A DNA stretch of 64,000 nt from contig JBFWNU010000003.1 of assembly GCA_050250895.1 (NCBI GenBank), positions 778,109 to 842,108 of the forward strand, in the 5' to 3' direction. This document shows, piece by piece, positions 1 to 64,000 of the stretch. Position numbers and translations under genes: made by a program. Under the pieces are notes generated by a model, which was given only the letters and a program-made list of their open reading frames with translations, was not told the DNA's origin and ran no database searches. This DNA comes from Vulcanimicrobiota bacterium (GTDB lineage: Bacteria; Vulcanimicrobiota; Xenobia; Xenobiales; JADMJV01). Position 1 is the first letter of the stretch; each line of letters starts with the position of its first letter.

Positions 1-24
1 CTTCGGGTGAGAAAGGGGCCGTTT

Positions 25-825
25 ATGCCGATTGCACCGACTCATTTTCAGTATTCTTTCGATTCCGACTCGGGCGTGGCCGTGGTGACCCTGAGCCGGC
101 CAGACCGTCTCAATGCTCTGACTTTCGAGGTCTATCGAGAGTTGCGTGAGGTCTTCGACGCTCTCGACACCGAGCCGGGCGTGCGGGTCATCATCCTGAC
201 TGGCGAAGGTCGCGGCTTTTGCTCCGGGGGCGACGTCGAGTCGATCATCGGAGAACTCTTTGCCCGGGATTTTCGCGGCTTGCTGGATTTCACTCGCGAC
301 ACAGGGGCCCTGATCATCTCGATGCTGCGCTGCCGAAGACCCATCATCGGCGCTCTCAACGGCCTGGCCGCGGGCGCGGGGGCGGTGATCGCCTCGGCCT
401 GCGACATTCGCATCGCTTCCGAGAAGGCAAAGATCGCCTTTCTGTTCAGTCGAGTGGGATTGTCGGGCGCCGACATGGGAGCCTCCTGGTTGTTGCCCCG
501 CTTGATCGGGCAGGGACGGGCCCTCGAGTTGTTGATGACCGGCGACTTTCTCGACGCGCTCGAGGCTGAACGAATCGGTCTCTACAATCGGGTGGTAGAG
601 CCAGAAAAAGTGATGGAAACGGCGATGGAATGGGCACGTAAGCTGTCGAAAGGTCCCAGCTTCGCCCTCGAGATCACCAAGAAGATGGTGCTGCGCGAGG
701 CGGCCATGGATCTCGAGACGGCCATGGCCTATGAAACCGACATTCAAGCGGCTCTGATGCTGCATCCTGACTTTCGCGAGTCCTACGACGCCTTCGTGGC
801 CAAGCGCGAGCCGGAGTTTCTGTGA
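25..825 (+). CDS. Enoyl-CoA hydratase/isomerase (crotonase family)
   Basis: Crotonase motifs 'FCSGGD', 'GLAAGAG', 'DIRIASEKAKI', C-terminal 'FVAKREPEF'. ATG at 25 follows GAAAGGGG; stop overlaps the next GTG (GTGA). Confidence 0.92.
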   Translation: MPIAPTHFQYSFDSDSGVAVVTLSRPDRLNALTFEVYRELREVFDALDTEPGVRVIILTGEGRGFCSGGDVESIIGELFARDFRGLLDFTRDTGALIISMLRCRRPIIGALNGLAAGAGAVIASACDIRIASEKAKIAFLFSRVGLSGADMGASWLLPRLIGQGRALELLMTGDFLDALEAERIGLYNRVVEPEKVMETAMEWARKLSKGPSFALEITKKMVLREAAMDLETAMAYETDIQAALMLHPDFRESYDAFVAKREPEFL

Positions 826-1958
826 GGGTCGAAACCGCGCCCGTTCGGGCTTTTCTAGAGCCTCACCATCACCAGCTGGCGGATCGGCTCGAGCAGTTTG
901 CCGCGGCTCAATCCGACCTGCCCAACCTTCATGACGACGAACAAGCCCGAGTTCAGGCTCGAGTCTGGCTCGAGCGACTGGGGCAGGCCGACCTTATCGC
1001 TTACGGTGTGGGGACTCCCGACATGCGGGCCGTCTGCCTCATCCGCGAGGTGCTGGCCGCCACTTCGACGCTGGCGGATTCGGTCTATGCTTTACAGTGT
1101 TTGGGCTCGCTGCCGATCATGCTGGCCGGCAGCGCCGAACAGAAGGAGTTGCTGAACGCGGTGCGCGCCGGCCAGACTATGGCTGCCTTCGCGATGACCG
1201 AGGCCGAGGCCGGTTCAGACGTGGTCTCGATGAAGACCTCGGCCCGTCCTGAAGGGCACGGTTTCGTGCTCGAAGGCGAGAAGTGTTTTATCACCAATGC
1301 CGGTCTGGCCGACTTCTACACCGTCTTTGCCAAGACCGACGCCATGGCCGGCCACCGCGGCTTGTCTTGTTTTCTGGTGAAGGCCGACAATCCGGGGTTA
1401 CGCTTTGTGGGGCCCCAGGTCATGAGCGCGCCCCATCCCCTGGGTCGGATCGCCTTCGAGCAGTGCCGGGTGCCCAGAGAAGCCCTCGTTGGCGAGCTGG
1501 GTCAGGGCTTCAAGCTCGGTATGATGACCCTGGACTATATGCGTTCGACGGTCGGAGCGGCCGCCTGCGGCATGGCCGCCCGAGCCCTGGCCGAGGCTAC
1601 CCAGCACGTGAGGGCGCGCCGCCAGTTCGGTAAGGCGCTGGTCGAATTTCAGCTGGTTCAACACCGTCTGGCCGGCATGGCCATCGAACTCGACGCCTCG
1701 CGACTGCTGGTCTATCGAGCCGTGTGGGAAAAGGACGCTGGGGCTGCGCGGGTCACTCTCGAATCGGCTATGGCCAAAGCATTTGCCTGCGAGGCGGCCC
1801 AGAGGGTGGTGGACGCGGCCATTCAACTCCACGGCGGCGCGGGCGTCATGCGCGACAGCGTCGTGGACCATCTTTATCGCTCGGTTCGGGCCCTGCGGAT
1901 CTATGAAGGGGCCACCGATATCCAGCACCTGGTCATCGCCCGCGAGTTGGTTAAATAG
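822..1958 (+). CDS. Acyl-CoA dehydrogenase
   Basis: 'FAMTEAEAGSD', 'GEKCFITNA', 'RRQFGK', 'IQLHGGAG', 'RIYEGATDIQ'. Confidence 0.95.
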   Translation: MRVETAPVRAFLEPHHHQLADRLEQFAAAQSDLPNLHDDEQARVQARVWLERLGQADLIAYGVGTPDMRAVCLIREVLAATSTLADSVYALQCLGSLPIMLAGSAEQKELLNAVRAGQTMAAFAMTEAEAGSDVVSMKTSARPEGHGFVLEGEKCFITNAGLADFYTVFAKTDAMAGHRGLSCFLVKADNPGLRFVGPQVMSAPHPLGRIAFEQCRVPREALVGELGQGFKLGMMTLDYMRSTVGAAACGMAARALAEATQHVRARRQFGKALVEFQLVQHRLAGMAIELDASRLLVYRAVWEKDAGAARVTLESAMAKAFACEAAQRVVDAAIQLHGGAGVMRDSVVDHLYRSVRALRIYEGATDIQHLVIARELVK

Positions 1959-2009
1959 CGAATGATGTGGATCATTGGAGCAAGGCGCCCAACCCGCTAA
2001 ACTTGGGCT

Positions 2010-2393
2010 ATGAAATGGCATGTATTTGAAGTGATGCATCGGGGCGCATTTTGCGCCCAGCCCGACAACTCTCTAGCCGAACTCGTTCAAGAGCTCAAAG
2101 CTCGCAAGATCTCGGCCGCGCCGGTGGTCGACCGAGAAGAAAAGCTGGTAGGGGTCATCTCCTTGCGCGACGTGGCCCTGGCCAGGCCCGAGCAGTTGGT
2201 CAAGGAGGTGATGAGTACTCCCGCTATCACCGTCGATCAGGCGGCCACCATGCCGACGGTCTTGAAGTTATTCGAAAAACACAAGGTGCATCGCCTGGTG
2301 GTCACCCATCAGGACCGTGTGCTCGGAGTGCTCTCACTGGTCGACCTGCTGGGTCCGCTGGCCGAGGCATATGTTTATCCAAACTTCAGCTAG
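2010..2393 (+). CDS. CBS domain pair protein
   Basis: Two CBS repeats ('ISAAPVVD..KLVGVISLRD', 'VHRLVVT..RVLGVLSLVD'); TAAACT-N6-ATG leaderless promoter. Confidence 0.9.
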   Translation: MKWHVFEVMHRGAFCAQPDNSLAELVQELKARKISAAPVVDREEKLVGVISLRDVALARPEQLVKEVMSTPAITVDQAATMPTVLKLFEKHKVHRLVVTHQDRVLGVLSLVDLLGPLAEAYVYPNFS

Positions 2394-2430
2394 TGGGGGA
2401 GCGACCGCGTCGTCTGTAGAACCGTTCCAG

Positions 2431-2550
2431 ATGACACAAGACGCTCACTCTGATAAAAAGAAGGGCTGCTGCGGTTGCCCATGCTGCAGCCTCCTGGTGG
2501 TCGGATTCTTTTCCACTCTCGGCTTTCTGCTCTATCAGTTCCTGTTCTAA
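2431..2550 (+). CDS. Small Cys-rich single-TM protein (39 aa)
   Basis: MTQDAHSDKKKGCCGCPCCSLLVVGFFSTLGFLLYQFLF fills the gap exactly; stop lies 3 nt before the next ATG; GGG-N18-AGAA-N9-ATG upstream. Confidence 0.6.
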   Translation: MTQDAHSDKKKGCCGCPCCSLLVVGFFSTLGFLLYQFLF

Positions 2551-2553
2551 ATC

Positions 2554-3678
2554 ATGCGCATCACCATTTTGGGCGGAGGCCCGGCCGGTCTCTATTTCGC
2601 TATTCTGATGAAGCGCCTCGACCCGAGCAACCAGGTGAGGGTCTTCGAGCGAAACCCCAGAGGGAGCACCTTCGGTTGGGGGGTGGTTTTCTCCAGTCAG
2701 ACCTTGACTTCGCTGGCCCAGGCCGACCCTGCCAGTCACGCTGCTATCACTGCCAGTTTCCAGCTCTGGGACAACGTCGATGTCGTTCATCGAGGACAGA
2801 AGGTGACGATTCGGGGCAATCGATTCGCCGGCATTGCTCGACTGGCTTTGCTCGAGATTCTGGTCGAGCGCTGCTACGAACTGGGGGTTGAACTCGAGTT
2901 TGGCCACGAGGTAATCGAAATCCCCGACCTGGCCGAGACCGACTTGCTGGTCGGTGCCGACGGTGTCAACAGTCGCACTCGCGAAGTCTTCGCCGACACC
3001 TTCAAGCCCCAGGTCGAGCAAGCCGCCAACCACTACATCTGGCTGGGAACACGGCGCCTTTTCGATGGCCTCACCCTGACCTTCCGCGAGACCGTCAACG
3101 GGCTCTACATCGCCCACTCCTACAAGTTCAGCCCCGAGCTGAGCACCTTCATCGTCGAATGCGACCCCGACAGTTTCGCGCGGGCCGGTTTTGAAGATTT
3201 GGACGAACAGGGCACGCTACGCGCCCTGGAGGCAGTGTTTGCCGAGGATCTCGAGGGGCACCCTTTGTTGTCCAACCACGCCCGCTGGATTCGATTTGTC
3301 AACGTGCGCAATCATAACTGGTATCACCCCAAGGTCGTGCTGTTGGGCGACGCTCTGCATACCGCTCACTTTTCCATCGGGTCGGGGACGAAACTGGCCC
3401 TCGAGGATTCGATTGCCCTGGCCGAATGCTTTGGCCAGAACGGCTCGGTGAGCGAGGCTTTGCAGGACTTTGCCACCCAGCGCAAGCCCTATGTCGACGC
3501 CTATCAAGAGATCGCCAACGAGAGTCGCGAGTGGTTCGAGACCGCTGGCGAGCGCACCCATCTTCAGCCCATCCCGATGGCATTTGCGACCATGACTCGA
3601 AACGCCAAAGTGGATCTCGAGAACCTGCGCCAACGCGACCCGGAGTTCGTGGAACGTTACCTGGCCACGGTCTCTTGA
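2554..3678 (+). CDS. FAD-dependent monooxygenase, anthraniloyl-/salicylyl-CoA hydroxylase (AbmA N-terminal domain)-like
   Basis: 'GGGPAGLY', 'STFGWGVVFS', 'GADGVNS', 'LLGDALHTAHFSIGSGTKLALED'. Confidence 0.88.
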   Translation: MRITILGGGPAGLYFAILMKRLDPSNQVRVFERNPRGSTFGWGVVFSSQTLTSLAQADPASHAAITASFQLWDNVDVVHRGQKVTIRGNRFAGIARLALLEILVERCYELGVELEFGHEVIEIPDLAETDLLVGADGVNSRTREVFADTFKPQVEQAANHYIWLGTRRLFDGLTLTFRETVNGLYIAHSYKFSPELSTFIVECDPDSFARAGFEDLDEQGTLRALEAVFAEDLEGHPLLSNHARWIRFVNVRNHNWYHPKVVLLGDALHTAHFSIGSGTKLALEDSIALAECFGQNGSVSEALQDFATQRKPYVDAYQEIANESREWFETAGERTHLQPIPMAFATMTRNAKVDLENLRQRDPEFVERYLATVS

Positions 3679-4598
3679 AGCTCGACCTGGACGATATCGA
3701 GGCTGCCAGGGTTGCGCTTCCCGACAGCGTCGTCTTGACCCCGGTGCTCCACGGGCCTCTGGGCATCTGGTGCAAGTGCGAGAACCTTCAGCGCACCGGC
3801 GCCTATAAGATTCGGGCGGCCTATACGGCGCTTCAACGTCTGACAGCCGAGCAGAGAAGAGCCGGGGTGGCTCTTAGTTCTTCGGGGAACTTCGCTCGGG
3901 CCATGGCCACGGCGGCCCGCGACCTGGAGCTGCAGGCGACCCTGGTGATGATGGAGAGTACCGACCCCTACAAGGTCGAATGGACCCGGTCGATGGGTGG
4001 CCGGATCGTGTTCTGCGAAGACCGCTACGAGGCGCGCTACGAGACCCTGGCCGAGTTGGCTCAGCAGGGCCTGACCGTGATCGACCACCGCGACCATCCG
4101 GATGTCATCGCCGGCCACGCCACCATCGGGCTGGAACTGCTCGACCAGTGTCCGCGCATGACCGAAGTGGTGATTCCGGCCAGCACCGGGGGATTGTTGG
4201 CCGGAGTGGCCCTGGCCGTCAAATCGCTGCGACCCGACGTGAAGGTCTATGGCGTCCAGCCGTCGGGCTCGCGGGCCTGTGTCGAGTCTTTTCGGCTGGG
4301 CCAAATGGTCTGTGTGCAGACCGATACCATCTGCGACGCGCTCACGGCCAGTTCGCCGGGACGGTTGCCTTTCGAGCTGATGCAGCGCTGGGTCGACGAC
4401 GTGATCGAGGTCTCGGAAGAGGCGGTTCGACTGGCCGTCAAGACCTTTGCCACCGAAGCCAAATTGGTGGTGGAGCCCGGGGGCGCCGTCGGCCTGGCCG
4501 CCCTGCTCGAACGGCGCCTGCCAACCCGGCCGGGAACGGTGCTGCTGGTGAGCGGTGGCAATATCTCGCCCGAGCGGTTGGCCGAGATTTTAGCGTAG
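3675..4598 (+). CDS. PLP-dependent threonine/serine dehydratase family
   Basis: 'KCENLQRTGAYKIR' (PLP lysine), 'SSSGN', 'GHATIGLE', 'EPGGAVG', 'SGGN'; TTG overlaps the upstream TGA. Confidence 0.88.
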   Translation: MKLDLDDIEAARVALPDSVVLTPVLHGPLGIWCKCENLQRTGAYKIRAAYTALQRLTAEQRRAGVALSSSGNFARAMATAARDLELQATLVMMESTDPYKVEWTRSMGGRIVFCEDRYEARYETLAELAQQGLTVIDHRDHPDVIAGHATIGLELLDQCPRMTEVVIPASTGGLLAGVALAVKSLRPDVKVYGVQPSGSRACVESFRLGQMVCVQTDTICDALTASSPGRLPFELMQRWVDDVIEVSEEAVRLAVKTFATEAKLVVEPGGAVGLAALLERRLPTRPGTVLLVSGGNISPERLAEILA

Positions 4599-4973
4599 CA
4601 GGTTGGTGACCTGCTCGATGATGTCGGCTGAGTCGGGCCGGATTAACGCCAGGATCGAGGCGTGGCGGATGATCAAGAATTGGTGGTTCTGATACTGGAT
4701 CTCGACCGCCTCGTTGCGGACGAAAAAGGCGAAGTCGCCCGCCTGAGCCTGCATCGGCAAGTAGCGCACGGCTTCGTCGGGCTTGCTCCACGGTTCGTCA
4801 GAATACTCGGGATTGGCCATCAGGTAGCCCGGACCCACCCGCACCACCCGGCCGCCGCGAACCTGTTCTTTCTCGGTGACCGTGGCCGGCAGCACCAGGC
4901 CAGACTGCGTCTTTTGCTCGCCGTCGGCGGGGTCGATGAGGACCCGATCTCCGACTAGTATTAACTCACCCAT
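4590..4973 (-). CDS. Stand-alone GroES/Cpn10-family co-chaperonin paralog
   Basis: 'GDRVLI', 'KTQSGLVLP', 'GRVVRVGPG'; no groEL adjacent. Confidence 0.85.
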   Translation of the reverse strand: MGELILVGDRVLIDPADGEQKTQSGLVLPATVTEKEQVRGGRVVRVGPGYLMANPEYSDEPWSKPDEAVRYLPMQAQAGDFAFFVRNEAVEIQYQNHQFLIIRHASILALIRPDSADIIEQVTNLLR

Positions 4974-5017
4974 GGGCGGGCCGATTCGTGTTCTGGGCAC
5001 GGTGGACCTGTGCCCAC

Positions 5018-5046
5018 AAAAAAACGGCGGTCTTACGACCGCCGTT
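5018..5046 (-). terminator. Intrinsic terminator
   Basis: Perfect 10-bp stem AACGGCGGTC/GACCGCCGTT with a 4-nt loop followed by a T-run on the minus strand, 16 nt after the stop of ORF 5063-5236. Confidence 0.85.
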
Positions 5047-5062
5047 CACGCGCCGGGGTAAT

Positions 5063-5236
5063 CTAGAGCTCGATTTCCACGAGATCCGGGTCGCGGGTGA
5101 CCATCTCGATGGCTTCATCAACGATGAGGTTATGTTTCCCACTAGCGTGGATGGGATGGTCGTTGGCGACGGCGTGCCAGAGCGCATCTTCAAACTCGGC
5201 GATGCCGAAGACTTCACAATATTCCCGGAGAGTCAA
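5063..5236 (-). CDS. Small acidic protein (57 aa), below the ORF-track cutoff
   Basis: TTG start 8 nt after AAAAGGGGG. MTLREYCEVFGIAEFEDALWHAVANDHPIHASGKHNLIVDEAIEMVTRDPDLVEIEL*; host-like codon use; own terminator. Confidence 0.75.
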   Translation of the reverse strand: MTLREYCEVFGIAEFEDALWHAVANDHPIHASGKHNLIVDEAIEMVTRDPDLVEIEL

Positions 5237-5575
5237 CCCAATTACCCCCTTTTCTGCCCCGTCCCCGAGTCCGGACCCAAACCTTGGCGTGGTTTGGGCC
5301 TGAACACGGGTGAGGGCTCTTTCCCAATCTACTTTGGCGAGAACCGCTTCGTCCTCGCACGTCCCTGGGGGCGTATTCCAGTTCGACGTGTCTACTAGAG
5401 ACTAACAGTAATGCTGTCGGCTGGCAATGGTATGGATCTACTAGTCGAGTTAAACTGGCAGACGTCTTTTTGGAAGCTCTTCGGTTGTTTTGCTTTTTTG
5501 TTAAGGGATCTTTGAATGCAGTCTGTCTTCTGTGTCAGTTTGGCAGTGTTGGTGGGAACAGTTATATTGCAACTG

Positions 5576-6370
5576 TTATTTCTGGTAGAATTCTCCCAAC
5601 CTGGCCAGATAGCCGACCTCGTCCATGAAGCCGGCGTTGCGAACGATGCGGGTCGGCCGGGCCAGGGGGCTCCCTTTGGTGACCAGCGTGGTGAAGCAAT
5701 CGATGAGCCTTTTTGCTCCCCAGTTCACGAGTTCCTGAGAAGTGCAAACCAGCTCGGCCGCCTCGGCCATCGCTCGAAATTTTGCGGCCGTCACGGTGGG
5801 TGCTCGCCACTGACTGAGATCGATGAGCCCAAGCCGATTGAGGCGCACACGGGTGGGCTCGGGCACAAGGCCGGTCAGGGTGAAGTAGAAGTCGTACTCA
5901 CCCAGGTTGGAATGGTGCAAGAAGGCTCCGCCGCCCGGTCGCAGCACCCGAGCGATCTCGTGGAGATAGGCTTCACAAACATCAGCTTCGGCCAACACCA
6001 GGCTTTCGAACGAGAACACGAAGTCGACCGAGCCGTTCTCGATGCTGGGCAAACTGCGGCCATCCGTGAGTTCAAAGCGCAAATGGGGTTGGTCGGCGAA
6101 ACGCTCCCGGCAGGCCTCGACACATTTGTCGACCAGATCGAAGCCCACCAGGCTCTGGCACGAGCGGGCTAGATGATGGGCAAAACGGCCGAAGCCCGAA
6201 CCGATCTCGACGATGCGCTCGGCGGGCAGAAACTGGCGCAGGCGGGGATAGATGCAGGCCTGCCACTGAAAGGCCGAACCCCCTTCACCCCAGCCTTTGG
6301 ACCATTCTTCGCCGCCTCGACTCCAATCGTAGGACTGCCAGAACGATCGGTTCTCCTCCAGGCTTGCCAT
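5576..6370 (-). CDS. Class I SAM-dependent methyltransferase
   Basis: 'IVEIGSGFGRF', 'SVDFVFSF', 'EIARVLRPGG'. Confidence 0.88.
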   Translation of the reverse strand: MASLEENRSFWQSYDWSRGGEEWSKGWGEGGSAFQWQACIYPRLRQFLPAERIVEIGSGFGRFAHHLARSCQSLVGFDLVDKCVEACRERFADQPHLRFELTDGRSLPSIENGSVDFVFSFESLVLAEADVCEAYLHEIARVLRPGGGAFLHHSNLGEYDFYFTLTGLVPEPTRVRLNRLGLIDLSQWRAPTVTAAKFRAMAEAAELVCTSQELVNWGAKRLIDCFTTLVTKGSPLARPTRIVRNAGFMDEVGYLARLGEFYQK

Positions 6371-6480
6371 GGTCTTTAGATCGAGGCGCGAACGATGATT
6401 CCTTCCAATTTGTCCAGGTGGCAGGCTAAGCAGCGCGCCGGGCAGAAACGCGCCCCTCAAATCACCACGCAGGAGGAGTC

Positions 6481-8739
6481 ATGTCCCACCAGATTCAGCG
6501 GGCTGCCGTGATCGGCTCGGGCACCATGGGGGCCGGCATCGCCGCTCACCTGGCCAACGCCGGCGTACCGGTGTTGCTACTCGATATTCCAGCCGACGGC
6601 AAAGACCGCAACGCCATCGCCAAAAAAGGCCTCGAGCGGCTGCAAAAGAGCAAGCCGGCCGCTCTGATGGACAAGTCGCGTCTCGGACTCATCGAGATCG
6701 GCAATACCGAAGATGACCTGGCCAAAGTCAAACAGGTCGACTGGGTGGTGGAAGCCATCATCGAAAAGCTCGGCCCCAAGCAAGAACTGCTCGCTAAGCT
6801 CGAGGACCTGACCGGGCCCGATACCATCGTCAGTTCGAACTCCAGCGGCATCCCCATGCAGCTTCAGCTCAAGGGCCGGTCGGACGCCTTCAAAAAGCGC
6901 TTCCTCGGGACTCACTTCTTCAACCCCCCGCGCTATCTGCACTTGCTCGAGCTGATCCCCACCCCGGACACGGCGCCCGAGGTGATCGACTCGATCGCCG
7001 AGTTCGGCGACCGTGTTCTTGGCAAAGGCATCGTGATGGCCAAAGACGTGCCGGGATTTGCGGCCAACCGGGTGGGCCTCTACTGCGTGGCTCGGGCCAT
7101 GAAGGTGATGCTCGAGCTCGAGCTGACTCCCGATGTGGTCGACGCCATCACCGGACCGCTGATCGGTCGCCCCAAGAGCGCCACCTTCCGCACCATGGAC
7201 CTGTCGGGAGTCGATATCTGCTATACCGTGGCCAGCAACCTGGCTCAGGCTACGGGCGAGGACGTGGCTCTGCCGGAAGTGGTCAAGAAACTGGTCGACG
7301 AAGGGCGTCTGGGCGAGAAATCCGGCCAGGGTTTTTACAAGAAAGTGAAGTCCAACGGCAAGTCTCAGATTCTGACCCTCAACCTCGACAACTTCGAGTA
7401 TGAAGATCGTGGCAGCGTGCGCCTGGAAGAGGTCAAGCCGCTGCTGGCCTTGGCCACACCCGAGCAGCGCATCGAGGCTCTGCTCAAGAGCGACGGGCCG
7501 GCCGGAGAGTTCACCCGCCGCACTCTCTTTCACCAGATTCACTACGCCGCTTCCAAGGTGGGCGAAGTAGCCACCAGCGCGGCCGATGTCGACAACGCCC
7601 TCAAGTGGGGCTTTGGCTGGGAGGTCGGCCCCCTCGAGTTGGCCGAGCACCTGGGCCGCGAGAAAGTGGTCGAAGCCTTCAAAGAGCGCGGCCTGGATGT
7701 GCCCGCCTATTTCAAGAGCGACCGCCCCGCCTCGTCGGCCAACGGCCTGGTGGTGGTCAAGCGCCTGCATCAAGACAACCGGGTGGTCAAGACCAACTCG
7801 GACGCTTCCTTGCTCGACCTGGGCGACGGTGTGGCCCTGCTCGAGTTTCACTCGAAAGCCAACTCCATCGGCCAGAAGGTGCTCGAGATGTTCGACACCG
7901 CCGACGAGATCGTCAAGAAGGATTTCGTCGGTCTGGTCATCGGCAACCAGGGGCAGAACTTCTGCGCTGGGGCCGACATCAGCATGATCTTGCGCCTGGC
8001 TCAAGAGCAGAACTTCGAGGAGATTCGCCGGGCTGTCGGCATCTTCCAGGGCATGACCAGCCGTCTGCGCTACTGTCCGTTCCCCACGGTGAGCGCGCCC
8101 TTCGGGATGACCCTGGGCGGCGGCTGCGAAGTCATGCTGTGGTCTGACGAAGTGGTGTCGGGCGGCGAACTCTATACCGGTCTGGTCGAGGTCGGCGTCG
8201 GCATTCTGCCGGCTGGCGGAGGCACCACCGAGATGCTGATCCGCAAGAGCGAGCAACTCTTACCTGGAGCCGACCCGTTTACGGCCGTCCAGGCTGCTTT
8301 CGAGCTGATCGGGATGGGCAAGGTCTCGACCTCGGCCCTCGAGGCCCGCCAGATGAGCTTCTTGCGTCCGTTTGACCATATCTGTATGAATCACGACCGG
8401 CTCATCAGCGAAGCCAAAGCCCGGGTGCTGGCTCTGGCCCCCGGCTACACCGCGCCCCCACGTCGCCAGGTGAAGGTGCTGGGAGAGGAGGCCTACGCCA
8501 ATCTCTCGGCTGGCGCCTACATGATGAAAGAGGCCGGTTACATCACCGAGTACGAGTATCACCTGGCTCGCACCATCGCCAGGGTGCTCAGCGGCGGCAC
8601 CATGAACCGGTCCGACACCGTCGACGAGTCGGTGCTGCTCGAACTCGAAGGCGAGGCCTTCCTGTCGCTCTCGGGTGAGGCCAAGACGCAGGAGCGCCTG
8701 GCCCACACTCTCAAAACCGGAAAGACTCTGAGGAACTAA
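6481..8739 (+). CDS. fadN: 3-hydroxyacyl-CoA dehydrogenase / enoyl-CoA hydratase (FadN type)
   Basis: '[10 protein letters not shown]', '[11 protein letters not shown]', C-terminal crotonase domain ('NFCAGAD', 'LGGGCE'), ends 'GKTLRN'; RBS CAGGAGGAG. Confidence 0.95.
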
Positions 8740-8741
8740 TC

Positions 8742-9923
8742 ATGCATAACGGTAAAACCCCCGTGATCGTCAGCGCCGTGCGCACCCCGGTGGGCCGCGG
8801 CCGTAAGGGTAGCCTGGCGGCCACCCGCCCCGACGACCTGGCCGCCCTGGTCATGAACGCTGCCCTGGCCAAGGCCAGGGTGGCTCCCGAGATGGTCGAG
8901 GATGTGGTCTTCGGCTGCGCCATGCCCGAAGGCGAGCAGGGCCTCAACGTGGCCCGGCTGGCCGCCCTGCTGGCCGGCTTGCCGGTGGAAGTGCCGGCGG
9001 TGACCGTCAACCGCTTCTGCTCATCCGGTTTGCAGGCGGTGGCCATGGCGGCCCAATCGATCGCCACCGGCATGACCGACTGCGCCATCGCCGGCGGAGT
9101 CGAGTCGATGAGCATGGTGCCGATGACAGGCTATCACCCTTCCATGAATCTGCGCTTGTTCGAGCTGAACCCGGGAGCCTATCTTGGCATGGGCCTGACG
9201 GCCGAGAACCTGGCCAGCAAATACAGCATCTCGCGTCAGGAGCAAGACGAGTTCGCCCTGGCCAGCCACCAGCGCGCCGCTGCCGCTATCGAGGCCGGCA
9301 AGTTCAAAGACGAGATCGTGCCGGTGGAAGTGCGCTTTGACCAGCGCAAAGGGGCCAAGGTCGAGTCGAAGATGATCACCTTCGACACCGACGAACTGGT
9401 GCGCTCGGATACTTCGATGGAGGCGCTGGGCTCGCTCAAGCCTTCGTTCAAGCTGAAAGGCTCGGTCACTCCCGGCAACTCGTCGCCGATCTCCGACGGA
9501 GCGGCGGCTTTGGTGCTGATGAGCGCCGACAAGGCAAAAGCCGAGGGCCTCGAGCCCCTGGCCGAGTTCGTGTCGTTTGCGGTAGCCGGTGTGCCCCCCG
9601 AGATCATGGGCATCGGGCCGGTGGCGGCCATTCCCAAAGCCCTGGCCAAGGCCGGCCTCAAGCTCGACGACATCAAGGTGATCGAGCTTAACGAAGCCTT
9701 TGCCGCTCAGAGCCTGGCCGTGCTCAAGGAGATGAACATCCCCCTCGACCGGGTCAATGAGAACGGCGGCGCCATCGCCCTGGGCCATCCCCTGGGCTGC
9801 ACCGGGGCCAAGCTCTCGGCCACCACCATCCACGAGCTACGCCGCCGCGGCGGCGGCTACGGCATGGTGACGATGTGCATCGGCGGCGGCCAGGGCGCAG
9901 CCGGCATTTTCAAGGTGAACTAG
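8742..9923 (+). CDS. fadA: Acetyl-CoA C-acyltransferase (thiolase)
   Basis: 'NRFCSSGLQ', 'NEAFA', 'GHPLG', 'CIGGGQG'. Confidence 0.96.
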
Positions 9924-10062
9924 CCGTCTTCCGCGAGCTTGGCTGGCCAGCGCGCTCGGCGGGCTTGGCTGGCCGACGCGCTTGGCGGGCTTGGCGGGTA
10001 CGGCACCAGGTGGCGCCGAATTCGGCACGTGGTGGTGCCGTACGGCGGTGGGGCTGGCCTGG

Positions 10063-10094
10063 TCAAGGCATTTCCAAGGCCCCTCGGTTAGGAT
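10063..10094 (+). promoter_or_regulatory. Direct-repeat-activated promoter (TCAAGG-N5-CCAAGG-N9-TAGGAT); equivalent copies at 10445, 10918, 13097
   Basis: Hexamers and -10 are invariant in all 4 copies while copy 4 changes only spacer bases; the same architecture occurs upstream of the CarF-like gene. Confidence 0.7.
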
Positions 10095-10100
10095 TAGCTC

Positions 10101-10158
10101 AGTGAGATGAGCAAACGGTTGGAACTCGGAGGCCCCGGAAACGGGGCCTCTTCCTTTT
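10101..10158 (+). ncRNA. Putative small RNA, copy 1
   Basis: Starts 6 nt after TAGGAT; AGTGAGATGAGCAAACGGTTGGAACTCG, then GAGGCCCCG-GAAA-CGGGGCCTC and TTCCTTTT. Confidence 0.7.
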
Positions 10159-10482
10159 ATTCCCGCGCGGTCGCTGGCCTCGTCTGGCTCGGCGGGCCTG
10201 TCGGGCGCGCCTGGCGGGCAGGGGTAGGGCCGTACGGCGGAGGCTCTCCTGGGCCGTCTTCCGTGCGGAAGTGCCTCGCCGCGGCCTGGGTGTGGCGGGG
10301 CTGGCTGGTTGCTCTTCCGTGTGGAAGTGGCCTCGGCCGAACTGCCCTGGCTGGCCGGCGCGCTTGGCGGGGCTGGCGGGTACGGCACCAGGTGGCGCCG
10401 AATTCGGCACTTGGTGGTGCCGTACGGCGGTGGGGCTGGCCTGGTCAAGGCATTTCCAAGGCCCCTCGGTTAGGATTAGCTC

Positions 10483-10540
10483 AGTGAGATGAGCAAACGG
10501 TTGGAACTCGGAGGCCCCGGAAACGGGGCCTCCTCCTTTT
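10483..10540 (+). ncRNA. Putative small RNA, copy 2
   Basis: Identical to copy 1 except a G.U to G-C change at the base of the terminator stem. Confidence 0.7.
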
Positions 10541-10955
10541 ATTCCCGCGCGGGTCGCTGGCCTCGTCTGGCTCGGCGGGCCTGTCGGGCGCGCCTGGCGG
10601 GGCGGCGGGTAGGGCCGTATGGCGGAGGCTCTCCTGGGCCGTCTTCCGTGCGGAAGTGCCTCGCCGCGGCCTGGGTGTGGCGGGGCTGGCGGGTACGGCA
10701 CCAGGTGGCGCCGAATTCGGCACTTGGTGGTGCCATACGGCGGAGAGGCTGGCTGGTTGCTCTTCCGTGCGGAAGTGGCCTCGGCTGAACTGCCCTGGCT
10801 GGCCGGCGCGCTTGGCGGGCTGGCGGGTACGGCACCAGGTGGCGCCGAATTCGGCACGTGGTGGTGCCGTACGGCGGGGAGGCTGGCCTGGCCCGACTTC
10901 CGGGCGGAAGTGCCTGGTCAAGGCATTTCCAAGGCCCCTCGGTTAGGATTAGCTC

Positions 10956-11012
10956 AGTGAGATGAGCAAACGGTTGGAACTCGGAGGCCCCGGAAACGGG
11001 GCCTCTTCCTTT
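10956..11012 (+). ncRNA. Putative small RNA, copy 3
   Basis: Identical to copy 1 except one fewer T in the tail. Confidence 0.7.
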
Positions 11013-11110
11013 ATTCCCGCGCGATCGCTGGCCTCGTCTGGCTCGGCGGTCCAACCGGGCCAGCCCAGCCCGCGAGCGGGTTCGGCCGGTCGAAGGACGA
11101 AAGGTGAACC

Positions 11111-12067
11111 ATGCGATGGCAATGGTTGATATTGCTCGTGTTGCTCGGTTGTTCGCCCAGGACCACCCCGGTCGAGACGCCCAAGATCGACGAAGCCTTC
11201 CGTCCGCCGGATGAGGCGGCTCGCCAGGCGGCCATCGGCGAGGTGCCAAGCGAGCAAAAGGCCTGGTTCTCCACGGCCCACTACGAGCCGATCCAGGAGC
11301 CTCACTCCATGGACTGGCTGGCCAATCAACACGAAGCCGGGCAGACTTTTGACGAGTTCGTAGCCTCTCAGCCCAATCGCCCGGAGGGGTCCCGGTCGGT
11401 GGTCTACTTCCAGCCTATCGGGGAGTTCGGCGAGGATGCGCCTTCGCGACAGAAGCTGAGCCAGTTCACCTCGGCCTTCTTCGGGCTCAAAGTCGAGTGG
11501 CTCGACCCGCTGCCGACCGAGGGCCTGGGCGTGACCGAGCGTCTCAACGAACTCGAGGGGGAGCGGCAGTTGTTGACCGGGGACCTGCTAAAAGCACTCA
11601 AGAAGCGACTACCCGATGACGCCTACTGCGAGCTGGGCGTGACCATGGCCGACCTTTATCCGCGCGAAGGTTGGAACTACGTGTTTGGGGCGGCCTCGCT
11701 CAAGGACCGGGTCGGTGTCTATAGCTTCGCTCGTTACGACCCGGCTTTCTACGGCAATGATCGCAAGGATGGCTGGCGCGAACTGGTGCTATTGCGAAGC
11801 TGCAAGGTGCTGGCCCACGAGACGGGACACATGTTCGGTCTGGCCCACTGCATCCACTTTGACTGTTTGATGAACGGCTCGAACCACCTGGCCGAGACCG
11901 ATTCCCATCCGCTCTTTCTTTGCCCTGTCTGCCTGCGCAAGCTGCATTCCAGCGTGGGGTTTGACCCGGTGGCGCGCTATCGGGCACTCGAGTCGTTTTG
12001 TCGCGAGAATGGTCTGAGCGGCGAGGCCCAATGGTTGCAGCGACGCCTGGCTGAGCTCGCCGAGTGA
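11111..12067 (+). CDS. Archaemetzincin (peptidase M54) lipoprotein
   Basis: 'HETGHMFGLAHC..DCLMN...LCPVC' zinc motifs; lipobox LLGC. Confidence 0.9.
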   Translation: MRWQWLILLVLLGCSPRTTPVETPKIDEAFRPPDEAARQAAIGEVPSEQKAWFSTAHYEPIQEPHSMDWLANQHEAGQTFDEFVASQPNRPEGSRSVVYFQPIGEFGEDAPSRQKLSQFTSAFFGLKVEWLDPLPTEGLGVTERLNELEGERQLLTGDLLKALKKRLPDDAYCELGVTMADLYPREGWNYVFGAASLKDRVGVYSFARYDPAFYGNDRKDGWRELVLLRSCKVLAHETGHMFGLAHCIHFDCLMNGSNHLAETDSHPLFLCPVCLRKLHSSVGFDPVARYRALESFCRENGLSGEAQWLQRRLAELAE

Positions 12068-12106
12068 CCCAACAGGACAAGGCTTTACCGACCCGAACGG
12101 GGTCAG

Positions 12107-13033
12107 ATGAAGAGACTGTTCTGGTTACTGGTGTTTTGCCTGGTCGGATGCAATCGCACTGTCGTGACCCCAGAGATCCCGCCGCCGTTGGGCGAACTCA
12201 AGTATCAGCTGCAAGGCTACTCGGCTGACGGCCAGCAGGCCTTTGCCACTGACTTGCCGGGCGAGGCACGGGCGCTGCTTGGGCCTGACGAGCAAGGCAA
12301 CATCTACGTGACCATAGACGCCAAGCTGCTAGCCTTTGATGGCAACGGTAACCCGGTGGGCAAGGCCCAGGAGCCGCCGGGCACCCCGCGGGCGTTAGCG
12401 GGCCAGACGATTTTCTGCCAGAGCGAGAGCGGTGTTAGCGCCTATGACCGCGAGGCCAAGAAGGAACTCTGGAGTCGGCAACTCGAGAGCCCCCTCTGGC
12501 TGACTCCCTCGTCCGACGGCTTACTGGTCGGGACGTCCACCGAGTGTCATCTGTTGGATGCCGAGGGCAAGGAGATCTGGAAGGATCAGTTCGAGTATCA
12601 GCCGGTGGGGGCGTCAGCCGCGGGCGGGAGGGTGTTCGTGACGGTCTCCAAGCCGGCGCTCTACGCCTATGACCTGAAGACCGGTAAGAAACTGTGGGAA
12701 AAGAGCTGGGACGGTGGCGAGAACAACTGGGTCGGCAGCGTGTCGACCCCAGAGGCGGTTTTTCAGTCGCTTAGTTCGGGTTTGACGGCGCTCAAAGCCG
12801 AGACCGGCGAGGAACTCTGGTCGTCACCGGCCGAGACCCGGATGATAGCCTACCAGGACGGCAAGGTCTTTGGTCAGGCTCATCTCCACAAGGGGGTGGT
12901 GGTGGATGCCCTGACCGGCGAAACCGTGGCGGAGTTCGCGATGCCAATGTTTGTAACCATCCCCCTGGTTGCCGCCGATGGCAAGTTCTTCGTCACCGGG
13001 AATGTGGTTCCCAAGCTGCCTCAGGAACAGTAG
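12107..13033 (+). CDS. PQQ-like beta-propeller lipoprotein
   Basis: Repeated 'AYDxxTGxxLW' blades; lipobox LVGC. Confidence 0.82.
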   Translation: MKRLFWLLVFCLVGCNRTVVTPEIPPPLGELKYQLQGYSADGQQAFATDLPGEARALLGPDEQGNIYVTIDAKLLAFDGNGNPVGKAQEPPGTPRALAGQTIFCQSESGVSAYDREAKKELWSRQLESPLWLTPSSDGLLVGTSTECHLLDAEGKEIWKDQFEYQPVGASAAGGRVFVTVSKPALYAYDLKTGKKLWEKSWDGGENNWVGSVSTPEAVFQSLSSGLTALKAETGEELWSSPAETRMIAYQDGKVFGQAHLHKGVVVDALTGETVAEFAMPMFVTIPLVAADGKFFVTGNVVPKLPQEQ

Positions 13034-13134
13034 CTAAACTGTCCGTCGCCGTAAACGTGTGCGGCAGCGTCGGTGTCGACTTGCGGCGGAAGTGGGTCAA
13101 GGAATCTCCAAGGCATGTCGGTTAGGATTAGCTC

Positions 13135-13192
13135 AGTGAGATGAGCAAAACGGTTGGAACTCGGAGGCCCCGGCAACGGGGCCTCCTCTCTT
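13135..13192 (+). ncRNA. Putative small RNA, copy 4 (dispersed)
   Basis: Same body with one extra A (frameshifts any ORF); terminator loop GCAA is still GNRA; same promoter hexamers. Confidence 0.7.
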
Positions 13193-14405
13193 ATTCCTGG
13201 AGCGGCCCCATGGGGCTGATCAGCTCACGCAGCGACTCGATGGGCACGGGAACCTGCGTCGGTTGACCATCGTGGAAGAGATCCACTAGCACTAGCTTCT
13301 TGGGAGTGAGGTAGAACTGGGGCTCCTGGTCGAGAAAGTCGTCCGCCATTTTGAACTGGTATTCTCGGTCGGCGATGGGCCCGGCGATCTCTCTGAGCTT
13401 GGGCAGAGTGTCGCCGATGTTGGCTTTGAAGAGATCGCGATAGTTGTCTTGCCGACCGGTGTGAAGGCTGATGTTGCGGGTGGTAAAGGTGCGATTGTGC
13501 GAGCCGGCGCCGCGCAGCTTGCCTGAACTCTTGTAGAGCACGCTGATATAGTCGGCGTCGAGGCGGGTCACTTCGAAGCTGCGAAATTCGTAGTAGTCGT
13601 CTTCCCATTGATAGGGCTTGGGTGGAAAGGCCTCCTCGAGTTCCTTATTGATCCTGGCCTGGAGCTCGGTGTCGACCATGCCGCGCAGTTGGGGATAGTA
13701 GCAGGTGCTATAGAATCTGCCCACGTGCACCTTGCGCCCTTTGGTGACCAGGCGGGGCACACCGGTGAGGTCGGTGAGCAGATGGGTGAGAGCCGCGTTC
13801 TTGACCTCGGCAAGGCCGCCGTCGTCAGACTTCAAGTGGCGGGCGATTTCGACCGCTTCGGGCCGGTGGACGTTGCAGACCAGCTGAATTAGAAAGATGG
13901 AACGCAGCTCGGCATCGCGGCCCGGTTCCTTGCGGTGGCCGAATTCTGCCTCAGACAGCCGTTGCAGACGAGCCCGGGTGTCGTCTCCGAGTTCGGCCAG
14001 GGCGCCTTCGAGGGCATAGCCGACGTCACGATGGGTTTCGACCCGCAGTCGCTGCCGCAGGGGGGCGACGGCGGCCGGCGAGTGGGTGCCACCGAGTAAT
14101 ACCGCGCTCACGTAACGCTCCCAGGGCTCGGGGCTCGAGAGCTGTTTGACCAGCACAGCCACCTGGCCGGGACCGACGCGCGCCCAGTCGCGGCGGGCCT
14201 GACGATAGCGACGCAGGGTGCTGGCGCTGGTGTAGTTGCCCAACTCGTCAAACTGCTGCCAGTAGTGGCGAGCCGGTTCGACAGTCTCCGTGGGCAGTTT
14301 GGCCAGCACGGCCTTGAGGCCGTCATCGCTGCCCCAGCCCTTCTTGAACTGGTCGGCCTGGGCAGCCAGGCTAGCGATGAGCAGGATGGCGAGTAGGCGG
14401 CGCAT
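13191..14405 (-). CDS. Secreted HEAT-repeat protein with C-terminal PdaC/RsiV (DUF4163/DUF3298)-like region
   Basis: Signal peptide; HEAT-like 'LSSPEPWERYVSAVLLG..AVAPL'; 'YPQL..RINKEL..YISVLY..QFYLTPKKLVL'. Confidence 0.62.
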   Translation of the reverse strand: MRRLLAILLIASLAAQADQFKKGWGSDDGLKAVLAKLPTETVEPARHYWQQFDELGNYTSASTLRRYRQARRDWARVGPGQVAVLVKQLSSPEPWERYVSAVLLGGTHSPAAVAPLRQRLRVETHRDVGYALEGALAELGDDTRARLQRLSEAEFGHRKEPGRDAELRSIFLIQLVCNVHRPEAVEIARHLKSDDGGLAEVKNAALTHLLTDLTGVPRLVTKGRKVHVGRFYSTCYYPQLRGMVDTELQARINKELEEAFPPKPYQWEDDYYEFRSFEVTRLDADYISVLYKSSGKLRGAGSHNRTFTTRNISLHTGRQDNYRDLFKANIGDTLPKLREIAGPIADREYQFKMADDFLDQEPQFYLTPKKLVLVDLFHDGQPTQVPVPIESLRELISPMGPLQE

Positions 14406-14525
14406 TGCAGGAAGTTCGCGTCCGGTCGGGGGCTCTTCCTTTGAGAGGCGAGCCTGTTGCGAGGTCGAAATTCTTTCCGGCCCTGGTCTTCGTGTTGGGG
14501 CTCGGCTATGGCTCGCTCTCGCTAC

Positions 14526-15128
14526 TCATCCTTTTGTATCAGAAGGCGCGAGAGAAAAGGCCAGCGTGAAAATGGCGGTCCAGGCCAGCAGGGCCAGCCA
14601 CCAGGGAAGGGACCGCTCCCCCAGCCACAGTTGCCGATGAGGATATTCCACCCGGGTCGACCAGACCCAACCATGGCCCACTCGCAAGCTGACTTGTTGG
14701 TCGCTCAAGAAGAGGGCGTATTCGCCCGCTCGCGAGGCTTTGACACGCCAGACTCTCTGGCCGTCGAGGGTTACCGGTCCGGCCTCGATGGTCACTCCTT
14801 CAGGCACTTCGAGGACGCTGCCGCGCACCAGCACGCTCTCGCCGACCCGCAGAGGCCGGGCGTGCCAGTAGCCATAAAGCGGAAGCACCACCCAGGCTAA
14901 CGGGATGAGAAAGGCCAGCCCCGGTCGCAGTAGTTGGCGGCCCCAGACCAGGCTGGCCCGCAACAGGTCGGCCAGGCAGGCCAGGATTTGGCGGGGCACA
15001 TCGCGGTAGAGCCCGATCTCGAGCAGATGGCCGACCACGCGCTGGCCGGCGGCCGGGTCGACCAGGCGTCGATAGAGCCATAGCCAGGCGACTGCCAGCA
15101 ATGCGCCACCGAGCGCCAGCCCGCTCAT
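14526..15128 (-). CDS. Membrane protein (possibly DUF106/EMC3-like), last gene of the phosphodiesterase operon
   Basis: ATG overlaps the upstream TGA; three hydrophobic segments. Confidence 0.65.
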   Translation of the reverse strand: MSGLALGGALLAVAWLWLYRRLVDPAAGQRVVGHLLEIGLYRDVPRQILACLADLLRASLVWGRQLLRPGLAFLIPLAWVVLPLYGYWHARPLRVGESVLVRGSVLEVPEGVTIEAGPVTLDGQRVWRVKASRAGEYALFLSDQQVSLRVGHGWVWSTRVEYPHRQLWLGERSLPWWLALLAWTAIFTLAFSLAPSDTKG

Positions 15129-16786
15129 CGCAAGACTCGTCCCGGCAGGTGCGAGGGAAGGCCGAAGTGAGCCAGAATGGTGGGTGCCAGGTCGCGCAGG
15201 TGGGGATCGCTGACGTGGACGGCTTGATTGCAGAGCAGCACCCCCGGCACCAGTTCGGCGTCGATCAGGTGGTCGCCACTCCAGTGGTCGAGGTTGTCCG
15301 AGAGCACCTGGTCGCCGGCTTTGCCCAGGGCCGTCTGCCACGAGGCGCGATAGCCGCGCTCGTAGCCGATTAGCAGGTCGGGCCCGGTGGCCGGCCGTAC
15401 CACGCGATGGATGACCGGATGGTCGCCATCGCGCACGGCCAGCAGTCTTTGGCTCAGTTCGTCCCGCAGCTTGGAGTCGGGGTGGGTGAGGTAGAGGCCG
15501 TTGAATCCCACTGCCTGGGCCTTGCCGGCATAGCCGTTTTGGCCTAGCCAGGCGTTGAGGTCGAAGCTGCGATAGAAGGGGGCAAAGCCGTGGTCCGAGA
15601 CCACCAGCACCAGGGTCTTCGAGTCGGTCTTAGCGAGGATCATGCCGAGCAACTCGTCAGCCTGTTGGTAGGCCTTTTCGATGGCATCGGAGTGGCCGGG
15701 GGCCTGGAGCTTGTAGCCGGGATGCTGGGGGTCGCTGGCGCGCCAGTAGAGGTGCGAGATGATGTCGACCTGAGGGGTGTAAAAAAAGAGCAGGCCCGTC
15801 TTGTACTCGTCCAGGCTCTGGGCTAGCAGGCGCTTGCGCTCGGCGTAGACCAATTGGCTCTGGGTTAGAAACTCTTCGTCGTCGAACACTCCACTGGTTA
15901 GGGCCTTGGTGTCATCGGGCATGCCCTGGGTGTAGAACCGGCCGCAGTGGTGGTAGAGATGGCGGGCGAAGTCCTCGGGCGTGGCGATGGGCAGGCTGGG
16001 CCGGGCGGGATCGACGTTGAGAGGGCTGACATAGAGTCTGAACTCGGGCTCGGTGGCCTGTAGATAGAAGCGCACCATGCCGTCGACTCGGGTGAAGCTC
16101 ACCGGGACCCAGTCGCTCCACTGGCCGACTTTGAGCAACTCTTGCTGATCCTGAGTTCGGATGAAGGCGCTCTGTCCCTCAATGGCCACCTGGAAGGGAA
16201 CCGAATCACCGGCCGGACCCACCAGCGAGGCGCGGACCTGGCCGTCGTGCACCTCGACCGGCACGAAGCGGCCGCCTTCGAGTTCGCGGCGCGGGCCCGT
16301 GGAATAGAAGGAGAAGGTGCCGTAACTGCCCTCGAGATCGGGCACTCCCAGGCCGGCCAGAACCCGACCGCCAGGCTCGGGCGGAAAGTCGGCGGGTGTC
16401 TTGACCACGGTGACGGGTACCCGTCCGGCTAGTTCGAGCCAGAAGGGTTTGCCTTTGCGTTCGAGCTGGTATCTTCCATCTTTCACCGAGGTCAGCGAGG
16501 GGATGGCCTGGCCTTCGGGACCCCGGTGGAGAAAGTCGTGGATGCCGTGCTGGTCGGGGTCGAGACCGGTGACGAAGGTCGACCAGGCCACCGGGCTCTG
16601 GGGCGGATCGGTGGTGGCCAGGCGGGTTCGGTGGCCCAGACGCGCAAGGTTCGGCAGTTTGCCCTCGGCGATAAAGCGCTCGAGCAAGACCGGGTCACAG
16701 CCATCCACTCCGAAGATGACGACTTTCGGCTGGGGCTGCTGGCAGCCGCCCAGCAGCAGCAGCAAGCAAAGGAACACTAGACGCAC
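15125..16786 (-). CDS. Alkaline phosphatase / nucleotide pyrophosphatase-phosphodiesterase family lipoprotein
   Basis: 'GVDG', 'TTDPPQSPVAWSTF', 'DIISH', 'SDHGF', 'WSGDH'; lipobox LGGC. Confidence 0.9.
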   Translation of the reverse strand: MRLVFLCLLLLLGGCQQPQPKVVIFGVDGCDPVLLERFIAEGKLPNLARLGHRTRLATTDPPQSPVAWSTFVTGLDPDQHGIHDFLHRGPEGQAIPSLTSVKDGRYQLERKGKPFWLELAGRVPVTVVKTPADFPPEPGGRVLAGLGVPDLEGSYGTFSFYSTGPRRELEGGRFVPVEVHDGQVRASLVGPAGDSVPFQVAIEGQSAFIRTQDQQELLKVGQWSDWVPVSFTRVDGMVRFYLQATEPEFRLYVSPLNVDPARPSLPIATPEDFARHLYHHCGRFYTQGMPDDTKALTSGVFDDEEFLTQSQLVYAERKRLLAQSLDEYKTGLLFFYTPQVDIISHLYWRASDPQHPGYKLQAPGHSDAIEKAYQQADELLGMILAKTDSKTLVLVVSDHGFAPFYRSFDLNAWLGQNGYAGKAQAVGFNGLYLTHPDSKLRDELSQRLLAVRDGDHPVIHRVVRPATGPDLLIGYERGYRASWQTALGKAGDQVLSDNLDHWSGDHLIDAELVPGVLLCNQAVHVSDPHLRDLAPTILAHFGLPSHLPGRVLR

Positions 16787-18525
16787 AGGCTCTTGCCCTC
16801 CAGATAGTCGGGCCGGGGCACGCCCAGGGCCTCGAGGATGGTGGAAGCCAGGTCGACCAGGTGGGCCCCGCCGGCTAGCTCGCGGTTGGCCAGCAACACG
16901 CCCGGCACATGCTCGGGATGGAAGCAGTGGTCGGTCTGCCAGGCCGAGGTGTTGCTGCTAAAGACGGTCTGGCCGGCCTGGCCCTGGGCCGAGGTGCGGC
17001 TGGTGCGATAACCGGGACGATAGGCCAATACCAGGTCGGGAGCCTTGTCGCGGTAGGGGCCGTGATAGAGCGACGAGGATTCGAACACATCGAGCAGCGG
17101 TGATTCGCCGGTTTCGGGGTCGACCACCGCCAACAGCTCTTCGCGCAGACCCTCGGCGGGCCCCAGCAGATAAAGGCCCGAGAGCCCCAGCCCGTAGGCG
17201 CGGCTCTGGTCACGGTCGGGTGTCTCGCCGGCCATCACCAGATAGCCGCGCTCGATGAGCCAGGCGTTGAGGTCGAAGCTGCGTCGCCAGGGCCCGCAGC
17301 CGTGGTCAGAGAGGACGAGCAGCAAGTCGTCAGCGGTCAAGCGCGACAGGGTCTGACCCACCACTGCGTCGAGATGGACATAGAGGGCGTCGACCAGGGC
17401 CTGATCGTTGACTACGTGCTGGACCCGGTCGGGCGCGTCGAAGACCGCCAGGCAGAGCCCCTCGCTGGTGCGCTCGAGACAATGGAAGAACTGTCTTTCT
17501 CGCTCTTGTTCGATGGTGTAGACCTGTTCGAGGAAGGCCTCTTGCGAGAGCACCTCGTCAACGCAAGCGCCGGTATCCTCGGCCAGCCCGCAGGTGGCGA
17601 AAGGGCCGTGCAGTCGGGCCAGGGCTGGGGCGAAGCTGGCGGGCCACGAGACCGGCGCGGCCGGGCGGGCCGGATCGAGCTGGAGGGGAGTCATGTAGAG
17701 GTCGTTCTCGGGCAGCAGGGTGAAGCGGGCCAGCCCGGTGCATTTGCGAAAGCGGACGGTGAGCCAGGCGGTCGAACGGCCCGGCTCGAGTTCGACGGTA
17801 TGACCGGGTAATACCAGCTGCCGGCCCTCCAGACGCACCTCGAGCTGCTCTCCGGGCGGACCTTCGAGGCGGGCCCGCAGGCCGTTGCCAGAGGCCTGCC
17901 AGCGCACCAGTTGTCCGTGGGCCAGAGCCCGCTGTCGCGACGAGAAGAGAGTGTAGGTGCCCTGGGTGCCGCGCAGGTCAGGGGTTCCCATCGCGGCCAG
18001 TTGCAGACCAAAAAAGGGCTGGCAGGGCCAGCTCACCGGCACCCGCAAGATGTGGCTGAAGACCCCGTGTTCGCCCAGCACCTGCCAGAAGCTCTTGCTT
18101 TTGCGTAAGAATCGGGGCTTTCCCTCGACCACCTGCGAGAAGGACAGATAGGGGCGGTCGTGGCGGTCGCGGTGGATAAAGTCGAAGATGCCGTGACGGC
18201 CGGGATGGACCCCGGTGGCAAAGGTCGACCAGGCTACCGGAGAGAGCGGCGGACAGGTGGTGGCCAACCTCTGGTAGTGCAGGCTCTGCAGCTGTGGCAA
18301 CCGGCCTTCGCCCAGCAAGCGCTCGAGGGTGGTTGGCTCGAGGCCGTCAAGGCCCAGCACCACGACGCGCCGGGCCAGGGCTGGTTGGCGAGGCTTGGCC
18401 CGGCGGAAGAACCAGCGAACGGGGAGGGTGAGCAGGGCCAGCAGAGCGGCCAGAATGCCCACCAGGGTGGCCAGTACAGGCCCCCCCACAGCCAGACCCG
18501 GACCAGGACCGATATAGGCCAACAT
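16777..18525 (-). CDS. Alkaline phosphatase / nucleotide pyrophosphatase-phosphodiesterase family, membrane anchored (paralog of the downstream gene)
   Basis: 'GLDG', 'TTCPPLSPVAWSTF', 'DRVQH', 'SDHG', 'WQTDH'; N-terminal 'AYIGPG' + TM; TATGAT-N6-ATG promoter. Confidence 0.9.
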   Translation of the reverse strand: MLAYIGPGPGLAVGGPVLATLVGILAALLALLTLPVRWFFRRAKPRQPALARRVVVLGLDGLEPTTLERLLGEGRLPQLQSLHYQRLATTCPPLSPVAWSTFATGVHPGRHGIFDFIHRDRHDRPYLSFSQVVEGKPRFLRKSKSFWQVLGEHGVFSHILRVPVSWPCQPFFGLQLAAMGTPDLRGTQGTYTLFSSRQRALAHGQLVRWQASGNGLRARLEGPPGEQLEVRLEGRQLVLPGHTVELEPGRSTAWLTVRFRKCTGLARFTLLPENDLYMTPLQLDPARPAAPVSWPASFAPALARLHGPFATCGLAEDTGACVDEVLSQEAFLEQVYTIEQERERQFFHCLERTSEGLCLAVFDAPDRVQHVVNDQALVDALYVHLDAVVGQTLSRLTADDLLLVLSDHGCGPWRRSFDLNAWLIERGYLVMAGETPDRDQSRAYGLGLSGLYLLGPAEGLREELLAVVDPETGESPLLDVFESSSLYHGPYRDKAPDLVLAYRPGYRTSRTSAQGQAGQTVFSSNTSAWQTDHCFHPEHVPGVLLANRELAGGAHLVDLASTILEALGVPRPDYLEGKSLCV

Positions 18526-18581
18526 CAGGCAATCATAACCGCTTCGCCAGGGTGGCGCAAACCGGTGGGGAAGTGTTGGGC

Positions 18582-19370
18582 GTGAACCATCTCGTCTGGC
18601 TGATCCTCGACAGTTGTCGCTACGATTCGTTCGTGGCCGCCAGCACGCCCAACTTCGATCGTGTGGGCCAGGTCGAGCTGCGCTATAGCTACGCCAGCTG
18701 GACGGCCCCCTCCCATTTGGCCTTCTTGATGGGCCTTCCGCCGCATCGCTCGCCGGCCGGCAAGTTTGCTTCCGAGGTCTATGCTGACGAGTTCGCTCAA
18801 TGGGGCCGTCGCCTGGGGGTCGAGACGCAGTTCGGGGACTTCGTACCCGAGTTGAGCCTGCCGTGCAAGCTGCGCAAGCTGGGCTATGCCACCCTGGCCC
18901 GGGTGAGCCTGCCGGTGCTCAACCCCCGTACACTGCTGTCGCGCTATTTCGACGATTACCGCCTGATGGAGCGCCACGACCAGTTCGCCGAAATGATCGA
19001 GGAACTCGAGTTTGGCGAGCAGCCGATGTTCGTGTTGTTCAATTTGGGCGAGACCCACTATCCCTATCGGTTGGATGACGCTCCTCGCCTGGCCGGCCTG
19101 CACGGAGCGGCCGGCGGCGCGCGGGCACCGGGCTTTTTTTCCAGCGAGGAGATGGAGAGAATGCGCCTGGCCCAGGTTCGGGCGGTGGAGCGAGTGGACC
19201 AGCTGTTCGGCCGGTTGCTCGATAAGGCGCCGGCGCACACGCACTTCCTCGTCTGCGCCGACCATGGTGAGCTGTTTGGGGAAGACGGATATTTCGGGCA
19301 CGGCCCGGTGATGCACCCCAAGGTCTTTGAGGTGCCGTTCTTGGAGGGAAGATGTTCGGAAATCGGGTGA
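18582..19370 (+). CDS. Short sulfatase-like metalloenzyme (Thr nucleophile type)
   Basis: 'ILDSCRYD', 'WTAPSH', 'ETHYPY', 'ADHGE', 'GHG'. Confidence 0.82.
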   Translation: MNHLVWLILDSCRYDSFVAASTPNFDRVGQVELRYSYASWTAPSHLAFLMGLPPHRSPAGKFASEVYADEFAQWGRRLGVETQFGDFVPELSLPCKLRKLGYATLARVSLPVLNPRTLLSRYFDDYRLMERHDQFAEMIEELEFGEQPMFVLFNLGETHYPYRLDDAPRLAGLHGAAGGARAPGFFSSEEMERMRLAQVRAVERVDQLFGRLLDKAPAHTHFLVCADHGELFGEDGYFGHGPVMHPKVFEVPFLEGRCSEIG

Positions 19371-19546
19371 AGTTGGATCAGGCCCTCTACGAACGGGCCT
19401 GCAAGGTGGCCGCTACGGCCGGGTTCTCGAGCGTGGAAGAGTTCGTCAATCACCTGGTCGAGCGCGAATTGGATCGGTTGGGCCTGGATGAGGAATTGGC
19501 CAGCGATCAGCTCCGCGAACGGTTGCGCGGGCTCGGCTATCTATAG
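19352..19546 (+). CDS. Small ribbon-helix-helix-like protein with 'LRGLGYL' tail
   Basis: 'RVKLDQALYER..AGFSSVEEFVNHLVEREL' RHH-like pattern; overlaps the upstream gene. Confidence 0.72.
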   Translation: MFGNRVKLDQALYERACKVAATAGFSSVEEFVNHLVERELDRLGLDEELASDQLRERLRGLGYL

Positions 19547-21595
19547 GTATTGCAGGCTGCGCAGCTGGCGCTCGAGTTCAGCCTTGGGCAGGTTGGCGGG
19601 CGAGGCCTGGGTGCCGGGAGGCAAGAGCAACTCGAGTCGGGCTCTTAGTCCCGGCCGTTCAAAGGCGAGATTGTGCTTTTGCTCGGGGTCGCTGAGCAGG
19701 TCGTAAAGTTCTAGCGGCTGCAGCCGGTTCTGGGCGCTGGCGCGAGTGCGGATGAGCACGAATTGCTCCTCGCGCACGGCGTCGAGGTCGATCTGACCGA
19801 AGGCCGGGTTGAGAGCAGCCAGATCTGGACCCAGCCGCAGCGAGGCCTGACCCACTGGCGGCAAGGCCGCGCCGGTGAAGACGCGCCCTTGCATCTGCTC
19901 GGGGACCGGATGCCCGGTCCAGGCCAACACCGTGGGGGCCACATCGATATGGGTGAAGAGGCCATCGATTCGTTGGCCCGCCATCGCCTGACCAGGCAGC
20001 TTGACGATCGCCGGCACCCGCAAGACCTCCTGATAGAGCGACTGGCCGTGCTCGGTCGAGCCATGCTCGAGAAACTCCTCGCCGTGGTCCGAGACGAGCA
20101 CGATCAGGGTGTTGTCGTAGAGGCCTTTCGCCTTGAGATAGGCTAACAACTGGCCGAAAGCCAGATCATTGGCTTCGACTTCGGCCGCATACAGCGCTCG
20201 GGCTTGCTCCAGGCGAGTCGGTACGGTGGGATCGCGGTAGGAAGCGTCCCGGGCCAGGGCATGGAGTTGCTCGGAGTTGATGGCGGTCTGGCCCTCGGGA
20301 GCGTAGGGGCTGTGGGGTTCGAGGGTGTGCAGATAGAGAAAGAACTTGCCGGGCTTTTCCAGCCACTCGAAGACGGCCTCGTGCAGTTCTCGGGCCGAAG
20401 CGCCACTGCGCAGGTCAAACTGCGCAAAGCCCTGACCAAAGCCCGCCGCGGTCGAGATGAAGTCGTTGGCAACCACGGCCCGGGTGCGGTAGCCGTCCGC
20501 CTGAAACGGCTCGGGCAAGCGAGTGACCCCGGACCGCAGGGTATCGCCATAGTCCTGACAGCCGTGTTCGCGGGCCGGCAGCCCGGTCAGGATCGAAGCC
20601 ACCGCCGGCTTGGTCCAGCCGGCCGCCGCCTGAGCCTGGTAAAAGAGCACCCCGTCTTTGGCCAGGGCGTCAAAGTTGGGTGTGTGGGCTTTAGAGTTGT
20701 AGCACCCCAGGGCGTCGGCCCGCAGGGTGTCGACCACATAGATGAGCACGTTGGACTCGGTTTGGGCCGGGGGCAGCACGACCGGCGGGGCCGGGGGGGG
20801 AGGGGCCTGGAAGCGCACCAGTCGGCCTCGAAAGCGAAGACCCAACTGCCCCGAGATGGGCGCTTCGGTCACGGCCGTGAGGCGCAAAGCGCCCGGCGTC
20901 AGCGTCTGGCGGTGGGGCCCGGGCCCCTCCAGGGCGGCCTCGGCCGCCCCGCTCAGGCGCAGCTGCCACCCTTCCAGCGGCGGCGCCCCTTCCTCCAGCC
21001 AGGGTCTGAGCTGCTCGAGTTCAAGACGCATCCCCCCTTCGGCCGGTATTTCCAGGCACTGGCCGAAGGGCAGCAGCACCTCGTCCTTCTCCCTGGCCAG
21101 GCTGGCAGGCGAGTTTCCCGCCACCGTCACCGACAGTCCTCTCCAGCGCGTGCCTGGAGCAATTTTCAGGACCAACAGGTTCTCTCCCGGGCGCGTCTGC
21201 CCAGGCTCGGCAGTGGCCGTGAAGCGGGCCGGGCCCGCTCGCAGGTCGACGCCTCCTAAGGACTTTCCGTTGAGTTCGACGGTGCCCGTGCGAGGCTGGT
21301 CGCAGTCACCTTCGAGCAAGATGTTGACTCGGGTCGGCTCGAGCAAGTAGAACCGCAGTTCGGCCGCGTCCGAGGTGGTGGACAGCCAGCGATGGCGGTC
21401 TGAATCTTCCCACCCGGCCCCAACGAACATCTGGGTCTCGCGGTCTCCGACCGGAGTGGTCGGACCAAACAACGGACCGGTGCCGGCCCTGTCCACCAGG
21501 GAGGCAAGATCCACCACGGTGCGGGGGCGAAGCCACCACCAACCCGCCAGGGTGAGCAGGCAAACGACCACCAAAAAGCCGATCCGACGGACCAC
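19541..21595 (-). CDS. Membrane-anchored sulfatase-family hydrolase/transferase
   Basis: 'VVDTLRAD', 'WTKPAVASILTG', 'EPHSPY', 'SDHGEEF', 'ELYDL..DPEQ'; GTG start chosen from the AGG-N18-AGAA-N9 promoter. Confidence 0.88.
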   Translation of the reverse strand: MVRRIGFLVVVCLLTLAGWWWLRPRTVVDLASLVDRAGTGPLFGPTTPVGDRETQMFVGAGWEDSDRHRWLSTTSDAAELRFYLLEPTRVNILLEGDCDQPRTGTVELNGKSLGGVDLRAGPARFTATAEPGQTRPGENLLVLKIAPGTRWRGLSVTVAGNSPASLAREKDEVLLPFGQCLEIPAEGGMRLELEQLRPWLEEGAPPLEGWQLRLSGAAEAALEGPGPHRQTLTPGALRLTAVTEAPISGQLGLRFRGRLVRFQAPPPPAPPVVLPPAQTESNVLIYVVDTLRADALGCYNSKAHTPNFDALAKDGVLFYQAQAAAGWTKPAVASILTGLPAREHGCQDYGDTLRSGVTRLPEPFQADGYRTRAVVANDFISTAAGFGQGFAQFDLRSGASARELHEAVFEWLEKPGKFFLYLHTLEPHSPYAPEGQTAINSEQLHALARDASYRDPTVPTRLEQARALYAAEVEANDLAFGQLLAYLKAKGLYDNTLIVLVSDHGEEFLEHGSTEHGQSLYQEVLRVPAIVKLPGQAMAGQRIDGLFTHIDVAPTVLAWTGHPVPEQMQGRVFTGAALPPVGQASLRLGPDLAALNPAFGQIDLDAVREEQFVLIRTRASAQNRLQPLELYDLLSDPEQKHNLAFERPGLRARLELLLPPGTQASPANLPKAELERQLRSLQYL

Positions 21596-21675
21596 AACGG
21601 ACGATTCTGCAGGGTCGGGGTTGCCGCCTTTTCGCATGGGGGACGGGCCTGCTTCGATGGCAAAGATCCAGCAGC

Positions 21676-22845
21676 TTGAGCGACCACTCCAAAAGCAGCG
21701 GTTTCTACTGTCCGGCCTTCGACGGATTGCGCTGTCTGCTGCTGCTTTCGATCCTCGAATTCCACTATGGCCTGGGGCGGGTGGCCCTGGAGAAAATCTG
21801 GTGGATGTCGTTTGCTTTGCCGTGCTTTTTCGTGCTCAGCGGCTATCTCATCAGCCACATCCTCTACGACTATCGCGAGCGGATGTCGCGGGGCCAGACC
21901 CTCAAGGCTTTCTACGTGCGACGCGCCCTGCGGATCCTGCCGGCCTTCTACGCCGTCTTGTTGGTGGCTCATCTGGTGGGCGGGGTTCCCTATCTGGGTT
22001 GGCAGTTGGCTTATGTCTTCAACTTCAAGCTGTTTGCCCTGAGCGACCCGTTCAACCGTCAGGCTTTCTACGAGTTCATGGGGCATGTCGACTTCAACGG
22101 GGCCCACCTGTGGTCGATGGCCGTCGAGGAGCAGTTTTATGTGCTTTATCCGCTGTTCGTCTTGCTCTTGCCCCGGCGCAGTCAGGGCTGGTTGTTGGCG
22201 CTCGGCATCGCCGTCTCGGCGGCCTTGCGACTCTATCTCCTCGACCAGCATCCCCACACCTGCTACGGTGTGCTCACGCCCGTAGCCGGTGAATTCATCC
22301 TGTGGGGTTGCCTGGTGGCCTGGCTCGAATCGCGAGATTTGCTCAAAGGGTGGAACGGAACAACCTGCTTCTACGCCGGCCTCGCTTTTTTCGCTCTGCT
22401 GGTGGTGACTCAGGGCGATGTCGAGAACTTTCTGTTCGCCCAGTGGAAGCCCCCCGCCAATATGACCTTCTTCGGGTTGGCTCTGGCCCTGGTGGTCTTC
22501 GGTCTGCGCCACAGTCCCGACCAATGGTACTCTCGGCTGCTGATGCAGCGGCCCCTGCGAGCGGTGGGCAAGATCGCTTATGGCGCTTATCTCTTGCATC
22601 CCTTCCTCAACCCGATGGTGGACGCGGTGCTGGTCCTGCTTCCGTGGCTGGCCATGATTCCCGGCATGCCACGGGCTCTACTGGGCCCGGTCTTCGCCAT
22701 CGGGGCGGCCGCCCTGATGTGGGTGAGCTTCGAGGGGCCTCTCAACCGTCTGCGCGACCGGGTGAGCCCGCTGCCTCAGAACAGAGCCAGCGAGGCCGAG
22801 GCGAACTCTGGGAACAGGTCGGGCGAGCCGACGCTGCCGCAGTAG
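21676..22845 (+). CDS. Acyltransferase-3 family (O-acetyltransferase)
   Basis: 'FDGLR', 'FFVLSGYLI', 'FYVRRALRI', 'HLWSMAVEEQFY', 'GKIAYGAYLLH'. Confidence 0.92.
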   Translation: MSDHSKSSGFYCPAFDGLRCLLLLSILEFHYGLGRVALEKIWWMSFALPCFFVLSGYLISHILYDYRERMSRGQTLKAFYVRRALRILPAFYAVLLVAHLVGGVPYLGWQLAYVFNFKLFALSDPFNRQAFYEFMGHVDFNGAHLWSMAVEEQFYVLYPLFVLLLPRRSQGWLLALGIAVSAALRLYLLDQHPHTCYGVLTPVAGEFILWGCLVAWLESRDLLKGWNGTTCFYAGLAFFALLVVTQGDVENFLFAQWKPPANMTFFGLALALVVFGLRHSPDQWYSRLLMQRPLRAVGKIAYGAYLLHPFLNPMVDAVLVLLPWLAMIPGMPRALLGPVFAIGAAALMWVSFEGPLNRLRDRVSPLPQNRASEAEANSGNRSGEPTLPQ

Positions 22846-23948
22846 TGGCTCAAGAGTTCGCGATAGTCGGTGGTCACCGGCAGGTCCATTCCGTCGACCA
22901 GTGCTTCGGCCGCTAGCCCCGGCCAGCGTCCATGGACCCGTCCGCCTCGCAGCTTGGCCCCCATCACCAGGCTGCACGAGGCCAAGCCGTGGTCGGTGCC
23001 GAGACTGCCGTTCTCGGCCAGGCGCCGGCCAAATTCGGTGACGGTCATGACCGTCACCCGCGCTTGCAGCGGGCCCAGGTCCCGCCAGAAGGCATCCAGG
23101 CTACCGGCCAGGTCGTAGAGCAACCGATTGAGCCCGATCAGATGACCAGGCCACTCGGCCAGAATCTGGCGTGAGTGGCTATCGAATCCCCCGAACTCGC
23201 AGTGGACGGCTCCCAACTCGACACCCTGCTTGAGTAAGAAGGCTACCACCTTGAGCTGCTCGGCCAGTTCGTTGTCGGGATAGTCCCGGGCGGGCCGATA
23301 GGAGCGCGGATTCAGTCCGGCCAGAATCTCTCGCAGCCGAGCCTGCTGGCGCGACAGACGGGCCACCGGATCGCTACCCTCCAGGGCCGGCGCCGTCCAG
23401 GGCTCAAGATCGTCTAGCTTGCGGGCCGAGAGCACCGGCCCCGGCCCCTGCAACAGGGTGGGCACGTGGGCCGCCGTCGACAGGGCCCACTGATGCTCTT
23501 GCAGATGGCGGTTGAGCCATCCCGGCGGCTGCCTTTCACCCCCGAGTTCGAGATAATCCTGGGCGATAAAGTGCGAACGCGACCTGTCGCTCGTGCCCAC
23601 CGCGCACACCGGCGCCAGGGTTCCCTCGCGATAGTGGGGCAGCAGCGCCCGCAGGGCCGGATTGAAGGCAAACTGCTCATCCAGACGCAGAGGCTTGAAC
23701 TCGCCGTCGGGCCGGGGCAGGGCCAGCCGCGGACGCAGCCGGTAATACTCGTTCTCTTGATACGGCACCAGCGCGTGCATGCCGTCCAGGCCCCCCCGTA
23801 AAAAGACCACCACCAACACCTCGCCCTGGGATTGATGGGCGGCTACCGAAGTCGGCGCCGAGCGGGGGTCGGCGCTGGCCCAGAAGCCTCCGCTCGAGAG
23901 GCCAAACAGGCTCAGGGCACCGATCTTGAGCACCTCGCGGCGACGCAT
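22776..23948 (-). CDS. DUF1501 family protein with Tat-like signal
   Basis: 'RRREVLK', 'FLRGGLDG', 'RSHFIAQ', 'GGFDSH', 'TEFGRR..ENGSLGTDHG', 'TTDYR'; TGATG-coupled to the DUF1800 gene. Confidence 0.9.
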   Translation of the reverse strand: MRRREVLKIGALSLFGLSSGGFWASADPRSAPTSVAAHQSQGEVLVVVFLRGGLDGMHALVPYQENEYYRLRPRLALPRPDGEFKPLRLDEQFAFNPALRALLPHYREGTLAPVCAVGTSDRSRSHFIAQDYLELGGERQPPGWLNRHLQEHQWALSTAAHVPTLLQGPGPVLSARKLDDLEPWTAPALEGSDPVARLSRQQARLREILAGLNPRSYRPARDYPDNELAEQLKVVAFLLKQGVELGAVHCEFGGFDSHSRQILAEWPGHLIGLNRLLYDLAGSLDAFWRDLGPLQARVTVMTVTEFGRRLAENGSLGTDHGLASCSLVMGAKLRGGRVHGRWPGLAAEALVDGMDLPVTTDYRELLSHYCGSVGSPDLFPEFASASLALF

Positions 23949-25306
23949 CAAGGCGCCTGAAAGTCCGGGCTGCTCAAGGCCAGGTCCAGCAACCGCCCGG
24001 GCTTGCCTCGGGCCGCCTCGAGGGCGGCCATCGTGTCGGCGGTTGCCTGACCCAACAGGTAGCGTTGCAAAGCTTGTTCGGGAGTGGCCGCCGGCGTCGC
24101 GAGGCTGGCAATGACCTGTCGGCGAGCCTTGAGCCCGACCGTCGACAACCAGGTCGAGGCGCGGTCGGGCCACCCCCCGGGATTGGGGCAATAGTAGGGC
24201 GAACCCATCTCTTCAATGGCAGCCACGGCCGCCTCGGGCACCGGCTCGGTGCCGCTGGCCGCCAGGGCCGAGCAGACGAACTGGGTCGGCGTGGCCAGCT
24301 TGGCGCCGCCCTCGCGAAATTCGGGCGAGTCGAGGATGACGCCCATCACCTCGGCGATCTCGCCCCCGCTGGCTAGATAGGTTTGGGCCGCCCGTTCGAC
24401 CAGGGCCGGCGGCGGGGTGTCGCTCACGAACCGGGTGACCAGTTTTTGACTGAGGAAGTGGGCTGTGGCCGGGTGGACCGCCAACATGGCGAGGGCCGCC
24501 TGTCCATCCTCCAGCGACTGGCCCAGAATGACCTGTGGCCCGGGGGCGTGATAGTCGGGATAGTACCGAAACTGCAGATAGTCGGGTTGACCGGGGTCGT
24601 TCTGGTAGGACCAGCCCGAGAAGAGGCGGGCACAGGCGACCACTTCAGCCTGGCTGTAGACGGGCCCGCAGGTGTAGAGTTCGAGCAGTTCGCGACCGAA
24701 GTTCTCGTTGACCGCCTGCCCGGGCGAAACCGTGTTGTCGAGGTTCTCGAGCACGGCCGGATTGGTCACCGCCACGCGTAACAGGTCGCCGAACTTGCCC
24801 AGGGCGTGGCGGCGCAGGTCGTCTTCAAGCCGGCCGAAGTTGCAGGCCACCACTTCGTTTTTGCGCGGGTCGGCGTTGAAGTGGTTGAACCAGAACTCGG
24901 TCATCACCTCGCGCAACTGCCATTTGCTGGTCAGCCCGCGCACTAGCCGCGCGCGTTGGCGCTCGCGCACCAGCACCTGGGTGGCCTGGGGGTGGTCCAC
25001 CAGGGCTCGGTAGATCTCGGCCGGGGGAAGCTCGAGATAAGGCAGGCTCTTGAGTTGGACTTGCACCGGCGGTTCGGGCCGCCGGTCGGGATGCAACTGT
25101 TCGGCCAGATAGGCATCGAGGCCCTGGTGACGAGCCGCCTGGAGATCCGCCTCGGTGGTGGCCATGCGAGTGCGACGCAGGGCTCGAACGGTCTGGTCCT
25201 CGTCGGCCCCGGCCCCGGTCAGGCAGACGAGTGCCAGCGCCAGACTCAGGAGCCGGCGCGTTCGACGCCGTTGACCGAATGAATACGGACGCTCTTGACG
25301 GCCCAT
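23948..25306 (-). CDS. DUF1800 family protein (start uncertain)
   Basis: 'QLREVMTEFWFNHF', 'NENFGRELLEL', 'HPATAHF', 'SPEF', 'GWP'. Confidence 0.88.
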   Translation of the reverse strand: MGRQERPYSFGQRRRTRRLLSLALALVCLTGAGADEDQTVRALRRTRMATTEADLQAARHQGLDAYLAEQLHPDRRPEPPVQVQLKSLPYLELPPAEIYRALVDHPQATQVLVRERQRARLVRGLTSKWQLREVMTEFWFNHFNADPRKNEVVACNFGRLEDDLRRHALGKFGDLLRVAVTNPAVLENLDNTVSPGQAVNENFGRELLELYTCGPVYSQAEVVACARLFSGWSYQNDPGQPDYLQFRYYPDYHAPGPQVILGQSLEDGQAALAMLAVHPATAHFLSQKLVTRFVSDTPPPALVERAAQTYLASGGEIAEVMGVILDSPEFREGGAKLATPTQFVCSALAASGTEPVPEAAVAAIEEMGSPYYCPNPGGWPDRASTWLSTVGLKARRQVIASLATPAATPEQALQRYLLGQATADTMAALEAARGKPGRLLDLALSSPDFQAP

Positions 25307-25710
25307 TTGTCCCCATTGCCGGCCATGTCGAAATCGAGCACCACCGGCACGTTGGTGGTGTCTTCGCCCAGGGTACCTTCGAAGGGGACCAGGGCGTGAT
25401 AGCGGCTGGCGTCGACCTTGTTCAACACCGGCGAGGCCGTCATCTTGAGATGCCACTCGCGGTCTTCAGACTCGGGGTCGGCGATGGGAAAGAGCCCCTC
25501 CACCGAGCGAAACTGAACGTAATACGACAAAGACGTCAGGATCTTTTCCTGTTCGGGCGGAGCCTTTGGCTGGGCCGGCGGAGGAGTGTAGGTGCGCTTG
25601 GGAGTGCTCTTGAAGGCGGGTGCGCTGCTACCGCCACCCCCGCCGCCCCAGGCCAGCACCAGCTGGGGAAGGAGCAGGAGGGTAAACACCAGGGCCAGAC
25701 TTTTCCTCAT
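25246..25710 (-). CDS. Secreted hypothetical protein
   Basis: Signal peptide MRKSLALVFTLLLLPQLVLA; AGG-N16-CGAA-N10-ATG upstream. Confidence 0.75.
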   Translation of the reverse strand: MRKSLALVFTLLLLPQLVLAWGGGGGGSSAPAFKSTPKRTYTPPPAQPKAPPEQEKILTSLSYYVQFRSVEGLFPIADPESEDREWHLKMTASPVLNKVDASRYHALVPFEGTLGEDTTNVPVVLDFDMAGNGDKWAVKSVRIHSVNGVERAGS

Positions 25711-25743
25711 CAGCCCTACTTTCGCCCACACGAGCGAATACCT

Positions 25744-26184
25744 TTAAGCGAGGTTGTGTTTGACGGCGACTTCGATGAGACCGCGGAAGGCTCCGCAGCC
25801 GGCCATTCCACCAACCACGGCGGCTCCTACGGGAGCTCCACCGGTAGCGGCGACCGAGCCGATCAAGGACCCGGTGGCAGCCAGGCTGGCTCCCGCGATG
25901 GCTCTCTCGACGAGAGTGCCGGGGATGTCGCTTTTGGCGCCCATGTAGGCGCCCACCACACCCGAGCCGGCCGCGGCTACCAGCGATCCGCCCGGTCCGA
26001 AGTAGTTGGCCACCGCTCCAGCGGCAGAAAAGCCACCTACGGTCAAAATGTTGCGACCGACGATGCCGAGATCTTCGACGGCAGTCTTGGTCCAGGAATC
26101 CCCGGCCGGTTGCTGGCTGGGAGCCTGCTGAGCCGCGGCGCGATAGGGGGTAGGGGTTTGACGGGGGACAGAAGAGATGTGCAT
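25744..26184 (-). CDS. Glycine-zipper-like membrane protein with disordered N-terminus
   Basis: Pro/Gln-rich N-terminus, then GxxxG-rich hydrophobic helices; RBS GAAAGG. Confidence 0.75.
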   Translation of the reverse strand: MHISSVPRQTPTPYRAAAQQAPSQQPAGDSWTKTAVEDLGIVGRNILTVGGFSAAGAVANYFGPGGSLVAAAGSGVVGAYMGAKSDIPGTLVERAIAGASLAATGSLIGSVAATGGAPVGAAVVGGMAGCGAFRGLIEVAVKHNLA

Positions 26185-26224
26185 AACGAACCTTTCGTGC
26201 GTATTCTCTTCCGCGTGCCTTTTC

Positions 26225-26256
26225 AGGCTAGTGTAAGGGCCTGAAAAAAACCTGAA
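26225..26256 (-). promoter_or_regulatory. Direct-repeat promoter TTCAGG-N5-TTCAGG-N9-TAGCCT
   Basis: Perfect 11-bp-period repeat (third CTCAGG at 26261-26266); same spacing to the -10 as in the sRNA promoters. Confidence 0.6.
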
Positions 26257-26266
26257 TTACCCTGAG

Positions 26267-27127
26267 TTAAAGCAGAAAGTGCACGGCTGCCGCCGCCGCT
26301 GCCCCCAGCCCGATGCCGGCCACGGCTGCTCCCACTCCGGCCCAGACCGGACTGGTCTTGGCGGTGTGCTGCAGGGTCGGATAGGTGTAGTCACCGACCT
26401 TGCGCCAGCTGATGTTGGGATAGAAGTCGTGGTCGTAACCGCGCAGGGTCGACCAGGTCTCGCACACCTGGCGATCGTTGCCATTGGAGTCGTGCTCGGT
26501 ATGGCAGCGGCTCTCGTGCCAGACATCGGGATCGATGTCTTCGGTGTAGCCGGTCATGGTGGGATGCGAGATGTCGTCTTGCATCCAGACTTCTTCGATC
26601 TTATCGTCATCGACAGCCTTGTAGCCGATGAATCCCCCCGCCGCCGCACCCAGCAGGCCGCCGGCCACCCCGGCAATCGCTCCACCGGTGCCCGTCAGCG
26701 GCGCCATGGCCGCCAGAATGCCCACGCCGGCGCCAGCGCCGGCGGCCAATCCCAGGCCCAGGCTGGTAAAGAAACTCTTCTTCTGGTCGTAGGTCTTTTC
26801 GGTCAGGGTCTGGGTGACCGACTCCTTGCGAGGATTGTTGCTGTTGTCATAGACCGGCACATCGCGATAGACGCCCACCGGTCCCATCTCGCACGAGCCG
26901 CCGCCGCAACTGTAGTGGCGGCTGGAGCCGGTCCACCATCCCCAACCCGGCACGGGATAACTCCAGGCGTGCTCGTAATAGTCTTGCGGGATGCTGCCCA
27001 ATCGCTCTCTCGACAAGACGGGCTGGTCCCAGGTGCGAGTAATCGTCTTCTCTTCGCGAGGGTCGAACGGCAGGAGCTTTCGGCTCACCGGCCGAGGATT
27101 GCTGGGGGCTTCGGATGTGATGCGCAA
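26267..27127 (-). CDS. Hypothetical protein with two related Cys-containing beta segments, each followed by a glycine-zipper TM region
   Basis: TTG after AGAGAGGA; extended -10 TGtTAGGAT at 27160-27168; 'TWDQPVL' vs 'VWMQDDISHPTM' partial internal repeat. Confidence 0.75.
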   Translation of the reverse strand: MRITSEAPSNPRPVSRKLLPFDPREEKTITRTWDQPVLSRERLGSIPQDYYEHAWSYPVPGWGWWTGSSRHYSCGGGSCEMGPVGVYRDVPVYDNSNNPRKESVTQTLTEKTYDQKKSFFTSLGLGLAAGAGAGVGILAAMAPLTGTGGAIAGVAGGLLGAAAGGFIGYKAVDDDKIEEVWMQDDISHPTMTGYTEDIDPDVWHESRCHTEHDSNGNDRQVCETWSTLRGYDHDFYPNISWRKVGDYTYPTLQHTAKTSPVWAGVGAAVAGIGLGAAAAAAVHFLL

Positions 27128-27224
27128 GGGGGGGTCCTCTCTCTGGCGTGGACCCTGGCATCCTAACATCGCAAAGCTCGCAGGATTTTTCCGAAATGTA
27201 AAGGGCTCGCCTTCGCGGCGCCAA

Positions 27225-27338
27225 GGAGCCGAGCTGCGCTCGGAGATGGTAGTGGAGCTAGCTCCAAGAAGGGAGCCCTGACTTCGCTTGCGCTCGTCAG
27301 GGAGATGGGAGCGAGGTTCGCAGGCTCACCTCGAGATT
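27225..27338 (+). repeat. Array of 4 GGAG/GTAG-tagged hairpins (REP-like)
   Basis: Units [GGAG|GTAG]-stem-loop-AGA(T/A)G; stems ccgagc/gctcgg, tggagc/gctcca, ccctgac/gtcaggg, cgaggt/acctcg. Confidence 0.8.
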
Positions 27339-27370
27339 TTGACGCTTCGCGTCGCCGGGCTTGGCCGGGG

Positions 27371-27452
27371 GTGTGCGCCGTACACTCGCTCCAACACAGT
27401 GTACGGCGTACACGTGCGCCGTACACCGAAGAAGCCACTCTGTACGGCGCAC
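27371..27452. repeat. Two adjacent GCCGTAC-cored inverted repeats
   Basis: 16-bp stem (one G.T) 27371-27386/27398-27413 and perfect 12-bp stem 27414-27425/27441-27452. Confidence 0.8.
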
Positions 27453-27665
27453 AATCCAAGTCTCCGGGCCGACGCCGCCGCCCGCCGGTTCGCGGACTCG
27501 CCAAGAGATGTGTCGGGGCAGTCGGGTGTGGCCGGGTCGCTTGGCCGGGCGGCCAAGCCGGGGGGACGCTACGGAAGCTAGGCGGAATGTCTAGAGAACT
27601 GGGGTGAGACGGCGAGTCCATGATGTGTCGGCTCAGATACATCCGTTTCAACGGAACTGTTTGAG

Positions 27666-28184
27666 ATGTTTCACCTTGTGAAAAGCCTCCACTTGATAGA
27701 CAAGAACTTCGACGCGACGGCGGATTGGCGAGGGCTTCCGCGGCACGGTGAACTGCAGGGCATCTACTCTGAGGGTTCCGAGACCTTCACCGTATCCGAT
27801 TTGGGAATCGGATTTTTTCTCCGCCAACAACCGACATTCGTGGAATATGACCAAATAGCGTCGTTCCTGCATCCAGTGTTCTCAGAGCTTCAGTTCTTCA
27901 AGATTCGCCTGCGGACCGGTCAAACCATAAGTCTCACTCGCTCAAGCTCCTTTTTTCGGTTCCTCGAGACTTTGGTGTTCGACCTCGCGACGGAGAATGG
28001 CTTTGAAGAAGTCAGTTGTGAACTTTGGGGAATTCCCGAAGATCTTCTAGCCCTTCCATCCGAGGAAAGGTTCGAAGCACTCTGTCGATACCGAGCTTCA
28101 CTGATGGACGGGGGACTTGACCCAGACGTCGTCGCACCCCTCCAAACGAGGACCCTAGGCCACGCCGCGGGACGTGAGCATTGA
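27666..28184 (+). CDS. Hypothetical protein (atypical, AT-richer codon use)
   Basis: 172-aa ORF with globular composition; visibly more A/T than flanking genes. Confidence 0.6.
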   Translation: MFHLVKSLHLIDKNFDATADWRGLPRHGELQGIYSEGSETFTVSDLGIGFFLRQQPTFVEYDQIASFLHPVFSELQFFKIRLRTGQTISLTRSSSFFRFLETLVFDLATENGFEEVSCELWGIPEDLLALPSEERFEALCRYRASLMDGGLDPDVVAPLQTRTLGHAAGREH

Positions 28185-28344
28185 CCCCGAGGTAGAGGGG
28201 AGTCGCTCAGAAACTCGGGCGTGCTCTGCCCGCGTCGAAGACGTAAACTGGTCGCGCGCTCCCGGCGGATGGAGGTTGGCGGCTACGGAATCCGAAGGGT
28301 TAGGGTAGAAGGGCCTTCTGGCTACTGCTAACGGAGGATGCCGT

Positions 28345-28965
28345 GTGTTCGGGTTTGTGAGGATAGTCCCAAAGGATGGAGGTCTGGTGCCGGACCTTCC
28401 CGCGGGCGCGTCGTTCGCCGTATTGGTCTATTCCAGGGATGGAAAGTGGGCCATCTGTGATTGGGATGCGGATGAGGACGAGGAAGAAGGAGTTCCCAGT
28501 TCGGGCCACCGCATAGAATTCGGCGAGAGGCTGAGGGCGATGGTCTATTCGGCGGAAAAATATCCACCGAGTCTGGTGCTGGGCCTACGGGCTGTGATGG
28601 ACCGTTTTCCAAAGGACCCAACACGCGAATCCGCTCGGCTGATTTTCGAGGAGCAACTGGCGGCCTCGATTTATTCTCTTCTGAAAGGACAGCGGACATC
28701 CCCCTTTCTTCTCGCCGAGGCGTCTAGAGGCGACTCAATAGACTTTGCCAAAGGCGAGTTTTATTGGGTCGTAGGGCGAACCGCGAGCACTCCGAGAGCT
28801 TACAGATACCTCCAGGAACGCGGCGACTATAGAGAGGGCGACGAGTTTGTCTACTGGCTCGACGACCGGTGGCTCGATGTCTTACCATCGACCGCCTTCT
28901 TCCTTGACGACCAGGCTTTGGCCGGGCTCCCCGTGCTGGAGGGTGAAGGTTTCAGATATGTCTAG
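28345..28965 (+). CDS. Hypothetical protein (atypical, AT-richer codon use)
   Basis: 206-aa ORF; GGAGG 7 nt upstream of the GTG. Confidence 0.68.
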   Translation: MFGFVRIVPKDGGLVPDLPAGASFAVLVYSRDGKWAICDWDADEDEEEGVPSSGHRIEFGERLRAMVYSAEKYPPSLVLGLRAVMDRFPKDPTRESARLIFEEQLAASIYSLLKGQRTSPFLLAEASRGDSIDFAKGEFYWVVGRTASTPRAYRYLQERGDYREGDEFVYWLDDRWLDVLPSTAFFLDDQALAGLPVLEGEGFRYV

Positions 28966-29043
28966 GCGATTGGCGGAAGCTCGTTGCTTTCACGCTGTCC
29001 CTCGACCGACACGGCTTCTAGCCCAATGAGCCAAACCAAGCAC

Positions 29044-29126
29044 CCCATCCCTGACGAGCGAAGCGAGTTTAGCTCCCCTCTTGGAGCTCTGCTCCACTCC
29101 CATCTCCGAGCGCAGCTCGGCTCCCC
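29044..29126 (-). repeat. GGAG-tagged hairpin array, inverted copy of 27225-27310
   Basis: Reverse complement reads GGAGCCGAGCTGCGCTCGGAGATGGGAGTGGAGCAGAGCTCCAAGAGGGGAGC..CGCTCGTCAGGGATGG. Confidence 0.82.
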
Positions 29127-29135
29127 TTGACCGCG

Positions 29136-29726
29136 TTAAGCGGTCAACAGCGTGGGGTTCTGGATGCGACGGCGGCGGGGGGCGGCCTGGCGGTCGGTGG
29201 TCTGGCCCAGGAACGACTCTACCAGCGGCTGCTCTTCACCGGGCTCGGTCGGATTGGTGATGGGCTTCTCGATCACGCCGGCCGAAGCTTCCTGACGCCG
29301 GGCGCGCCGTTGGAGAATCTCGTTGGCTTTGTCACTAAGATTGGTGGTGTCGCGCGGGGCCTCGGGGGCGCGGGTCTCGTTGTTGAGACCCAGCAAGGCC
29401 CGCAGGCCGTCGAGCGAACTCATGCCAGCGCCGCCAGCCGGCAGATTGGCGTTGGCGCCGCCCACCTGGTTGCGATTGCCCGAGGCTTTGACGGCCATTT
29501 CACGCTGCTGCAGCAGGAGCTCGGCGGAGCGAGGGTCTGACGAGGGTCCACCGCTTGGCGGCGGGGGAGGGGGAGGCGGAATCAGACCTTCCAGGCTCTG
29601 GCGCATGTTCTGGATGAGCGCCAGCAGTTCAGCTGCGCTGAACTGGCTCGAGGTATCCTGGCGCTGCTTGGTCGCCCGGACTTTTGACTCGATTCTGTTG
29701 GGGCCGATAGGTCCGATTTCCGTCAT
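29136..29726 (-). CDS. Hypothetical low-complexity protein with a poly-Pro tract
   Basis: ATG after ACGGAGGA; third gene of the operon that begins at 31415. Confidence 0.75.
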   Translation of the reverse strand: MTEIGPIGPNRIESKVRATKQRQDTSSQFSAAELLALIQNMRQSLEGLIPPPPPPPPSGGPSSDPRSAELLLQQREMAVKASGNRNQVGGANANLPAGGAGMSSLDGLRALLGLNNETRAPEAPRDTTNLSDKANEILQRRARRQEASAGVIEKPITNPTEPGEEQPLVESFLGQTTDRQAAPRRRRIQNPTLLTA

Positions 29727-29739
29727 AGTTCCTCCGTGT

Positions 29740-31227
29740 CTATCTGTTGGTGGTGGTCGAGCCCTGGCTGGCCAGAGCGGGAGTCCGGTTGGCGCCGAAG
29801 TTGGGCGTCTGGCTGACGACGCCACCCTCTTCACCGGTTTCGGCTTTGCGCAGCCCCTCTTCGACTTCGCCGCGCAGGCCCAGGATGCTCATCATCCGGC
29901 TTCGGGTTCGGGCTGCCTGGCTGGTCATCTGACCCATCTGGCGAGACAGATTACGCTGCTCGGCCTGATCGGCATTGCGCTCGGTATTGGCTTCAGATAC
30001 CTCACGCTGGGCGCTGGAGAGTCTTCCCCGGGCTTCGCCAAGACGGTTCTGACTATCGGAAAGCTGTTGTTCGGCCCGGCTATTCTCTTGCTGGGCCTGC
30101 TCTTGCTGGCGACGGGCAGAGTCGAGGCGCTGCTGGGCCGCTTGCAGTTCAGCCTGGGCGGCGGCCACCTCGGCCTGGGCGGCGGCTTTGGCCGAGGCGT
30201 CGTCAGAGTCGACGCGAGCGGCCTTGGCTTGCGCCGACGACAGCTTGCGCTGAGCGGTGTTGACCTGACTCTGCGAGACGCGTACTTCGCGGTTGGCCTG
30301 ACCTAGCTGTTGGCGAGCGTCGCTGAGCTTGCCTTTGTCGGACTGGACGGTAGCGTTGGCTTCCTGGGTCTCCTGGCTGGCCTGGGCCTCTTCGCCCCTG
30401 GCCTTCTCGGCCCGACCGGTCGATTCGCTGAGTTGCTGCTCGGCATTGGCCAGTTTCGACTTGGTCTCGCCTTCTTCGCTGTCGACCTTCTCGTTTTCGT
30501 TGCGAGCCCGACCCAGGGCGGCGTCGAGTTCGGCTTTCTTCTCTTTAAGTTCTTGCTTGAGGCGCTCTTGCTCAGCCCGGGTTTCGGGAGTGGCGCCGCT
30601 TTGAGCCGACTCGATCTCGTCGGTCAGGCCCTGGATCTCTTGACGTAGCGACTCGGTCTTTTGTTCGGCCGTCTGGGCGTTGGCACTCGACGAGTTCTGA
30701 GCTCCGGAGGAGGACGAGGCTTCGCCGGTGGATTGCTCGCCGCCGCGCGAACCGCCGTTGTCGTTATTGGCAATGGCTTCGTTGTTGCTCTCGCGATTGG
30801 CGGCCGAGGCTTCGGGCGCCGGCTTGGCGGCGTCTGATCCGATCTCGGAGAGTCCTACGTCGGCCTTGAGCGCCTCGGTCTCGGCCTTGGCCAGCTCGGC
30901 GTTGGCTTTGTCGATATCTTTGCCAGAAGACTTTTTGTCGGTAAGAGCTTTGTCGAGCTGAGTCTGAGCTTCTTTGGCCTTGAGTTCGGCGGCGTTGCGC
31001 TCTTCGATGAGTTTCAGTTCGAGACTCTGAGGGTCGCCAGCTGGCTTCTCGACCACGGCCGCGGGCTCGGGCTTGTTGCGGTTGTTGAAGAAGTCCTGAA
31101 CTGCGGCGACACTGGCGTCGGTAACCTGGGCCTCGATGGTTGGCGTGGCCACCGGGGGCTTCAGCTGAGGGTTGTTGTTAGCTGCTGCTGCTACGGCTGC
31201 AGCGTTCGGATCGACAGTCGTGGCCAT
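29740..31227 (-). CDS. Long coiled-coil, Ala/Gln/Glu-rich hypothetical protein
   Basis: 495 aa; heptad-rich; no signal peptide or TM; TAATG-coupled to the upstream small ORF. Confidence 0.82.
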   Translation of the reverse strand: MATTVDPNAAAVAAAANNNPQLKPPVATPTIEAQVTDASVAAVQDFFNNRNKPEPAAVVEKPAGDPQSLELKLIEERNAAELKAKEAQTQLDKALTDKKSSGKDIDKANAELAKAETEALKADVGLSEIGSDAAKPAPEASAANRESNNEAIANNDNGGSRGGEQSTGEASSSSGAQNSSSANAQTAEQKTESLRQEIQGLTDEIESAQSGATPETRAEQERLKQELKEKKAELDAALGRARNENEKVDSEEGETKSKLANAEQQLSESTGRAEKARGEEAQASQETQEANATVQSDKGKLSDARQQLGQANREVRVSQSQVNTAQRKLSSAQAKAARVDSDDASAKAAAQAEVAAAQAELQAAQQRLDSARRQQEQAQQENSRAEQQLSDSQNRLGEARGRLSSAQREVSEANTERNADQAEQRNLSRQMGQMTSQAARTRSRMMSILGLRGEVEEGLRKAETGEEGGVVSQTPNFGANRTPALASQGSTTTNR

Positions 31228-31415
31228 TAGCCTACCATCCCAACTCGCTCACCACTCTGGCGGCGGATGTTGTTGTGCATGTTGGGGCGCTCATTGGACC
31301 AGTTCACGCCCAGCATTTCACGGACATTGCCGAAGGAGCGCTCGTTCCAGTCCCGAGGGGTGGAATCGAACCAGCGAAGAGCACGGGTTGGACGCTTACG
31401 TTGGCCGAGATTCAT
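31227..31415 (-). CDS. Small basic protein (62 aa)
   Basis: Strong RBS AGCAGGAGGA; TAATG overlap with the next gene; TAGACT -10 upstream. Confidence 0.68.
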   Translation of the reverse strand: MNLGQRKRPTRALRWFDSTPRDWNERSFGNVREMLGVNWSNERPNMHNNIRRQSGERVGMVG

Positions 31416-31528
31416 AGAACTGACTTCCTCCTGCTTTCTGAACTCAGTCTATCTCGGAGCGGTTTCCGAAAAATTCTGGATAAGGCCGTTTTATGTAAAC
31501 AGTAAATGAACGAATTGCAACCGGCTTG

Positions 31529-33310
31529 TTAAAAGCCCCAGTAAAAGTGGGCCATGAGCATGGCCGCACTGAAGGTGACCAGCATCAAGCCGGCACCCAC
31601 CTTCACGAAGTCCTTGGCCTTGTAGCCACCGGGCCCCATTACCAGGGCGTTGACCGGATGCGAGACAGGGGTGAGGAATGCATTGGAACAGGCAATGGCT
31701 ACCAGCACGCCGATGCCGACCGGGTCGAGCCCGAGCTTGAGGGCGATTCCGATGGTGATGGGCCCGGCCAAAAGCGCCGTGACCTGGCCTCCCAGGACCT
31801 GGGCCAGAGCGGCGGTGGAGAGAAAGAAGGCGGCCACCAGGGCCAGCGGGCCGTAACTGAGGGTCCCGGCCAGGCTCTTGCCCACGATGTCGGTCCAGCC
31901 GGTCCGCTCGAGTGCGATGGCCATGGGACTCATGGCCGCGATGAGCACGATGGCCCGCCATTCAATCGAGGAATAGGCTTCGTCGGGAGTGAGGCAGCCG
32001 AGCAACACCAGGGCCACCCCTCCGGCCAGACTGGCCTGGGCCATAGGGACCAGGCCCAACCCGGCCGTGAAGATGACTCCTCCGGCTATAATCAGAGTCC
32101 AGACCGTTTGCGAGGCCGATACCGGTCCGTAGGCCGGCGTGTCGACCACCAACCAGTCCGGGTCATCGGCCAACTTCAGGATCTGGCGCATCTTACCCAC
32201 CACCAGCAGGGCGTCTCCCGCGCGCAGGACCTGGTTGCCGACATCGTGGCTGATGGCTCGCCCTGATCGCCACAGGGCCACGGCCGTGACCCGATGGCGA
32301 GTGCGAAAGCGCAGTTCCCGCAGGCTTCGACCGGCGGCCCGCGAGCGGGGAGGCACGACCACTTCGGACATCAAGACAGGCAGATCGCGCGAGCCCGGAT
32401 GGCGCTTGCGGTTGCGGCCTACGTGAGTGCCTTCGAGGCTGTGGGCATGCTCTTCATCGCCCACCACCAGAAGGATATCGTCGACCTGTAACCGGTAATT
32501 GGGATCAGGATGAAACATGGCCTCGCGACCATGCCATAGGGCCAGCACGGAGAGATCCCGCTCGGCTCCCAGCCGAGCTTCGGCCAGGGTCTGGCCCACC
32601 AGCGGAGAGCCCTCGACGATCTTGACTTCCCACAGTCGCTTTTCGACCTCGTAGAGCGAAGCCAGGTCGTTGAGACTCAGGGCGGCGCGACCCGACGAGG
32701 TGCCGCTGGGTAGCAACCGAGAGCCGATGAAGACCATATAGGCCGTCCCGGCCAGGGTCACCACTCCGCCGGTCAAGACAAAGCTGGTAAAGCCCAGCGA
32801 GCGGCCGGTCAGATCGTGGAGCACCCCGCTCAAGACGATGTTGGCGGTGGTAAAGATGGTGGCCGTTCCCCCCAGAATCACCCCAAAACCCAGCGGCATC
32901 AACAAGCGCGAAGCGGGCAACTGGTTGCGGCGGGCCACATCGACTGCGGCCGGCAGCAGCAGCGAGCCGGCGGCGATGGTGTTCATACACAGCGAGAGGG
33001 CCGCTCCGGTGAGCATGAAGACGCCCACCATCTTGGGCTCGCTACTGCCCGAAAGCCGGCTCAGGCGGCTGGCCACCCAGCTGACCACCCCCGCTCGTTC
33101 CAGCGCGGCGCTGACCACAAAGAGACCCGCCAGGGTAAGGATGCTGGGGCGGGCGAACCCCGCCACCGTCTCTTCGGGAGTAACGACCCCGGCTATTCCC
33201 AGGGCGAGAAGCACCAGCAACGACACGATGTCGGCGCGCACCTTATCGGTGAGAAACAATGCAAAGGCCACCACCAGGACGCCCAGCACATAGAATCCCT
33301 GGTCTACCAC
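31529..33310 (-). CDS. SLC13/CitMHS-type permease with two TrkA-C domains
   Basis: TM bundles flanking 'SPLVGQTLAE' and 'SRAAGRSLREL' RCK-C domains; 'AFLTPVSHPVNALVMGPGGY'. Confidence 0.92.
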   Translation of the reverse strand: MVDQGFYVLGVLVVAFALFLTDKVRADIVSLLVLLALGIAGVVTPEETVAGFARPSILTLAGLFVVSAALERAGVVSWVASRLSRLSGSSEPKMVGVFMLTGAALSLCMNTIAAGSLLLPAAVDVARRNQLPASRLLMPLGFGVILGGTATIFTTANIVLSGVLHDLTGRSLGFTSFVLTGGVVTLAGTAYMVFIGSRLLPSGTSSGRAALSLNDLASLYEVEKRLWEVKIVEGSPLVGQTLAEARLGAERDLSVLALWHGREAMFHPDPNYRLQVDDILLVVGDEEHAHSLEGTHVGRNRKRHPGSRDLPVLMSEVVVPPRSRAAGRSLRELRFRTRHRVTAVALWRSGRAISHDVGNQVLRAGDALLVVGKMRQILKLADDPDWLVVDTPAYGPVSASQTVWTLIIAGGVIFTAGLGLVPMAQASLAGGVALVLLGCLTPDEAYSSIEWRAIVLIAAMSPMAIALERTGWTDIVGKSLAGTLSYGPLALVAAFFLSTAALAQVLGGQVTALLAGPITIGIALKLGLDPVGIGVLVAIACSNAFLTPVSHPVNALVMGPGGYKAKDFVKVGAGLMLVTFSAAMLMAHFYWGF

Positions 33311-33359
33311 AGGTAGGCATTCGGGGCGGACCAGTCAGTGCCTCTAGAGCAGGGGCTGG

Positions 33360-36032
33360 CTAGTGGGCGTCGAGTTTCTCGAGCAGGGCGTTGAGGTTGG
33401 TGCCGTCATCGGGATAGGAGGCGATCTCGGCCGAGCACTTCACCTTGACTCCGTCGTCGCCCCGTTGGGCCAGGCGAGCGTTGAGGCTCTCGACCCGCTT
33501 TTCGCTGCCTTCGCGGGTTACGCCGTGCAGAAACAGCAGAAAGCGGTGATGTCCCTGGCGCACCAGAATGTCTTCGGTGCGGCAGTTGTGTTCGAGGATC
33601 TGGGCCACCTGGCGCAGGAGTTCGGCGGCCTTGCGCCAGCCCAGCTGCAGGGTGATCTCGTCGAAGCTGTCGATGCTCAGGCTGCAGACCGAGAAGGTCA
33701 GGCCGTTGCGCACTGCCAGCGCGAACAGCTGGGCGCCCGTCTTGAGCGCCGCTCGCAGATCCATCAGGCCGGTCAGAGGGTCGCGGGTAGTCGACAGGCG
33801 CAGGGCCTGGTTGCGGGCCAGGCGGCTGCGGATTCGGCTGACCAGTCGGGCCGGCTCGAGGGGCTTGGTGATGACGTCGTCGGCCCCGGCCTCGAGTGCC
33901 CGTTCGTAATTCTCAAAATCTTGGTGAGCAGTCAGCACGATGATGGGCAGGTGGCGATAGTTGATGTCGCTGCGCAGCACCCGACAGATATCAAACCCAC
34001 TGACGGTAGGCATCTCGAGATCGAGCAGCAAGAGGTCCGGAGAATTCTCGCTGATGACGGCCCACAACTCCATCGGATCGGTGATGGCTTCGACCTGAAA
34101 TCCTCGTCGCTCGAGCACCCGGCGAATGACGGTAAGAATCAGACGATCATCATCGAGGGCCAGGATACGGGTGGCCTTCTCGGCCTGCCCGCCGAACCGT
34201 TCTTCGATCTCGTCGAACACGGCCGAAGCGGGCACTGGTTTGTGCAGATAGATGGCGCTGGTGCGTCGAGCCACCGCCAGACGCCGGCTGAACTCGCCCT
34301 CGCTGCTGAGGATGACCAGCGGCAGGTCAGGGCGCTCGGTACACAACCAATCGAGCAATTCATCGGCGCCCGGGGCCGCCGCCTCGAAGATGATCAGGTC
34401 GGGACTGCGCAGCTGGAGCGAGGCTTTGGCGGTGGTGGCGTCCTGGGCCTCGACGATGGTCAGACCCCGGTTCATGGCCTCGAGAATCAAGCTCTCGCGC
34501 TGGTACGGATCGGGTTCGACCAGCAACAGCGAACGGGCGCCGTGGTCGGCCTCGACCTGAGGATCTTCAAAAGACTTCTCGATCTCGGCCACCAGCTCGG
34601 CCAGGCGCGGAGCGCTCTCCGAGCCCAGCGCGGTCTTCTTGAGATGAGCCTCGACCCGGCGCACGGATTGGACGCCGTGCAGATTGCCCAGCGATCCGAG
34701 CAGTCCCGTCAGAGCGGTGGTGGCCTTTAGTGCCGCCGCCCGCGAAGCGGGTTCGAGTTCGGTCTGGCGGGCCAACCCGGCCACCGTCGAGCGCAGAACC
34801 TCGAGCAGCGCCTGACTATCGCCAAAGGTCTCTTGCAGGACCTCGGTCGGGTCGGGGGCCTGGCCCTCGTCTTCGGTGGGCTGGTTCTCCTGGCGGATGC
34901 GCTCGACCTGAGGCCGGATGGCCATGAACGCCTGGGCCACGGTCGGGTCAAAGTGCGAACCCGCCTCGCGGGCGATCAGATCAAAGGCGTCGTCCAGAGA
35001 ATAGGGAGCTTTGTAGCGGCGGGCCGTGGTCAGCGCGTCGAAAACGTCGGCCACGGCCACGATGCGCCCGGTCAGGGGGATGCGTTCGCCCGACAAGCCC
35101 TTGGGATAGCCCGATCCATCCCATTTCTCGTGGTGGCTCAGGGCGATCTCTTCAGCCACCTGGATGATGGCGCTCTGCGAGTTGGCCAGGATATTGGCCC
35201 CGATCACGGTATGCTGCTTCATCACCTCGCGCTCGTAATCGGTAAAGCGACCCGGCTTGAGCAGAATACTGTCGGGAATGCCCACTTTGCCCACATCATG
35301 CAACAGACTGGCCACTTTGATGGCCGCCACCAGCGCCTCGTCCAATCCCAATTGGCGGGCAATTTCCTCGCAATACTGGCTGACCCGACGAAGGTGCTCG
35401 CCACCCTCATCATCGCGATACTCGGCCGCCCGAGACAGCTTGTAGATGGTCTCTTCGGCCGACGCATCCAACAACAAGTGGGCTTCGGCCACCTCGCCGG
35501 CCTTGCGACTGCGGTCCATGGCTACGGCCACCATCTCGCAGATGATACCGAGCAATCGAAGATCGTTGTCTTTGAAGCGGCCGGCCTGCATCAGGCTGTC
35601 GAGATAAACCACCCCCAGGAGATCGTCTTGAGCCACCAGCGGATGAAGCATGACCGAACGAATGCCGGCAATGACCACGCTCTCGGAGCGGGCAGTCTCT
35701 TCGGCATCGAGCATCAACACCGGCCTGCGCTCGGTCAGGCACTCCTCCAAAAGGGTGTAGGTGAAGCGAAACTTATGACCCCAGGGCTCGACCGACTTGT
35801 CAAGGGCGATCTCTTGAATCAGCTGCTTCTGCTGGTCATAGAGGCGCACGAAGCCACGATCGGCCTCCATCGCGTTCATCATGGCCTCTAGCACCGACCA
35901 CAGGACCACGTCGGGCTCGTAGGAAGTGTTGAGGGCCTTACTGATCGTCGAAAGCGTGGCTAGCTTGGCCACATCTTCAGAAGTCAGACTCTTGAGAGAG
36001 CCCAAAGGCTGCGATGGCTTAGAAATGCTCAA
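33360..36032 (-). CDS. GAF / HD-GYP / Hpt-like / REC / REC / degenerate GGDEF signalling protein
   Basis: 'LHDVGKVGIPD', 'HHEKWDGSGYP', 'LLLLDLEMP', 'DPLTGL', 'RTEDILVRQGHHRF'. Confidence 0.92.
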   Translation of the reverse strand: MSISKPSQPLGSLKSLTSEDVAKLATLSTISKALNTSYEPDVVLWSVLEAMMNAMEADRGFVRLYDQQKQLIQEIALDKSVEPWGHKFRFTYTLLEECLTERRPVLMLDAEETARSESVVIAGIRSVMLHPLVAQDDLLGVVYLDSLMQAGRFKDNDLRLLGIICEMVAVAMDRSRKAGEVAEAHLLLDASAEETIYKLSRAAEYRDDEGGEHLRRVSQYCEEIARQLGLDEALVAAIKVASLLHDVGKVGIPDSILLKPGRFTDYEREVMKQHTVIGANILANSQSAIIQVAEEIALSHHEKWDGSGYPKGLSGERIPLTGRIVAVADVFDALTTARRYKAPYSLDDAFDLIAREAGSHFDPTVAQAFMAIRPQVERIRQENQPTEDEGQAPDPTEVLQETFGDSQALLEVLRSTVAGLARQTELEPASRAAALKATTALTGLLGSLGNLHGVQSVRRVEAHLKKTALGSESAPRLAELVAEIEKSFEDPQVEADHGARSLLLVEPDPYQRESLILEAMNRGLTIVEAQDATTAKASLQLRSPDLIIFEAAAPGADELLDWLCTERPDLPLVILSSEGEFSRRLAVARRTSAIYLHKPVPASAVFDEIEERFGGQAEKATRILALDDDRLILTVIRRVLERRGFQVEAITDPMELWAVISENSPDLLLLDLEMPTVSGFDICRVLRSDINYRHLPIIVLTAHQDFENYERALEAGADDVITKPLEPARLVSRIRSRLARNQALRLSTTRDPLTGLMDLRAALKTGAQLFALAVRNGLTFSVCSLSIDSFDEITLQLGWRKAAELLRQVAQILEHNCRTEDILVRQGHHRFLLFLHGVTREGSEKRVESLNARLAQRGDDGVKVKCSAEIASYPDDGTNLNALLEKLDAH

Positions 36033-36058
36033 GTCTCGGGCCTATTCTCCTCAGGCCC

Positions 36059-36457
36059 TTATCCCCCCTGGGTCTCGAGCAACCTTCCCGCCAAAGTCAC
36101 CATCACGCCGACCGCCACCAGTCCAGCCCCCACCAGACGAAGCGGTCCCATCTTCTCGGCGAACAGCCAGACTCCCAGCAAGGGCGTCAGGATATAGGTC
36201 ACTCCATACAATGTGTAGGCAAGCGAGAGGTCGGTTTGGGCCAGGACATAGATCCAAAACACGGCCGACAGGGTCCACATCGTCAAGCCGGCTATCACCA
36301 CCGGGTCAGACAGCACCGACCACCAGGCCGAAAGGCCTAGCGGGTTGTTGGCCAACTGCTTGCCGCTGGCGCCGCTTTTGAGGCAGAGCTGGCCGCCGAC
36401 ACTGAGTAGCACGCACAGCGCCACCAGGGCCAGCGTCTTCACTGGCGAGCGAGCCAC
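36059..36457 (-). CDS. Small EamA/SMR-like (ArnE/ArnF-like) 4-TM transporter
   Basis: 'GQLCLK', 'DLSLAY', 'LFAEKM' pattern. Confidence 0.82.
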   Translation of the reverse strand: MARSPVKTLALVALCVLLSVGGQLCLKSGASGKQLANNPLGLSAWWSVLSDPVVIAGLTMWTLSAVFWIYVLAQTDLSLAYTLYGVTYILTPLLGVWLFAEKMGPLRLVGAGLVAVGVMVTLAGRLLETQGG

Positions 36458-38256
36458 TGGCCACGTAGGGCCAGTTGCTCGGGGCTGGGGTTGGGCACTG
36501 CCTCCAGCACCGTGGTGGTCTCGGGCTCGGGAGTGACGGCGAAGGTGCGGCTCACCGGCCGACCGGTAAAATCGTCTTTGGCATCGACCGTGAGTTCCAC
36601 CACGTTATCGCCAGTTTTCAGGCGGGCCTTTTCGCCCTGGTAGAAGTTCAGTCCAGCTCGTCGGGCCGGTCCACTCTCATCGACCGACTTGATGGTCACC
36701 AACCCGTCTTTCTCGGGGGCCAGGGTCAGGCCCAGCGAGGGCAACTCGGTACTGGCGTTCAAAGCTCTATCCAGCGGTGGGGCCGGCTGGCGGCGCTCGA
36801 CCAGCTGATAGCCCACCAAAGCCAAGCTGGCGTTGAGATCGAAGGGTTTGCGGTCGCGCAGATGGTCGGTAAAGAGCTGATGGATTCGCTCGGCACCCGG
36901 ACCGGCCGCTGCGGCCGTCAAGCGTTCGACATCGTCGAGGGTGAAGCCCCGACCGCTACCCCCGAATTCGGCCTTGAGCCCGCGCAGCACGTCGTAGAAC
37001 CCCTTTTCGCCGCCGGTGGCCTGGCGCAGCTCGAGCTCGAGAATGGTGGCCGCCACGGCTCCCTTATTATAGTAGTTACTGTTGCCCACATGAGCGTCCA
37101 GGCTGTCGTCGGTTGGACTGGTGGGGTTGTGGGCGTAATCGTCCAGATAGCGGGTGAAGAACCGCTCGAGCTGGCCTAGATGCTGCTCGGGGGTGGACAG
37201 GCCGGCTAGCAGCTCGAGACGCTTGCCGGCCCACTCGGTGGTGCCCTCGGTCAGCCACAGACCATCGGTCTTGTGGATGTGGGTCAGGTCCTCGCAGTCG
37301 ATGCCGTCGTGAGTGACGAACTTGGCCAGCAACTTGTGGATCAGTTCGTGGGCCATGATGCCACGCTCATAGGCCCGCCCGTCGGAATCGTAGCGCTTGG
37401 CGATGCCCGCTTTGGCCCGGCTCGACAGCAGCAGCTCGTGGCCATGGTAATGCTCGTAGCCGCCGGCCCCGGGCTTGCCGTTGTGCAGATAGTGCTTATT
37501 GAGGAAGTATTTGTCGCTGGAATCGACCCCGGCCGGCAGGGGAGCGGCGTGGGTGTAGCGCTGGGTGGGAAACTTGCCGAACTCCCTGAGGAAGGTCTTA
37601 TAGAGAGCGGTCAAGTCTTGCAGACTCTCGGCGGCGCTGGCTCCGTTGACCTTCAGCCCCTCCCAGGGAGGAGTGCCATGGACGTTGACGGTCAGTTGGG
37701 TCCCCTCGACCTCGGCCGAAGCCTGGTCGAAGTGGCCGGCGAAGAGGTTGGTGTCGGCCAGGTCCTGATAGGTAGGAGCGTAGAAGGCGTGGGGCTGGTC
37801 GAGCACTTTGGGCAGGCTGGCCTGGCTTTGCCAGGCCTGGTCGGGCAGGTTCTCGAGGGCCACTATGCTCGGGTCTTGCTCGTGACCGCGCACGATCATG
37901 GCCACCGCGGGTCCGTTCACATAGGCGTAGTCTTCGGTCAGGTTGGCCCGCACATGGCTGAAAGTGTCGGCTTCGACGGTGTAGCGCACGACCACCGGGC
38001 CCCGGCTCTCGCGCTCGATACGATAGCCGCCTTCGCGCAGCTTCGTGAACGGCATCTCGTCGCCCTGGGCGTCGCTGACCTTGACGCCCCGGATGCGGGC
38101 GTCGTGGTTGAGGCTGTTGGTGGGCGAACCGGGCGACAGATGCGGCATGACCACATCCACGGGCTCGTTGCCGGGGAGATCGACAGTCATCTTGACGTCG
38201 ATTTCCCGGTTTCTGGCCCGCGAGAGGTCGAGATCGTAGCGGATCGGCACCTGCAT
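36439..38256 (-). CDS. M61 family (glycyl aminopeptidase-like) metallopeptidase
   Basis: 'AHELIH', 'GLWLTEGTT', 'YYNKGA', PDZ-like tail; TATCCT-N7-ATG promoter. Confidence 0.85.
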   Translation of the reverse strand: MQVPIRYDLDLSRARNREIDVKMTVDLPGNEPVDVVMPHLSPGSPTNSLNHDARIRGVKVSDAQGDEMPFTKLREGGYRIERESRGPVVVRYTVEADTFSHVRANLTEDYAYVNGPAVAMIVRGHEQDPSIVALENLPDQAWQSQASLPKVLDQPHAFYAPTYQDLADTNLFAGHFDQASAEVEGTQLTVNVHGTPPWEGLKVNGASAAESLQDLTALYKTFLREFGKFPTQRYTHAAPLPAGVDSSDKYFLNKHYLHNGKPGAGGYEHYHGHELLLSSRAKAGIAKRYDSDGRAYERGIMAHELIHKLLAKFVTHDGIDCEDLTHIHKTDGLWLTEGTTEWAGKRLELLAGLSTPEQHLGQLERFFTRYLDDYAHNPTSPTDDSLDAHVGNSNYYNKGAVAATILELELRQATGGEKGFYDVLRGLKAEFGGSGRGFTLDDVERLTAAAAGPGAERIHQLFTDHLRDRKPFDLNASLALVGYQLVERRQPAPPLDRALNASTELPSLGLTLAPEKDGLVTIKSVDESGPARRAGLNFYQGEKARLKTGDNVVELTVDAKDDFTGRPVSRTFAVTPEPETTTVLEAVPNPSPEQLALRGQWLARQ

Positions 38257-38306
38257 TGTCTTCAGGATAGCGCGGCGGGCTCTGGCCAGGGTTGCCCTGA
38301 TGTAAA

Positions 38307-41300
38307 TTAATGGGGAGCGGGGAGGGCGTCGCTCCGGCCCTCCCCGGCCGCCGGGCGGCTCAGGCCCAGTAGTCTCGTCAAGCCGAGCATGCGGCGTTCG
38401 AGGACGATACCCAACCCGATCAGGGTGATCCCGACCAGGGCGGCGGTCAGCTGCCACGGTAGCATCACTCCGATCTTGGCGGCCCGGAGCAACATCTCGG
38501 CCAGGAGTCCAAGGCTACCCCCGGCGATTAGCGAGCGACTGCCCAGACCAACCCCCGCGACCAGCAAGAGGGTGCCGGCCAGGGCCACGAACAGAGCGTG
38601 GCCCAGGTGGTTGACCGAAGCCAGCCAGGGTCCACCCAACAGCACCAGTTGTCCGAGGGCCAGACCTGCCGGGGAAGACTCGGGTTGCTCGCGCGTGCGC
38701 AACCACAGGGCCCAGCCGATCAACCACAGGGCCGGCGGGGTGGTCTGGAGTTCGAGCAGAGCACCCCAGCCAAGCCAGTCGAGATAGCCGAGATAGCCAA
38801 ACAGGAAGGCCGGGATGTGATTCCACCGACCCAGTCCCGCCAGGCCCCGCACGGTGAACGCCAAGCAGGCCAGTCCCAGGACCATCGCTCCCTGACCAAA
38901 TCCGCTCAACGCGACCAGAGCAGCCAGCGTCAGGCTCAGACCGTCGAGAGCCGACTTGCGGTCGCTCTGCGAGTGACTGGCCAGGGCCTGGGCCGTCGCC
39001 AGCAGAGCCAGCCAGGCAGCTTGCGACGCGTGTTTCAGAAGAGGCCCTGGCCCCACCGCCAGCAGCAATTGTCCGACCACCAAGAGCGGGGTCGAGCGGC
39101 GCTGCCAGCCTAGCCAGGACAGGGCCAGGCCGTAAGTCAGCAGGGTCGCGGCGCCCAGCTGGGGGGTCTGAACCAGGCCGGCCGCCAGCACCAGGGTGGC
39201 CGTCAGGCCCGCGTAGGTTTGCCAGCGTTTACCACCGCAGAAGATCATCAGGTTGAACAGCCACCAACTGACGAATGCGGCCGTCTGCGGAACCTCCACC
39301 AGTTGCAGGACGCCAAGCCAGGCCAGCCCGGCCGCGACCCAGGCGAGACCCGCGCTTTCGGAGCACTCTTCCCGACGGGCATAGAGGGCGGCCGCTACCA
39401 GGCAGACCAGAGTGAGGCTGGACCAGGTCGAGTGGGGGACACCCACCAGCAGTAAGAGCATGGCCCCCCGGCCACCCCACAGGCTCGACTTTCCTCGGGC
39501 CCCCAGAAGCCAGGCCAGCACGGGGAGGACCGCCAACCAGGGGTGGGTGGTCAAGAACGGGATGAGCCCGCTCCAGATGAGTCCGGCCACGGGTTGTCCT
39601 GCGGCCAGGGTCAGCCCCGCCAGGCAGAGGACGACGGCCAACCCCGCAGGGCCGCTTCCGAAGAGAGCGATGCCGAGCGGCGGCACCAGCAAGGCGGACG
39701 CCAGCGACAGTGCTCGGCTAGACTCGAAACGCCGGGCCGCCCAGGCGAAGCCAGCGCTATAGAGGGCAAGCGTGCCTACGGATAGGGGCGCCTGATCGAG
39801 AGTGAGGAGTTCGAGCGCGCAAAGTAGCCCGCTCAGGCCGAAAGTGCAGCGCGCCAGCGGGCCTCGCCAGGCGGTGGGAAGGCTCAGGGCCAGACCGGCC
39901 GCGCCTGCCAACAGAGGGGCGAAGGCCAGGACCCAGTGGTCGATGGCTGCCCGGGGATAGACAACACAGGCGTAGGCCAGGCTCGCCAGGGGAGCGGCCA
40001 GATAGAGCCACTCGGTCCGGCCGCCTCGATTGGCAACCAGCACTACAATGGCTGCGGCCGCCAGATAGGCCAACGCCGCCAGGCTGGGTGCCAGCAACCC
40101 GGCCAGCTGGAAGCAGCCGGTCGCGGTGGCGCACAGGATAGTAAGGCAGAGGCTGTCGTTGCCCAGGCGTGGCCACCAGGCCAACCCCGCCGGCAGGACC
40201 AGCAACAAAAGGGGATAGACCTCGGGATGAGGCCGAGCTACCAGCACGGCTGCCATCAAGGCTGCGTAGGCCGCCGAGGCTGTGGCCGCGTGCCCCAACT
40301 GAGGCTGCTGGTTGACGTGGCTGGCCAGCGCATAGTAGCCCGCCGCCACGCAGCCTAAGAGCATACCGGTCAACAGATCCAGGCAGCCGACCCGGGCGAA
40401 ATTGTCGAGCAGGTCCGGCCAGGTGGCCAGCAGCATCACCAGGGCCAGCAACGAGGTAGTGACCTCCCCGGCCAGGGTGCGCGAGGTGGCGATGAGTCCC
40501 TCGTCCTGAGATAGGCGGCCGCCCGCCGAGTAGACTCCGCTGAGAATGAGCAAGCCGCACGCCGCCGAGGCGATGGGTAGACCCATCACAAAGACCAGCA
40601 AGAAGCAGCCTCCCACCCCGACGACGGCCGAGCCCCACAGGGCACGCACTTCTCCCAGCAAATAGCCGGTCACCGCGAAGAAGGTGGCCCCGAGCAAGAA
40701 GAGCAGGACCGGAGTGAAGTCGCCGGTCGTCAGCAGCCGAGGTACCGAGGCGACCACTCCGAGCAGTCCCAGCAGGTGGCTCATCAACTCATAGTGGCGG
40801 CTGTGGGGCAACTGCTCGCGGGCCACGCGAAGATAGAAGGCTCCGCAGCCGAAGCAGAAGAGTCCCAGCACCAGCGAGGGCTGGCCCAACCAATTGCCGA
40901 GCGCGTGGCCGCTCAAGACCAGCGACAGGGTGCCCAGATAGATGCAACTGAGTTCGCCCACCAGCGACGATTGCCACAGCAGGACCGCGGCCGTGACAGC
41001 AAAGGAAAAGCAGGCCCATAGGTCTGGCTCGACCGCCAGCCCGGCCACCGAGAAGTGGTTGAGAGCGATCATTCCGGTCGGCAGCAGCATGGCCGCCAAC
41101 ACGCACAACAAGCGACTCGAAAGCGGCAGGGTTTCGCGCAACTTGCGGGCCAGGGCAAAACAAGCGGCGGGCGAGAGGGTCATCAACAGGGCTACCATCT
41201 GGCGGCCCACTCCATTCCACTGGCTGCGCAGGTAGCCGATGCCCGCCGAAACTAGCAGTAGCGCTCCGAGCGTGTGAAACCAGCGGATATTGCTCTCCTC

Positions 41301-41594
41301 CAGGATGTTGGCCCAGGGACGGCTGGCGGGCGTGGGAGTCTCGACTGGCGGAACCTCGGGCTCGGCCACGACCTGGACCGGTGCCGCCACCGGCTTGAGC
41401 AACCTGGCCTTGCGAGTGGAGTAGAGGTCGACCACTCGCCGGGAGTTCTCGGGATCGAGCCAGTCCCAGCGCTTGACTTCGCTCAGCAGGTAGTCGACTT
41501 GAGCCACCGCTCGGGCGCGCGAAAGCCCGGCCGCTTGGCCGCACCCGGGGCATTCGCGATAGTAGCCTTCGAACTCACAATTCCAGCATCGCCT
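38307..41594 (-). CDS. Large polytopic membrane protein (DUF2157-like) with N-terminal zinc ribbon
   Basis: Long hydrophobic ORF; frame stays open upstream of GTG 41507 through CWNC..CPGC to an AGG codon at 41592-41594. Confidence 0.78.
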   Translation of the reverse strand, partial: RRCWNCEFEGYYRECPGCGQAAGLSRARAVAQVDYLLSEVKRWDWLDPENSRRVVDLYSTRKARLLKPVAAPVQVVAEPEVPPVETPTPASRPWANILEESNIRWFHTLGALLLVSAGIGYLRSQWNGVGRQMVALLMTLSPAACFALARKLRETLPLSSRLLCVLAAMLLPTGMIALNHFSVAGLAVEPDLWACFSFAVTAAVLLWQSSLVGELSCIYLGTLSLVLSGHALGNWLGQPSLVLGLFCFGCGAFYLRVAREQLPHSRHYELMSHLLGLLGVVASVPRLLTTGDFTPVLLFLLGATFFAVTGYLLGEVRALWGSAVVGVGGCFLLVFVMGLPIASAACGLLILSGVYSAGGRLSQDEGLIATSRTLAGEVTTSLLALVMLLATWPDLLDNFARVGCLDLLTGMLLGCVAAGYYALASHVNQQPQLGHAATASAAYAALMAAVLVARPHPEVYPLLLLVLPAGLAWWPRLGNDSLCLTILCATATGCFQLAGLLAPSLAALAYLAAAAIVVLVANRGGRTEWLYLAAPLASLAYACVVYPRAAIDHWVLAFAPLLAGAAGLALSLPTAWRGPLARCTFGLSGLLCALELLTLDQAPLSVGTLALYSAGFAWAARRFESSRALSLASALLVPPLGIALFGSGPAGLAVVLCLAGLTLAAGQPVAGLIWSGLIPFLTTHPWLAVLPVLAWLLGARGKSSLWGGRGAMLLLLVGVPHSTWSSLTLVCLVAAALYARREECSESAGLAWVAAGLAWLGVLQLVEVPQTAAFVSWWLFNLMIFCGGKRWQTYAGLTATLVLAAGLVQTPQLGAATLLTYGLALSWLGWQRRSTPLLVVGQLLLAVGPGPLLKHASQAAWLALLATAQALASHSQSDRKSALDGLSLTLAALVALSGFGQGAMVLGLACLAFTVRGLAGLGRWNHIPAFLFGYLGYLDWLGWGALLELQTTPPALWLIGWALWLRTREQPESSPAGLALGQLVLLGGPWLASVNHLGHALFVALAGTLLLVAGVGLGSRSLIAGGSLGLLAEMLLRAAKIGVMLPWQLTAALVGITLIGLGIVLERRMLGLTRLLGLSRPAAGEGRSDALPAPH

Positions 41595-41641
41595 GCGACC
41601 ATTTTAGCGGTTGTCCGCGACCGGGCCGCGGGGCGTCTGAC

Positions 41642-42884
41642 CTATTCTTGGAAGCGCCGGCCCTCCGGATCTTCGAAGGTCAGACCATCGGCCGCCTCGC
41701 CCTCGATCCGCAGATAGCCCTCGTGCACGTTCTTGTGGCAGGCGGTGCAGAGGAAGACCAGGTTCTTGGGTACAGTTGGACCGTCAGCGGCGTAGTAGCG
41801 ATATGGTGGGCGTGCAACCAGATGTGCGAGTCCCCCCAGCGGCGCGGCGCGCAGCGACGGTAGGGGATGATGAGAACGTCAGTCTCGTGACGGTTAAGCT
41901 TCCCGGCCGATCGTTCTCATCATTCCCGTCAAGCCGCGGCCGGGGGGACGCCCTTGGGTTGGGACAGTCGGGATCTGGCAGCAGTAGCAGTCGCGAACCT
42001 TAAGATACTCGGTTTGGCGGGCGTCAAGCCCCGCGCGCCCGGGTTGAAAGCGAGTCGCCAGTGCGGTTTAGCCCGGCGGACCAGCTGCGCCTCGGCGTCG
42101 GGGCAATCTTCCCTGGCGAAGGCGGTGGTTGCCTCGAACAACTCCTCGTCCCGCGTGGGACCCAGTCCCCTCTCGGCGGCCAACTCGCGGGCCACGGTCA
42201 GGGGCTTCTCGAGACGTCGCTCGCGACTGGCTAAGACTCTGATCGCCTGAGCCCGCATCCTCTCGAGGTCTTCTTCGCTGACCGGCCGTGTTTGCAGGCG
42301 CTCGGCGAACAGCAGGGCGATCGCCTCGCCGAATTCGACTTTGCGGCCCATCTCGAGCGACAGCGATTGCAGTCCCAGTCGCACCAGTTCACGATTTTCG
42401 GGCGTTAAACGAAGGGTGAGTTCTTCGCACTCGGCCTGGGTGGGACCAGCTTCGCCGGGCAGACCTCCTGGTGGCGTGAGGGTGACGAGTTCGGCAATCG
42501 TGGTGGCGTTATAGCGCGAGGCGAGCTCCAGCCAGAGCGCCTCGGTGTCAGGACTGGCTTTGCTCAGATTTCACGCAGCTTGGCCCAGCCGATGCGCCCC
42601 TCTTCTGCGGCTCTTGTGAGCAGGGGTAGGTCTTCGAGCAGGCGCGCCACGCGACGGCAGGTGGTGGCTTCTTTCTTGCTGAGGCCGAGCACGCGAATGG
42701 CGTAGTGGATGGGGCTGCTGCAGCCGTAGTCACGATAATGTCTGGTCGCCTGCAGAACCAGCAGGCAGCGACCGATGAGCAGCCGGAAGTGGACCAGGCC
42801 CGTGGCCGCTCGGCGGGCGAGGTCGTGGAGAGCTTTGGGGGCAAGATTTGAGAGGGATTCGCGGTTCCATTGAGAGGTGTTCAT
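41642..42884 (-). pseudogene. DUF222-like/HNH endonuclease pseudogene (several frameshifts and an insertion)
   Basis: Pieces in different frames: 'GRIGWAKLREI' / 'SKASPDTEALWL..FNPGARGLTPA' / 'RDCYCCQIP' / 'DCPN' [insert] 'HIWLHAHHI' / 'YYAADGPTVPKNLVFLCTACHKNVHEG..RRFQE*'. Confidence 0.85.
41830..41949. mobile_element. 120-bp fold-back (MITE-like) insertion inside the HNH domain
   Basis: Terminal IR GTCCCCCC/GGGGGGAC; inner perfect IR ATGATGAGAACG (41867-41878) / CGTTCTCATCAT (41912-41923); interrupts the CPN|HIWL motif. Confidence 0.62.
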
Positions 42885-42947
42885 TCTTGGATTTTACCGG
42901 ACCGGCCGGCGTTCGAGCAAAAGATCGAACAGGTTTGAATGGCTTGG

Positions 42948-43310
42948 TTATAGGGTTTGATGGCTGTCTGCGCGATGATGTCCGGGGCTTGGAGGGGGGC
43001 GAATGAAAATGTTCGAGCCGATAGACTCCAAGTACAACATGATTCGCCAGGCGTCGAATCGTTCCGATGAGGTCAACTGCCGGTGCACATCAACCAGAAC
43101 CTCGTCCTCGTCGTGGAAGGCCAAACCGCCTCCGTGCCTTTGAAATCGCCAGGGTCGCCCCTCCAACTCGACCTGTCCCCGCCGGGGGGCATCGAGTAGC
43201 CAGTCGAAATCCGCGACTCCGGGGAAAGCGGCCCGGAACGCAGCCACGAGAGCAATCTGCAAAGCCACAAATTGCCTCAGGCTGGCCAAAAGACCGTCAT
43301 CGTCGCTCAA
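42948..43310 (-). CDS. Hypothetical protein (DUF6896-like)
   Basis: 'WRFQRHGGGLAF..VLVDVH..FDAWRI..YLES'; TTG just after the upstream stop. Confidence 0.6.
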   Translation of the reverse strand: MSDDDGLLASLRQFVALQIALVAAFRAAFPGVADFDWLLDAPRRGQVELEGRPWRFQRHGGGLAFHDEDEVLVDVHRQLTSSERFDAWRIMLYLESIGSNIFIRPPPSPGHHRADSHQTL

Positions 43311-43315
43311 ACGAC

Positions 43316-43804
43316 TTAACCTTTCCGCGCTGCCTGGATCGTGGCGACATCGATCTTCTTCATCGTCAACATCGCTTTCATCACGCGCTCCCGTGTGGCT
43401 GGATCGGGATCCGCCATGCCATCGGTCAAAGCCCGCGGAGTGATTTGCCACGAAAAGCCCCATTTGTCTTTGCACCAGCCGCAAGCGCTCTCCTGGCCGC
43501 CGTTGCCGACGATGGCGTTCCAAAGCCGGTCGGTCTCGGCCTGGTCGTCAGTATGGATCTGCAGTGAGTAGCTCTCGTTCGGCTTGAATTCGGGTCCGCC
43601 GTTAAGGGCACAGAAAGGCAATCCGCAGATGGTGAAGGGGATGGTGAGTGCATCGCCCTTCTGGCCGCCGGGAAAGTCCGCGGCGGCCCGCTGAACCGGG
43701 CCCATTTCACTGGCGGGGAAGGTCTCGGTGTAGAATCTCGCGGCCTCCTCGCCGTCTTTGTCGAACCAGAGAAAGATGGTGGCTTTGTCAGTCTTATGCA
43801 TCAT
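43316..43804 (-). CDS. VOC family protein (PhnB / 3-demethylubiquinone-9 3-methyltransferase-like)
   Basis: 'FLWFD..EEAARFY', 'ALNGGP', 'CGWCKDKWGFSWQI', 'MKKID'. Confidence 0.92.
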   Translation of the reverse strand: MMHKTDKATIFLWFDKDGEEAARFYTETFPASEMGPVQRAAADFPGGQKGDALTIPFTICGLPFCALNGGPEFKPNESYSLQIHTDDQAETDRLWNAIVGNGGQESACGWCKDKWGFSWQITPRALTDGMADPDPATRERVMKAMLTMKKIDVATIQAARKG

Positions 43805-43806
43805 GT

Positions 43807-44208
43807 CTACCCGGCCTCCTGACTCATCCACATCGGCTCCCAGATATGGCCGTCGGGGTCCTCGAACGACCGCCCATACATGAAGCCGGCATCCTGTTTC
43901 GGACAGGGATCGGCGGCACCGCCCGCCTGGACGGCCTGGCCCACGATGTCGTCGACGGCCTGGCGGCTGTCCCGGCTGATGCAGAGCAAGACCTGAGCCT
44001 GGCTTTTGGCGTCAACGATGGCTTTGTCGGTGAAGGTCTTCCAGAAATCCCGGGTTAACAGCATAACGTAGATGGTGTCCGAGAGAACCATCGCGGCCGC
44101 CTGGTCGTTGGTGAACTTGGGTTCGTTCCTAAATCCCACCGCCTGATAGAAGGCCTTGGACTTCTCCAGGTCCTTTACGGGCAGGTTTACGAAGATCATC
44201 TGTGACAT
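43807..44208 (-). CDS. VOC family glyoxalase-like protein
   Basis: 'MIFVNLPVKDLEKSKAFY', 'FMYGRSFEDPDGHIWE'. Confidence 0.92.
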   Translation of the reverse strand: MSQMIFVNLPVKDLEKSKAFYQAVGFRNEPKFTNDQAAAMVLSDTIYVMLLTRDFWKTFTDKAIVDAKSQAQVLLCISRDSRQAVDDIVGQAVQAGGAADPCPKQDAGFMYGRSFEDPDGHIWEPMWMSQEAG

Positions 44209-44419
44209 GAGCACCCCTGGGGACGAAGATGTGCGAAGAGTTCAATCCTTACGGTCCGGGGCCTGCCCACCCAGACTGGTATGAAACTCCTCCCAAAATG
44301 TCGTGCATCGTTGCAACCCCTCCACGACTTGCTCCTGAGTCGCCAGATGATCCTGTAGTAGAGCGTTCGCTTTCTGGGCCAGACCAATCATCTGGCTCAC
44401 GACCCCCGAGTCGAGGTCG

Positions 44420-44866
44420 TCAAATTCCCGAGCCGTGGCCAGAAGAACGTCTCTCTCGAGGCGGAGGGTGTTGAGGGTCCAGGGATCTTGATGGATGCCC
44501 ACCGGCCGCAGCGGGCCGGGAGGGTCCCTCGCCGAGACAATAGCGGCATCCTCGCTTGGAGAACCCAACCCTGACTCGCAAGCCCGGGTAATACCAGGTC
44601 TCGTCTTCGAGCAGTCGCCCGGCGGGTGGGCCGAAGCTTGCAACCAGGCCGGTCAGCGTCGCGTCAGCCTTGAGGGTCTCGCCGTTGACGAGCTTCAGAC
44701 TGTCGCCGCCGAGAACCTTCTCCACCCGGCGGCCCGAGTCGATGATGACGGTGGGACACGGCTCATAATAGAGAATCACCTCGACCCCCAGCGACATTCG
44801 CTCGCTTGGAAGACCGCGGGCTTCCACCACCTGCCGCTCGCTAATGCCGAGGGTCACTCCACTCAC
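44420..44866 (-). CDS. Hypothetical protein
   Basis: Twice-repeated 'V...GxP....YY' pattern; follows the upstream ORF on the same strand; C-terminus uncertain. Confidence 0.55.
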   Translation of the reverse strand: MSGVTLGISERQVVEARGLPSERMSLGVEVILYYEPCPTVIIDSGRRVEKVLGGDSLKLVNGETLKADATLTGLVASFGPPAGRLLEDETWYYPGLRVRVGFSKRGCRYCLGEGPSRPAAAGGHPSRSLDPQHPPPRERRSSGHGSGI

Positions 44867-44877
44867 GGTTGCGGTCC

Positions 44878-45117
44878 TCAGGGGCTCTCTCCCGGCAGCT
44901 CAGATTGGCGCCATCTGGTGAGTTGCCAGAAATACAGGCAGTCGATGCCGCGGGTCTTGGCCAGTTCGTTCAACCGCTCCGCTTCCTCCTGAGCCGCCTC
45001 CATGGTCGGATGGATTTCCTTGACGGTGACGGCGGACTCCGGCTCTTCCCAATCGATCGTCCGCGAGTCCAGGCGGATCACGGCATAGAGGTGGGTCACG
45101 GTGCGCTGGCTGGGCAT
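44878..45117 (-). CDS. Small hypothetical protein (79 aa)
   Basis: ATG after GGAG and TATACT; divergent from the MNT-HEPN gene. Confidence 0.68.
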   Translation of the reverse strand: MPSQRTVTHLYAVIRLDSRTIDWEEPESAVTVKEIHPTMEAAQEEAERLNELAKTRGIDCLYFWQLTRWRQSELPGESP

Positions 45118-45127
45118 AGCCACTCCA

Positions 45128-45157
45128 GTATACCCTTCTTGAGGGTGATGGTATACT
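45128..45157. promoter_or_regulatory. Back-to-back TATACT -10 elements forming an inverted repeat (AGTATACC..GGTATACT)
   Basis: Lies between divergent starts at 45117 and 45164. Confidence 0.55.
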
Positions 45158-45163
45158 CAGGAG

Positions 45164-45976
45164 GTGGACGCCCTGGCCAGATGCATCGAGCAAGCCTGCA
45201 CCGAACCGCTTGAGCTCATCGTGCTCTATGGCTCGACGGCTCGTGGACAGGCCACCGCCGAGAGTGACCTCGACCTGGCTTTGCTACCACGCAATCCGCT
45301 CGGAGGTGTTCGTGACCTTGACCGTCTCACCAGCCGAGTTTGTCGCGAGATGGGCAGGGGAGACCTGGACCTTGCCTGGCTCCCGAACGCCTCGTGGTTG
45401 CTCTGGCAAGAGATTGCCCGCGATGGACAAATCCTCTTTCAAAGCCGTCCCGAGGCGCCGGCTCGGTTCCGGGCCGAAGCGGCTCTGCGGGTGGCCGAGG
45501 CCTTCCCCTGGCGCTATCGCGACCGCCGATTCGTTTCCAGATTTTTGCAGGGAGAGACCTTCGTGAACGATAGCCTGGTGTGGCGCAAACTGGCGATGAT
45601 GGCGCAGTATCTCGGCGAACTCCAGCCGGTTCTCGCCCTGGGACAAGAACGATTCCTTAGCGACCCGATGGTTCATCACGCGGCCGAACGCCTGGTGGAG
45701 CTTCTGGTCGAAGCCAGCGCCTCGATCAACAACGAGGTGGCTCAAGCAGTTGCCGGTATCCCGCCGTCTGACGATTACAGTTCTTTCTTTTCGATGGCCA
45801 ATTCTGGGTGGGTCGAGCGCGCCGTGCTCGAGCGACTGGCGGATTGGGCACGCATCCGCGATGCGCTGGTCCATCGCTACGAGGACGTGGCTCTGCCTGA
45901 GTTGTGGGAACGTCTTACCGCCTCGACTCCCGATTGGAAGACCTACCTGGCTCAAGTGCAGCAACGTCTCGACTAG
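45164..45976 (+). CDS. Fused MntA-type nucleotidyltransferase antitoxin + HepT-type HEPN toxin (type VII TA-like)
   Basis: GS-X10-DXD ('GSTARGQATAESDLD') and R-X4-H-X-Y ('RDALVHRY') in one frame; internal GGGAGAG + GTG at 45563. Confidence 0.85.
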   Translation: MDALARCIEQACTEPLELIVLYGSTARGQATAESDLDLALLPRNPLGGVRDLDRLTSRVCREMGRGDLDLAWLPNASWLLWQEIARDGQILFQSRPEAPARFRAEAALRVAEAFPWRYRDRRFVSRFLQGETFVNDSLVWRKLAMMAQYLGELQPVLALGQERFLSDPMVHHAAERLVELLVEASASINNEVAQAVAGIPPSDDYSSFFSMANSGWVERAVLERLADWARIRDALVHRYEDVALPELWERLTASTPDWKTYLAQVQQRLD

Positions 45977-46041
45977 CGAATGTTTGTCTTCTTGTTTGCC
46001 CTCGCCGGTCGTGCTACCCTGTGGCGAGACTGGAGGTCAAC

Positions 46042-46359
46042 ATGATTCCGAAGCGACGCCCCAAGAGAGAATTGGTCGACTATCTGCGCCAGCTGGACGC
46101 CAGTGACGAGTATCCCGACGTGCCCCCTGAGCTGACCGTCATCGACAGTGTCGAGGGCTTGACGGTGCGCCTGCAGGATCCCGAGCGGGCGCTAGACGAC
46201 TACCTGGCGGCCATGCGCGGCGAGCGGGGCGACGTGCCGGCGGTGATGGCTCGCAATGCCGGCCTGGTGGTGGCGCATCTCGAAGGCGCTCTCAGCTCGT
46301 TGGAGCACTTCCAGGCGCTGGTAGATTATCAACGCGACTGTTGGACGGTGCGTAACTGA
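46042..46359 (+). CDS. Hypothetical protein
   Basis: ATG after TGGAGG; host-like codon use. Confidence 0.7.
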   Translation: MIPKRRPKRELVDYLRQLDASDEYPDVPPELTVIDSVEGLTVRLQDPERALDDYLAAMRGERGDVPAVMARNAGLVVAHLEGALSSLEHFQALVDYQRDCWTVRN

Positions 46360-46975
46360 GGTCGAAGCGCTGGGTGAAGACGCTGGCGAAGCTAAAGCCG
46401 GCGACCTGCCAGAACCAGACGCTGGTGACGAGAAAGCCCAGCCCGAAGAGCAGCCCGCCAAAGGATAAGGCGAGGGCCGACAGGGCGATGCCCCAGGCCC
46501 TCCAATAAGCCAGTCCCCCCTGGAATACCCGCGAGAGAGCCCGGGCGGGATTGAAGATCTCGGCCGCCTCGAAGTTCTTGCAGTAGTGGGTCATGTAGCC
46601 CGGGATGGCCACCGTGGCTGCCAGCAACAAGACCCGGCCCGGCACCGTGTAGCCGAAGTAGAGCAGAAGGGCGCCGGGCGTGTAGTAGTAGAGCATGCCG
46701 AGGAAGGTGTAGAGGCCGTTGCGCCAGAGGCGGCCATAGTTGGTCCAGGCCGGCCACGGCTCCTGGCCGTGGTGCATGCGGTGGACCATCTCGATGCGGT
46801 GGCCCATGTTGAGGATCCAGCCGACTCCCGGCAGCAGCAACAGCAGGGCCGCTCCCCAGAGAACCTCGCGGCGGGCCGCTTCGGATTGGAGCGGAAAGCG
46901 GTAGGAGGTGGAGAGGCTGAGCGGCGAGCCCAAACGGACCCGCTCTCGTTCGAGACGGTCGAGAAAGTGACGCAC
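46292..46975 (-). CDS. DUF4013-like membrane protein
   Basis: 'YRFPL', 'PWPAWTNYGRLWRNGL' and several TM helices. Confidence 0.72.
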   Translation of the reverse strand: MRHFLDRLERERVRLGSPLSLSTSYRFPLQSEAARREVLWGAALLLLLPGVGWILNMGHRIEMVHRMHHGQEPWPAWTNYGRLWRNGLYTFLGMLYYYTPGALLLYFGYTVPGRVLLLAATVAIPGYMTHYCKNFEAAEIFNPARALSRVFQGGLAYWRAWGIALSALALSFGGLLFGLGFLVTSVWFWQVAGFSFASVFTQRFDLSYAPSNSRVDNLPAPGSAPTS

Positions 46976-47003
46976 GCCTGCTCATTCCCTGGCCGTGGCC
47001 GCC

Positions 47004-47786
47004 TCAACCCAGGTTGCAGCACACTCCCGTCAGCCCCCAAAACCAGCAGGCCCAGGTCAGCACCAGCACGAGCAAGCCGGTGGCGAAGGCAGGTAATAGG
47101 GTTTCATCCAGTTGAAGTGCTCGTTCGACCCGGGACAGGTGATGGTCGCTGGCCCAGTCGGCCAAGAGTTCGGCGGCCCGGTCGCTTTGGCCCCGGCTGC
47201 GCCCCCACTCCATCAAGCACTCGGCCACCGGGTCGTCCGGGCCCGGCAGGGGAGCCAGCCGGGCCGCCTGCCAGGGGGGCAGGCCGCAGCGAACCAGAGC
47301 CTTCACGGCCACAAAGTGGCGGGCCGTGTCGGTTAGAGGGGTGGTCGGGCCCAGGCGTCGGGCCAGCGGAGACAGGACCAGCCAGGTGACCACCGCCAGC
47401 AGCAGCAGCCAGGGCGGATCCGGCAGTTCGCCATTGTCCGACAGCAGTCGGTGAAACAGCCAGAGGAACTTCATCCCTGAGGCGCCTCCTACCGTCAGCA
47501 GGAACCAGCGGGGGCCGCGGCCCCACCAGTAGCGATCGGCGGCCGAAAGCTGGCGATCCAGGCTGAGCCATTCGGCCAGATGCGAAGAGACCTCGGCCAG
47601 GCGCCGTCCCTGGTGACCGGCCAGCGCCGTGGCCAGGGCGGGGCCGAGGGCCTCGGGATCCTCGGCGGCCTGCCGCCACACAGGCTGACCGGTTTGCTCG
47701 GCCACCATCTCGAGGGCGACCGACCGAGCCACGCCGCAGTTGGCTAGCTCGGCGAGATAACGGAGTCCGGTTTCGAGTCGTTGCAT
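47004..47786 (-). CDS. Divergent type II secretion F (GspF/PilC)-like membrane protein
   Basis: Two repeats ('LAELANCGV..ALE', 'ALVRCGLP..AA'), each followed by TM helices. Confidence 0.5.
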   Translation of the reverse strand: MQRLETGLRYLAELANCGVARSVALEMVAEQTGQPVWRQAAEDPEALGPALATALAGHQGRRLAEVSSHLAEWLSLDRQLSAADRYWWGRGPRWFLLTVGGASGMKFLWLFHRLLSDNGELPDPPWLLLLAVVTWLVLSPLARRLGPTTPLTDTARHFVAVKALVRCGLPPWQAARLAPLPGPDDPVAECLMEWGRSRGQSDRAAELLADWASDHHLSRVERALQLDETLLPAFATGLLVLVLTWACWFWGLTGVCCNLG

Positions 47787-47857
47787 GCCAGCCAGACGAG
47801 ATTGCCCAGGGCAAAAGTTCACAAGGAGCCGTTCTCTTCTGGTCGAAGGCCAGGCCT

Positions 47858-49492
47858 GTGTCGACCAACCCCACCAGCCACCGGCCCACCATGCTCGCAG
47901 CGGCGGGTCTGACGGTAGCCCTGGTGCTCACCTATGTCAGGCTCTACTTCTGCGTGGATCTGTCCGACGAGGGCCTGTGGGTGGCGTTGCCCTACGCCTA
48001 TCTGCTGGGGCACCGTCCCTACATCGACGAACTGACGGTTTATCAGGGGTTGGGCCTCATCACTCTGCCCTGGGTCAAGCTCTGGGTGACGGTGGCGGGT
48101 AGCCACGGACTGGTGCTGTTCACTCGCCACCTCTGGCTGGCTTATGCTTGCGGGGTGGGCTACACGCTCTGGCGCAGTCTGGGCGATCAGGTCGAGCCGG
48201 GAGTTCGGTTGGCGCTGGTGGCTCTTCTGATCACTTTTTACCCGTCGAGCCACACCAATCTGAGCTACACGCTGGCGGGAGCCTACGGCGTTCAGATGGG
48301 AACCTTGCTGCTCTATTGGGCCCAGACCAGTCGTCATCCAGGCCGACTGGTGGCCCTGGCCGTGTTATTCGAGCTGACGGCCGTCTTCGCGTACCCGCCC
48401 ACCGGGTTGGCCTGTCTGGTTTCGGCCGGTTTGGGTATCTACGCCCTGTCGAAGCGGGTCGAGCGCCGTCAACTGCTAACCTGGCTGGCAGTCACCGGGG
48501 CCGGGCTAGCGATCATCGGGCTGGCCGTGGTCGGCTATGCCGGCCTCGAAAACCTGGGGAGAATCCTGGGCGGAGGGGCCGCCAGCGGAGTGCTGCCTTT
48601 TGGTTCGGGACGCATGCGCATGAACTGGGCCATGGTCACCACCTGGTGGCCGGCCGGGCTGGCTCTGCTGGTGTCTCTTTTGGTGTGCCTGCGGGTCGAG
48701 GCTCCCTGGCTGGCGGCTTTGCTGGTGGCGGTCGCGGTCGGGGCTAGCCTGGCCGTGAGCGGCTATCCCTTCGGGCCGGTGTTGCCGTTGCACGTCTATC
48801 TGCCGCTCTTTGCGCTGGTGATGCTGGTCCGCTGCCCCGCCGACCAACGCGCCTCGGCGGCGGTGGTGCTGGTGCCGGGGCTGGTGTTGGGAGCGACCAT
48901 GACGGTGCTGGCCACGGTGGGTATCGTGGCCGGAGCCATCGGCTCGTTCGTGGCGGGTCTGTTCGCCCTGGCCAATCTGTCGCGCCAGAAGCCAGTCATG
49001 CCTTTGTTGATTTGCCTCCTGGTCGCTCAGTTGTGGGCGAGCTACCACTACACCTATCACGAGGACCCCATCCAGCGCCTCACCGCCCGGGTGCCGGTCG
49101 GGCCTTTCGCCGGGTTGTACACCACCCCCGAGAAGCTGGCCAACATCCTGCAGATGGCGGCCGGCTTAGAACGGATTGCGGGCCAGGGAAAGACCATCTT
49201 TTTCTATGACGAGTTCCCCTGCGGGTATCTCTTCACCCAGAGGAGGCCCCAGACGCCGGCTCTGCAGACCTCGATGCGGCTGTTTCATCAGTATGACCGC
49301 ACGGCTATCTTGAAGGAGTTCGAGCGACGGGGCTTTCCCGAGGTGGTGGTGCAGATGAAACGCCACCTGGTCACCACCCAGATGATGCTGGTCTATCCCG
49401 ACACCCCCGACCCGTTGGTCAGCTACTTTGGCGAGCCGCGCTATGCCAACGCCGTGGAGACGGCCGACTACATCATCTGGCTCAAGCGCTAG
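47858..49492 (+). CDS. Polytopic membrane protein, GT-C glycosyltransferase-like
   Basis: 'DLSDEG' after the first TM, many TM helices, soluble C-terminal domain. Confidence 0.7.
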   Translation: MSTNPTSHRPTMLAAAGLTVALVLTYVRLYFCVDLSDEGLWVALPYAYLLGHRPYIDELTVYQGLGLITLPWVKLWVTVAGSHGLVLFTRHLWLAYACGVGYTLWRSLGDQVEPGVRLALVALLITFYPSSHTNLSYTLAGAYGVQMGTLLLYWAQTSRHPGRLVALAVLFELTAVFAYPPTGLACLVSAGLGIYALSKRVERRQLLTWLAVTGAGLAIIGLAVVGYAGLENLGRILGGGAASGVLPFGSGRMRMNWAMVTTWWPAGLALLVSLLVCLRVEAPWLAALLVAVAVGASLAVSGYPFGPVLPLHVYLPLFALVMLVRCPADQRASAAVVLVPGLVLGATMTVLATVGIVAGAIGSFVAGLFALANLSRQKPVMPLLICLLVAQLWASYHYTYHEDPIQRLTARVPVGPFAGLYTTPEKLANILQMAAGLERIAGQGKTIFFYDEFPCGYLFTQRRPQTPALQTSMRLFHQYDRTAILKEFERRGFPEVVVQMKRHLVTTQMMLVYPDTPDPLVSYFGEPRYANAVETADYIIWLKR

Positions 49493-49542
49493 ACCCGCCT
49501 GATGCTTCGCAAAGACGAGGTATGGTCTCGCATCAGGTGGGT
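49493..49542. terminator. Hairpin between convergent genes
   Basis: 13-bp stem ACCCGCCTGATGC/GCATCAGGTGGGT spanning the entire intergenic gap. Confidence 0.55.
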
Positions 49543-49997
49543 TACAACCGCAGGCTGAAGAACTGCACGTCGGGCTGAGGGTTGTCGCAGTAGCGCTCGC
49601 AGGGCTCGAAGCCGAGTTCGCGATAGAGGTCGATGGCCGTTTGCAACTTGCTGACCGTATCGAGCTTCATCTCGGCATAGCCGGCGGCCCGGGCTCGGGC
49701 GATGAGTTCCACGCAAAGCTGGCGCCCCAGACCGCGCGAACGGCCGGCCGGGCGCACGAAGAGTCGCTTCATCTCGCAAGCTCCGTCGCCCAGGCAGCGC
49801 ATGGCGATACAACCGACCGGCTGACCGTCGAGTCGAGCCAGTAGGATGCAGCCCTGAGGGGGAGCGTAGAAGCCGGGTAATCCATCGAGTTCGTCAGCGA
49901 AAGACTGAAACGCCAAATCAAACCCCAGGCCATCGGCGTACTCTTGAAACAGTTCGCGCACCAGCGGCATCTCTTCGAGTTGGGCCTGGCTGATCAT
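49542..49997 (-). CDS. GNAT family N-acetyltransferase
   Basis: 'CEMKRLFVRPAGRSRGLG', 'LDT', 'AIDLYRELGF'. Confidence 0.93.
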   Translation of the reverse strand: MISQAQLEEMPLVRELFQEYADGLGFDLAFQSFADELDGLPGFYAPPQGCILLARLDGQPVGCIAMRCLGDGACEMKRLFVRPAGRSRGLGRQLCVELIARARAAGYAEMKLDTVSKLQTAIDLYRELGFEPCERYCDNPQPDVQFFSLRL

Positions 49998-50033
49998 GGG
50001 TGGGCTGTTCGGTGCCCTTGAGCGGGCTGCCTT

Positions 50034-50065
50034 TTAAGGCTGATTTGAGGGCCGGGGTTCACTAT
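50034..50065 (+). promoter_or_regulatory. Direct-repeat promoter TTAAGG-N5-TTGAGG-N9-CACTAT
   Basis: Same spacing as the sRNA and CarF promoters; upstream of the RBS of ORF 50092. Confidence 0.5.
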
Positions 50066-50091
50066 CAGACAAGGTCCAGCAGGAGGACGCC

Positions 50092-51123
50092 TTGAGGATT
50101 GACCAATTTACGGGCGAAGTACGACGCATTTCCCAGCGACCCCACCCGCTGGGCCAACAAATCATGGGCTCAAGCCACGCGTTTACCTGGCGGCTCGACA
50201 AGTTCGTGGGTCAGGATACACACGAAGCGCGGGCCAATCTTCTGCAACGGGCTCAACAGAACACTTCGCACAACAAATTCTGGAAGAACGTTACCTATGG
50301 CGTGGTCGGCGTGTCGCTGCTGGCGACTGCCGGGGCCCTGGGCGCCCACCAGGCGGGGCTGGCCGCGGGGGTCGTCTATGGCGCCCTTGGCCTGGCCGGT
50401 GCGGCCGGTGTGGCCAGCATCGCCAGCTTGGCTGCCGCTTCAGTGAATGGAAAGGTTAGCCAGCCACAGTCTGACCCGACCGTCCAGCGGATGGATGCCT
50501 GGCTCGACTTCGTGGCCAATCCCGAAGCCCCACTCTTTAGCCACCGCCCCGCGCCCGGCCAACCTCGAGTGCGTGACTTCACCCGCGCCGAGATCGTCGA
50601 TTTCGCTCAGCGGACAGCCGCGGCTCGCCAACCGTGTCAAGAAGTCGTGCAAAACACCACCGAGCAGATGCTGGGCCAGGTGGAGCGGCAAAGCGGCGGC
50701 ACTCTGTCTGAAATCGAGGCTAGCTTCCAGCGTTCAATAGGTAAAGCCCGACACAAAGCCAAGCTCGCTCGAGCTGCAACCTGGCTGACCGGCGGATTGG
50801 CAGTGGGAAGCCTCGCCTGTTTGGGATTGCTCGGCTCTCACCCCCTGCTTGCCGTAGCCGGCCCCTTCCTCGGTGCCCCGATTGGAGTGCTCGGAGCCCT
50901 GACCCTGTCTGGGAAGGAACGACACTACGATTGGCAAGCCAGAAACCTCGACTATAACCGCGAGTTGATGGAAAGCTTTGTCGACTACCTCAACGATCCG
51001 CTACTGGCCGCTCAGAGAAATCAGGCCTACGTGCACGAGCTGGCAGCCGGGCACGAGGTGATCCCGGTGGAGGAGACTTACGACTGGCTCGAGGTGGGCT
51101 CGGTCGGCCTGGCCAGAGGCTAG
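50092..51123 (+). CDS. Hypothetical protein with two hydrophobic helical hairpins
   Basis: TTG after AGCAGGAGGA; internal duplication (coil + 2 TM + 'xMxxxxD(F/Y)xxxP'). Confidence 0.78.
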   Translation: MRIDQFTGEVRRISQRPHPLGQQIMGSSHAFTWRLDKFVGQDTHEARANLLQRAQQNTSHNKFWKNVTYGVVGVSLLATAGALGAHQAGLAAGVVYGALGLAGAAGVASIASLAAASVNGKVSQPQSDPTVQRMDAWLDFVANPEAPLFSHRPAPGQPRVRDFTRAEIVDFAQRTAAARQPCQEVVQNTTEQMLGQVERQSGGTLSEIEASFQRSIGKARHKAKLARAATWLTGGLAVGSLACLGLLGSHPLLAVAGPFLGAPIGVLGALTLSGKERHYDWQARNLDYNRELMESFVDYLNDPLLAAQRNQAYVHELAAGHEVIPVEETYDWLEVGSVGLARG

Positions 51124-52880
51124 GGCAGCTGCTCCTCCACTAGCTTTTGCAGAGTATCCAGGGGGACGGGGCCGTTGGTCAACACCACTTCGTGGAACTT
51201 GCGCAGGTCGAACCTGTCGCCCTGGCGCTGGCGGGCCTGCTCGCGCAATGCGAGGATTTTGACCATGCCCACCTTGTAGGCGGTGGCCTGCGAGGGCATC
51301 ACGATGTGGCGTTCGACCATCTTGACACAGTCACCCAGGCTGTTGGGCGTGTTCTGGTGGTAATAGTCGATGCCTTGCTGGCGCGTCCAGCGGCGGCTGT
51401 GAATGCCGGTGTCGACCACCAGCCGGCAGGCGCGGAAGAGCTCCATGGCCAGACGTCCGAAGTCGGCGTAGGGGTCTTGATAGAAGCCGATCTCCTTGGG
51501 CAGTTGCTCGCAATACAGACCCCAGCCCTCGATGTAGGCGGTGGGGTGGAGGAACTTGCGAAACTTGGGGATGTCGGTCAGCTCCTGGGCTAGCGAAAGC
51601 TGCATGTGATGGCCGGGGATGCCTTCGTGAAAGGCCAGCGCCTCCATCTGGTAGCGCGGCATGTCGGCCATGTCGTAGAGGTTGGCGTAGTAGTAGCCGG
51701 GGCGCGAGCCGTCCAGGGCCGGAGTTTCATAGAAGGCCTTGCCGGCCGAGCGCTCGCGAAAAGGCTCCACCCGCTTGACCAGCATGTCGGCTTTGGGCTT
51801 GGTGATGAAGAGTTCGTCCAGGCGCCCCTTCATGCGGTTGACGATGGCCGTCGCTTCTTTGAGGTATTGTTGGCGGCCGTCGTCGTTGTTGGGGTAGTAA
51901 AAGCGCTGGTCCTCGCGCATGAAGGTGAAGAATTCGCTCAAGGTGCCCTTGAAGCCGACCTTTTTCATGATGGCCCGCATCTCGCCGTGGATGCGTTCGA
52001 CCTCGGCCAGCCCGAGGTTGTGGATTTCGTCCGAGGTCATCTCGGTGGTGGTAGTGCGGCGCAGGGCCCAGGCGTAGAACTTGTCGCCCTCGGGCAGTTT
52101 CCAGGCCCCGTCGCGCTCGTCGGCGCGCGACTGCTGCTGCTCGAGCAGGGCGATCAGCTCGCGATAGGCCGGACCCACATCCTCGAGCAGAGCCTGGCGA
52201 GCCTCGTTGAGCAGGGCCTGGCGAACGGGCTCGTCGAGTTCGAGTTTTCTGACCTTCTGCTCGAAGTCATGGTAGAACACGTTGACCCCCTCGCCCTCGA
52301 AGGGAGCTCCGGTGAGAATATTGCGGCAATCTTCGAGCACCAGGGCGAACACGAAGCGGGGAGGCACGATGCCTCGCTTTTCGCGCAGGCTCATGCCCTG
52401 GCACACCTGGGCCAACATCGGTTTGATGCCGTGCAGGCGTGCCAGATAGGCCTGCGCGTCGTCGAGGTTGTCGATGCGGTGAACGTTAGCCATGAAGGTC
52501 GGGATCTCGGCGTGGATGCCAAACATCTGGTTGACGGGATAGTTGTGATAGCGCCAGGGATAGGCCTCGATGTCTTGCCGGCTCTCGCGCACGAACAGGT
52601 CGTAGCTGAGCCTGGTCTGAGGGTCGAGCTTTTTGGGATCGACGGTCTGGCGCAGTTCGGTCAGGAACTTCTTGGTCAGCTCGAGTTCTTGCTTGGCGTG
52701 CTGGTCGGAGCGGTCGGTCCACTTGCCGTAGTCGCGCTTCATTCCCAGTCGGCTCATCTCTTCGGGGTTGCGCTCGAGGTGAGCCTGGTAAGCGCGTTCG
52801 AAGAGAGCATTGGCTTTCTCTGATTCGGTCTGGGCCAGCACCGGCAGAGTCAGCAGTAGAAAGAACAGGAGCATTCGCAT
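51120..52880 (-). CDS. DUF885 family secreted protein
   Basis: 'HEGIPGHHMQ', 'AYIEGWGLYCE', 'RLVVDTGIH', 'QATAYKVG'. Confidence 0.93.
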   Translation of the reverse strand: MRMLLFFLLLTLPVLAQTESEKANALFERAYQAHLERNPEEMSRLGMKRDYGKWTDRSDQHAKQELELTKKFLTELRQTVDPKKLDPQTRLSYDLFVRESRQDIEAYPWRYHNYPVNQMFGIHAEIPTFMANVHRIDNLDDAQAYLARLHGIKPMLAQVCQGMSLREKRGIVPPRFVFALVLEDCRNILTGAPFEGEGVNVFYHDFEQKVRKLELDEPVRQALLNEARQALLEDVGPAYRELIALLEQQQSRADERDGAWKLPEGDKFYAWALRRTTTTEMTSDEIHNLGLAEVERIHGEMRAIMKKVGFKGTLSEFFTFMREDQRFYYPNNDDGRQQYLKEATAIVNRMKGRLDELFITKPKADMLVKRVEPFRERSAGKAFYETPALDGSRPGYYYANLYDMADMPRYQMEALAFHEGIPGHHMQLSLAQELTDIPKFRKFLHPTAYIEGWGLYCEQLPKEIGFYQDPYADFGRLAMELFRACRLVVDTGIHSRRWTRQQGIDYYHQNTPNSLGDCVKMVERHIVMPSQATAYKVGMVKILALREQARQRQGDRFDLRKFHEVVLTNGPVPLDTLQKLVEEQLP

Positions 52881-52962
52881 GGGCTCTGGGTTGGACTTTG
52901 CCACCAGGACTCCTTTTGGCCACCGCGAGAGGCTCAGCCCATCCAGGGTCGAAGTCTTCTCT

Positions 52963-54090
52963 ATGCTCAGGCCTATCGTGTCCAGTGCGAGTTGGATGCC
53001 TATCGCGCGCGCTCAAGCGCAACAGCCGGTCGCGCCGCCGGAGCAGCCCGAGATCCAGGATCAGGCGCAGCTCAGTCAGGCGTCGGCGAACCCGAGCTTC
53101 GGTGATGTCGCCCTCAGCTCGGCTCTGACCGCTCTCAACCTGGCCGGGCAGACGCATCTGCACGCGGCTATCGCGGTGAGCCAGTTCTTATCGCGCGAGC
53201 GCCCGACGCAGAACCCGGCCATCTTGACCATGCAGCCTCGGCTGCCGCCTCCGGCTTTGACCGGCGAGCAATCGGCCTTGCGCGATTCTCCAGCCGTCAA
53301 GCTCGACCGGCCCATGGTGCTCGTGCCCGGTTATCACACCCGGGTCGACCAGCTCGAGCCTCTGGTCGAGAAGTTGACCGAGGGCGGCCAAAATGGCCAG
53401 GCTTGCTATTTCTATAATGGCAGTTTCTACGCCGACCGGGGTTGCAACGAACTGGTCGAGCAGCCTCCGGCCGATACCAGGGTCTTCATCAGCCTGCCCT
53501 ACAGCGGTCGCGATAATCCTGACCTGGTGGCCGACCAGTTGACCGACTGCCTGGGCCGCATTCGTTCTGCCACCGGCACCGACAAGGTCGACGCGCTGGC
53601 CTATAGCATGGGCGGCTTGAGCTGCCAGCGCTATCTTGACCGGGGGGGCGAGAGCCTGGGCAAGTTGCTGATGGTGGGCACGCCCAATGGCGGCTCGGGG
53701 CTGGCTCACCTCAGCCTGAAGGCCCTCGACGCGCAGTCGCGCGGCAACGACCTGAAGTGGCTGATGGCCCGAAGCGATGTGCTCGAAGAAGACCGCCAGG
53801 CTCTCGAGTGGCTGGCTCCCAAGAGCCCCATTCGCGACGACATGCAGAGTCGCTGGCCTCAGCAGCGAGGTCTGCTCGAGGCTGCCTTCATCGTGGGTGG
53901 GGCCAGTGTGCCCACCTTCTATTGGGGAGCCATGCCGATGACGCGGGGGGACGGCGTGGTCGACACCAGCAGCCTGGCCCTGGGCGACACCGAGGTCAAG
54001 CTGGTTTCGGGCCCCAGGCACGGAGCTCTGCTCTACCATCCCGAGGTGTACTCGACCATGATCGACTTTTTCAACTGGTCGCGTAGCTGA
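52963..54090 (+). CDS. Alpha/beta-hydrolase (PGAP1/lipase-like) with disordered N-terminal extension
   Basis: 'VLVPG', 'AYSMGG' nucleophile elbow, 'GTPNGGS', 'GDGVV', late His. Confidence 0.85.
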   Translation: MLRPIVSSASWMPIARAQAQQPVAPPEQPEIQDQAQLSQASANPSFGDVALSSALTALNLAGQTHLHAAIAVSQFLSRERPTQNPAILTMQPRLPPPALTGEQSALRDSPAVKLDRPMVLVPGYHTRVDQLEPLVEKLTEGGQNGQACYFYNGSFYADRGCNELVEQPPADTRVFISLPYSGRDNPDLVADQLTDCLGRIRSATGTDKVDALAYSMGGLSCQRYLDRGGESLGKLLMVGTPNGGSGLAHLSLKALDAQSRGNDLKWLMARSDVLEEDRQALEWLAPKSPIRDDMQSRWPQQRGLLEAAFIVGGASVPTFYWGAMPMTRGDGVVDTSSLALGDTEVKLVSGPRHGALLYHPEVYSTMIDFFNWSRS

Positions 54091-54229
54091 GCGAACTTTT
54101 CCGGCCCCTCGTTCGTCTGAATTGACGTGACCAGCCTCGAGGTCGGCCAGGACCGTGACCTGGGACTTTTCCGTCTGGACACAATTCGGTAACCACGCTG
54201 TTACAGACTGTGATTACGATCTGGGCCAG

Positions 54230-55165
54230 ATGCGGATCAGTGGTTGGACCAACACTCCTGTCGGTCGGGCCGTCGATTGGCTAGATCGCAAGTCGAGCCC
54301 CGAGCCCGATACCGACGGGAACCTTGAAAACCCGTCCTACGTCCAGGTAGCCCTGGGCGCAGGCGTAGAGGGTCTGTTGCTCGGGGGCGCCTCGGGCGCA
54401 GTCGATGCTCTGGGAGGCGGTCTGGCCGGTGTCTTCGTCGAGAATCGTACCGGCAGTACCGCCGCCGGTGTGGCGGCCGGGTTCGCAGTAGGGGCGGGCC
54501 TGGCGGCCGCCCAATCCGCCTGGCTGGGAGCGGGGCCGATGCTCCCCTCCGCCGTTCTGGGCGGGTTATTGGGGGCCTTTCAAACCCTGGGCGGTAGCAG
54601 CCTGGCCGGAGTTCGTGATTCCAGCGACATGGGCGCCATCATGGCCGGCGTGTTCATGCCTGGCGCCAGCAAAGTAGTAGGCGGCCTATCGGCCGCCGCG
54701 GCCCAGCGCTGGGCCCCCGATAGCCTGGCCGCCCAGAGCGCCATGGCCGCTGTCATCGGGGGGGGACTGGGAGCAGCCGTCGGCGCTTTAGGTCAAGGCC
54801 CCGGCCTGGTCAGCTCCATTCTCATCGGGGCCGCTTCGGGGGCCGGTGGAAGCCTGATCGGCCCACGCTTCGGCCAGCTGGTGCGCACCCTCAGTTGCGA
54901 TGCCGGCGTAGCGGCCGAGGCCGGTCTCAAAAAAAGTGGACTCATCGACAAGCCCCTGAGTCCGATGGCCCGCACTCTACTGGGAGCGGTCCCCATCGGA
55001 ATGACCACCGAGCTGGCCAAAGCGGCGGTTTACGCTGACGGCGGCTGGAAGGGCATCCTGGTGGGCGGGGTGGCCCAGACCCTGCAGCTGGTCGATGTCC
55101 TACGTCAGACCGGGGATCAGCACGCCGGTTCGGAAGAAGAAGACGTGCTCAACACTTTGAGCTAG
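54230..55165 (+). CDS. Glycine-zipper-rich membrane protein
   Basis: Many GxxxG helices; ATG 9 nt after TACGAT. Confidence 0.75.
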   Translation: MRISGWTNTPVGRAVDWLDRKSSPEPDTDGNLENPSYVQVALGAGVEGLLLGGASGAVDALGGGLAGVFVENRTGSTAAGVAAGFAVGAGLAAAQSAWLGAGPMLPSAVLGGLLGAFQTLGGSSLAGVRDSSDMGAIMAGVFMPGASKVVGGLSAAAAQRWAPDSLAAQSAMAAVIGGGLGAAVGALGQGPGLVSSILIGAASGAGGSLIGPRFGQLVRTLSCDAGVAAEAGLKKSGLIDKPLSPMARTLLGAVPIGMTTELAKAAVYADGGWKGILVGGVAQTLQLVDVLRQTGDQHAGSEEEDVLNTLS

Positions 55166-55812
55166 TCGAAGCGGTAGCCACCGGCCAGGCTGGCCTCGCG
55201 CGGACGGTCCCGCGCCAGATACTGTTCGAGTGACTCCATGACCACCTCGCCGGGCTGGGAGCCCGGCAGGTAGTCGGCATTGTTGGTCGGGCGGTGAACA
55301 AAATTGCCGTCACCCACATAGACCCCGACGTGAGTGTGATCCTCGGGGTTGGCCGAGTTACGATAGGTATCGTTGAAGGCCACGATGTCACCGGGCTGCA
55401 GATTCTCGACGTCGATGGGCTGGGCGCCCATCTGGCCGAAATCGCGAGCTCGCACGGTCGGCTCGAATCCCTCGGGGTTCGTGCCCGACTGCTCGATGAC
55501 GTGGCTGACAAAGTCGGCGCAGCGAGCCTCTTCATCCGGTTTGAACTGGCTGCCGACCATGGATAGCGCCGTGTCGGCGATCTGTTGACCGGTGGGAGGG
55601 GTTCCCAGATCGCTGATGCCTTTGAGGGCGGCTGCACTGGCGCCAGGCTCGGTCTCGTCGGATTTGCCCACCGAGACTTTGTCCTTAGTCAGATCGGCCG
55701 GCCGGGCCTCGGATTTGGGAGAGGCGGCAGGCGCGCTTTTCGTGGCGCCTGCTGGGGATGCTGAGGGGCTTTTGCTGGCTGTCGAGCCAGCCGAACCAAC
55801 GCTACCTGCCAT
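55162..55812 (-). CDS. NlpC/P60 family cell-wall peptidase with disordered N-terminus
   Basis: 'CADFVS', 'LQPGDIVAF', 'HVGVYVGDGNFVH'. Confidence 0.88.
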   Translation of the reverse strand: MAGSVGSAGSTASKSPSASPAGATKSAPAASPKSEARPADLTKDKVSVGKSDETEPGASAAALKGISDLGTPPTGQQIADTALSMVGSQFKPDEEARCADFVSHVIEQSGTNPEGFEPTVRARDFGQMGAQPIDVENLQPGDIVAFNDTYRNSANPEDHTHVGVYVGDGNFVHRPTNNADYLPGSQPGEVVMESLEQYLARDRPREASLAGGYRFD

Positions 55813-55846
55813 CCTCTCTTCATTCACCGAGGCCCGGCCAAAACCT

Positions 55847-57292
55847 CTACACTGCCGCAGTCAACCGCTCGCTCAGCCACCTCTTGGCCAGTTCGAGATC
55901 GCGTGGCGTCAATTGGTGGGACGCCTCGACCTCGTCGAGCTGCACCCGAGCGCCGGCCTGACGCAGAACCTCGGCCAATCGTCGTCCCGAATCGGGGGAA
56001 ACGACCGTGTCGTGAGTGCCCACCACCAGCAGAACGTCGAGTCCTTCCAAGCTTTTGTCGGCAGCCTCGAGCGGCAGCATCGGCCTGAACAGCACAGCCC
56101 TTTTCAAGGCCTCGGGATGCAGCATCAACGTGGCCGCGGCCAGGTTGGCGCCGTTGGAATACCCCACGGCCACGTGCTCATGGCCCCGGGTCCTGATCAA
56201 TTCAGCCAACTCGCCGCTGCGGCGTTTGAGGTCTGCCTCGTCGAAGACGCCCGGCCTGAGTCGCTTGAAGAAGCGGGCCATGCCTTGCTCGTCGACGTTG
56301 CCTCGCAGGCTCAAGACCGCCGCCTCAGGGTCGAGTTGTTCAGCGATGCCCAAGAGGTCGAACTCGTCGCCGCCGGTGCCGTGAAGCAGCAGCAGGGTCG
56401 GTTGATTGCCCGGCTTGTGCAGGCTGCGGTAGGGCTCCTCGAGCGGTGGCAAGCGCTGCTCGAGCAGCTCGCGCAGGCGCTCGTGCTGGGGCGGAAGCAT
56501 CAGGTTGGTGCCCAGTTCGTCGAGGCTTTCGTCGATGAGCATGCCCGGGGGATCGGTAGCTAGCTCGAAGAGCACCCCGCCCGGACCTCGGAAGTAGACC
56601 GAGTGGAAGTAGTTGCGGTCGACCACCGGCGTCACCTGGTAGCCAGCTTCGAGAAGCCGCTCGCGCCACCAGAGCTGAGCCTCGTCATCGGCCACGCGCA
56701 GAGCGATATGGTGCACCGAGCCCGCTCCGCCGCTGGCCCGCGGCAGGTCGGGAGCCTCGAGCACTTCGAGCTGAGTGGTCGAGTTCGCCAGTTGATAGCG
56801 GCTGCGAGCTCCTTCTTCGCCGAGCTTGGCGAACCCGAACAGCTCGAGCAGCTCGGCGGTGGGACCACTTTGCTGGACCCTCAAGGTGGCCGAACGGAAG
56901 GCTCCGAACGGCTCGCCCTCGCCTTGCACGAGTTCATAGCGGATCCCGTCAGGGTCGTGAAACACCAGCACGCGCTCGCCAAAACGCGTCTCGAAGTGAT
57001 GCGGGCCGACGCGGGTGACCCAATCGTCAAGCGATTCCGAGGTCTGATAGGTGATGGCCGAGACCTCGCCGTGGCCGGGACGAGTCGCTCGCGCCCCTTC
57101 GTAGGGGAAGAAGGTCAACAGCGTGCCCGGACTGCCGGTCTGGTCTCCGTAGTAGAGATGGTAGACGCTGGGGTCATCGAAGTTGACCGTCTTCTTCACC
57201 ATCCGCAGACCCAGGGTCTGGGTGTGAAAACGGTAGTTCTGGTGGGCCAGTCCGGCCACCGCGGTGATGTGATGGATGCCTAAAATCTTCAT
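55847..57292 (-). CDS. Fusion of ring-cleaving dioxygenase (MhqO-like VOC) and alpha/beta hydrolase (MhqD-like)
   Basis: 'GIHHITA..KKTVNFDDP..HHIA..DRNYFHSVYF..ELATD', then 'LLHGTGG..GYSNGA'; RBS GAGGAG. Confidence 0.9.
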   Translation of the reverse strand: MKILGIHHITAVAGLAHQNYRFHTQTLGLRMVKKTVNFDDPSVYHLYYGDQTGSPGTLLTFFPYEGARATRPGHGEVSAITYQTSESLDDWVTRVGPHHFETRFGERVLVFHDPDGIRYELVQGEGEPFGAFRSATLRVQQSGPTAELLELFGFAKLGEEGARSRYQLANSTTQLEVLEAPDLPRASGGAGSVHHIALRVADDEAQLWWRERLLEAGYQVTPVVDRNYFHSVYFRGPGGVLFELATDPPGMLIDESLDELGTNLMLPPQHERLRELLEQRLPPLEEPYRSLHKPGNQPTLLLLHGTGGDEFDLLGIAEQLDPEAAVLSLRGNVDEQGMARFFKRLRPGVFDEADLKRRSGELAELIRTRGHEHVAVGYSNGANLAAATLMLHPEALKRAVLFRPMLPLEAADKSLEGLDVLLVVGTHDTVVSPDSGRRLAEVLRQAGARVQLDEVEASHQLTPRDLELAKRWLSERLTAAV

Positions 57293-57314
57293 TGAGTTTC
57301 TCCTCGACATCATT

Positions 57315-57332
57315 TGTCTTGATGTCAAGATA
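57315..57332. promoter_or_regulatory. MhqR-like (MarR family) operator palindrome
   Basis: TATCTTGA-CA-TCAAGACA on the minus strand, just upstream of the mhqO-like gene. Confidence 0.65.
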
Positions 57333-57508
57333 ATTTTAGGCGGTTTGATCCATCTTGTCAATCCCGGGCCGGAACGCTATACTGGGCCGCAAGGGCGCGA
57401 AGGGGCGCCCGGCCCACGAAAGAGGACCTCACCCTTCAGCACCGGTTGGACATTACAAGAACTCAGTCGCCTGGCAGTGGGATATCGGCGAAACGAAGGA
57501 GTGTTGTA

Positions 57509-58012
57509 ATGAAGATCCGAGTTCCCAATCTCGAAGAGTTCAAGATTCGAGCTTCGCTGTTGCTCAAAGCTCTCGACAGCGAAGACCCCGACAAGAAGGC
57601 CAGGGCGTGGGCGCGCTGGAGACGGCATTTTGAAGTGCCCGAGCAACCTCGGCGCAAGCAGGCCCTCCAGGTCGTCGCCCTGGAGAACGGCTTCGCCAGT
57701 TGGGCCGAGCTAAAGTCTCATTTCGAGCCGCAGGTGGGCATCACACTGTGCCCCCGCGGGTCGGCCGGTTTTCTCAACGAGTGGCATAACTCGTACGACC
57801 AGGCCAGCGCGGCCCGCCAACGCAGCAACGGCTATCTGTTGTTGCACGGACGCCATTTCTTCGTCTGTTCGCGCAGCTACATCGAGAGCGTGCTGGGGCT
57901 GGACCCTGACGACCCCGACTGGGACCGCATGGGCAGAGACTGGGCCCGCCCTCGCGACCCGAAGGCTCGCGAGCGACTGGCCCAGTCCCTGCCGGCCAAC
58001 TGCCGAGTCTAG
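57509..58012 (+). CDS. Hypothetical protein
   Basis: ATG after GAAGGAG; 'VVALENGFASWAELK' motif of small helical N-terminal domains. Confidence 0.8.
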   Translation: MKIRVPNLEEFKIRASLLLKALDSEDPDKKARAWARWRRHFEVPEQPRRKQALQVVALENGFASWAELKSHFEPQVGITLCPRGSAGFLNEWHNSYDQASAARQRSNGYLLLHGRHFFVCSRSYIESVLGLDPDDPDWDRMGRDWARPRDPKARERLAQSLPANCRV

Positions 58013-58920
58013 TCCTGGGTGTGGCGGGCGGCCATCTTGGCATCGGTGGCCGCCCACTCGGCCCGGATCATCCTGGCGAACTCGGCTCGGTTGAGGTCCT
58101 TCTGCTTGAGGAACTCGTCTTTGTCGATCTCGCCCAGGGCGAAGGCCTTCACGGCCGGGTCTTTCCACGAGTTGGGTTCGGCCCCGGTCACCTTATGGAT
58201 GGCTTTCTCCCACTTGCGGAAGAAGTCAATCTTGCCGAGAGGCTTATTCCACATGCCGTTGACGATGCAGTAGTAATCGTCCCAGGGCATCTTGTGGTGG
58301 GCCTGGTGGTTGGGCTTGGGCTGGGCTAGTCCCACCTTTTGCAGGACCTTGGCGATGGCCGGAGGGTTGTCCATATGGGCCCACCGGTGAGAGCCTTGAG
58401 CCAGATAGGCGCCCTCGAGGAAGGCCAGCGAGAAGGCCGAGGCCAGCGGTCCCGGGTTTAACGCTGCCGTAGCCAGCAGCGGTACCCACATCACTTTCCC
58501 GGCCTCATGGAGGTTGGTCAGGTAAGAGGACTTCTCGAGGCTATGGATGTTGTGGTGGTGGGTTTGGAATTCATAGGCCAGGTTGCCGATGATGGGCGTG
58601 TCCTCGTTGGGATAGTTGTCGATGAAGTGGTGAAAGACTCCGCTGACCAGGTCGGCGCTGACGTAGCCGGCCACGGCCGCTCCCAGGGCCAGCGCCCCGG
58701 TGGCGACTTTGTTGCCCACTCCCGGCTGGCTAGCTACGTCCCGCACGATGTTGGCCGCGATGGCTACTCCCGAGCCGAGGCAGAGAGCGGCTGTGACCTT
58801 GTGCGAGAGGGGAGTCTTGACGCTCGTCTCGACACGATCTTCAGGCTCTTGGTCCGCCGCCGGCTTGGGCGCGGCGGTTCGGGCCGGGGTAGGCATTGGT
58901 TTGACGGGTGTGATAACCAT
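58009..58920 (-). CDS. CarF/TMEM189/FAD4-family membrane lipid desaturase with N-terminal extension
   Basis: His motifs 'DLVSGVFHHFIDNY', 'EFQTHH', 'QGSHRWAH', 'HQAHH', 'YCIVNGMWN'; RBS AGCAGGAGGA. Confidence 0.88.
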   Translation of the reverse strand: MVITPVKPMPTPARTAAPKPAADQEPEDRVETSVKTPLSHKVTAALCLGSGVAIAANIVRDVASQPGVGNKVATGALALGAAVAGYVSADLVSGVFHHFIDNYPNEDTPIIGNLAYEFQTHHHNIHSLEKSSYLTNLHEAGKVMWVPLLATAALNPGPLASAFSLAFLEGAYLAQGSHRWAHMDNPPAIAKVLQKVGLAQPKPNHQAHHKMPWDDYYCIVNGMWNKPLGKIDFFRKWEKAIHKVTGAEPNSWKDPAVKAFALGEIDKDEFLKQKDLNRAEFARMIRAEWAATDAKMAARHTQD

Positions 58921-58951
58921 TTTCGTTCCTCCTGCTAATCTCTCTCGCATC

Positions 58952-58983
58952 ATTATGCCGCAGGAGCCTTGGAGAAGCCTTGA
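58952..58983 (-). promoter_or_regulatory. Direct-repeat promoter TCAAGG-N5-CCAAGG-N9-CATAAT
   Basis: GGTCAAGGCTTCTCCAAGGC closely matches the sRNA promoters (GGTCAAGGCATTTCCAAGGC). Confidence 0.72.
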
Positions 58984-59009
58984 CCCGTTTCGGCCGTTCC
59001 GGCCGACAA

Positions 59010-59117
59010 GGAGCGAGGGCTTCGCCCTCGAGAGGGGAGCCCGGCTTCGCCCGGGGGATGGGAGCGGAGCAAAGCTCCGAGAGGGGAGCGAATTGAGCTC
59101 CTCCTCAATTCGAGGAC
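59010..59117 (+). repeat. Array of 4 GGAG-tagged hairpins (third member of the family)
   Basis: Stems cgagggc/gccctcg, cccgg/ccggg, cggagc/gctccg, cgaattgag/ctcaattcg joined by AGAGG-GGAG or GGATG-GGAG. Confidence 0.8.
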
Positions 59118-59178
59118 GGGCGGCTGGGCGCGAGGTCTCTCGCCGAGAATCGGCTGGGATGGGGGGCCGGAGAGGGGT

Positions 59179-59490
59179 TTAGGCGGCCGACTCGAGCCAC
59201 CAGCGCAGGCTGGCGGTCTCGGTCTGGTCATCGGGAAAGTGCAGTCCCACAACCTGGCCGCATCCGAAGAAGCTCTGTTGCCAGACCGGGACGGCGACGA
59301 CGCTGAAGGTCTGTCCGTCGGGGGTCATGACGTGGACGGCCTGGCGGGTTCGCAGGCGCACGGGGGACTCGACCAGCACGCGGGCGCCCGTGGCCGAGAG
59401 GTTGAGGGTCTTACCCTGCATGTGGCGCATCAAGACCTGGCATTCCAGCGATTTTCTGGAATCGGCTCGGCGATTTTCGCAGCCTTTCAT
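59179..59490 (-). CDS. PilZ domain protein
   Basis: RxxxR ('RRADSR') and NxSxxG ('NLSATG'); RBS AAAGGA. Confidence 0.85.
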   Translation of the reverse strand: MKGCENRRADSRKSLECQVLMRHMQGKTLNLSATGARVLVESPVRLRTRQAVHVMTPDGQTFSVVAVPVWQQSFFGCGQVVGLHFPDDQTETASLRWWLESAA

Positions 59491-59524
59491 GCTTGTCCTT
59501 TCTTGTGTGCCACCTGCACTACTG

Positions 59525-59556
59525 ACAGTAGCGCGAAGGGCTGAAAGAAACATGAA
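59525..59556 (-). promoter_or_regulatory. Direct-repeat promoter TTCATG-N5-TTCAGC-N9-TACTGT
   Basis: Same spacing as the other direct-repeat promoters; upstream of the PilZ gene. Confidence 0.5.
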
Positions 59557-59566
59557 AGGGCTGGGA

Positions 59567-59746
59567 CTAGCGCGTTTCTTGGTGCAGGCTGACGGCCAGG
59601 CTCCAGGCCGAGCCGCAACGCATGGTCGGGGTGGTTACCGGTTTGGCCTGAGCGGGCCGGCTGGGCAGTTGGAACTTTTCGCTGGACTCGCTGGTCACGA
59701 TGGGCCGGGGGGCGGGGGTGCAGGTATCTGCGAGTGAGGCTAGCAT
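59567..59746 (-). CDS. Small protein (59 aa), below the ORF-track cutoff
   Basis: ATG after GGAAGGA; MLASLADTCTPAPRPIVTSESSEKFQLPSRPAQAKPVTTPTMRCGSAWSLAVSLHQETR*; TAGTCT -10 upstream. Confidence 0.55.
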   Translation of the reverse strand: MLASLADTCTPAPRPIVTSESSEKFQLPSRPAQAKPVTTPTMRCGSAWSLAVSLHQETR

Positions 59747-59825
59747 CGTGTGGATTCCTTCCAGATGAACTAGTCTCAGACTAACCGCTGGCTCTCGCCC
59801 AGGACTGACCGATGACCGGAAAATG

Positions 59826-60668
59826 TTACGCGGTTGTGAACTTTGACAGGTGCTTGACCACCACGCTGGCGCAGGTCAGGCCAAAGGTGCCGGTCACGAA
59901 ACCGGCCGTGCCATAGATGACGGCCCGCTGGTCGCAAGAGTGGAACTCGTTTTTGCCGCCCGGGCACACGCACTTGAAACCCTGCCCGTTGTCATAGGTC
60001 AACTCGCGCGGTTGAGCCGGTTCTTCGGTGGAGTAGACAGCCGGGATGCCGAACTTCTTCTTGCCCTCGGGAAAGCCGTATTGCTGGCGTAGGATCTTGC
60101 GGGTGTCGCGAGCCAGGGGATCGAGCTTGGTGCGGGCCAGATCCGTCACTGCGACGGCGGTGGGATCCATCCGGCCGGAGGCGCCGGTAGAGCAGACGAC
60201 GGGTATACCGCGTTCGCGGCAGGTGGCCAGCAGATAGCACTTGGCCGTGATGTTGTCGATGGCGTCGACGATGTAGTCGGGCCTGGCCTCGAGAATGCGT
60301 TCGGAAGTGCGCTCGTTGTAGAAGAATTTGACCGCGTTGACCGTGGCCTGGGGGTTGATCAGGCGCAGGCGCTCGGCCAGGATGTCGACCTTGGGCTTGC
60401 CGATGGTGCCTTTCATGGCTTGCAGCTGACGGTTGGAGTTGGTGATGCAGACCAGGTCGAAGTCGACCAGGTCGAGCGTGCCGATGCCACTGCGAGCCAG
60501 AGCTTCGGCCGCGAACGAGCCAACGCCGCCAAGGCCCACCACCATCACGCGGGCGTTGAGCAGGGCGGCCATTCCGTCATCACCGACCAGACGGCCGATG
60601 CGGTCAAATCGACGGTGGAGGCGATACTCGTCTTCCACCATCCCGAGGTTGTCTTGTGCCAGGGTCAT
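59826..60668 (-). CDS. tcdA: tRNA threonylcarbamoyladenosine dehydratase (ThiF family)
   Basis: 'GLGGVGSFAAEALARSGIG', 'NSNRQL', 'DAID', 'DPLA..RKILR', 'VYSTE'. Confidence 0.9.
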   Translation of the reverse strand: MTLAQDNLGMVEDEYRLHRRFDRIGRLVGDDGMAALLNARVMVVGLGGVGSFAAEALARSGIGTLDLVDFDLVCITNSNRQLQAMKGTIGKPKVDILAERLRLINPQATVNAVKFFYNERTSERILEARPDYIVDAIDNITAKCYLLATCRERGIPVVCSTGASGRMDPTAVAVTDLARTKLDPLARDTRKILRQQYGFPEGKKKFGIPAVYSTEEPAQPRELTYDNGQGFKCVCPGGKNEFHSCDQRAVIYGTAGFVTGTFGLTCASVVVKHLSKFTTA

Positions 60669-60674
60669 GCGGCT

Positions 60675-61376
60675 TCATTTCGCGTCACTACAGGCGGGAG
60701 CCTTCAGCCGAAACAGCCTTCTGGCGTTCTGGGCGGTTTTGTGGGCTATCTCGGTGGGGGAGAGGTCGAACAGTTCGGCCAGACGTTCGGCGATCTTGCC
60801 CACCTCGGCCGGCTCGGCTAGCTGGCTGGGGGCATCGCTTTCGATGAGTAGCCGATCGAGGGGGACCTCGCGGGCGGCTCGGGCAGCCTTGTCATGGCGC
60901 AGCAGATTGCCGGCAAAGCCGATATAGAGACCGAGTTTAAGATAGTCGACCACCATCTCGGGCGAACTCGAGAAACTGTGGACCACACCCCCGGCGGTCG
61001 GCAGGCCGTCCTTCTTGAAAAGCTCGAGGGCCAGACCGTCGGATTTGACCAGATGCAGGATGACCGGAAGGTCGAGCTGCCGGGCCAGCGCCAGCTGGTC
61101 GCGCAAGGCCTGCTCCTGGTGCGGCTGACCGCGCTGGCGGTCGAGGCCGATTTCACCAAGGGCCACCGCTCCTTGCAAGTGGTCCTCGAGTCGGTCGAGG
61201 GCCCCTGACTGCCAGGGGTGCAGGCCGAAAGCCAGGTGGGCTCGGCCGCGAAAGGCCTCTTGGGCTTGCCATCCCGAGGGCGAAAACCCCACGGCGACCA
61301 CTTCGATGCCGCGCTCCCGGGCTCGCTCGAGACTGCCGGCTGGGCATTGCTCGAGGTGGCAGTGACTATCGATCAA
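60675..61376 (-). CDS. tatD: TatD family nuclease
   Basis: 'IDSHCHL', 'GLHPW', 'GEIGLD', 'VVHSF', 'LIESDAP'. Confidence 0.92.
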   Translation of the reverse strand: MIDSHCHLEQCPAGSLERARERGIEVVAVGFSPSGWQAQEAFRGRAHLAFGLHPWQSGALDRLEDHLQGAVALGEIGLDRQRGQPHQEQALRDQLALARQLDLPVILHLVKSDGLALELFKKDGLPTAGGVVHSFSSSPEMVVDYLKLGLYIGFAGNLLRHDKAARAAREVPLDRLLIESDAPSQLAEPAEVGKIAERLAELFDLSPTEIAHKTAQNARRLFRLKAPACSDAK

Positions 61377-62850
61377 GGACTTCGGCCGGGGTGCGACCCA
61401 ACATCGAGAGAGTGGCCGAGACGACCGTTCCGAAGACGATAAACCAGGGCCACGCCAGCGAGGTCGTGCGAGCGATGGTAAAGACCACCAGGGTGCTCAC
61501 GATGGCGGCCACCAGATTGGTGCGGTCGTTGCCTGCCACCTTGCTGAACAGGGCCACCAGAAAGATGCCCAGCAGCCCGCCATAGAAAAAGGTCATCACG
61601 CCCAGGGCCAGGCTGAGCAGGTCGGTCTCGGGGTTCGCTTTCATGTATTCGGCCGTCAACAAAGCGAAGCCGGCCAACAGGATACCGATCACGAAGGTGG
61701 CGTGGCGCGAAGCGAGCAGATAGGCCTCGGGGGCCAGGTCCGGCTTGTGACGGCGATAGAAGTCGTTGATGTAGGTTGCCGTCATGGCGTTGAGGGCCGA
61801 CGAAAGGCTCGACATGGCGGCGGCCAGCACGCCGGCCACCACCAGGCCCAAGACCCCGCTGGGCAGGATCTCGAGAGCGTAGAACAGCAGCACGTGGCCG
61901 TTCTTGCCTGCCTCGCGCAGTTCGGCGGCCTTGAGCGCGAGAGGAGCGTCGGCCGGCTGTTGCGAGAGGTAGATAAAGAGCAGCATTCCCACACCCATGA
62001 AGGTAATGGTGACCATGAGGCCGAGAAATCCACTCAACCACATCGAGCGGCGACTGCCTTCGTCGGTCTTGCAAGTGAGCAAGCGCTGCACCATGTCGTG
62101 ATCGGTGCCGTGGGTAGCCATCGTCAGGAAGAATCCCCCGATGACGGCCGTCATCACGTGGTAGGCGTTGGTTAGCGGCGAGCCGTCGAAGTTGAAGAGG
62201 CGAAACTTTTGGGCCTGGTCGAGTTGCTGAAAGATGTCGCCAGAGGAACCTTCGATGCCAAACCACAGGGTCAACAACAAGGTCAGCCCGGACCCAACCA
62301 GCACCACCGCCTGGGCCACGTCGGTGTAGATGACCGCTTTGATTCCGCCCGCATAAGTGTAAAGGATGGTAACGGCGGCCAGGATCAAGACCGCTTTGGC
62401 GATGGAGAGGCCGGTCACCACTTCGATGGTGATGGCCGCGATAAAGAGTCGGGAGCCGTCGGCGAACACGCGTCCGAACAAGAACAGCCCGGCCGTGATG
62501 GTGTTGGTGCCGGGGCCGAAGCGCGAGCGCAAGAATTCGTAGATGGTAGTGACCTGGGCTTTGTAGAAGGCTCCGATGAAGACGCTGGCTAGCAAGAACC
62601 GGGCCGCGATCGTGCCGATGGAGAATTGGAGGTAGCTCAGATCGCGGATATAGCCCTGCTCGGGGGCGCCCAGAAAGGTGGCGGCGCTGATTTCGGTGGC
62701 CACCAGCGAGAGCAAGGCGGCCCACCAGGGGATGGACCTGCCGCCTAGCAGAAAATCGTCGGTGTCATGCTGGTCTCGGCCGGCCCACATTCCCACCGCG
62801 GCCATGCCGCCGAGATAGACAACCAGCACCACCCAGTCGAGGCTAGCCAT
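61366..62850 (-). CDS. Sodium:solute symporter family
   Basis: 'LGGRSIPWW', 'GGIKAVIYTD', 'DHDMVQR', 'AAAMSSLSS'. Confidence 0.93.
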   Translation of the reverse strand: MASLDWVVLVVYLGGMAAVGMWAGRDQHDTDDFLLGGRSIPWWAALLSLVATEISAATFLGAPEQGYIRDLSYLQFSIGTIAARFLLASVFIGAFYKAQVTTIYEFLRSRFGPGTNTITAGLFLFGRVFADGSRLFIAAITIEVVTGLSIAKAVLILAAVTILYTYAGGIKAVIYTDVAQAVVLVGSGLTLLLTLWFGIEGSSGDIFQQLDQAQKFRLFNFDGSPLTNAYHVMTAVIGGFFLTMATHGTDHDMVQRLLTCKTDEGSRRSMWLSGFLGLMVTITFMGVGMLLFIYLSQQPADAPLALKAAELREAGKNGHVLLFYALEILPSGVLGLVVAGVLAAAMSSLSSALNAMTATYINDFYRRHKPDLAPEAYLLASRHATFVIGILLAGFALLTAEYMKANPETDLLSLALGVMTFFYGGLLGIFLVALFSKVAGNDRTNLVAAIVSTLVVFTIARTTSLAWPWFIVFGTVVSATLSMLGRTPAEVLDR

Positions 62851-63220
62851 CGACCAGCCCTCCCAGGAAGGGATAGAGATACTCTTCCCCCCGAGCGGCG
62901 GCGGCCGCTCCACTGAAGGTCGGCACCGCCAACACGATCAAGACCAAGGAACCGACCACGACCAACAACAGCACCACGGCATGTAGCATGAAGGCCGAGA
63001 ATTGGTTGCGCAGGAGATAGACTATTCCCCCGGCCAGGGCTAAAAAGACAGCTACGGCCGCCTGGTAGGCGGCGGCCTGGCGAGCGTGGTCGGCTACGAA
63101 GTCCGACTCGTCGTGCTTCCAGAAATAGAAAACCAGCGGCAGCCAGCAGGTGGTGATGAGGGGCAGGTAGGCTAGATGGGCCAGCCCGGCGATCCAACGC
63201 TCGGAACTTTCGGTCTGCAC
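62843..63220 (-). CDS. DUF4870 family membrane protein
   Basis: 'ERWIAGLAHL', 'SDFVADHARQA', 'RGEEYLYPF'. Confidence 0.82.
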   Translation of the reverse strand: MQTESSERWIAGLAHLAYLPLITTCWLPLVFYFWKHDESDFVADHARQAAAYQAAVAVFLALAGGIVYLLRNQFSAFMLHAVVLLLVVVGSLVLIVLAVPTFSGAAAAARGEEYLYPFLGGLVDG

Positions 63221-63221
63221 C

Positions 63222-64000
63222 TTAAAGGGTGAGGTGACTGCCGTCGAGATTCCAGCCGCGGCCGTCGTAGACCACGATGTAGTGGCCGGAGATGTTTTTG
63301 ACCTGGTCTTTCTCGATGACGGCCAGTTCGACCGAGACGCGAGCGGTGTTGGCGTCGAGGGCTTTGATGCCAACCAGGCGGCAGTCGACCTGCTGAACCG
63401 GGGCGTAGCCGCGCTCGAAAGCGTTCTGGCTCAGCTCGCGCTTCCAGTCCGAGGAAAGACGTCCGTAGGCGGCGCTGTAGGCGCGGGCGTTGACGGCCCG
63501 GTAGAAGTCCACCACTGATTGACCGGCGTCGCCGAGGCGACCGGTGGGCGGAGTCGAATTGGCCGAAGCCTGTTTGATGGAAAGTCCGAGAGTGATGCCG
63601 CCGAAGAAGAGCACGCTCAACATCGCTACCGTGGCTACCGAGAGCACGGCTTTGCGGAGCATTTCGCCGGCGGCGGGCAGGGCGGTCTGGCGGCCCCAGC
63701 CGACGACGTTGGAGCTTTCTTCTACGAGCCAGCCAAAGAATTCGCGAGAGAAGTCGAGGGAGCCCTGGGCCAGGTGCTGCATCCGGAAGCCGAAGGTGGG
63801 AACCGGGGAGAGCCGCGAGTTGGCCAGCTGTTGCAGGGCTTGAATCTGCTCGACCGAGAGGGCCTCGGTGGCGCTGGTGACGATTTCGCTGGCGTCGTCG
63901 ACCGGCTCTTCGGCCATCAGGGCGGCGACAGGGGCTTCTTCGACATCGATGTCGTCAGCCTCTTCGCCGGTCTCTTCACAGCCGGACACGAAACGGTGAC
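63222..64000 (-). CDS. Single-TM hypothetical protein with NTF2-like C-terminal domain (5' end outside the window)
   Basis: Frame open to the window edge; 'VVDFYRAVNARAYSAAYGRLS' after a TM helix. Confidence 0.7.
   Translation of the reverse strand, partial: HRFVSGCEETGEEADDIDVEEAPVAALMAEEPVDDASEIVTSATEALSVEQIQALQQLANSRLSPVPTFGFRMQHLAQGSLDFSREFFGWLVEESSNVVGWGRQTALPAAGEMLRKAVLSVATVAMLSVLFFGGITLGLSIKQASANSTPPTGRLGDAGQSVVDFYRAVNARAYSAAYGRLSSDWKRELSQNAFERGYAPVQQVDCRLVGIKALDANTARVSVELAVIEKDQVKNISGHYIVVYDGRGWNLDGSHLTL

Follow-up and report, generated by a model that had tools for sequence, protein, structure and literature searches.

A repeat search of the window, the whole 64,000-nucleotide stretch of Vulcanimicrobiota contig JBFWNU010000003.1 under analysis, identified a family (D2) of four 103-nt copies at positions 10061, 10443, 10916, and 13095. 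BLAST identities relative to copy 1 were 100, 99, 99, and 90% for copies 1 to 4, respectively, and mean column identity of the four copies was 89%. Repeat search and alignment thus reproduced the four ~100-bp cassettes, with their motifs, that had been described in the original prediction. All four copies consisted of GTCAAGG-N4-TCCAAGG-N9-TAGGAT, 6 nt, AGTGAGATGAGCAAA(A)CGGTTGGAACTCGG, a 10-bp G+C stem and a pyrimidine tail. Four of the five terminator-like sites within positions 9700–13500 were cassette terminators, and the cassette hairpins (-32 to -34 kcal/mol; z -4.2 to -4.95) were equalled in stability by 0 of 200 shuffled sequences.

All four cassettes were located on the plus strand. 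The promoter of copy 1 (10062–10094) comprised half-sites GTCAAGG (10062–10068) and TCCAAGG (10073–10079) and a -10 box, TAGGAT (10089–10094). It preceded a predicted small RNA of ~58 nt (10101–10158) with a 5' seed (AGUGAGAUGAGC), a second block (GGUUGGA), a terminator stem at 10128–10151 and a U/C tail; its start was placed by a -10 + 7 nt rule that was obeyed in 45 of 45 copies. In copy 2, the promoter (10444–10476; half-sites 10444–10450 and 10455–10461, -10 box 10471–10476) was followed by a predicted RNA at 10483–10540 with its terminator stem at 10510–10533. The corresponding features of copy 3 were a promoter at 10917–10949 (half-sites 10917–10923 and 10928–10934, -10 box 10944–10949) and a predicted RNA at 10956–11012 (stem 10983–11006). 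Copy 4 combined a promoter at 13096–13128 (half-sites 13096–13102 and 13107–13113, -10 box 13123–13128) with a predicted RNA at 13135–13193 (stem 13163–13186). Its alignment displayed each of the differences reported earlier: promoter spacers unlike those of copies 1–3, a GCAA instead of a GAAA loop on an intact stem, and an extra A after GAGCAAA that shifted the frame of the ATG. The 5' ends originally proposed (10101, 10483, 10956, and 13135) coincided exactly with the onset of conservation, 7 nt past the -10 box.

Copies 3 and 4 bracketed two plus-strand genes whose products have lipoprotein-like N-termini, as previously noted: a Peptidase_M54 gene (11111–12067) and a PQQ_2/BamB-like gene (12107–13033). 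These genes were considered to be neighbours of the cassettes only. Filler between the tandem copies contained 46-nt REP-like palindromes (9998–10043, 10380–10425, 10693–10738, and 10827–10872), an element present at about 135 loci genome-wide. The palindromes lie outside the RNA genes, but probably provided a substrate for tandem duplication. At the window cassettes, inverted repeats were confined to the terminator stems and these separate palindromes. A check for transposon-like ends found neither terminal inverted repeats nor target-site duplications at the cassette boundaries, and flanking sequences diverged immediately beyond the first half-site on one side and the T-run on the other.

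Searches with nhmmer showed that the four window copies are a minority class within a larger family. The genome contained 22 full copies and one diverged copy, so that the multicopy character of the cassette was borne out while its copy number was ~23 rather than four. A 12-nt core occurred exactly 19 times in the genome, and two further copies carried a T at -1. A congener contained at least 12 copies, and further copies occurred in a second genus of the same taxonomic family. With a covariance model at E ≤ 1e-4, the RNA family was found in 2/2 genomes of the genus and 6/8 of the second genus, and in 0/6 genomes of another genus and 0/5 and 0/19 of two other families of the order. A reversed-pattern control gave 0 matches in 40 genomes. 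An exact scan for the core in 185,579 species genomes returned 42 stretches, of which 10 (11 matches) belonged to the congener; the other 32 were single matches without promoter or terminator, consistent with chance.

In the 64-kb window, no match exceeded the gathering threshold of any Rfam 15 family. The best sub-threshold matches, to sX12 (21.5 bits; threshold 106) and BjrC68 (18–22 bits; threshold 39), both derived from the terminator. This outcome of gathering and E-value scans agreed with the expectation of novelty in the original prediction. A literature search found no description of the RNA family, and the matches listed in a text search for the core sequence and its complement were unrelated eukaryotic work. 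The 5' part of the RNA resembles a tRNA D-arm, but a tRNA-related origin was rejected after ARAGORN identified 0 genes in 16 loci. The cassettes are predicted to represent a gene for a small regulatory RNA that has not been described before.

Two promoter types were recognized: class A (GTCAAG/TCCAAG), which includes the window copies, and class B (TTTAAC/TGTGAC(G)), which precedes most other copies. The promoter originally described is only one among two or three classes in the family. Classes A and B share the geometry hexamer-N5-hexamer-N10-(-10). A -35 box at the usual 17-bp spacing was absent; direct hexamer repeats lay 11 bp apart and ended 10 bp 5' of the -10 box. A TANNNT box was found exactly 6 nt 5' of AGUGAGAUGAG (at -12..-7) in 45/45 distinct copies, and at 5/1886 other AGTGAG sites. 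Half-sites of the form TRACG occurred at both positions in 39/42 class-B-type copies, and class A half-sites at fixed positions in 5/5 class A copies. The filler was variable: the copies had 28 different hexamers at -6..-1 and 35 different spacers. These observations, which match the earlier claim of conserved promoter elements and variable spacers, indicated that constraint acts on half-sites, -10 box and transcript while the filler is free. Since the bases between the -10 box and AGUGAGAUGAG vary, conservation begins at the predicted transcription start.

Both promoter motifs also precede protein genes, which indicated that they are genuine regulatory sites. Class B motifs with a -10 box occurred at 27 sites in the genome (17 small-RNA genes and 10 protein genes) and class A motifs with a -10 box at 11 sites (5 and 6, respectively), with 0 sites for either reversed control. 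Several of these protein genes have their ATG 6–7 nt 3' of the -10 box, so that the start-site geometry of the small-RNA genes also holds for leaderless mRNAs. Many leaderless or near-leaderless mRNAs appear to be used in this genome.

Within the predicted transcript, AGUGAGAUGAG was retained in 48/51 full-length aligned copies. A conserved 5' segment had been proposed as a ~28-nt seed; such a segment exists, but deep conservation across both genera covers only the first 11 nt of the RNA, and the second block, GGUUGGA, is conserved within the genus. In the centroid structure predicted for the class B RNA, the 5' ~27 nt were unpaired. Directly 3' of the conserved segment, hairpin folds and covariation revealed an intrinsic terminator. 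All 8 of its 8 stem pairs changed on both sides, with 90.4% of cells paired among 50 distinct sequences, counts that refer to related sequences in an alignment fitted to the model; the covariation score was reached by 0/500 shuffles.

Promoters of the Pho-box and SARP types carry heptad direct repeats with an 11-bp period in place of a -35 box. Cassette promoters are similar in having two or three repeats at 11-bp spacing, ending ~8–10 bp 5' of the -10 box, without a -35 box, whereas the repeat sequences of published Pho boxes differ from theirs. This arrangement would fit a tandem-binding winged-helix activator of the OmpR/PhoB/CiaR or SARP type. The two-component activator invoked in the original prediction is supported by this geometry, but a regulator search identified none. 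A REC+BTAD protein, encoded together with HisKA and Ser/Thr kinases, adjoins one class A promoter, as in a SARP system, but lacks a Pfam DNA-binding domain; a small orphan histidine kinase gene behind a class B promoter has no adjoining response regulator. Neither candidate was pinned as the regulator by its neighbourhood.

Multicopy, partly tandem seed-plus-terminator RNAs under two-component regulators are exemplified by Qrr1-5 of Vibrio and LhrC1-7 of Listeria. Qrr genes have sigma-54/LuxO promoters, and LhrC RNAs have CU-rich loops. The cassette RNAs are of the same multicopy, partly tandem, seed-plus-terminator type; they differ in having no sequence match to either group and a several-fold higher copy number. 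LhrC is reported to be linked to LisR (PMC5880928). A closer parallel in promoter geometry is offered by the csRNAs of streptococci, whose promoters consist of TTTAAG-N5-TTTAAG, a -10 box ten nt later and a start 7 nt past the -10 box, followed by a terminator (PMC3091779). The cassettes share this repeat/-10/start geometry and the intrinsic terminator. The same source describes several paralogous short csRNAs per genome, whose genes represent a large part of the CiaR regulon (PMC3091779), much as small-RNA genes account for 17/27 class B promoters here. In contrast to csRNAs, the cassettes are present in ~23 rather than 2–6 copies, occur in another lineage, show neither sequence similarity nor a csRNA-type Rfam match, and have half-sites TTTAAC/TGTGAC and GTCAAG/TCCAAG instead of TTTAAG (NTTAAG-N5-TTTAAG), with two promoter classes driving one RNA. 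The cassette seed is G/A-rich and lies at the extreme 5' end, whereas the csRNA seed is an anti-Shine-Dalgarno stretch. Judged by half-sites and relatedness, the family falls outside the csRNA family proper (CiaR regulon).

Like sibling small RNAs, the cassettes are paralogues with a shared, predictedly unpaired segment, their own conserved promoter sites and a terminator directly after. We consider it probable that they encode sibling small RNAs acting in trans through a seed at the 5' terminus, each cassette being its own gene, and that they belong to two regulons. Copy number, conservation, promoter pattern and the absence of an Rfam match all support the new sibling family postulated in the original prediction. 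Each cassette would be an independent gene for a non-coding RNA of ~55–65 nt, transcribed, as we infer, from the A of AGUGAG, 7 nt past the TANNNT box, to the G+C-rich intrinsic terminator. With two half-site types upstream of one RNA, at least two different signals would feed its production. The RNA would base-pair in trans via its single-stranded 5' seed, probably with Hfq, which is encoded in the genome (85 bits, above the cut-off).

Instead of pairing with mRNA, the same RNA might bind and titrate CsrA or some other RNA-binding protein. Consistent with this idea, many gene copies would offer many binding sites, the genome contains a CsrA gene (75.5 bits), GGA occurs in the second block GGUUGGA with an additional GGAGG in class A, and the search for mRNA targets yielded no standout. 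We nevertheless regard titration as unlikely: AGUGAGAUGAG, the part conserved across genera, lacks GGA, several second-genus copies have none 5' of the terminator, and the one or two GGA motifs per cassette RNA lie outside hairpin loops in the predicted fold, while known CsrA sponges present many GGA loops on one RNA. It is slightly less probable still that the cassette is a MITE- or REP-like repeat, either selfish or multiplied passively, with chance promoter- and terminator-like parts and a functionless transcript. Copies within one genome are numerous and near-identical, filler and terminator included, which indicates recent amplification or gene conversion, and a selfish repeat would look alike; cassettes were moreover not syntenic between genomes (0/30 flanks mapped near a copy in this genome), and the tandem window copies lie among REP-like palindromes. 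However, similarity extends from the first half-site to just past the T-run, without terminal inverted repeats or target duplications, and across species and genera only the half-sites, -10 box, exact spacing and first 11–25 transcribed nt are kept. The replacement of filler and terminator sequence, with compensatory changes, points to selection on a transcribed gene, and a selfish element would account poorly for promoter motifs that also serve protein genes or for two unrelated promoter classes joined to one transcript.

Two further explanations concern translation and transcription in cis. An ATG lies 6 nt past the predicted start in all copies, and in a genome apparently rich in leaderless or near-leaderless mRNAs the transcript could be a very small mRNA, its leader only a few nucleotides long, for a micropeptide starting MS; the product would be MSIGWT* for the commonest class B copy and MSIGWTTPG* for a congener copy. 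Frames after the ATG nevertheless differ between copies (MSKRLEL..., MSIGWT*, MSIWLDLQPR*, MSIVGPPP...) because 1-nt indels separate blocks that stay conserved as nucleotides. Family-wide agreement is limited to the first two codons, and many copies have no stop before the terminator or a frame running through it, which makes a micropeptide very improbable. The short open reading frame thus lacks conservation, and the RNA is most likely non-coding. At copy 3, located 97 nt upstream of the M54 lipoprotein gene, and at eight other copies the downstream gene is on the same strand, consistent with a cis-acting leader or attenuator that controls this gene. Such a role has the lowest probability we assign: the next gene is on the opposite, convergent strand in 14/23 copies, downstream genes are unrelated, and the strong terminator has no predicted alternative anti-terminator fold. 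Nineteen of the 23 copies were free of overlap with crude gene calls.

For trans-acting sibling RNAs, target searches gave mixed results. A duplex scan covering the 5' regions of 6962 genes from a crude gene call yielded top energies of -35.7, -34.5, and -33.6, no better than those of the reversed RNA (-34.3 and -33.3), so that no target stood out. In five related genomes, sites complementary to the 11-nt seed (≤1 mismatch) were no commoner than for a reversed control, and perfect 11-mer sites in two relatives lay at ordinary coding positions. Seed-complementary 9-mers were located near gene starts in 19/206 cases, as compared to 4.2% for shuffled words; part of this enrichment is artefactual, since the TG within the word leads the gene caller to place a start codon there. 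The rRNA operon had no complementarity to the RNA beyond 7–8-mers. Among leaderless candidates, 8/931 formed at least 11 of 14 pairs with the RNA, as against 16/7479 controls, an excess that is suggestive only.

One specific, rather doubtful proposal is that the 5' end of the RNA, AGUGAGAUGAGCAU, is an antisense image of leaderless mRNA 5' ends beginning AUG-CUC-AUC-UC (Met-Leu-Ile-Ser). The RNA would then mask the start codon at the extreme 5' terminus of these mRNAs and thereby regulate their leaderless translation. To our knowledge, such a mode of action is barely documented for small RNAs. The arrangement TANNNT-N6-ATGCTCATC occurred at five genes in this genome, three of which can pair with the RNA over 11–12 nt. 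For one such gene, ATGCT(C/T)AT(C/T) is retained in orthologues from the other genus, with C-to-U changes that preserve G-U pairing; the sequence of a second is not kept in its orthologues. None of these leaderless 5' ends was found in the congener, which has 12–13 RNA copies, and four were found in six genomes of a genus without the RNA. Seed complementarity to leaderless mRNA 5' ends is a lead with mixed support.

If transcribed, the ~23 genes in one genome would rank among the largest families of sibling small RNAs on record, in a poorly studied host lineage with genomes of 6–9.5 Mb. The wiring would be unusual, with two direct-repeat promoters, and hence two presumed regulators, feeding one seed. 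With small-RNA genes at 17/27 promoters of one regulon, post-transcriptional control would be the main output of that signalling pathway. Because copies turn over between species while seed, half-sites and spacing stay fixed, the family may be a clean system for studying sibling small-RNA multiplication. The promoter grammar of the lineage, hexamer-N5-hexamer-N10-TANNNT-N6-start and often leaderless, could guide the annotation of transcription starts and regulons in these genomes.

The original prediction had placed four copies of a promoter-small RNA-terminator cassette of about 100 bp at 10061, 10443, 10916 and 13095. These positions agreed with the sequence, and the copies formed a single repeat family of 103 nt, with BLAST identities to copy 1 of 100, 99, 99 and 90%, respectively. 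All four showed the layout GTCAAGG-N4-TCCAAGG-N9-TAGGAT-N6-AGTGAGATGAGCAAA(A)CGGTTGGAACTCGG, after which came a G+C stem of 10 bp and then a pyrimidine tail, and their hairpins exceeded shuffled sequences in stability (z -4.2 to -4.95; 0 of 200 shuffles as stable). The features ascribed to copy 4, namely changed spacers, a GCAA loop, an intact stem and an extra A that shifts the frame after the ATG, were all seen in the copy alignment. The two supposed lipoprotein genes flanked by copies 3 and 4 were identified as Peptidase_M54 and PQQ_2/BamB-like genes with lipoprotein-type N-termini. Two neighbouring paralogous PF01663 genes (type I phosphodiesterase / nucleotide pyrophosphatase; 15125-18525, minus strand) were located downstream of copy 4.

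The four copies were real, but the family was far larger, with about 23 copies in the genome (9.5 Mb, 63% G+C, 17 contigs). The exact core CAGTGAGATGAG occurred 19 times and two additional copies had a T at -1, while an nhmmer profile search retrieved 22 full copies and one diverged copy. This search also returned three partial matches, which represented second transcription-unit-like stretches with only the terminator in common with the RNA genes. The promoter described originally (class A) was carried by the four window copies and by one on contig 4, five in total. Seventeen others carried TTTAAC-G-N4-TGTGAC-G-N9-TANNNT (class B), and the diverged copy had an upstream region of a third kind. 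The class B RNA sequence was AGUGAGAUGAGCA(U/A)UGGUUGGACC, with a terminator, GCCCCGGC-GAAA-GCCGGGGC, that differed from that of class A.

Other repeated elements accompanied the cassettes. Tandem copies 1-3 were spaced at 382 and 473 bp, and most of the filler between them was a 46-nt near-perfect palindrome, GTACGGCACC...GAATTC...GGTGCCGTAC, found by repeat analysis of the window at 9998-10043, 10380-10425, 10693-10738 and 10827-10872. It is a REP-like repeat family with about 135 loci in the genome, often clustered (e.g., 3' of class B copies, contig 3 near 107 kb, contig 1 near 1.054 Mb). Directly 3' of some class B copies (contig 1:1327852, contig 8:237401, contig 8:368576 and, partly, contig 1:1611429), a further conserved unit, about 250 nt long, had a terminator identical to that of the small RNA, its own -10-like sequence CACTATAGG and an 8-nt complement to the small RNA's UUGGUUGG. 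This unit had no match in Rfam and may represent either a paralogous transcript of greater length or a sponge or target.

A covariance model built on 21 copies (member cut-off E<=1e-4) detected members in 2 of 2 genomes of the same genus and 6 of 8 genomes of a second genus of the same family, in which full-length members were found. No members were detected in the 6 genomes of a third genus or in the 5 and 19 genomes of two other families of the order. An exact-pattern search agreed with the model, and its reversed control gave 0 matches in 40 genomes. The search for further copies suggested with the original prediction was thus positive in the own genome, the congener and the second genus. 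In the congener, at least 12 class B copies had the same first 25 transcribed nucleotides as those studied here, with different spacers, -10 sequences and terminator stems. The second genus retained only AGUGAGAUGAG(C/U) unchanged, with differences in the remaining RNA and the terminator. Members in this genus also occurred as tandem pairs 0.4-1.7 kb apart (G009 contig 110: 15254 and 15667; G009 contig 306: 2281 and 2701; G005 contig 7: 197839 and 199506; G003 contig 175: 7841 and 9326), which indicated that arrays recur across the family and are not special to the window.

Several observations argued that the cassettes are genes and not merely repeats. Counted from the A of AGTGAG, TANNNT occupied exactly positions -12 to -7 in all 45 distinct copies that the three groups provided, as compared to 5 of 1886 other AGTGAG sites; window copy 4, left out of this count by a TTTT filter, had TAGGAT at the same place. 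Since the six bases between the -10 box and the start occurred in 28 forms, and the spacer in 35, conservation sets in precisely at the predicted start of transcription. Of 42 class-B-type copies, 39 had TRACG half-sites at the two fixed positions. Among 50 distinct sequences, the terminator helix showed covariation in that all 8 pairs changed on both sides, 90.4% of cells were paired and 0 of 500 shuffles reached the score, in an alignment fitted to the model and composed of related sequences; slid controls fell to 33-70% paired. An ATG-initiated frame was not kept among copies, since the conserved nucleotide blocks are separated by single-base indels that alter it. Moreover, 19 of 23 copies lay outside crude gene calls and the downstream gene was convergent in 14 of 23, indicating that the elements are not leaders of particular genes.

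A selfish repeat would also be expected to yield non-syntenic copies that resemble each other within a genome. When 30 flanks of congener and second-genus copies were mapped to the own genome, none fell within 6 kb of one of its copies, and copies within one genome were alike even in filler and terminator. These results indicated turnover of the family through duplication or gene conversion. However, the pattern between species argues for function, and neither the repeat search nor the copy alignments found transposon-like ends at the cassette boundaries, leaving the selfish-repeat explanation a low probability. Selection holds half-sites, spacing and seed (the single-stranded first 11 nt of the predicted RNA) during copy turnover.

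A -35 box at 17-bp spacing was absent in both promoter classes, and a sigma-70 consensus scan found none. Both classes contained two hexamers at -39 to -34 and -28 to -23 (11-bp spacing), the pair ending 10 bp upstream of the -10 box, with a third repeat one more turn upstream in some copies of relatives. Pho boxes and SARP sites have the same geometry. Both promoter classes also match the geometry described for CiaR-dependent csRNA genes (PMC3091779), namely TTTAAG-N5-TTTAAG with the -10 box ten nt 3' of the repeat and transcription starting seven bases beyond that box.

The promoter motifs are not private to RNA genes. With a -10 box, the class A motif occurred 11 times in the genome (5 small-RNA and 6 protein genes) and the class B motif 27 times (17 and 10, respectively), with 0 matches in either reversed control. 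Class A protein genes included two Pyr_redox_2 (NDH-2-like) oxidoreductases, a PF10520 lipid desaturase and small glycine-rich proteins, and class B protein genes a GntP-like permease, a small orphan histidine kinase and Gly-zipper proteins. In several, the ATG was 6-7 nt 3' of the -10 box; these genes are therefore predicted to be leaderless, which confirmed the start-site rule. A REC+BTAD protein of 738 aa (contig 1:817483-819699), with kinases beside it, was encoded directly upstream of one class A promoter and provides a possible lead to a regulator. The surrounding signalling cluster (contig 1:816287-823826), immediately 5' of the class A promoter of an NDH-2-like gene, also encoded a Ser/Thr kinase with a periplasmic-binding domain and a HisKA protein.

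The two-hexamer register of both classes was shared by a very common arrangement in this genome, TTTCAG-N5-TTTCAG-N10-TAGNCT-N6-ATG, which gives predicted leaderless mRNAs (105 strong cases; e.g., contig 5:154679 and contig 3:186962, both minus strand). The encoded proteins begin Met-x-Ile/Val, with ATC, ATT, GTC, GTT or GTG as codon 3 in 66 of 105, often followed by a proline-rich stretch and then unrelated domains.

The predicted fold consisted of an unpaired 5' part and a single terminator hairpin with a U-rich tail, Hfq is encoded in the genome and the first 11 nt were the most conserved part of the RNA. Consistent with these features, the cassettes probably encode a trans-acting sibling small RNA with a 5' seed, many gene copies and two regulons, for which we infer transcription, activators and base-pairing. 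Many genes under at least two regulators would produce an RNA acting in trans through its 5'-end seed, in the manner of csRNA, Qrr and LhrC.

Across 6962 crude gene calls, duplex prediction with the 5' regions scored the RNA no better than the reversed RNA, and near-perfect seed complements were not enriched in five related genomes. The excess of seed-complementary 9-mers seen close to starts (19 of 206, versus 4.2% for shuffled words) was partly an artefact of the start-codon rule used in gene calling. The seed shows complementarity to AUGCUCAUCUC. In the own genome, TANNNT-N6-ATGCTCATC was found at five genes predicted to yield leaderless mRNAs, three of which pair with the small RNA over 11-12 nt. 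Candidate leaderless targets starting with (A/G)UGCUCAUCUC were located at contig 6:394923, contig 5:154679 (minus) and contig 3:47940. Orthologues of one candidate in the other genus kept ATGCT(C/T)AT(C/T) at the leaderless start; those of another did not keep the sequence. Such 5' ends were absent from the congener; the genus without the RNA had 4 in 6 genomes and the second genus, which has it, 16 in 8. We consider it unlikely that the seed targets 5' ends of leaderless mRNAs by complementarity.

As anticipated for a novel RNA, no Rfam 15 family matched. No description of this RNA family was found in literature on sibling small RNAs and leaderless mRNAs, and the matches listed for words of the core sequence were all unrelated. 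The RNA would work like the csRNAs, but falls outside that family on half-site and RNA sequence, and we file it as an undescribed family of csRNA-like kind. It stands out by its approximately 23 copies, by two promoter classes feeding one seed and by one regulon in which most members are small-RNA genes. Elsewhere in the genome, the tmRNA gene (contig 4:741155-741536) encodes an unusually long predicted tag of 21 residues, ANDNVVQFRGRAPQRALALAA.

Follow-up and report, generated by a model that had tools for sequence, protein, structure and literature searches.

The question raised by this locus is whether a single regulator acts at promoters scattered over one stretch of DNA (64,000 nt, hereafter the window) of the source genome, G000. 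Tandem hexamers precede four small RNA (sRNA) genes, a gene for a CarF-like desaturase, two orphan open reading frames (ORFs) and a PilZ gene, and an earlier note had read them as two hexamers with an 11-bp period standing in place of the −35 element, as at an activator-type promoter, and had assigned all five groups to one regulon under an OmpR-family protein, or two related ones, suggesting that putative exported effectors were among the targets and that the regulon might be tied to contact or predation. All five motif groups were located in the window with the sequences as described, and the repeat geometry was confirmed. The word common to the sRNA and CarF-like genes, here called class A, probably ties the four sRNA genes to the desaturase via a two-component activator related to the antibiotic regulators of Streptomyces.

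Class A promoters at sRNA and desaturase genes

The class A consensus is GG-YCAAGG-N5-YCAAGG(C)-N8/9-TAnnnT, and the scores given for this and the other classes are those of weight matrices, in bits. On the forward strand of the window, TCAAGG-N5-CCAAGG-N9-TAGGAT occurs exactly at 10063..10094 (43.7 bits), 10445..10476, 10918..10949 and 13097..13128 (43.8 bits), all four being class A matrix matches in front of sRNA genes. The reverse strand holds a match with three mismatches at 58952..58983 (36.8 bits, or 26.5 bits when the site is excluded from the matrix), where all three differences lie inside the −10 (CATAAT). Five matches compare with 0.05 expected from 100 shuffles, none of which reached five.

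Genome-wide, the exact pair TCAAGG-N5-CCAAGG occurs nine times, always in promoter-like, non-coding DNA (9/9), while control spacers in the same codon phase gave no occurrence (N2) and one (N8), and no spacer from N0 to N15 other than N5 gave more than eight. With the class A matrix, 27 matches above 16 bits were found against 2 in the reversed genome, and 17 against 1 above 20 bits. The sites of at least 30 bits number 14 and are all intergenic (14/14). A fifth sRNA copy is among the genes that they precede, as are genes for two NDH-2/SQR-like flavoproteins and for small glycine-rich membrane proteins. The promoter link between the sRNA and CarF-like genes that had been noticed in the window is real and reaches further genes. 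Five of these 14 sites belong to sRNA duplicates, three of them with identical promoters, and the sRNA sites are therefore not independent of one another within that count. At the unrelated class A genes the hexamers are retained while the N5 and N9 spacers vary, and in nine of the ten seed sites a C comes right after the proximal hexamer. Exact hexamer repeats with TANNNT in intergenic DNA amount to 26–46 at a period of 11, against 0–16 at periods of 9, 10, 12 and 13. The proposal of the earlier note would have been refuted had its more degenerate pattern, YYVAGG-N5-YYVAGG-N9-YANNNT, not been enriched between genes; the pattern is enriched, with 31 of 34 matches in non-coding DNA, a fraction that makes up 12% of the genome by ORF-based gene calls, and with 0–7 matches at eight control spacings.

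The first sRNA copy (variant 1) is predicted to extend over 10101..10161 on the forward strand, starting at the A of AGTGAGATGAGC, 7 nt past the −10, and to consist of an open 5′ region of ~27 nt followed by a GC hairpin and a U tract (fold −25.1 kcal/mol, z −3.08). Copies 2 and 3 are predicted at 10483..10543 (+) and 10956..11015 (+), and copy 4, with an extra A in the seed, at 13135..13196 (+; fold −27.9 kcal/mol, z −3.37). Three of the window copies are 96–100% identical across 103 nt, promoter included; the promoter of copy 4 has N5 and N9 spacers unlike those of copies 1–3, with identical hexamers and −10. The region around these genes is full of other repeats. The family comprises 20 copies in G000 and is genus-specific, its members having a conserved unstructured 5′ seed and terminators that differ. 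Five copies are on class A promoters, and 15, together with two seed variants, are on another class, C (words TTAACG/GTGACG); promoter and sRNA body are thus separable. A scan of the window against Rfam gave no match at the gathering score, the best sub-threshold one being sX12 at 21.5 bits against the 106 needed, and the search for sRNA targets yielded no convincing target. We presume a resemblance to multi-copy trans-acting siblings such as the Qrr or LhrC families, with which the many near-identical copies, the shared unstructured 5′ seed and the differing terminators would be held in common, whereas here one genome has 20 copies, on two promoter classes and without an Rfam match.

Since the sRNA genes form a family of duplicates, with three window copies nearly identical through the promoter, and lie in a region rich in other repeats, the likeness of class A promoters might simply reflect common descent of a copied promoter-bearing repeat, with no common regulator. 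This is the least probable of the explanations weighed here: among the CarF-like, flavoprotein and membrane-protein sites, similarity is confined to the hexamers with their flanking GG and C and to the −10, spacers and flanks being unrelated; a family with proteins of 53% identity has these words too, at orthologous positions (see below); and the same sRNA family is also driven by a different repeat class.

Downstream of the site at 58952..58983, a GGAGGA ribosome-binding site precedes an ATG at 58920, which opens the gene for a 303-aa lipid desaturase of the CarF/PEDS1 superfamily (58009..58920, reverse strand). The protein matches Pfam PF10520 (Lipid_desat) at 147.3 bits (cutoff 26.4, E 6e-43), a domain that it has in common with the CarF/PEDS1 plasmanylethanolamine desaturase. 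It does not score as a CarF equivalog, matching NCBIfam NF045946 at only 100.1 bits where the cutoff is 500, and a search for related loci of the gene found no close relatives.

Written as the heptamer YCAAGGC, the 3′ repeat leaves 8 bp to TAnnnT, and the repeat period is 11 bp; counted as hexamers, the repeats stand 20 bp (distal) and 9 bp (proximal) from the −10. At four class A sites (C4:84974, C1:824406, C2:196388 and C4:680454) an ATG lies 6 nt past the −10, which fits leaderless mRNAs, and if transcription started 7 nt past the −10, the repeats would fall at about −38 to −33 and −27 to −22. Sigma-70-type factors use a spacing of 16–19 bp to the −10. That an alternative sigma factor reads the class A hexamers with TCAAGG as an unusual −35, no transcription factor being involved, is very improbable. 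All promoter classes do use a common −10, the distal hexamers are loosely like TTGACA, and a canonical TTGAC at −23/−24 from the −10 is also present in the genome (42 cases), but the class A distances of 20 and 9 bp are outside the sigma-70-type range, dimeric winged-helix proteins typically bind such tandem copies set exactly one helical turn apart, and promoters in another family (f3, below) have four phased repeats. The geometry, as read from the DNA, is that of published SARP (AfsR) promoters in its 11-bp phasing and in the 8 bp between heptamer and −10: in the excerpted text of PMC10936776, the 3′ repeat of SARP promoters is 8 bp from the −10 with repeats 11 or 22 bp apart, and the afs box is centred at −29.5, its upstream repeat overlapping the −35 element at −38 to −33.

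Other repeat words in the window

The claim of a single regulon is not supported for the three remaining genes, whose looser sites score −11.1 (ORF 50092), −0.2 (ORF 26184) and −13.3 bits (PilZ) with the class A matrix, against at least 30 for real sites. The promoter of ORF 26184 (TTCAGG-N5-TTCAGG-N9-TAGCCT, 26225..26256, reverse strand) reaches 36.5 bits on a separate class, B, and that of the PilZ gene (TTCATG-N5-TTCAGC-N9-TACTGT, 59525..59556, reverse strand) 22.8 bits. The first of these genes (25744..26184, reverse strand) encodes a 146-aa orphan protein to which no Pfam family could be assigned, and the second (59179..59490, reverse strand) a 103-aa protein whose PilZ domain passes the PF07238 gathering score by a narrow margin (22.9 bits against 22.5). 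Class B, with the consensus TTCAG-N6-TTCAG-N10-TAgnCT, comprises about 260 promoters in G000, mostly of orphan and often leaderless genes; the reversed genome gave no match above 20 bits, and the class is present in each of the 15 sister genomes within the family and is conserved across two families.

ORF 50092 (50092..51123, forward strand; 343 aa, no Pfam family) follows TTAAGG-N5-TTGAGG-N9-CACTAT at 50034..50065 (+), a promoter that is absent from the class B matches above 14 bits in the window and falls in a small TTRAG class (class D): TTRAG-N6-TTRAG-N10-YANNNT has nine matches in the genome, against 0–1 at four other repeat spacings. The three genes have the promoter design of class A with other repeat words, so that their regulators are most likely others too, and no co-regulation of PilZ or the two orphan ORFs with the sRNAs should be assumed.

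P0001 as the candidate activator of class A

A gene at G000:C1:817483-819699 encodes P0001, a protein of 738 aa with a receiver domain, a helical, TPR-like middle region of ~370 aa and a C-terminal SARP module (wHTH + BTAD, residues ~490-738); its operon also encodes a HisKA protein and a Ser/Thr kinase. Pfam assigns Response_reg (94.3 bits) and BTAD (61 bits, cutoff 22.1), and Trans_reg_C at residues 515-569 remains below its curated cutoff with 17.8 bits. The phospho-acceptor pocket is intact, D10, D11, D53, T81 and K103 being invariant in 15 sequences, and among named homologs the nearest comes from a Candidatus Xenobia MAG. The best sequence match in the PDB was EmbR (E 3.4e-4), with an alignment spanning the wHTH and BTA domains. 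A predicted model (pLDDT 82.7) had as its top Foldseek match the AfsR SARP domain in a transcription initiation complex (8k60_J, E 1.2e-7), on which the C-terminal 256 residues gave a target TM of 0.75; further matches were 8hvr_I, 2ff4 and 2fez. Sequence and model together identify P0001 as a SARP-type regulator, in which an OmpR-type wHTH is directly followed by a BTA domain. The OmpR-family assignment of the earlier note is partly supported: the winged helix is OmpR-like and a receiver domain is present, but the protein is not a classical OmpR/PhoB response regulator of ~230 aa, a possibility rejected on its length, its BTAD and the Trans_reg_C score.

There are four class A sites within 7 kb of the P0001 gene, one of them starting 9 nt past its stop codon; when the 30 BTAD regulator genes that had been placed on gene calls were compared at distances of up to 8 kb, no other gene had any. 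G000 encodes about 30 P0001-like paralogs (the REC-SARP family), and a perfect 11-bp direct-repeat promoter comes directly after 3 of the 30 BTAD regulator genes, the repeat word differing from case to case.

The distribution of gene and motif was followed in the family of G000 (f1, 15 other genomes) and in two other families (f2, 19 genomes; f3, 5 genomes). P0001 orthologs were found in four of the five f3 genomes and in none of the f1 (0/15) or f2 (0/19) genomes, and class A promoters only in G000 and in all five f3 genomes. They have mostly four phased repeats in f3 (16 four-repeat matches) and two in G000 (10 two-repeat matches). The four-repeat form was absent from the 15 other f1 and the 19 f2 genomes; the two-repeat form was absent from the 15 f1 genomes and, in the rest of a 300-genome sample, appeared only as single matches in two f3 genomes. 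All four full-length f3 orthologs (53–54% identity) carry TCAAGG-N5-YCAAGG at their 3′ ends, and one f3 genome (G061, 90% complete) has class A sites and no P0001 ortholog at E <= 1e-60. By adjacency and co-occurrence in two independent lineages only (G000 and one f3 genus), P0001 is the most likely candidate for the class A activator.

Pho-box-type promoters have the same layout as class A, with 11-bp-phased repeats adjoining the −10. A classical OmpR/PhoB-family regulator (REC + Trans_reg_C, ~230 aa) encoded elsewhere might on this ground bind class A, P0001 being a neighbour and target; for PhoP, 7-bp repeats with a 4-bp spacer are given in the abstract of PMC4832192. We regard this as unlikely, though less so than the sigma-factor and copying explanations, in that the annotated flanks of class A sites yielded no DNA-binding regulator but P0001, the repeats accompany its orthologs even at 53% identity, the phyletic pattern of class A fits P0001, and 8 bp to the −10 is the rule stated for SARPs in PMC10936776.

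The reading that we favour, and hold with reasonable though limited confidence, is that class A is one activator-dependent class with P0001 as its likeliest activator, and that the other three genes are under other regulators. Two protomers of the winged-helix activator would bind both YCAAGG repeats on the same face of the DNA, replace −35 recognition and pass RNA polymerase to the TAnnnT −10, like AfsR at the afsS promoter. Phosphorylated P0001 would in this way switch on five sRNA copies, the genes for the CarF-like desaturase, for two NDH-2/SQR-like flavoproteins and for several small glycine-rich membrane proteins and, immediately upstream of the P0001 operon, a short sRNA-like transcript. 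ORF 26184, PilZ and ORF 50092 would presumably be under others of the ~30 REC-SARP proteins or under other winged-helix regulators.

Relation to known systems

It is conceivable, though we advance it tentatively, that in this lineage, with its large genome, an expanded family of two-component SARP hybrids (~30 per genome) has taken over much of promoter recognition, each with its own 11-bp-phased word replacing the −35; equally tentatively, these words may be YCAAGG, TTCAG, TTRACG/GTGACG, TTRAG and TGCAAC. If true, this would be a modular, genome-scale “sigma adaptation” code outside Actinobacteria, with a genus-specific 20-copy sRNA family wired to two repeat words. The 11-bp-phased words offer a way of reading regulons directly off MAG sequence, and P0001 and class A form a concrete candidate regulator–operator pair, open to in vitro work with no need for a culture of the organism.

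At the pho box and at promoters of OmpR-family class II activators, tandem repeats one helical turn apart replace the −35. P0001 has in common with PhoB a receiver-controlled winged-helix protein and tandem repeats in place of the −35, but differs in its BTAD, its 370-aa insert, a threefold greater length and a Trans_reg_C match below cutoff. EmbR of Mycobacterium tuberculosis (2fez, 2ff4) likewise combines a SARP module with kinase-linked signalling, and a Ser/Thr kinase gene adjoins that of P0001; EmbR, however, has an FHA domain, an N-terminal module and no receiver domain, P0001 being otherwise in each respect. To our knowledge, SARPs have been exclusive to actinomycetes. The published SARP modules, in the excerpts of PMC10936776 and PMC10972967, are N-terminal and reported from actinomycetes, and activation with direct repeats for the −35 is treated there as a device of actinomycete antibiotic clusters. 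The geometry described here occurs in an uncultured phylum, fused to two-component signalling, at ~300 promoters in several classes and at sRNA genes. With AfsR and other SARPs at the afs-box promoters of Streptomyces (8k60, 8hvr), as far as the excerpts describe them, class A and P0001 share the 11-bp repeats, the 8 bp to the −10 and, on the predicted start, a box that would overlap the −35 region. They differ in that the SARP module of P0001 is C-terminal, behind the receiver and the helical/TPR-like region, whereas large SARPs have NOD-TPR domains after an N-terminal module; in coming from an uncultured Eremiobacterota (Ca. Xenobia-like) lineage and not from an actinomycete; and in that the putative targets include sRNA and membrane/redox genes and not an antibiotic cluster, P0001 having ~30 paralogs.

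A direct-repeat promoter shared by sRNA genes and a CarF-like gene

The exact motif TCAAGG-N5-CCAAGG-N9-TAGGAT occurs on the (+) strand of the window at 10063, 10445, 10918 and 13097, at four sRNA copies, and a further copy at 58952-58983 (-), beside the CarF-like gene (58009..58920, -), differs from them solely in its -10 hexamer (CATAAT). Five matches compare with 0.05 expected from 100 shuffles, and the promoter that the earlier note had proposed as common to the sRNAs and the CarF-like gene was thus upheld. Across the source genome (G000; 9.5 Mb, 63% GC, 17 contigs, cited below as C1, C2, etc., the window being C3:778109-842108), the exact pair TCAAGG-N5-CCAAGG was found nine times, versus none at the same-phase spacer N2 and one at N8; all nine N5 matches are in promoter-like non-coding DNA, and the matches at N9 and N15 are in coding-looking sequence. 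The bare 12-mer with one or two mismatches showed no genome-wide enrichment over the N2 and N8 controls; when a -10 element was required, one-mismatch sites numbered 4 (all of them promoter-like) versus 1 and 0 in the controls, so that these mismatch variants were enriched only together with a -10.

A 34-nt weight matrix for these class A promoters (YCAAGG-N5-YCAAGG-N8/9-TAnnnT) was built from 10 non-identical sites, with the genome read backwards serving as the null. It gave 27 matches above 16 bits and 17 above 20 bits, versus 2 and 1 in the reversed genome, and the seed sites scored 17.8-40.9 bits when left out. Outside the hexamers, a GG preceding the distal repeat and a C following the proximal repeat are also conserved, the spacers being variable. 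The broader pattern that the earlier note had put forward for a genome scan was likewise found to be enriched in intergenic DNA, with 31 of its 34 matches in the 12% of the genome called non-coding and 0-7 matches at eight control spacings; the gene calls come from our own ORF and codon-usage heuristic (8389 genes, 90.5% coding) and are not a curated annotation.

All 14 class A sites scoring at least 30 bits in the genome matrix scan are intergenic. Sites of this strength are found at the four window sRNA copies, at a fifth sRNA copy with a different terminator (C4:344839), at the CarF-like gene, at a 94-aa ORF (C2:199501), at a leaderless 48-codon ORF (C2:196388) and before a long untranslated stretch (C8:188487), and a class A-like site of 30.7 bits belongs to a 63-aa ORF beside Asn_synthase and PqqD genes (C1:3416563-3416811, locus L023). 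The same 14 sites include those of two pyridine-nucleotide-disulfide oxidoreductases, paralogs of the NDH-2/SQR type (Pyr_redox_2; C1:816284-817408 and C4:83758-84936), both of which fall below every NCBIfam equivalog cutoff, and those of two small glycine-rich membrane proteins encoded as a divergent pair (C1:824028-824321 and C1:824444-824704). Weaker candidates, of 13-24 bits, are located at C4:680454, C1:823961, C1:3308246 and C3:138537. At C4:84974, C1:824406, C2:196388 and C4:680454 an ATG lies 6 nt past the -10, which is the pattern expected of leaderless mRNAs starting 7 nt past the -10. At the CarF-like gene, on the (-) strand, a ribosome-binding site (GGAGGA) comes after the motif, and the ATG is at 58920. 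The encoded protein is a lipid desaturase (PF10520, 147 bits) that reached 100 bits against the NCBIfam CarF equivalog, for which the cutoff is 500; a related-locus search with this protein gave 352 pattern matches, none of which was confirmed.

The membrane lipid desaturase, the two quinone-type flavoproteins and the small membrane proteins hint at a membrane or redox stress response; none of the findings supports the tie to contact or predation that the earlier note had suggested. If the ORF at C1:3416811 is a peptide natural-product precursor, a promoter of the SARP type (after the Streptomyces antibiotic regulators, e.g., AfsR) upstream of it would recall the part that such promoters play in Streptomyces. 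The neighbours of the divergent pair include a TspO/MBR gene and a gene resembling fatty-acyl reductases (NAD_binding_4) (C1:824724-827850; positions 16724-19850 of locus L016), and a photolyase gene is found 8 kb from the pair of C2 sites; together with the CarF-like gene, these may hint at a light or lipid theme.

An sRNA family under two promoter classes

The four (+) motifs of the window are each followed by TAGCTC and AGTGAGATGAGCAAACGGTTGGAAC, after which come a GC hairpin and then a U tract, and the predicted sRNA of all four copies is ~60 nt long with an open 5′ region (fold z -3.1 for copy 1 and -3.4 for copy 4). A look-up of public sequencing runs covering 9950-13250 of the window listed none, RNA runs included. 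No Rfam family was matched at gathering score, and only chance-level matches appeared at E <= 10. G000 has 20 occurrences of the core GTGAGATGAGC-N3-6-GGTTGGA (e.g., at C1:1327854, C8:237403 and C7:148006), G001, the sole other genome of the genus, has 11, and 38 further genomes of the order have none; a separate contig scan for the core returned 0 stretches. The predicted window sRNA belongs to a multi-copy, genus-specific family.

Class A is present on only five of the G000 copies, those of the variant GCAAACGG. A class C promoter (TTAACG-N5-GTGACG-N9-TAAAGT, then N6 and an A start), which has the same geometry as class A, is present on 15 other G000 copies, two further G000 seed variants and three inspected G001 copies. 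The seed of the class C copies in G000 is slightly different (GCATTGG), and TKRACG-N5-KTRACG was counted 39 times in the genome versus 5-19 times at other spacers. Since one sRNA family is found under both classes, the promoter class is separable from the sRNA body, which argues against simple co-duplication as the source of the shared motif.

When the 27-nt seed was scanned for duplexes against 8386 translation-initiation regions, there was no excess relative to shuffled seeds, and no convincing target emerged; the best duplex (-33.9 kcal/mol, upstream of the ABC-ATPase gene C1:2141698), set against minima of -28.3 to -32.6 for eight shuffled seeds, is a lead only. Apparent 13-mer "targets" of the sRNA were rejected, as they are additional sRNA gene copies on the opposite strand. 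The sRNA promoters are preceded by a 76-nt repeat with a long palindrome (GGCACCAGGTGGCGCC GAATTC GGCAC.TGGTGGTGCC), at 9966-10058, 10348-10440, 10678-10753 and 10812-10887 of the window, and further G-rich repeats (families D5-D7) fill the 1.1-kb sRNA array.

Further direct-repeat classes and candidate leaderless starts

The earlier note had also assigned three looser sites, upstream of ORF 26184 (25744..26184, -), the PilZ gene (59179..59490, -) and ORF 50092 (50092..51123, +), to the same regulon. Their sequences are as it gave them; on the class A matrix they score -0.2, -13.3 and -11.1 bits, respectively, and a single regulon for all five groups was abandoned. An unbiased scan for any exact hexamer repeated at a 9-13 bp period and followed by TANNNT showed that period 11 stands out in intergenic DNA (26-46 matches versus 0-16 at other periods), TTCAG words being dominant. 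The core of this class B, TTCAG-N6-TTCAG, was found 74 times versus 8-12 at six neighbouring spacers, and its consensus tTTCAG-N6-TTCAG-N10-TAgnCT describes ~260 promoters in G000, the class B matrix giving 261 matches above 16 bits versus 1 in the reversed genome. A same-strand gene start lies within 300 nt of 247 of the 261 sites, and exactly 6 nt past the -10 in 78. Two of the looser sites score on this matrix, that of ORF 26184 (26225-26256) with 36.5 bits and that of the PilZ gene (59525-59556) with 22.8 bits. Each of the 15 other family genomes has the class B pattern (3-46 matches, controls 0-1), as do the five genomes of a second family in the order (25-56 matches); the small-genome family and most of the 121 genomes sampled from the phylum lack it almost entirely. 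Among 20 class B genes taken at random, 12 have no Pfam family and the other eight are assorted accessory enzymes. The third looser site, that of ORF 50092 (TTAAGG/TTGAGG), is one of nine matches of a class D pattern, TTRAG-N6-TTRAG-N10-YANNNT, versus 0-1 at other spacers. Elsewhere in the window, at 45164-45976 (+), a single 270-aa ORF encodes a fused MNT-HepT toxin-antitoxin-like protein with nucleotidyltransferase (Polbeta/NTP_transf_2) and HepT-like RNase domains.

At 846 candidate leaderless starts, TTCAG at -15 (73) and -26 (56) from the -10 outnumbers TTGAC at -23/-24 (42), and TTAAG and TTGAG at -15 are enriched as well. Canonical promoters with TTGAC at -23/-24 thus exist in G000, alongside which the repeat promoters form a design of their own. 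The arrangement TANNNT-N6-ATG/GTG in frame with genes was counted 589 times in G000, versus 102 times at N5 and 257 times at N7. Such counts suggest that the genome encodes several hundred leaderless mRNAs.

A candidate SARP-type activator

The candidate activator of class A is P0001, a 738-aa REC-helical-SARP protein (C1:817483-819699) whose gene immediately precedes the C1 flavoprotein gene and shares its strand. It contains a Response_reg domain (residues 5-110), a weak Trans_reg_C match (residues 515-569; 17.8 bits, below cutoff) and a BTAD domain, part of the SARP module (residues 595-735; 61 bits), and its last 259 residues match EmbR in a PDB sequence search (E 3.4e-4). A Foldseek search with an AlphaFold model made from 15 aligned sequences (pLDDT 82.7) gave as its best match 8k60_J (E 1.2e-7, target TM 0.75, 256 columns), the AfsR SARP domain in a transcription initiation complex of S. 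coelicolor, followed by 8hvr_I and EmbR; the receiver pocket D10, D11, D53, T81, K103 is invariant in the 15 sequences. Upstream of it, in the same orientation, lie genes for an AstE/AspA-like protein, for a HisKA protein and for a Ser/Thr kinase with a fused periplasmic-binding domain. P0001 belongs to an expanded REC...wHTH-BTAD family (e.g., C5:358976-361162, C6:247051-249501), found in similar numbers in all 15 family genomes; G000 has 40 BTAD matches, ~30 of them in open frames of ~700-1000 aa with the same REC...BTAD layout. Metagenomic homologs of P0001 share 48-93% identity, and one is named from a Candidatus Xenobia MAG.

When 30 BTAD genes were mapped to gene calls, P0001 proved to be the sole one with class A sites within 8 kb. 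It has four (817474, 823961, 824396 and 824406), one of which starts 9 nt past its stop codon. Just upstream of the P0001 operon, a weaker site (TCAAGG/TCAAGA/TAAGCT, 19.3 bits; C1:823870-823961, positions 15872-15962 of locus L016, -) precedes a short predicted sRNA-like transcript that ends in a separate terminator and has a seed loosely resembling that of the sRNA family (GAGTGAGAATAGATAGC...GTTGG), and downstream of this short RNA the operon has a canonical TTGACA-N17-CATAAC promoter. No other BTAD operon has a matching direct repeat upstream, and class B sites occur near BTAD genes at chance density only, which gives no regulator for that class. Immediately 3′ of three of the 30 BTAD regulator genes there is a perfect 11-bp direct repeat with a -10, in a different word each time: GGTCAAGG at P0001, TTTGAGT (C1:3333277) at a 612-aa REC-Trans_reg_C-BTAD gene (C1:3333274-3335112) and CTGCAACC (C10:129355) at a 973-aa gene (C10:126429-129350).

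Within the genome's own family, f1, no P0001 ortholog was found, the best match being 35% identical over the C-terminus. Full-length orthologs of 53-54% identity are present in four of the five genomes of another family, f3, and each of these four genes has TCAAGG-N5-YCAAGG at its 3′ end, followed by a pair of degenerate repeats, then a -10 and a leaderless ATG. Relaxed 12-mer counts fail to separate genomes (4-8 in f3 and 1-7 in five other f1 genomes, with ~5 expected by chance by our own arithmetic), and patterns including the -10 were therefore used. The two-repeat form was found 10 times in G000, in none of the 15 other f1 genomes and, among 300 sampled phylum genomes, only as single matches in two f3 genomes; a single putative class A match lies in G105:C167. 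The four-repeat form is present in all five f3 genomes (16 matches), in none of the 15 other f1 or 19 f2 (small-genome family) genomes and once in G000 (C1:3777914), which explains the one exact site without a -10 at N9. Class A promoters thus co-occur with P0001 orthologs, in two independent lineages only; one f3 genome, G061, has class A sites and no P0001 ortholog at E <= 1e-60. Three f3 four-repeat sites (L041, L061 and L063, in G061:C140, G070:C30 and G107:C84) precede a conserved non-coding stretch (…GAGCACGGTCAACAGCGGCGCAACAAC…), which may be a different sRNA or a leader.

Searches of open-access text yielded nothing on REC-SARP hybrids or on Eremiobacterota/Xenobia promoters. According to PMC10936776, the direct repeats of SARP target promoters are spaced 11 or 22 bp from one another, the 3′ one being 8 bp away from the -10; the afs box spans 22 bp around a centre at -29.5, with an upstream repeat (-40 to -30) that overlaps a poor -35 element (-38 to -33), and the mechanism is akin to "sigma adaptation". 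PMC10972967 describes the repeats as heptameric, sometimes three per site, and SARPs as "exclusively found...". If transcription starts 7 nt past the -10, the class A hexamers lie at -38 to -33 and -27 to -22, the same layout as in the afs box. P0001 differs from the usual SARP family in the position of the module, the fusion to a receiver domain and the host phylum; SARPs are not otherwise known outside actinomycetes. The shared layout, together with the SARP module, suggests that the class A promoter would work like a SARP promoter. The OmpR/PhoB model of the earlier note would hold for the mode of binding, and its choice of subfamily is probably wrong.
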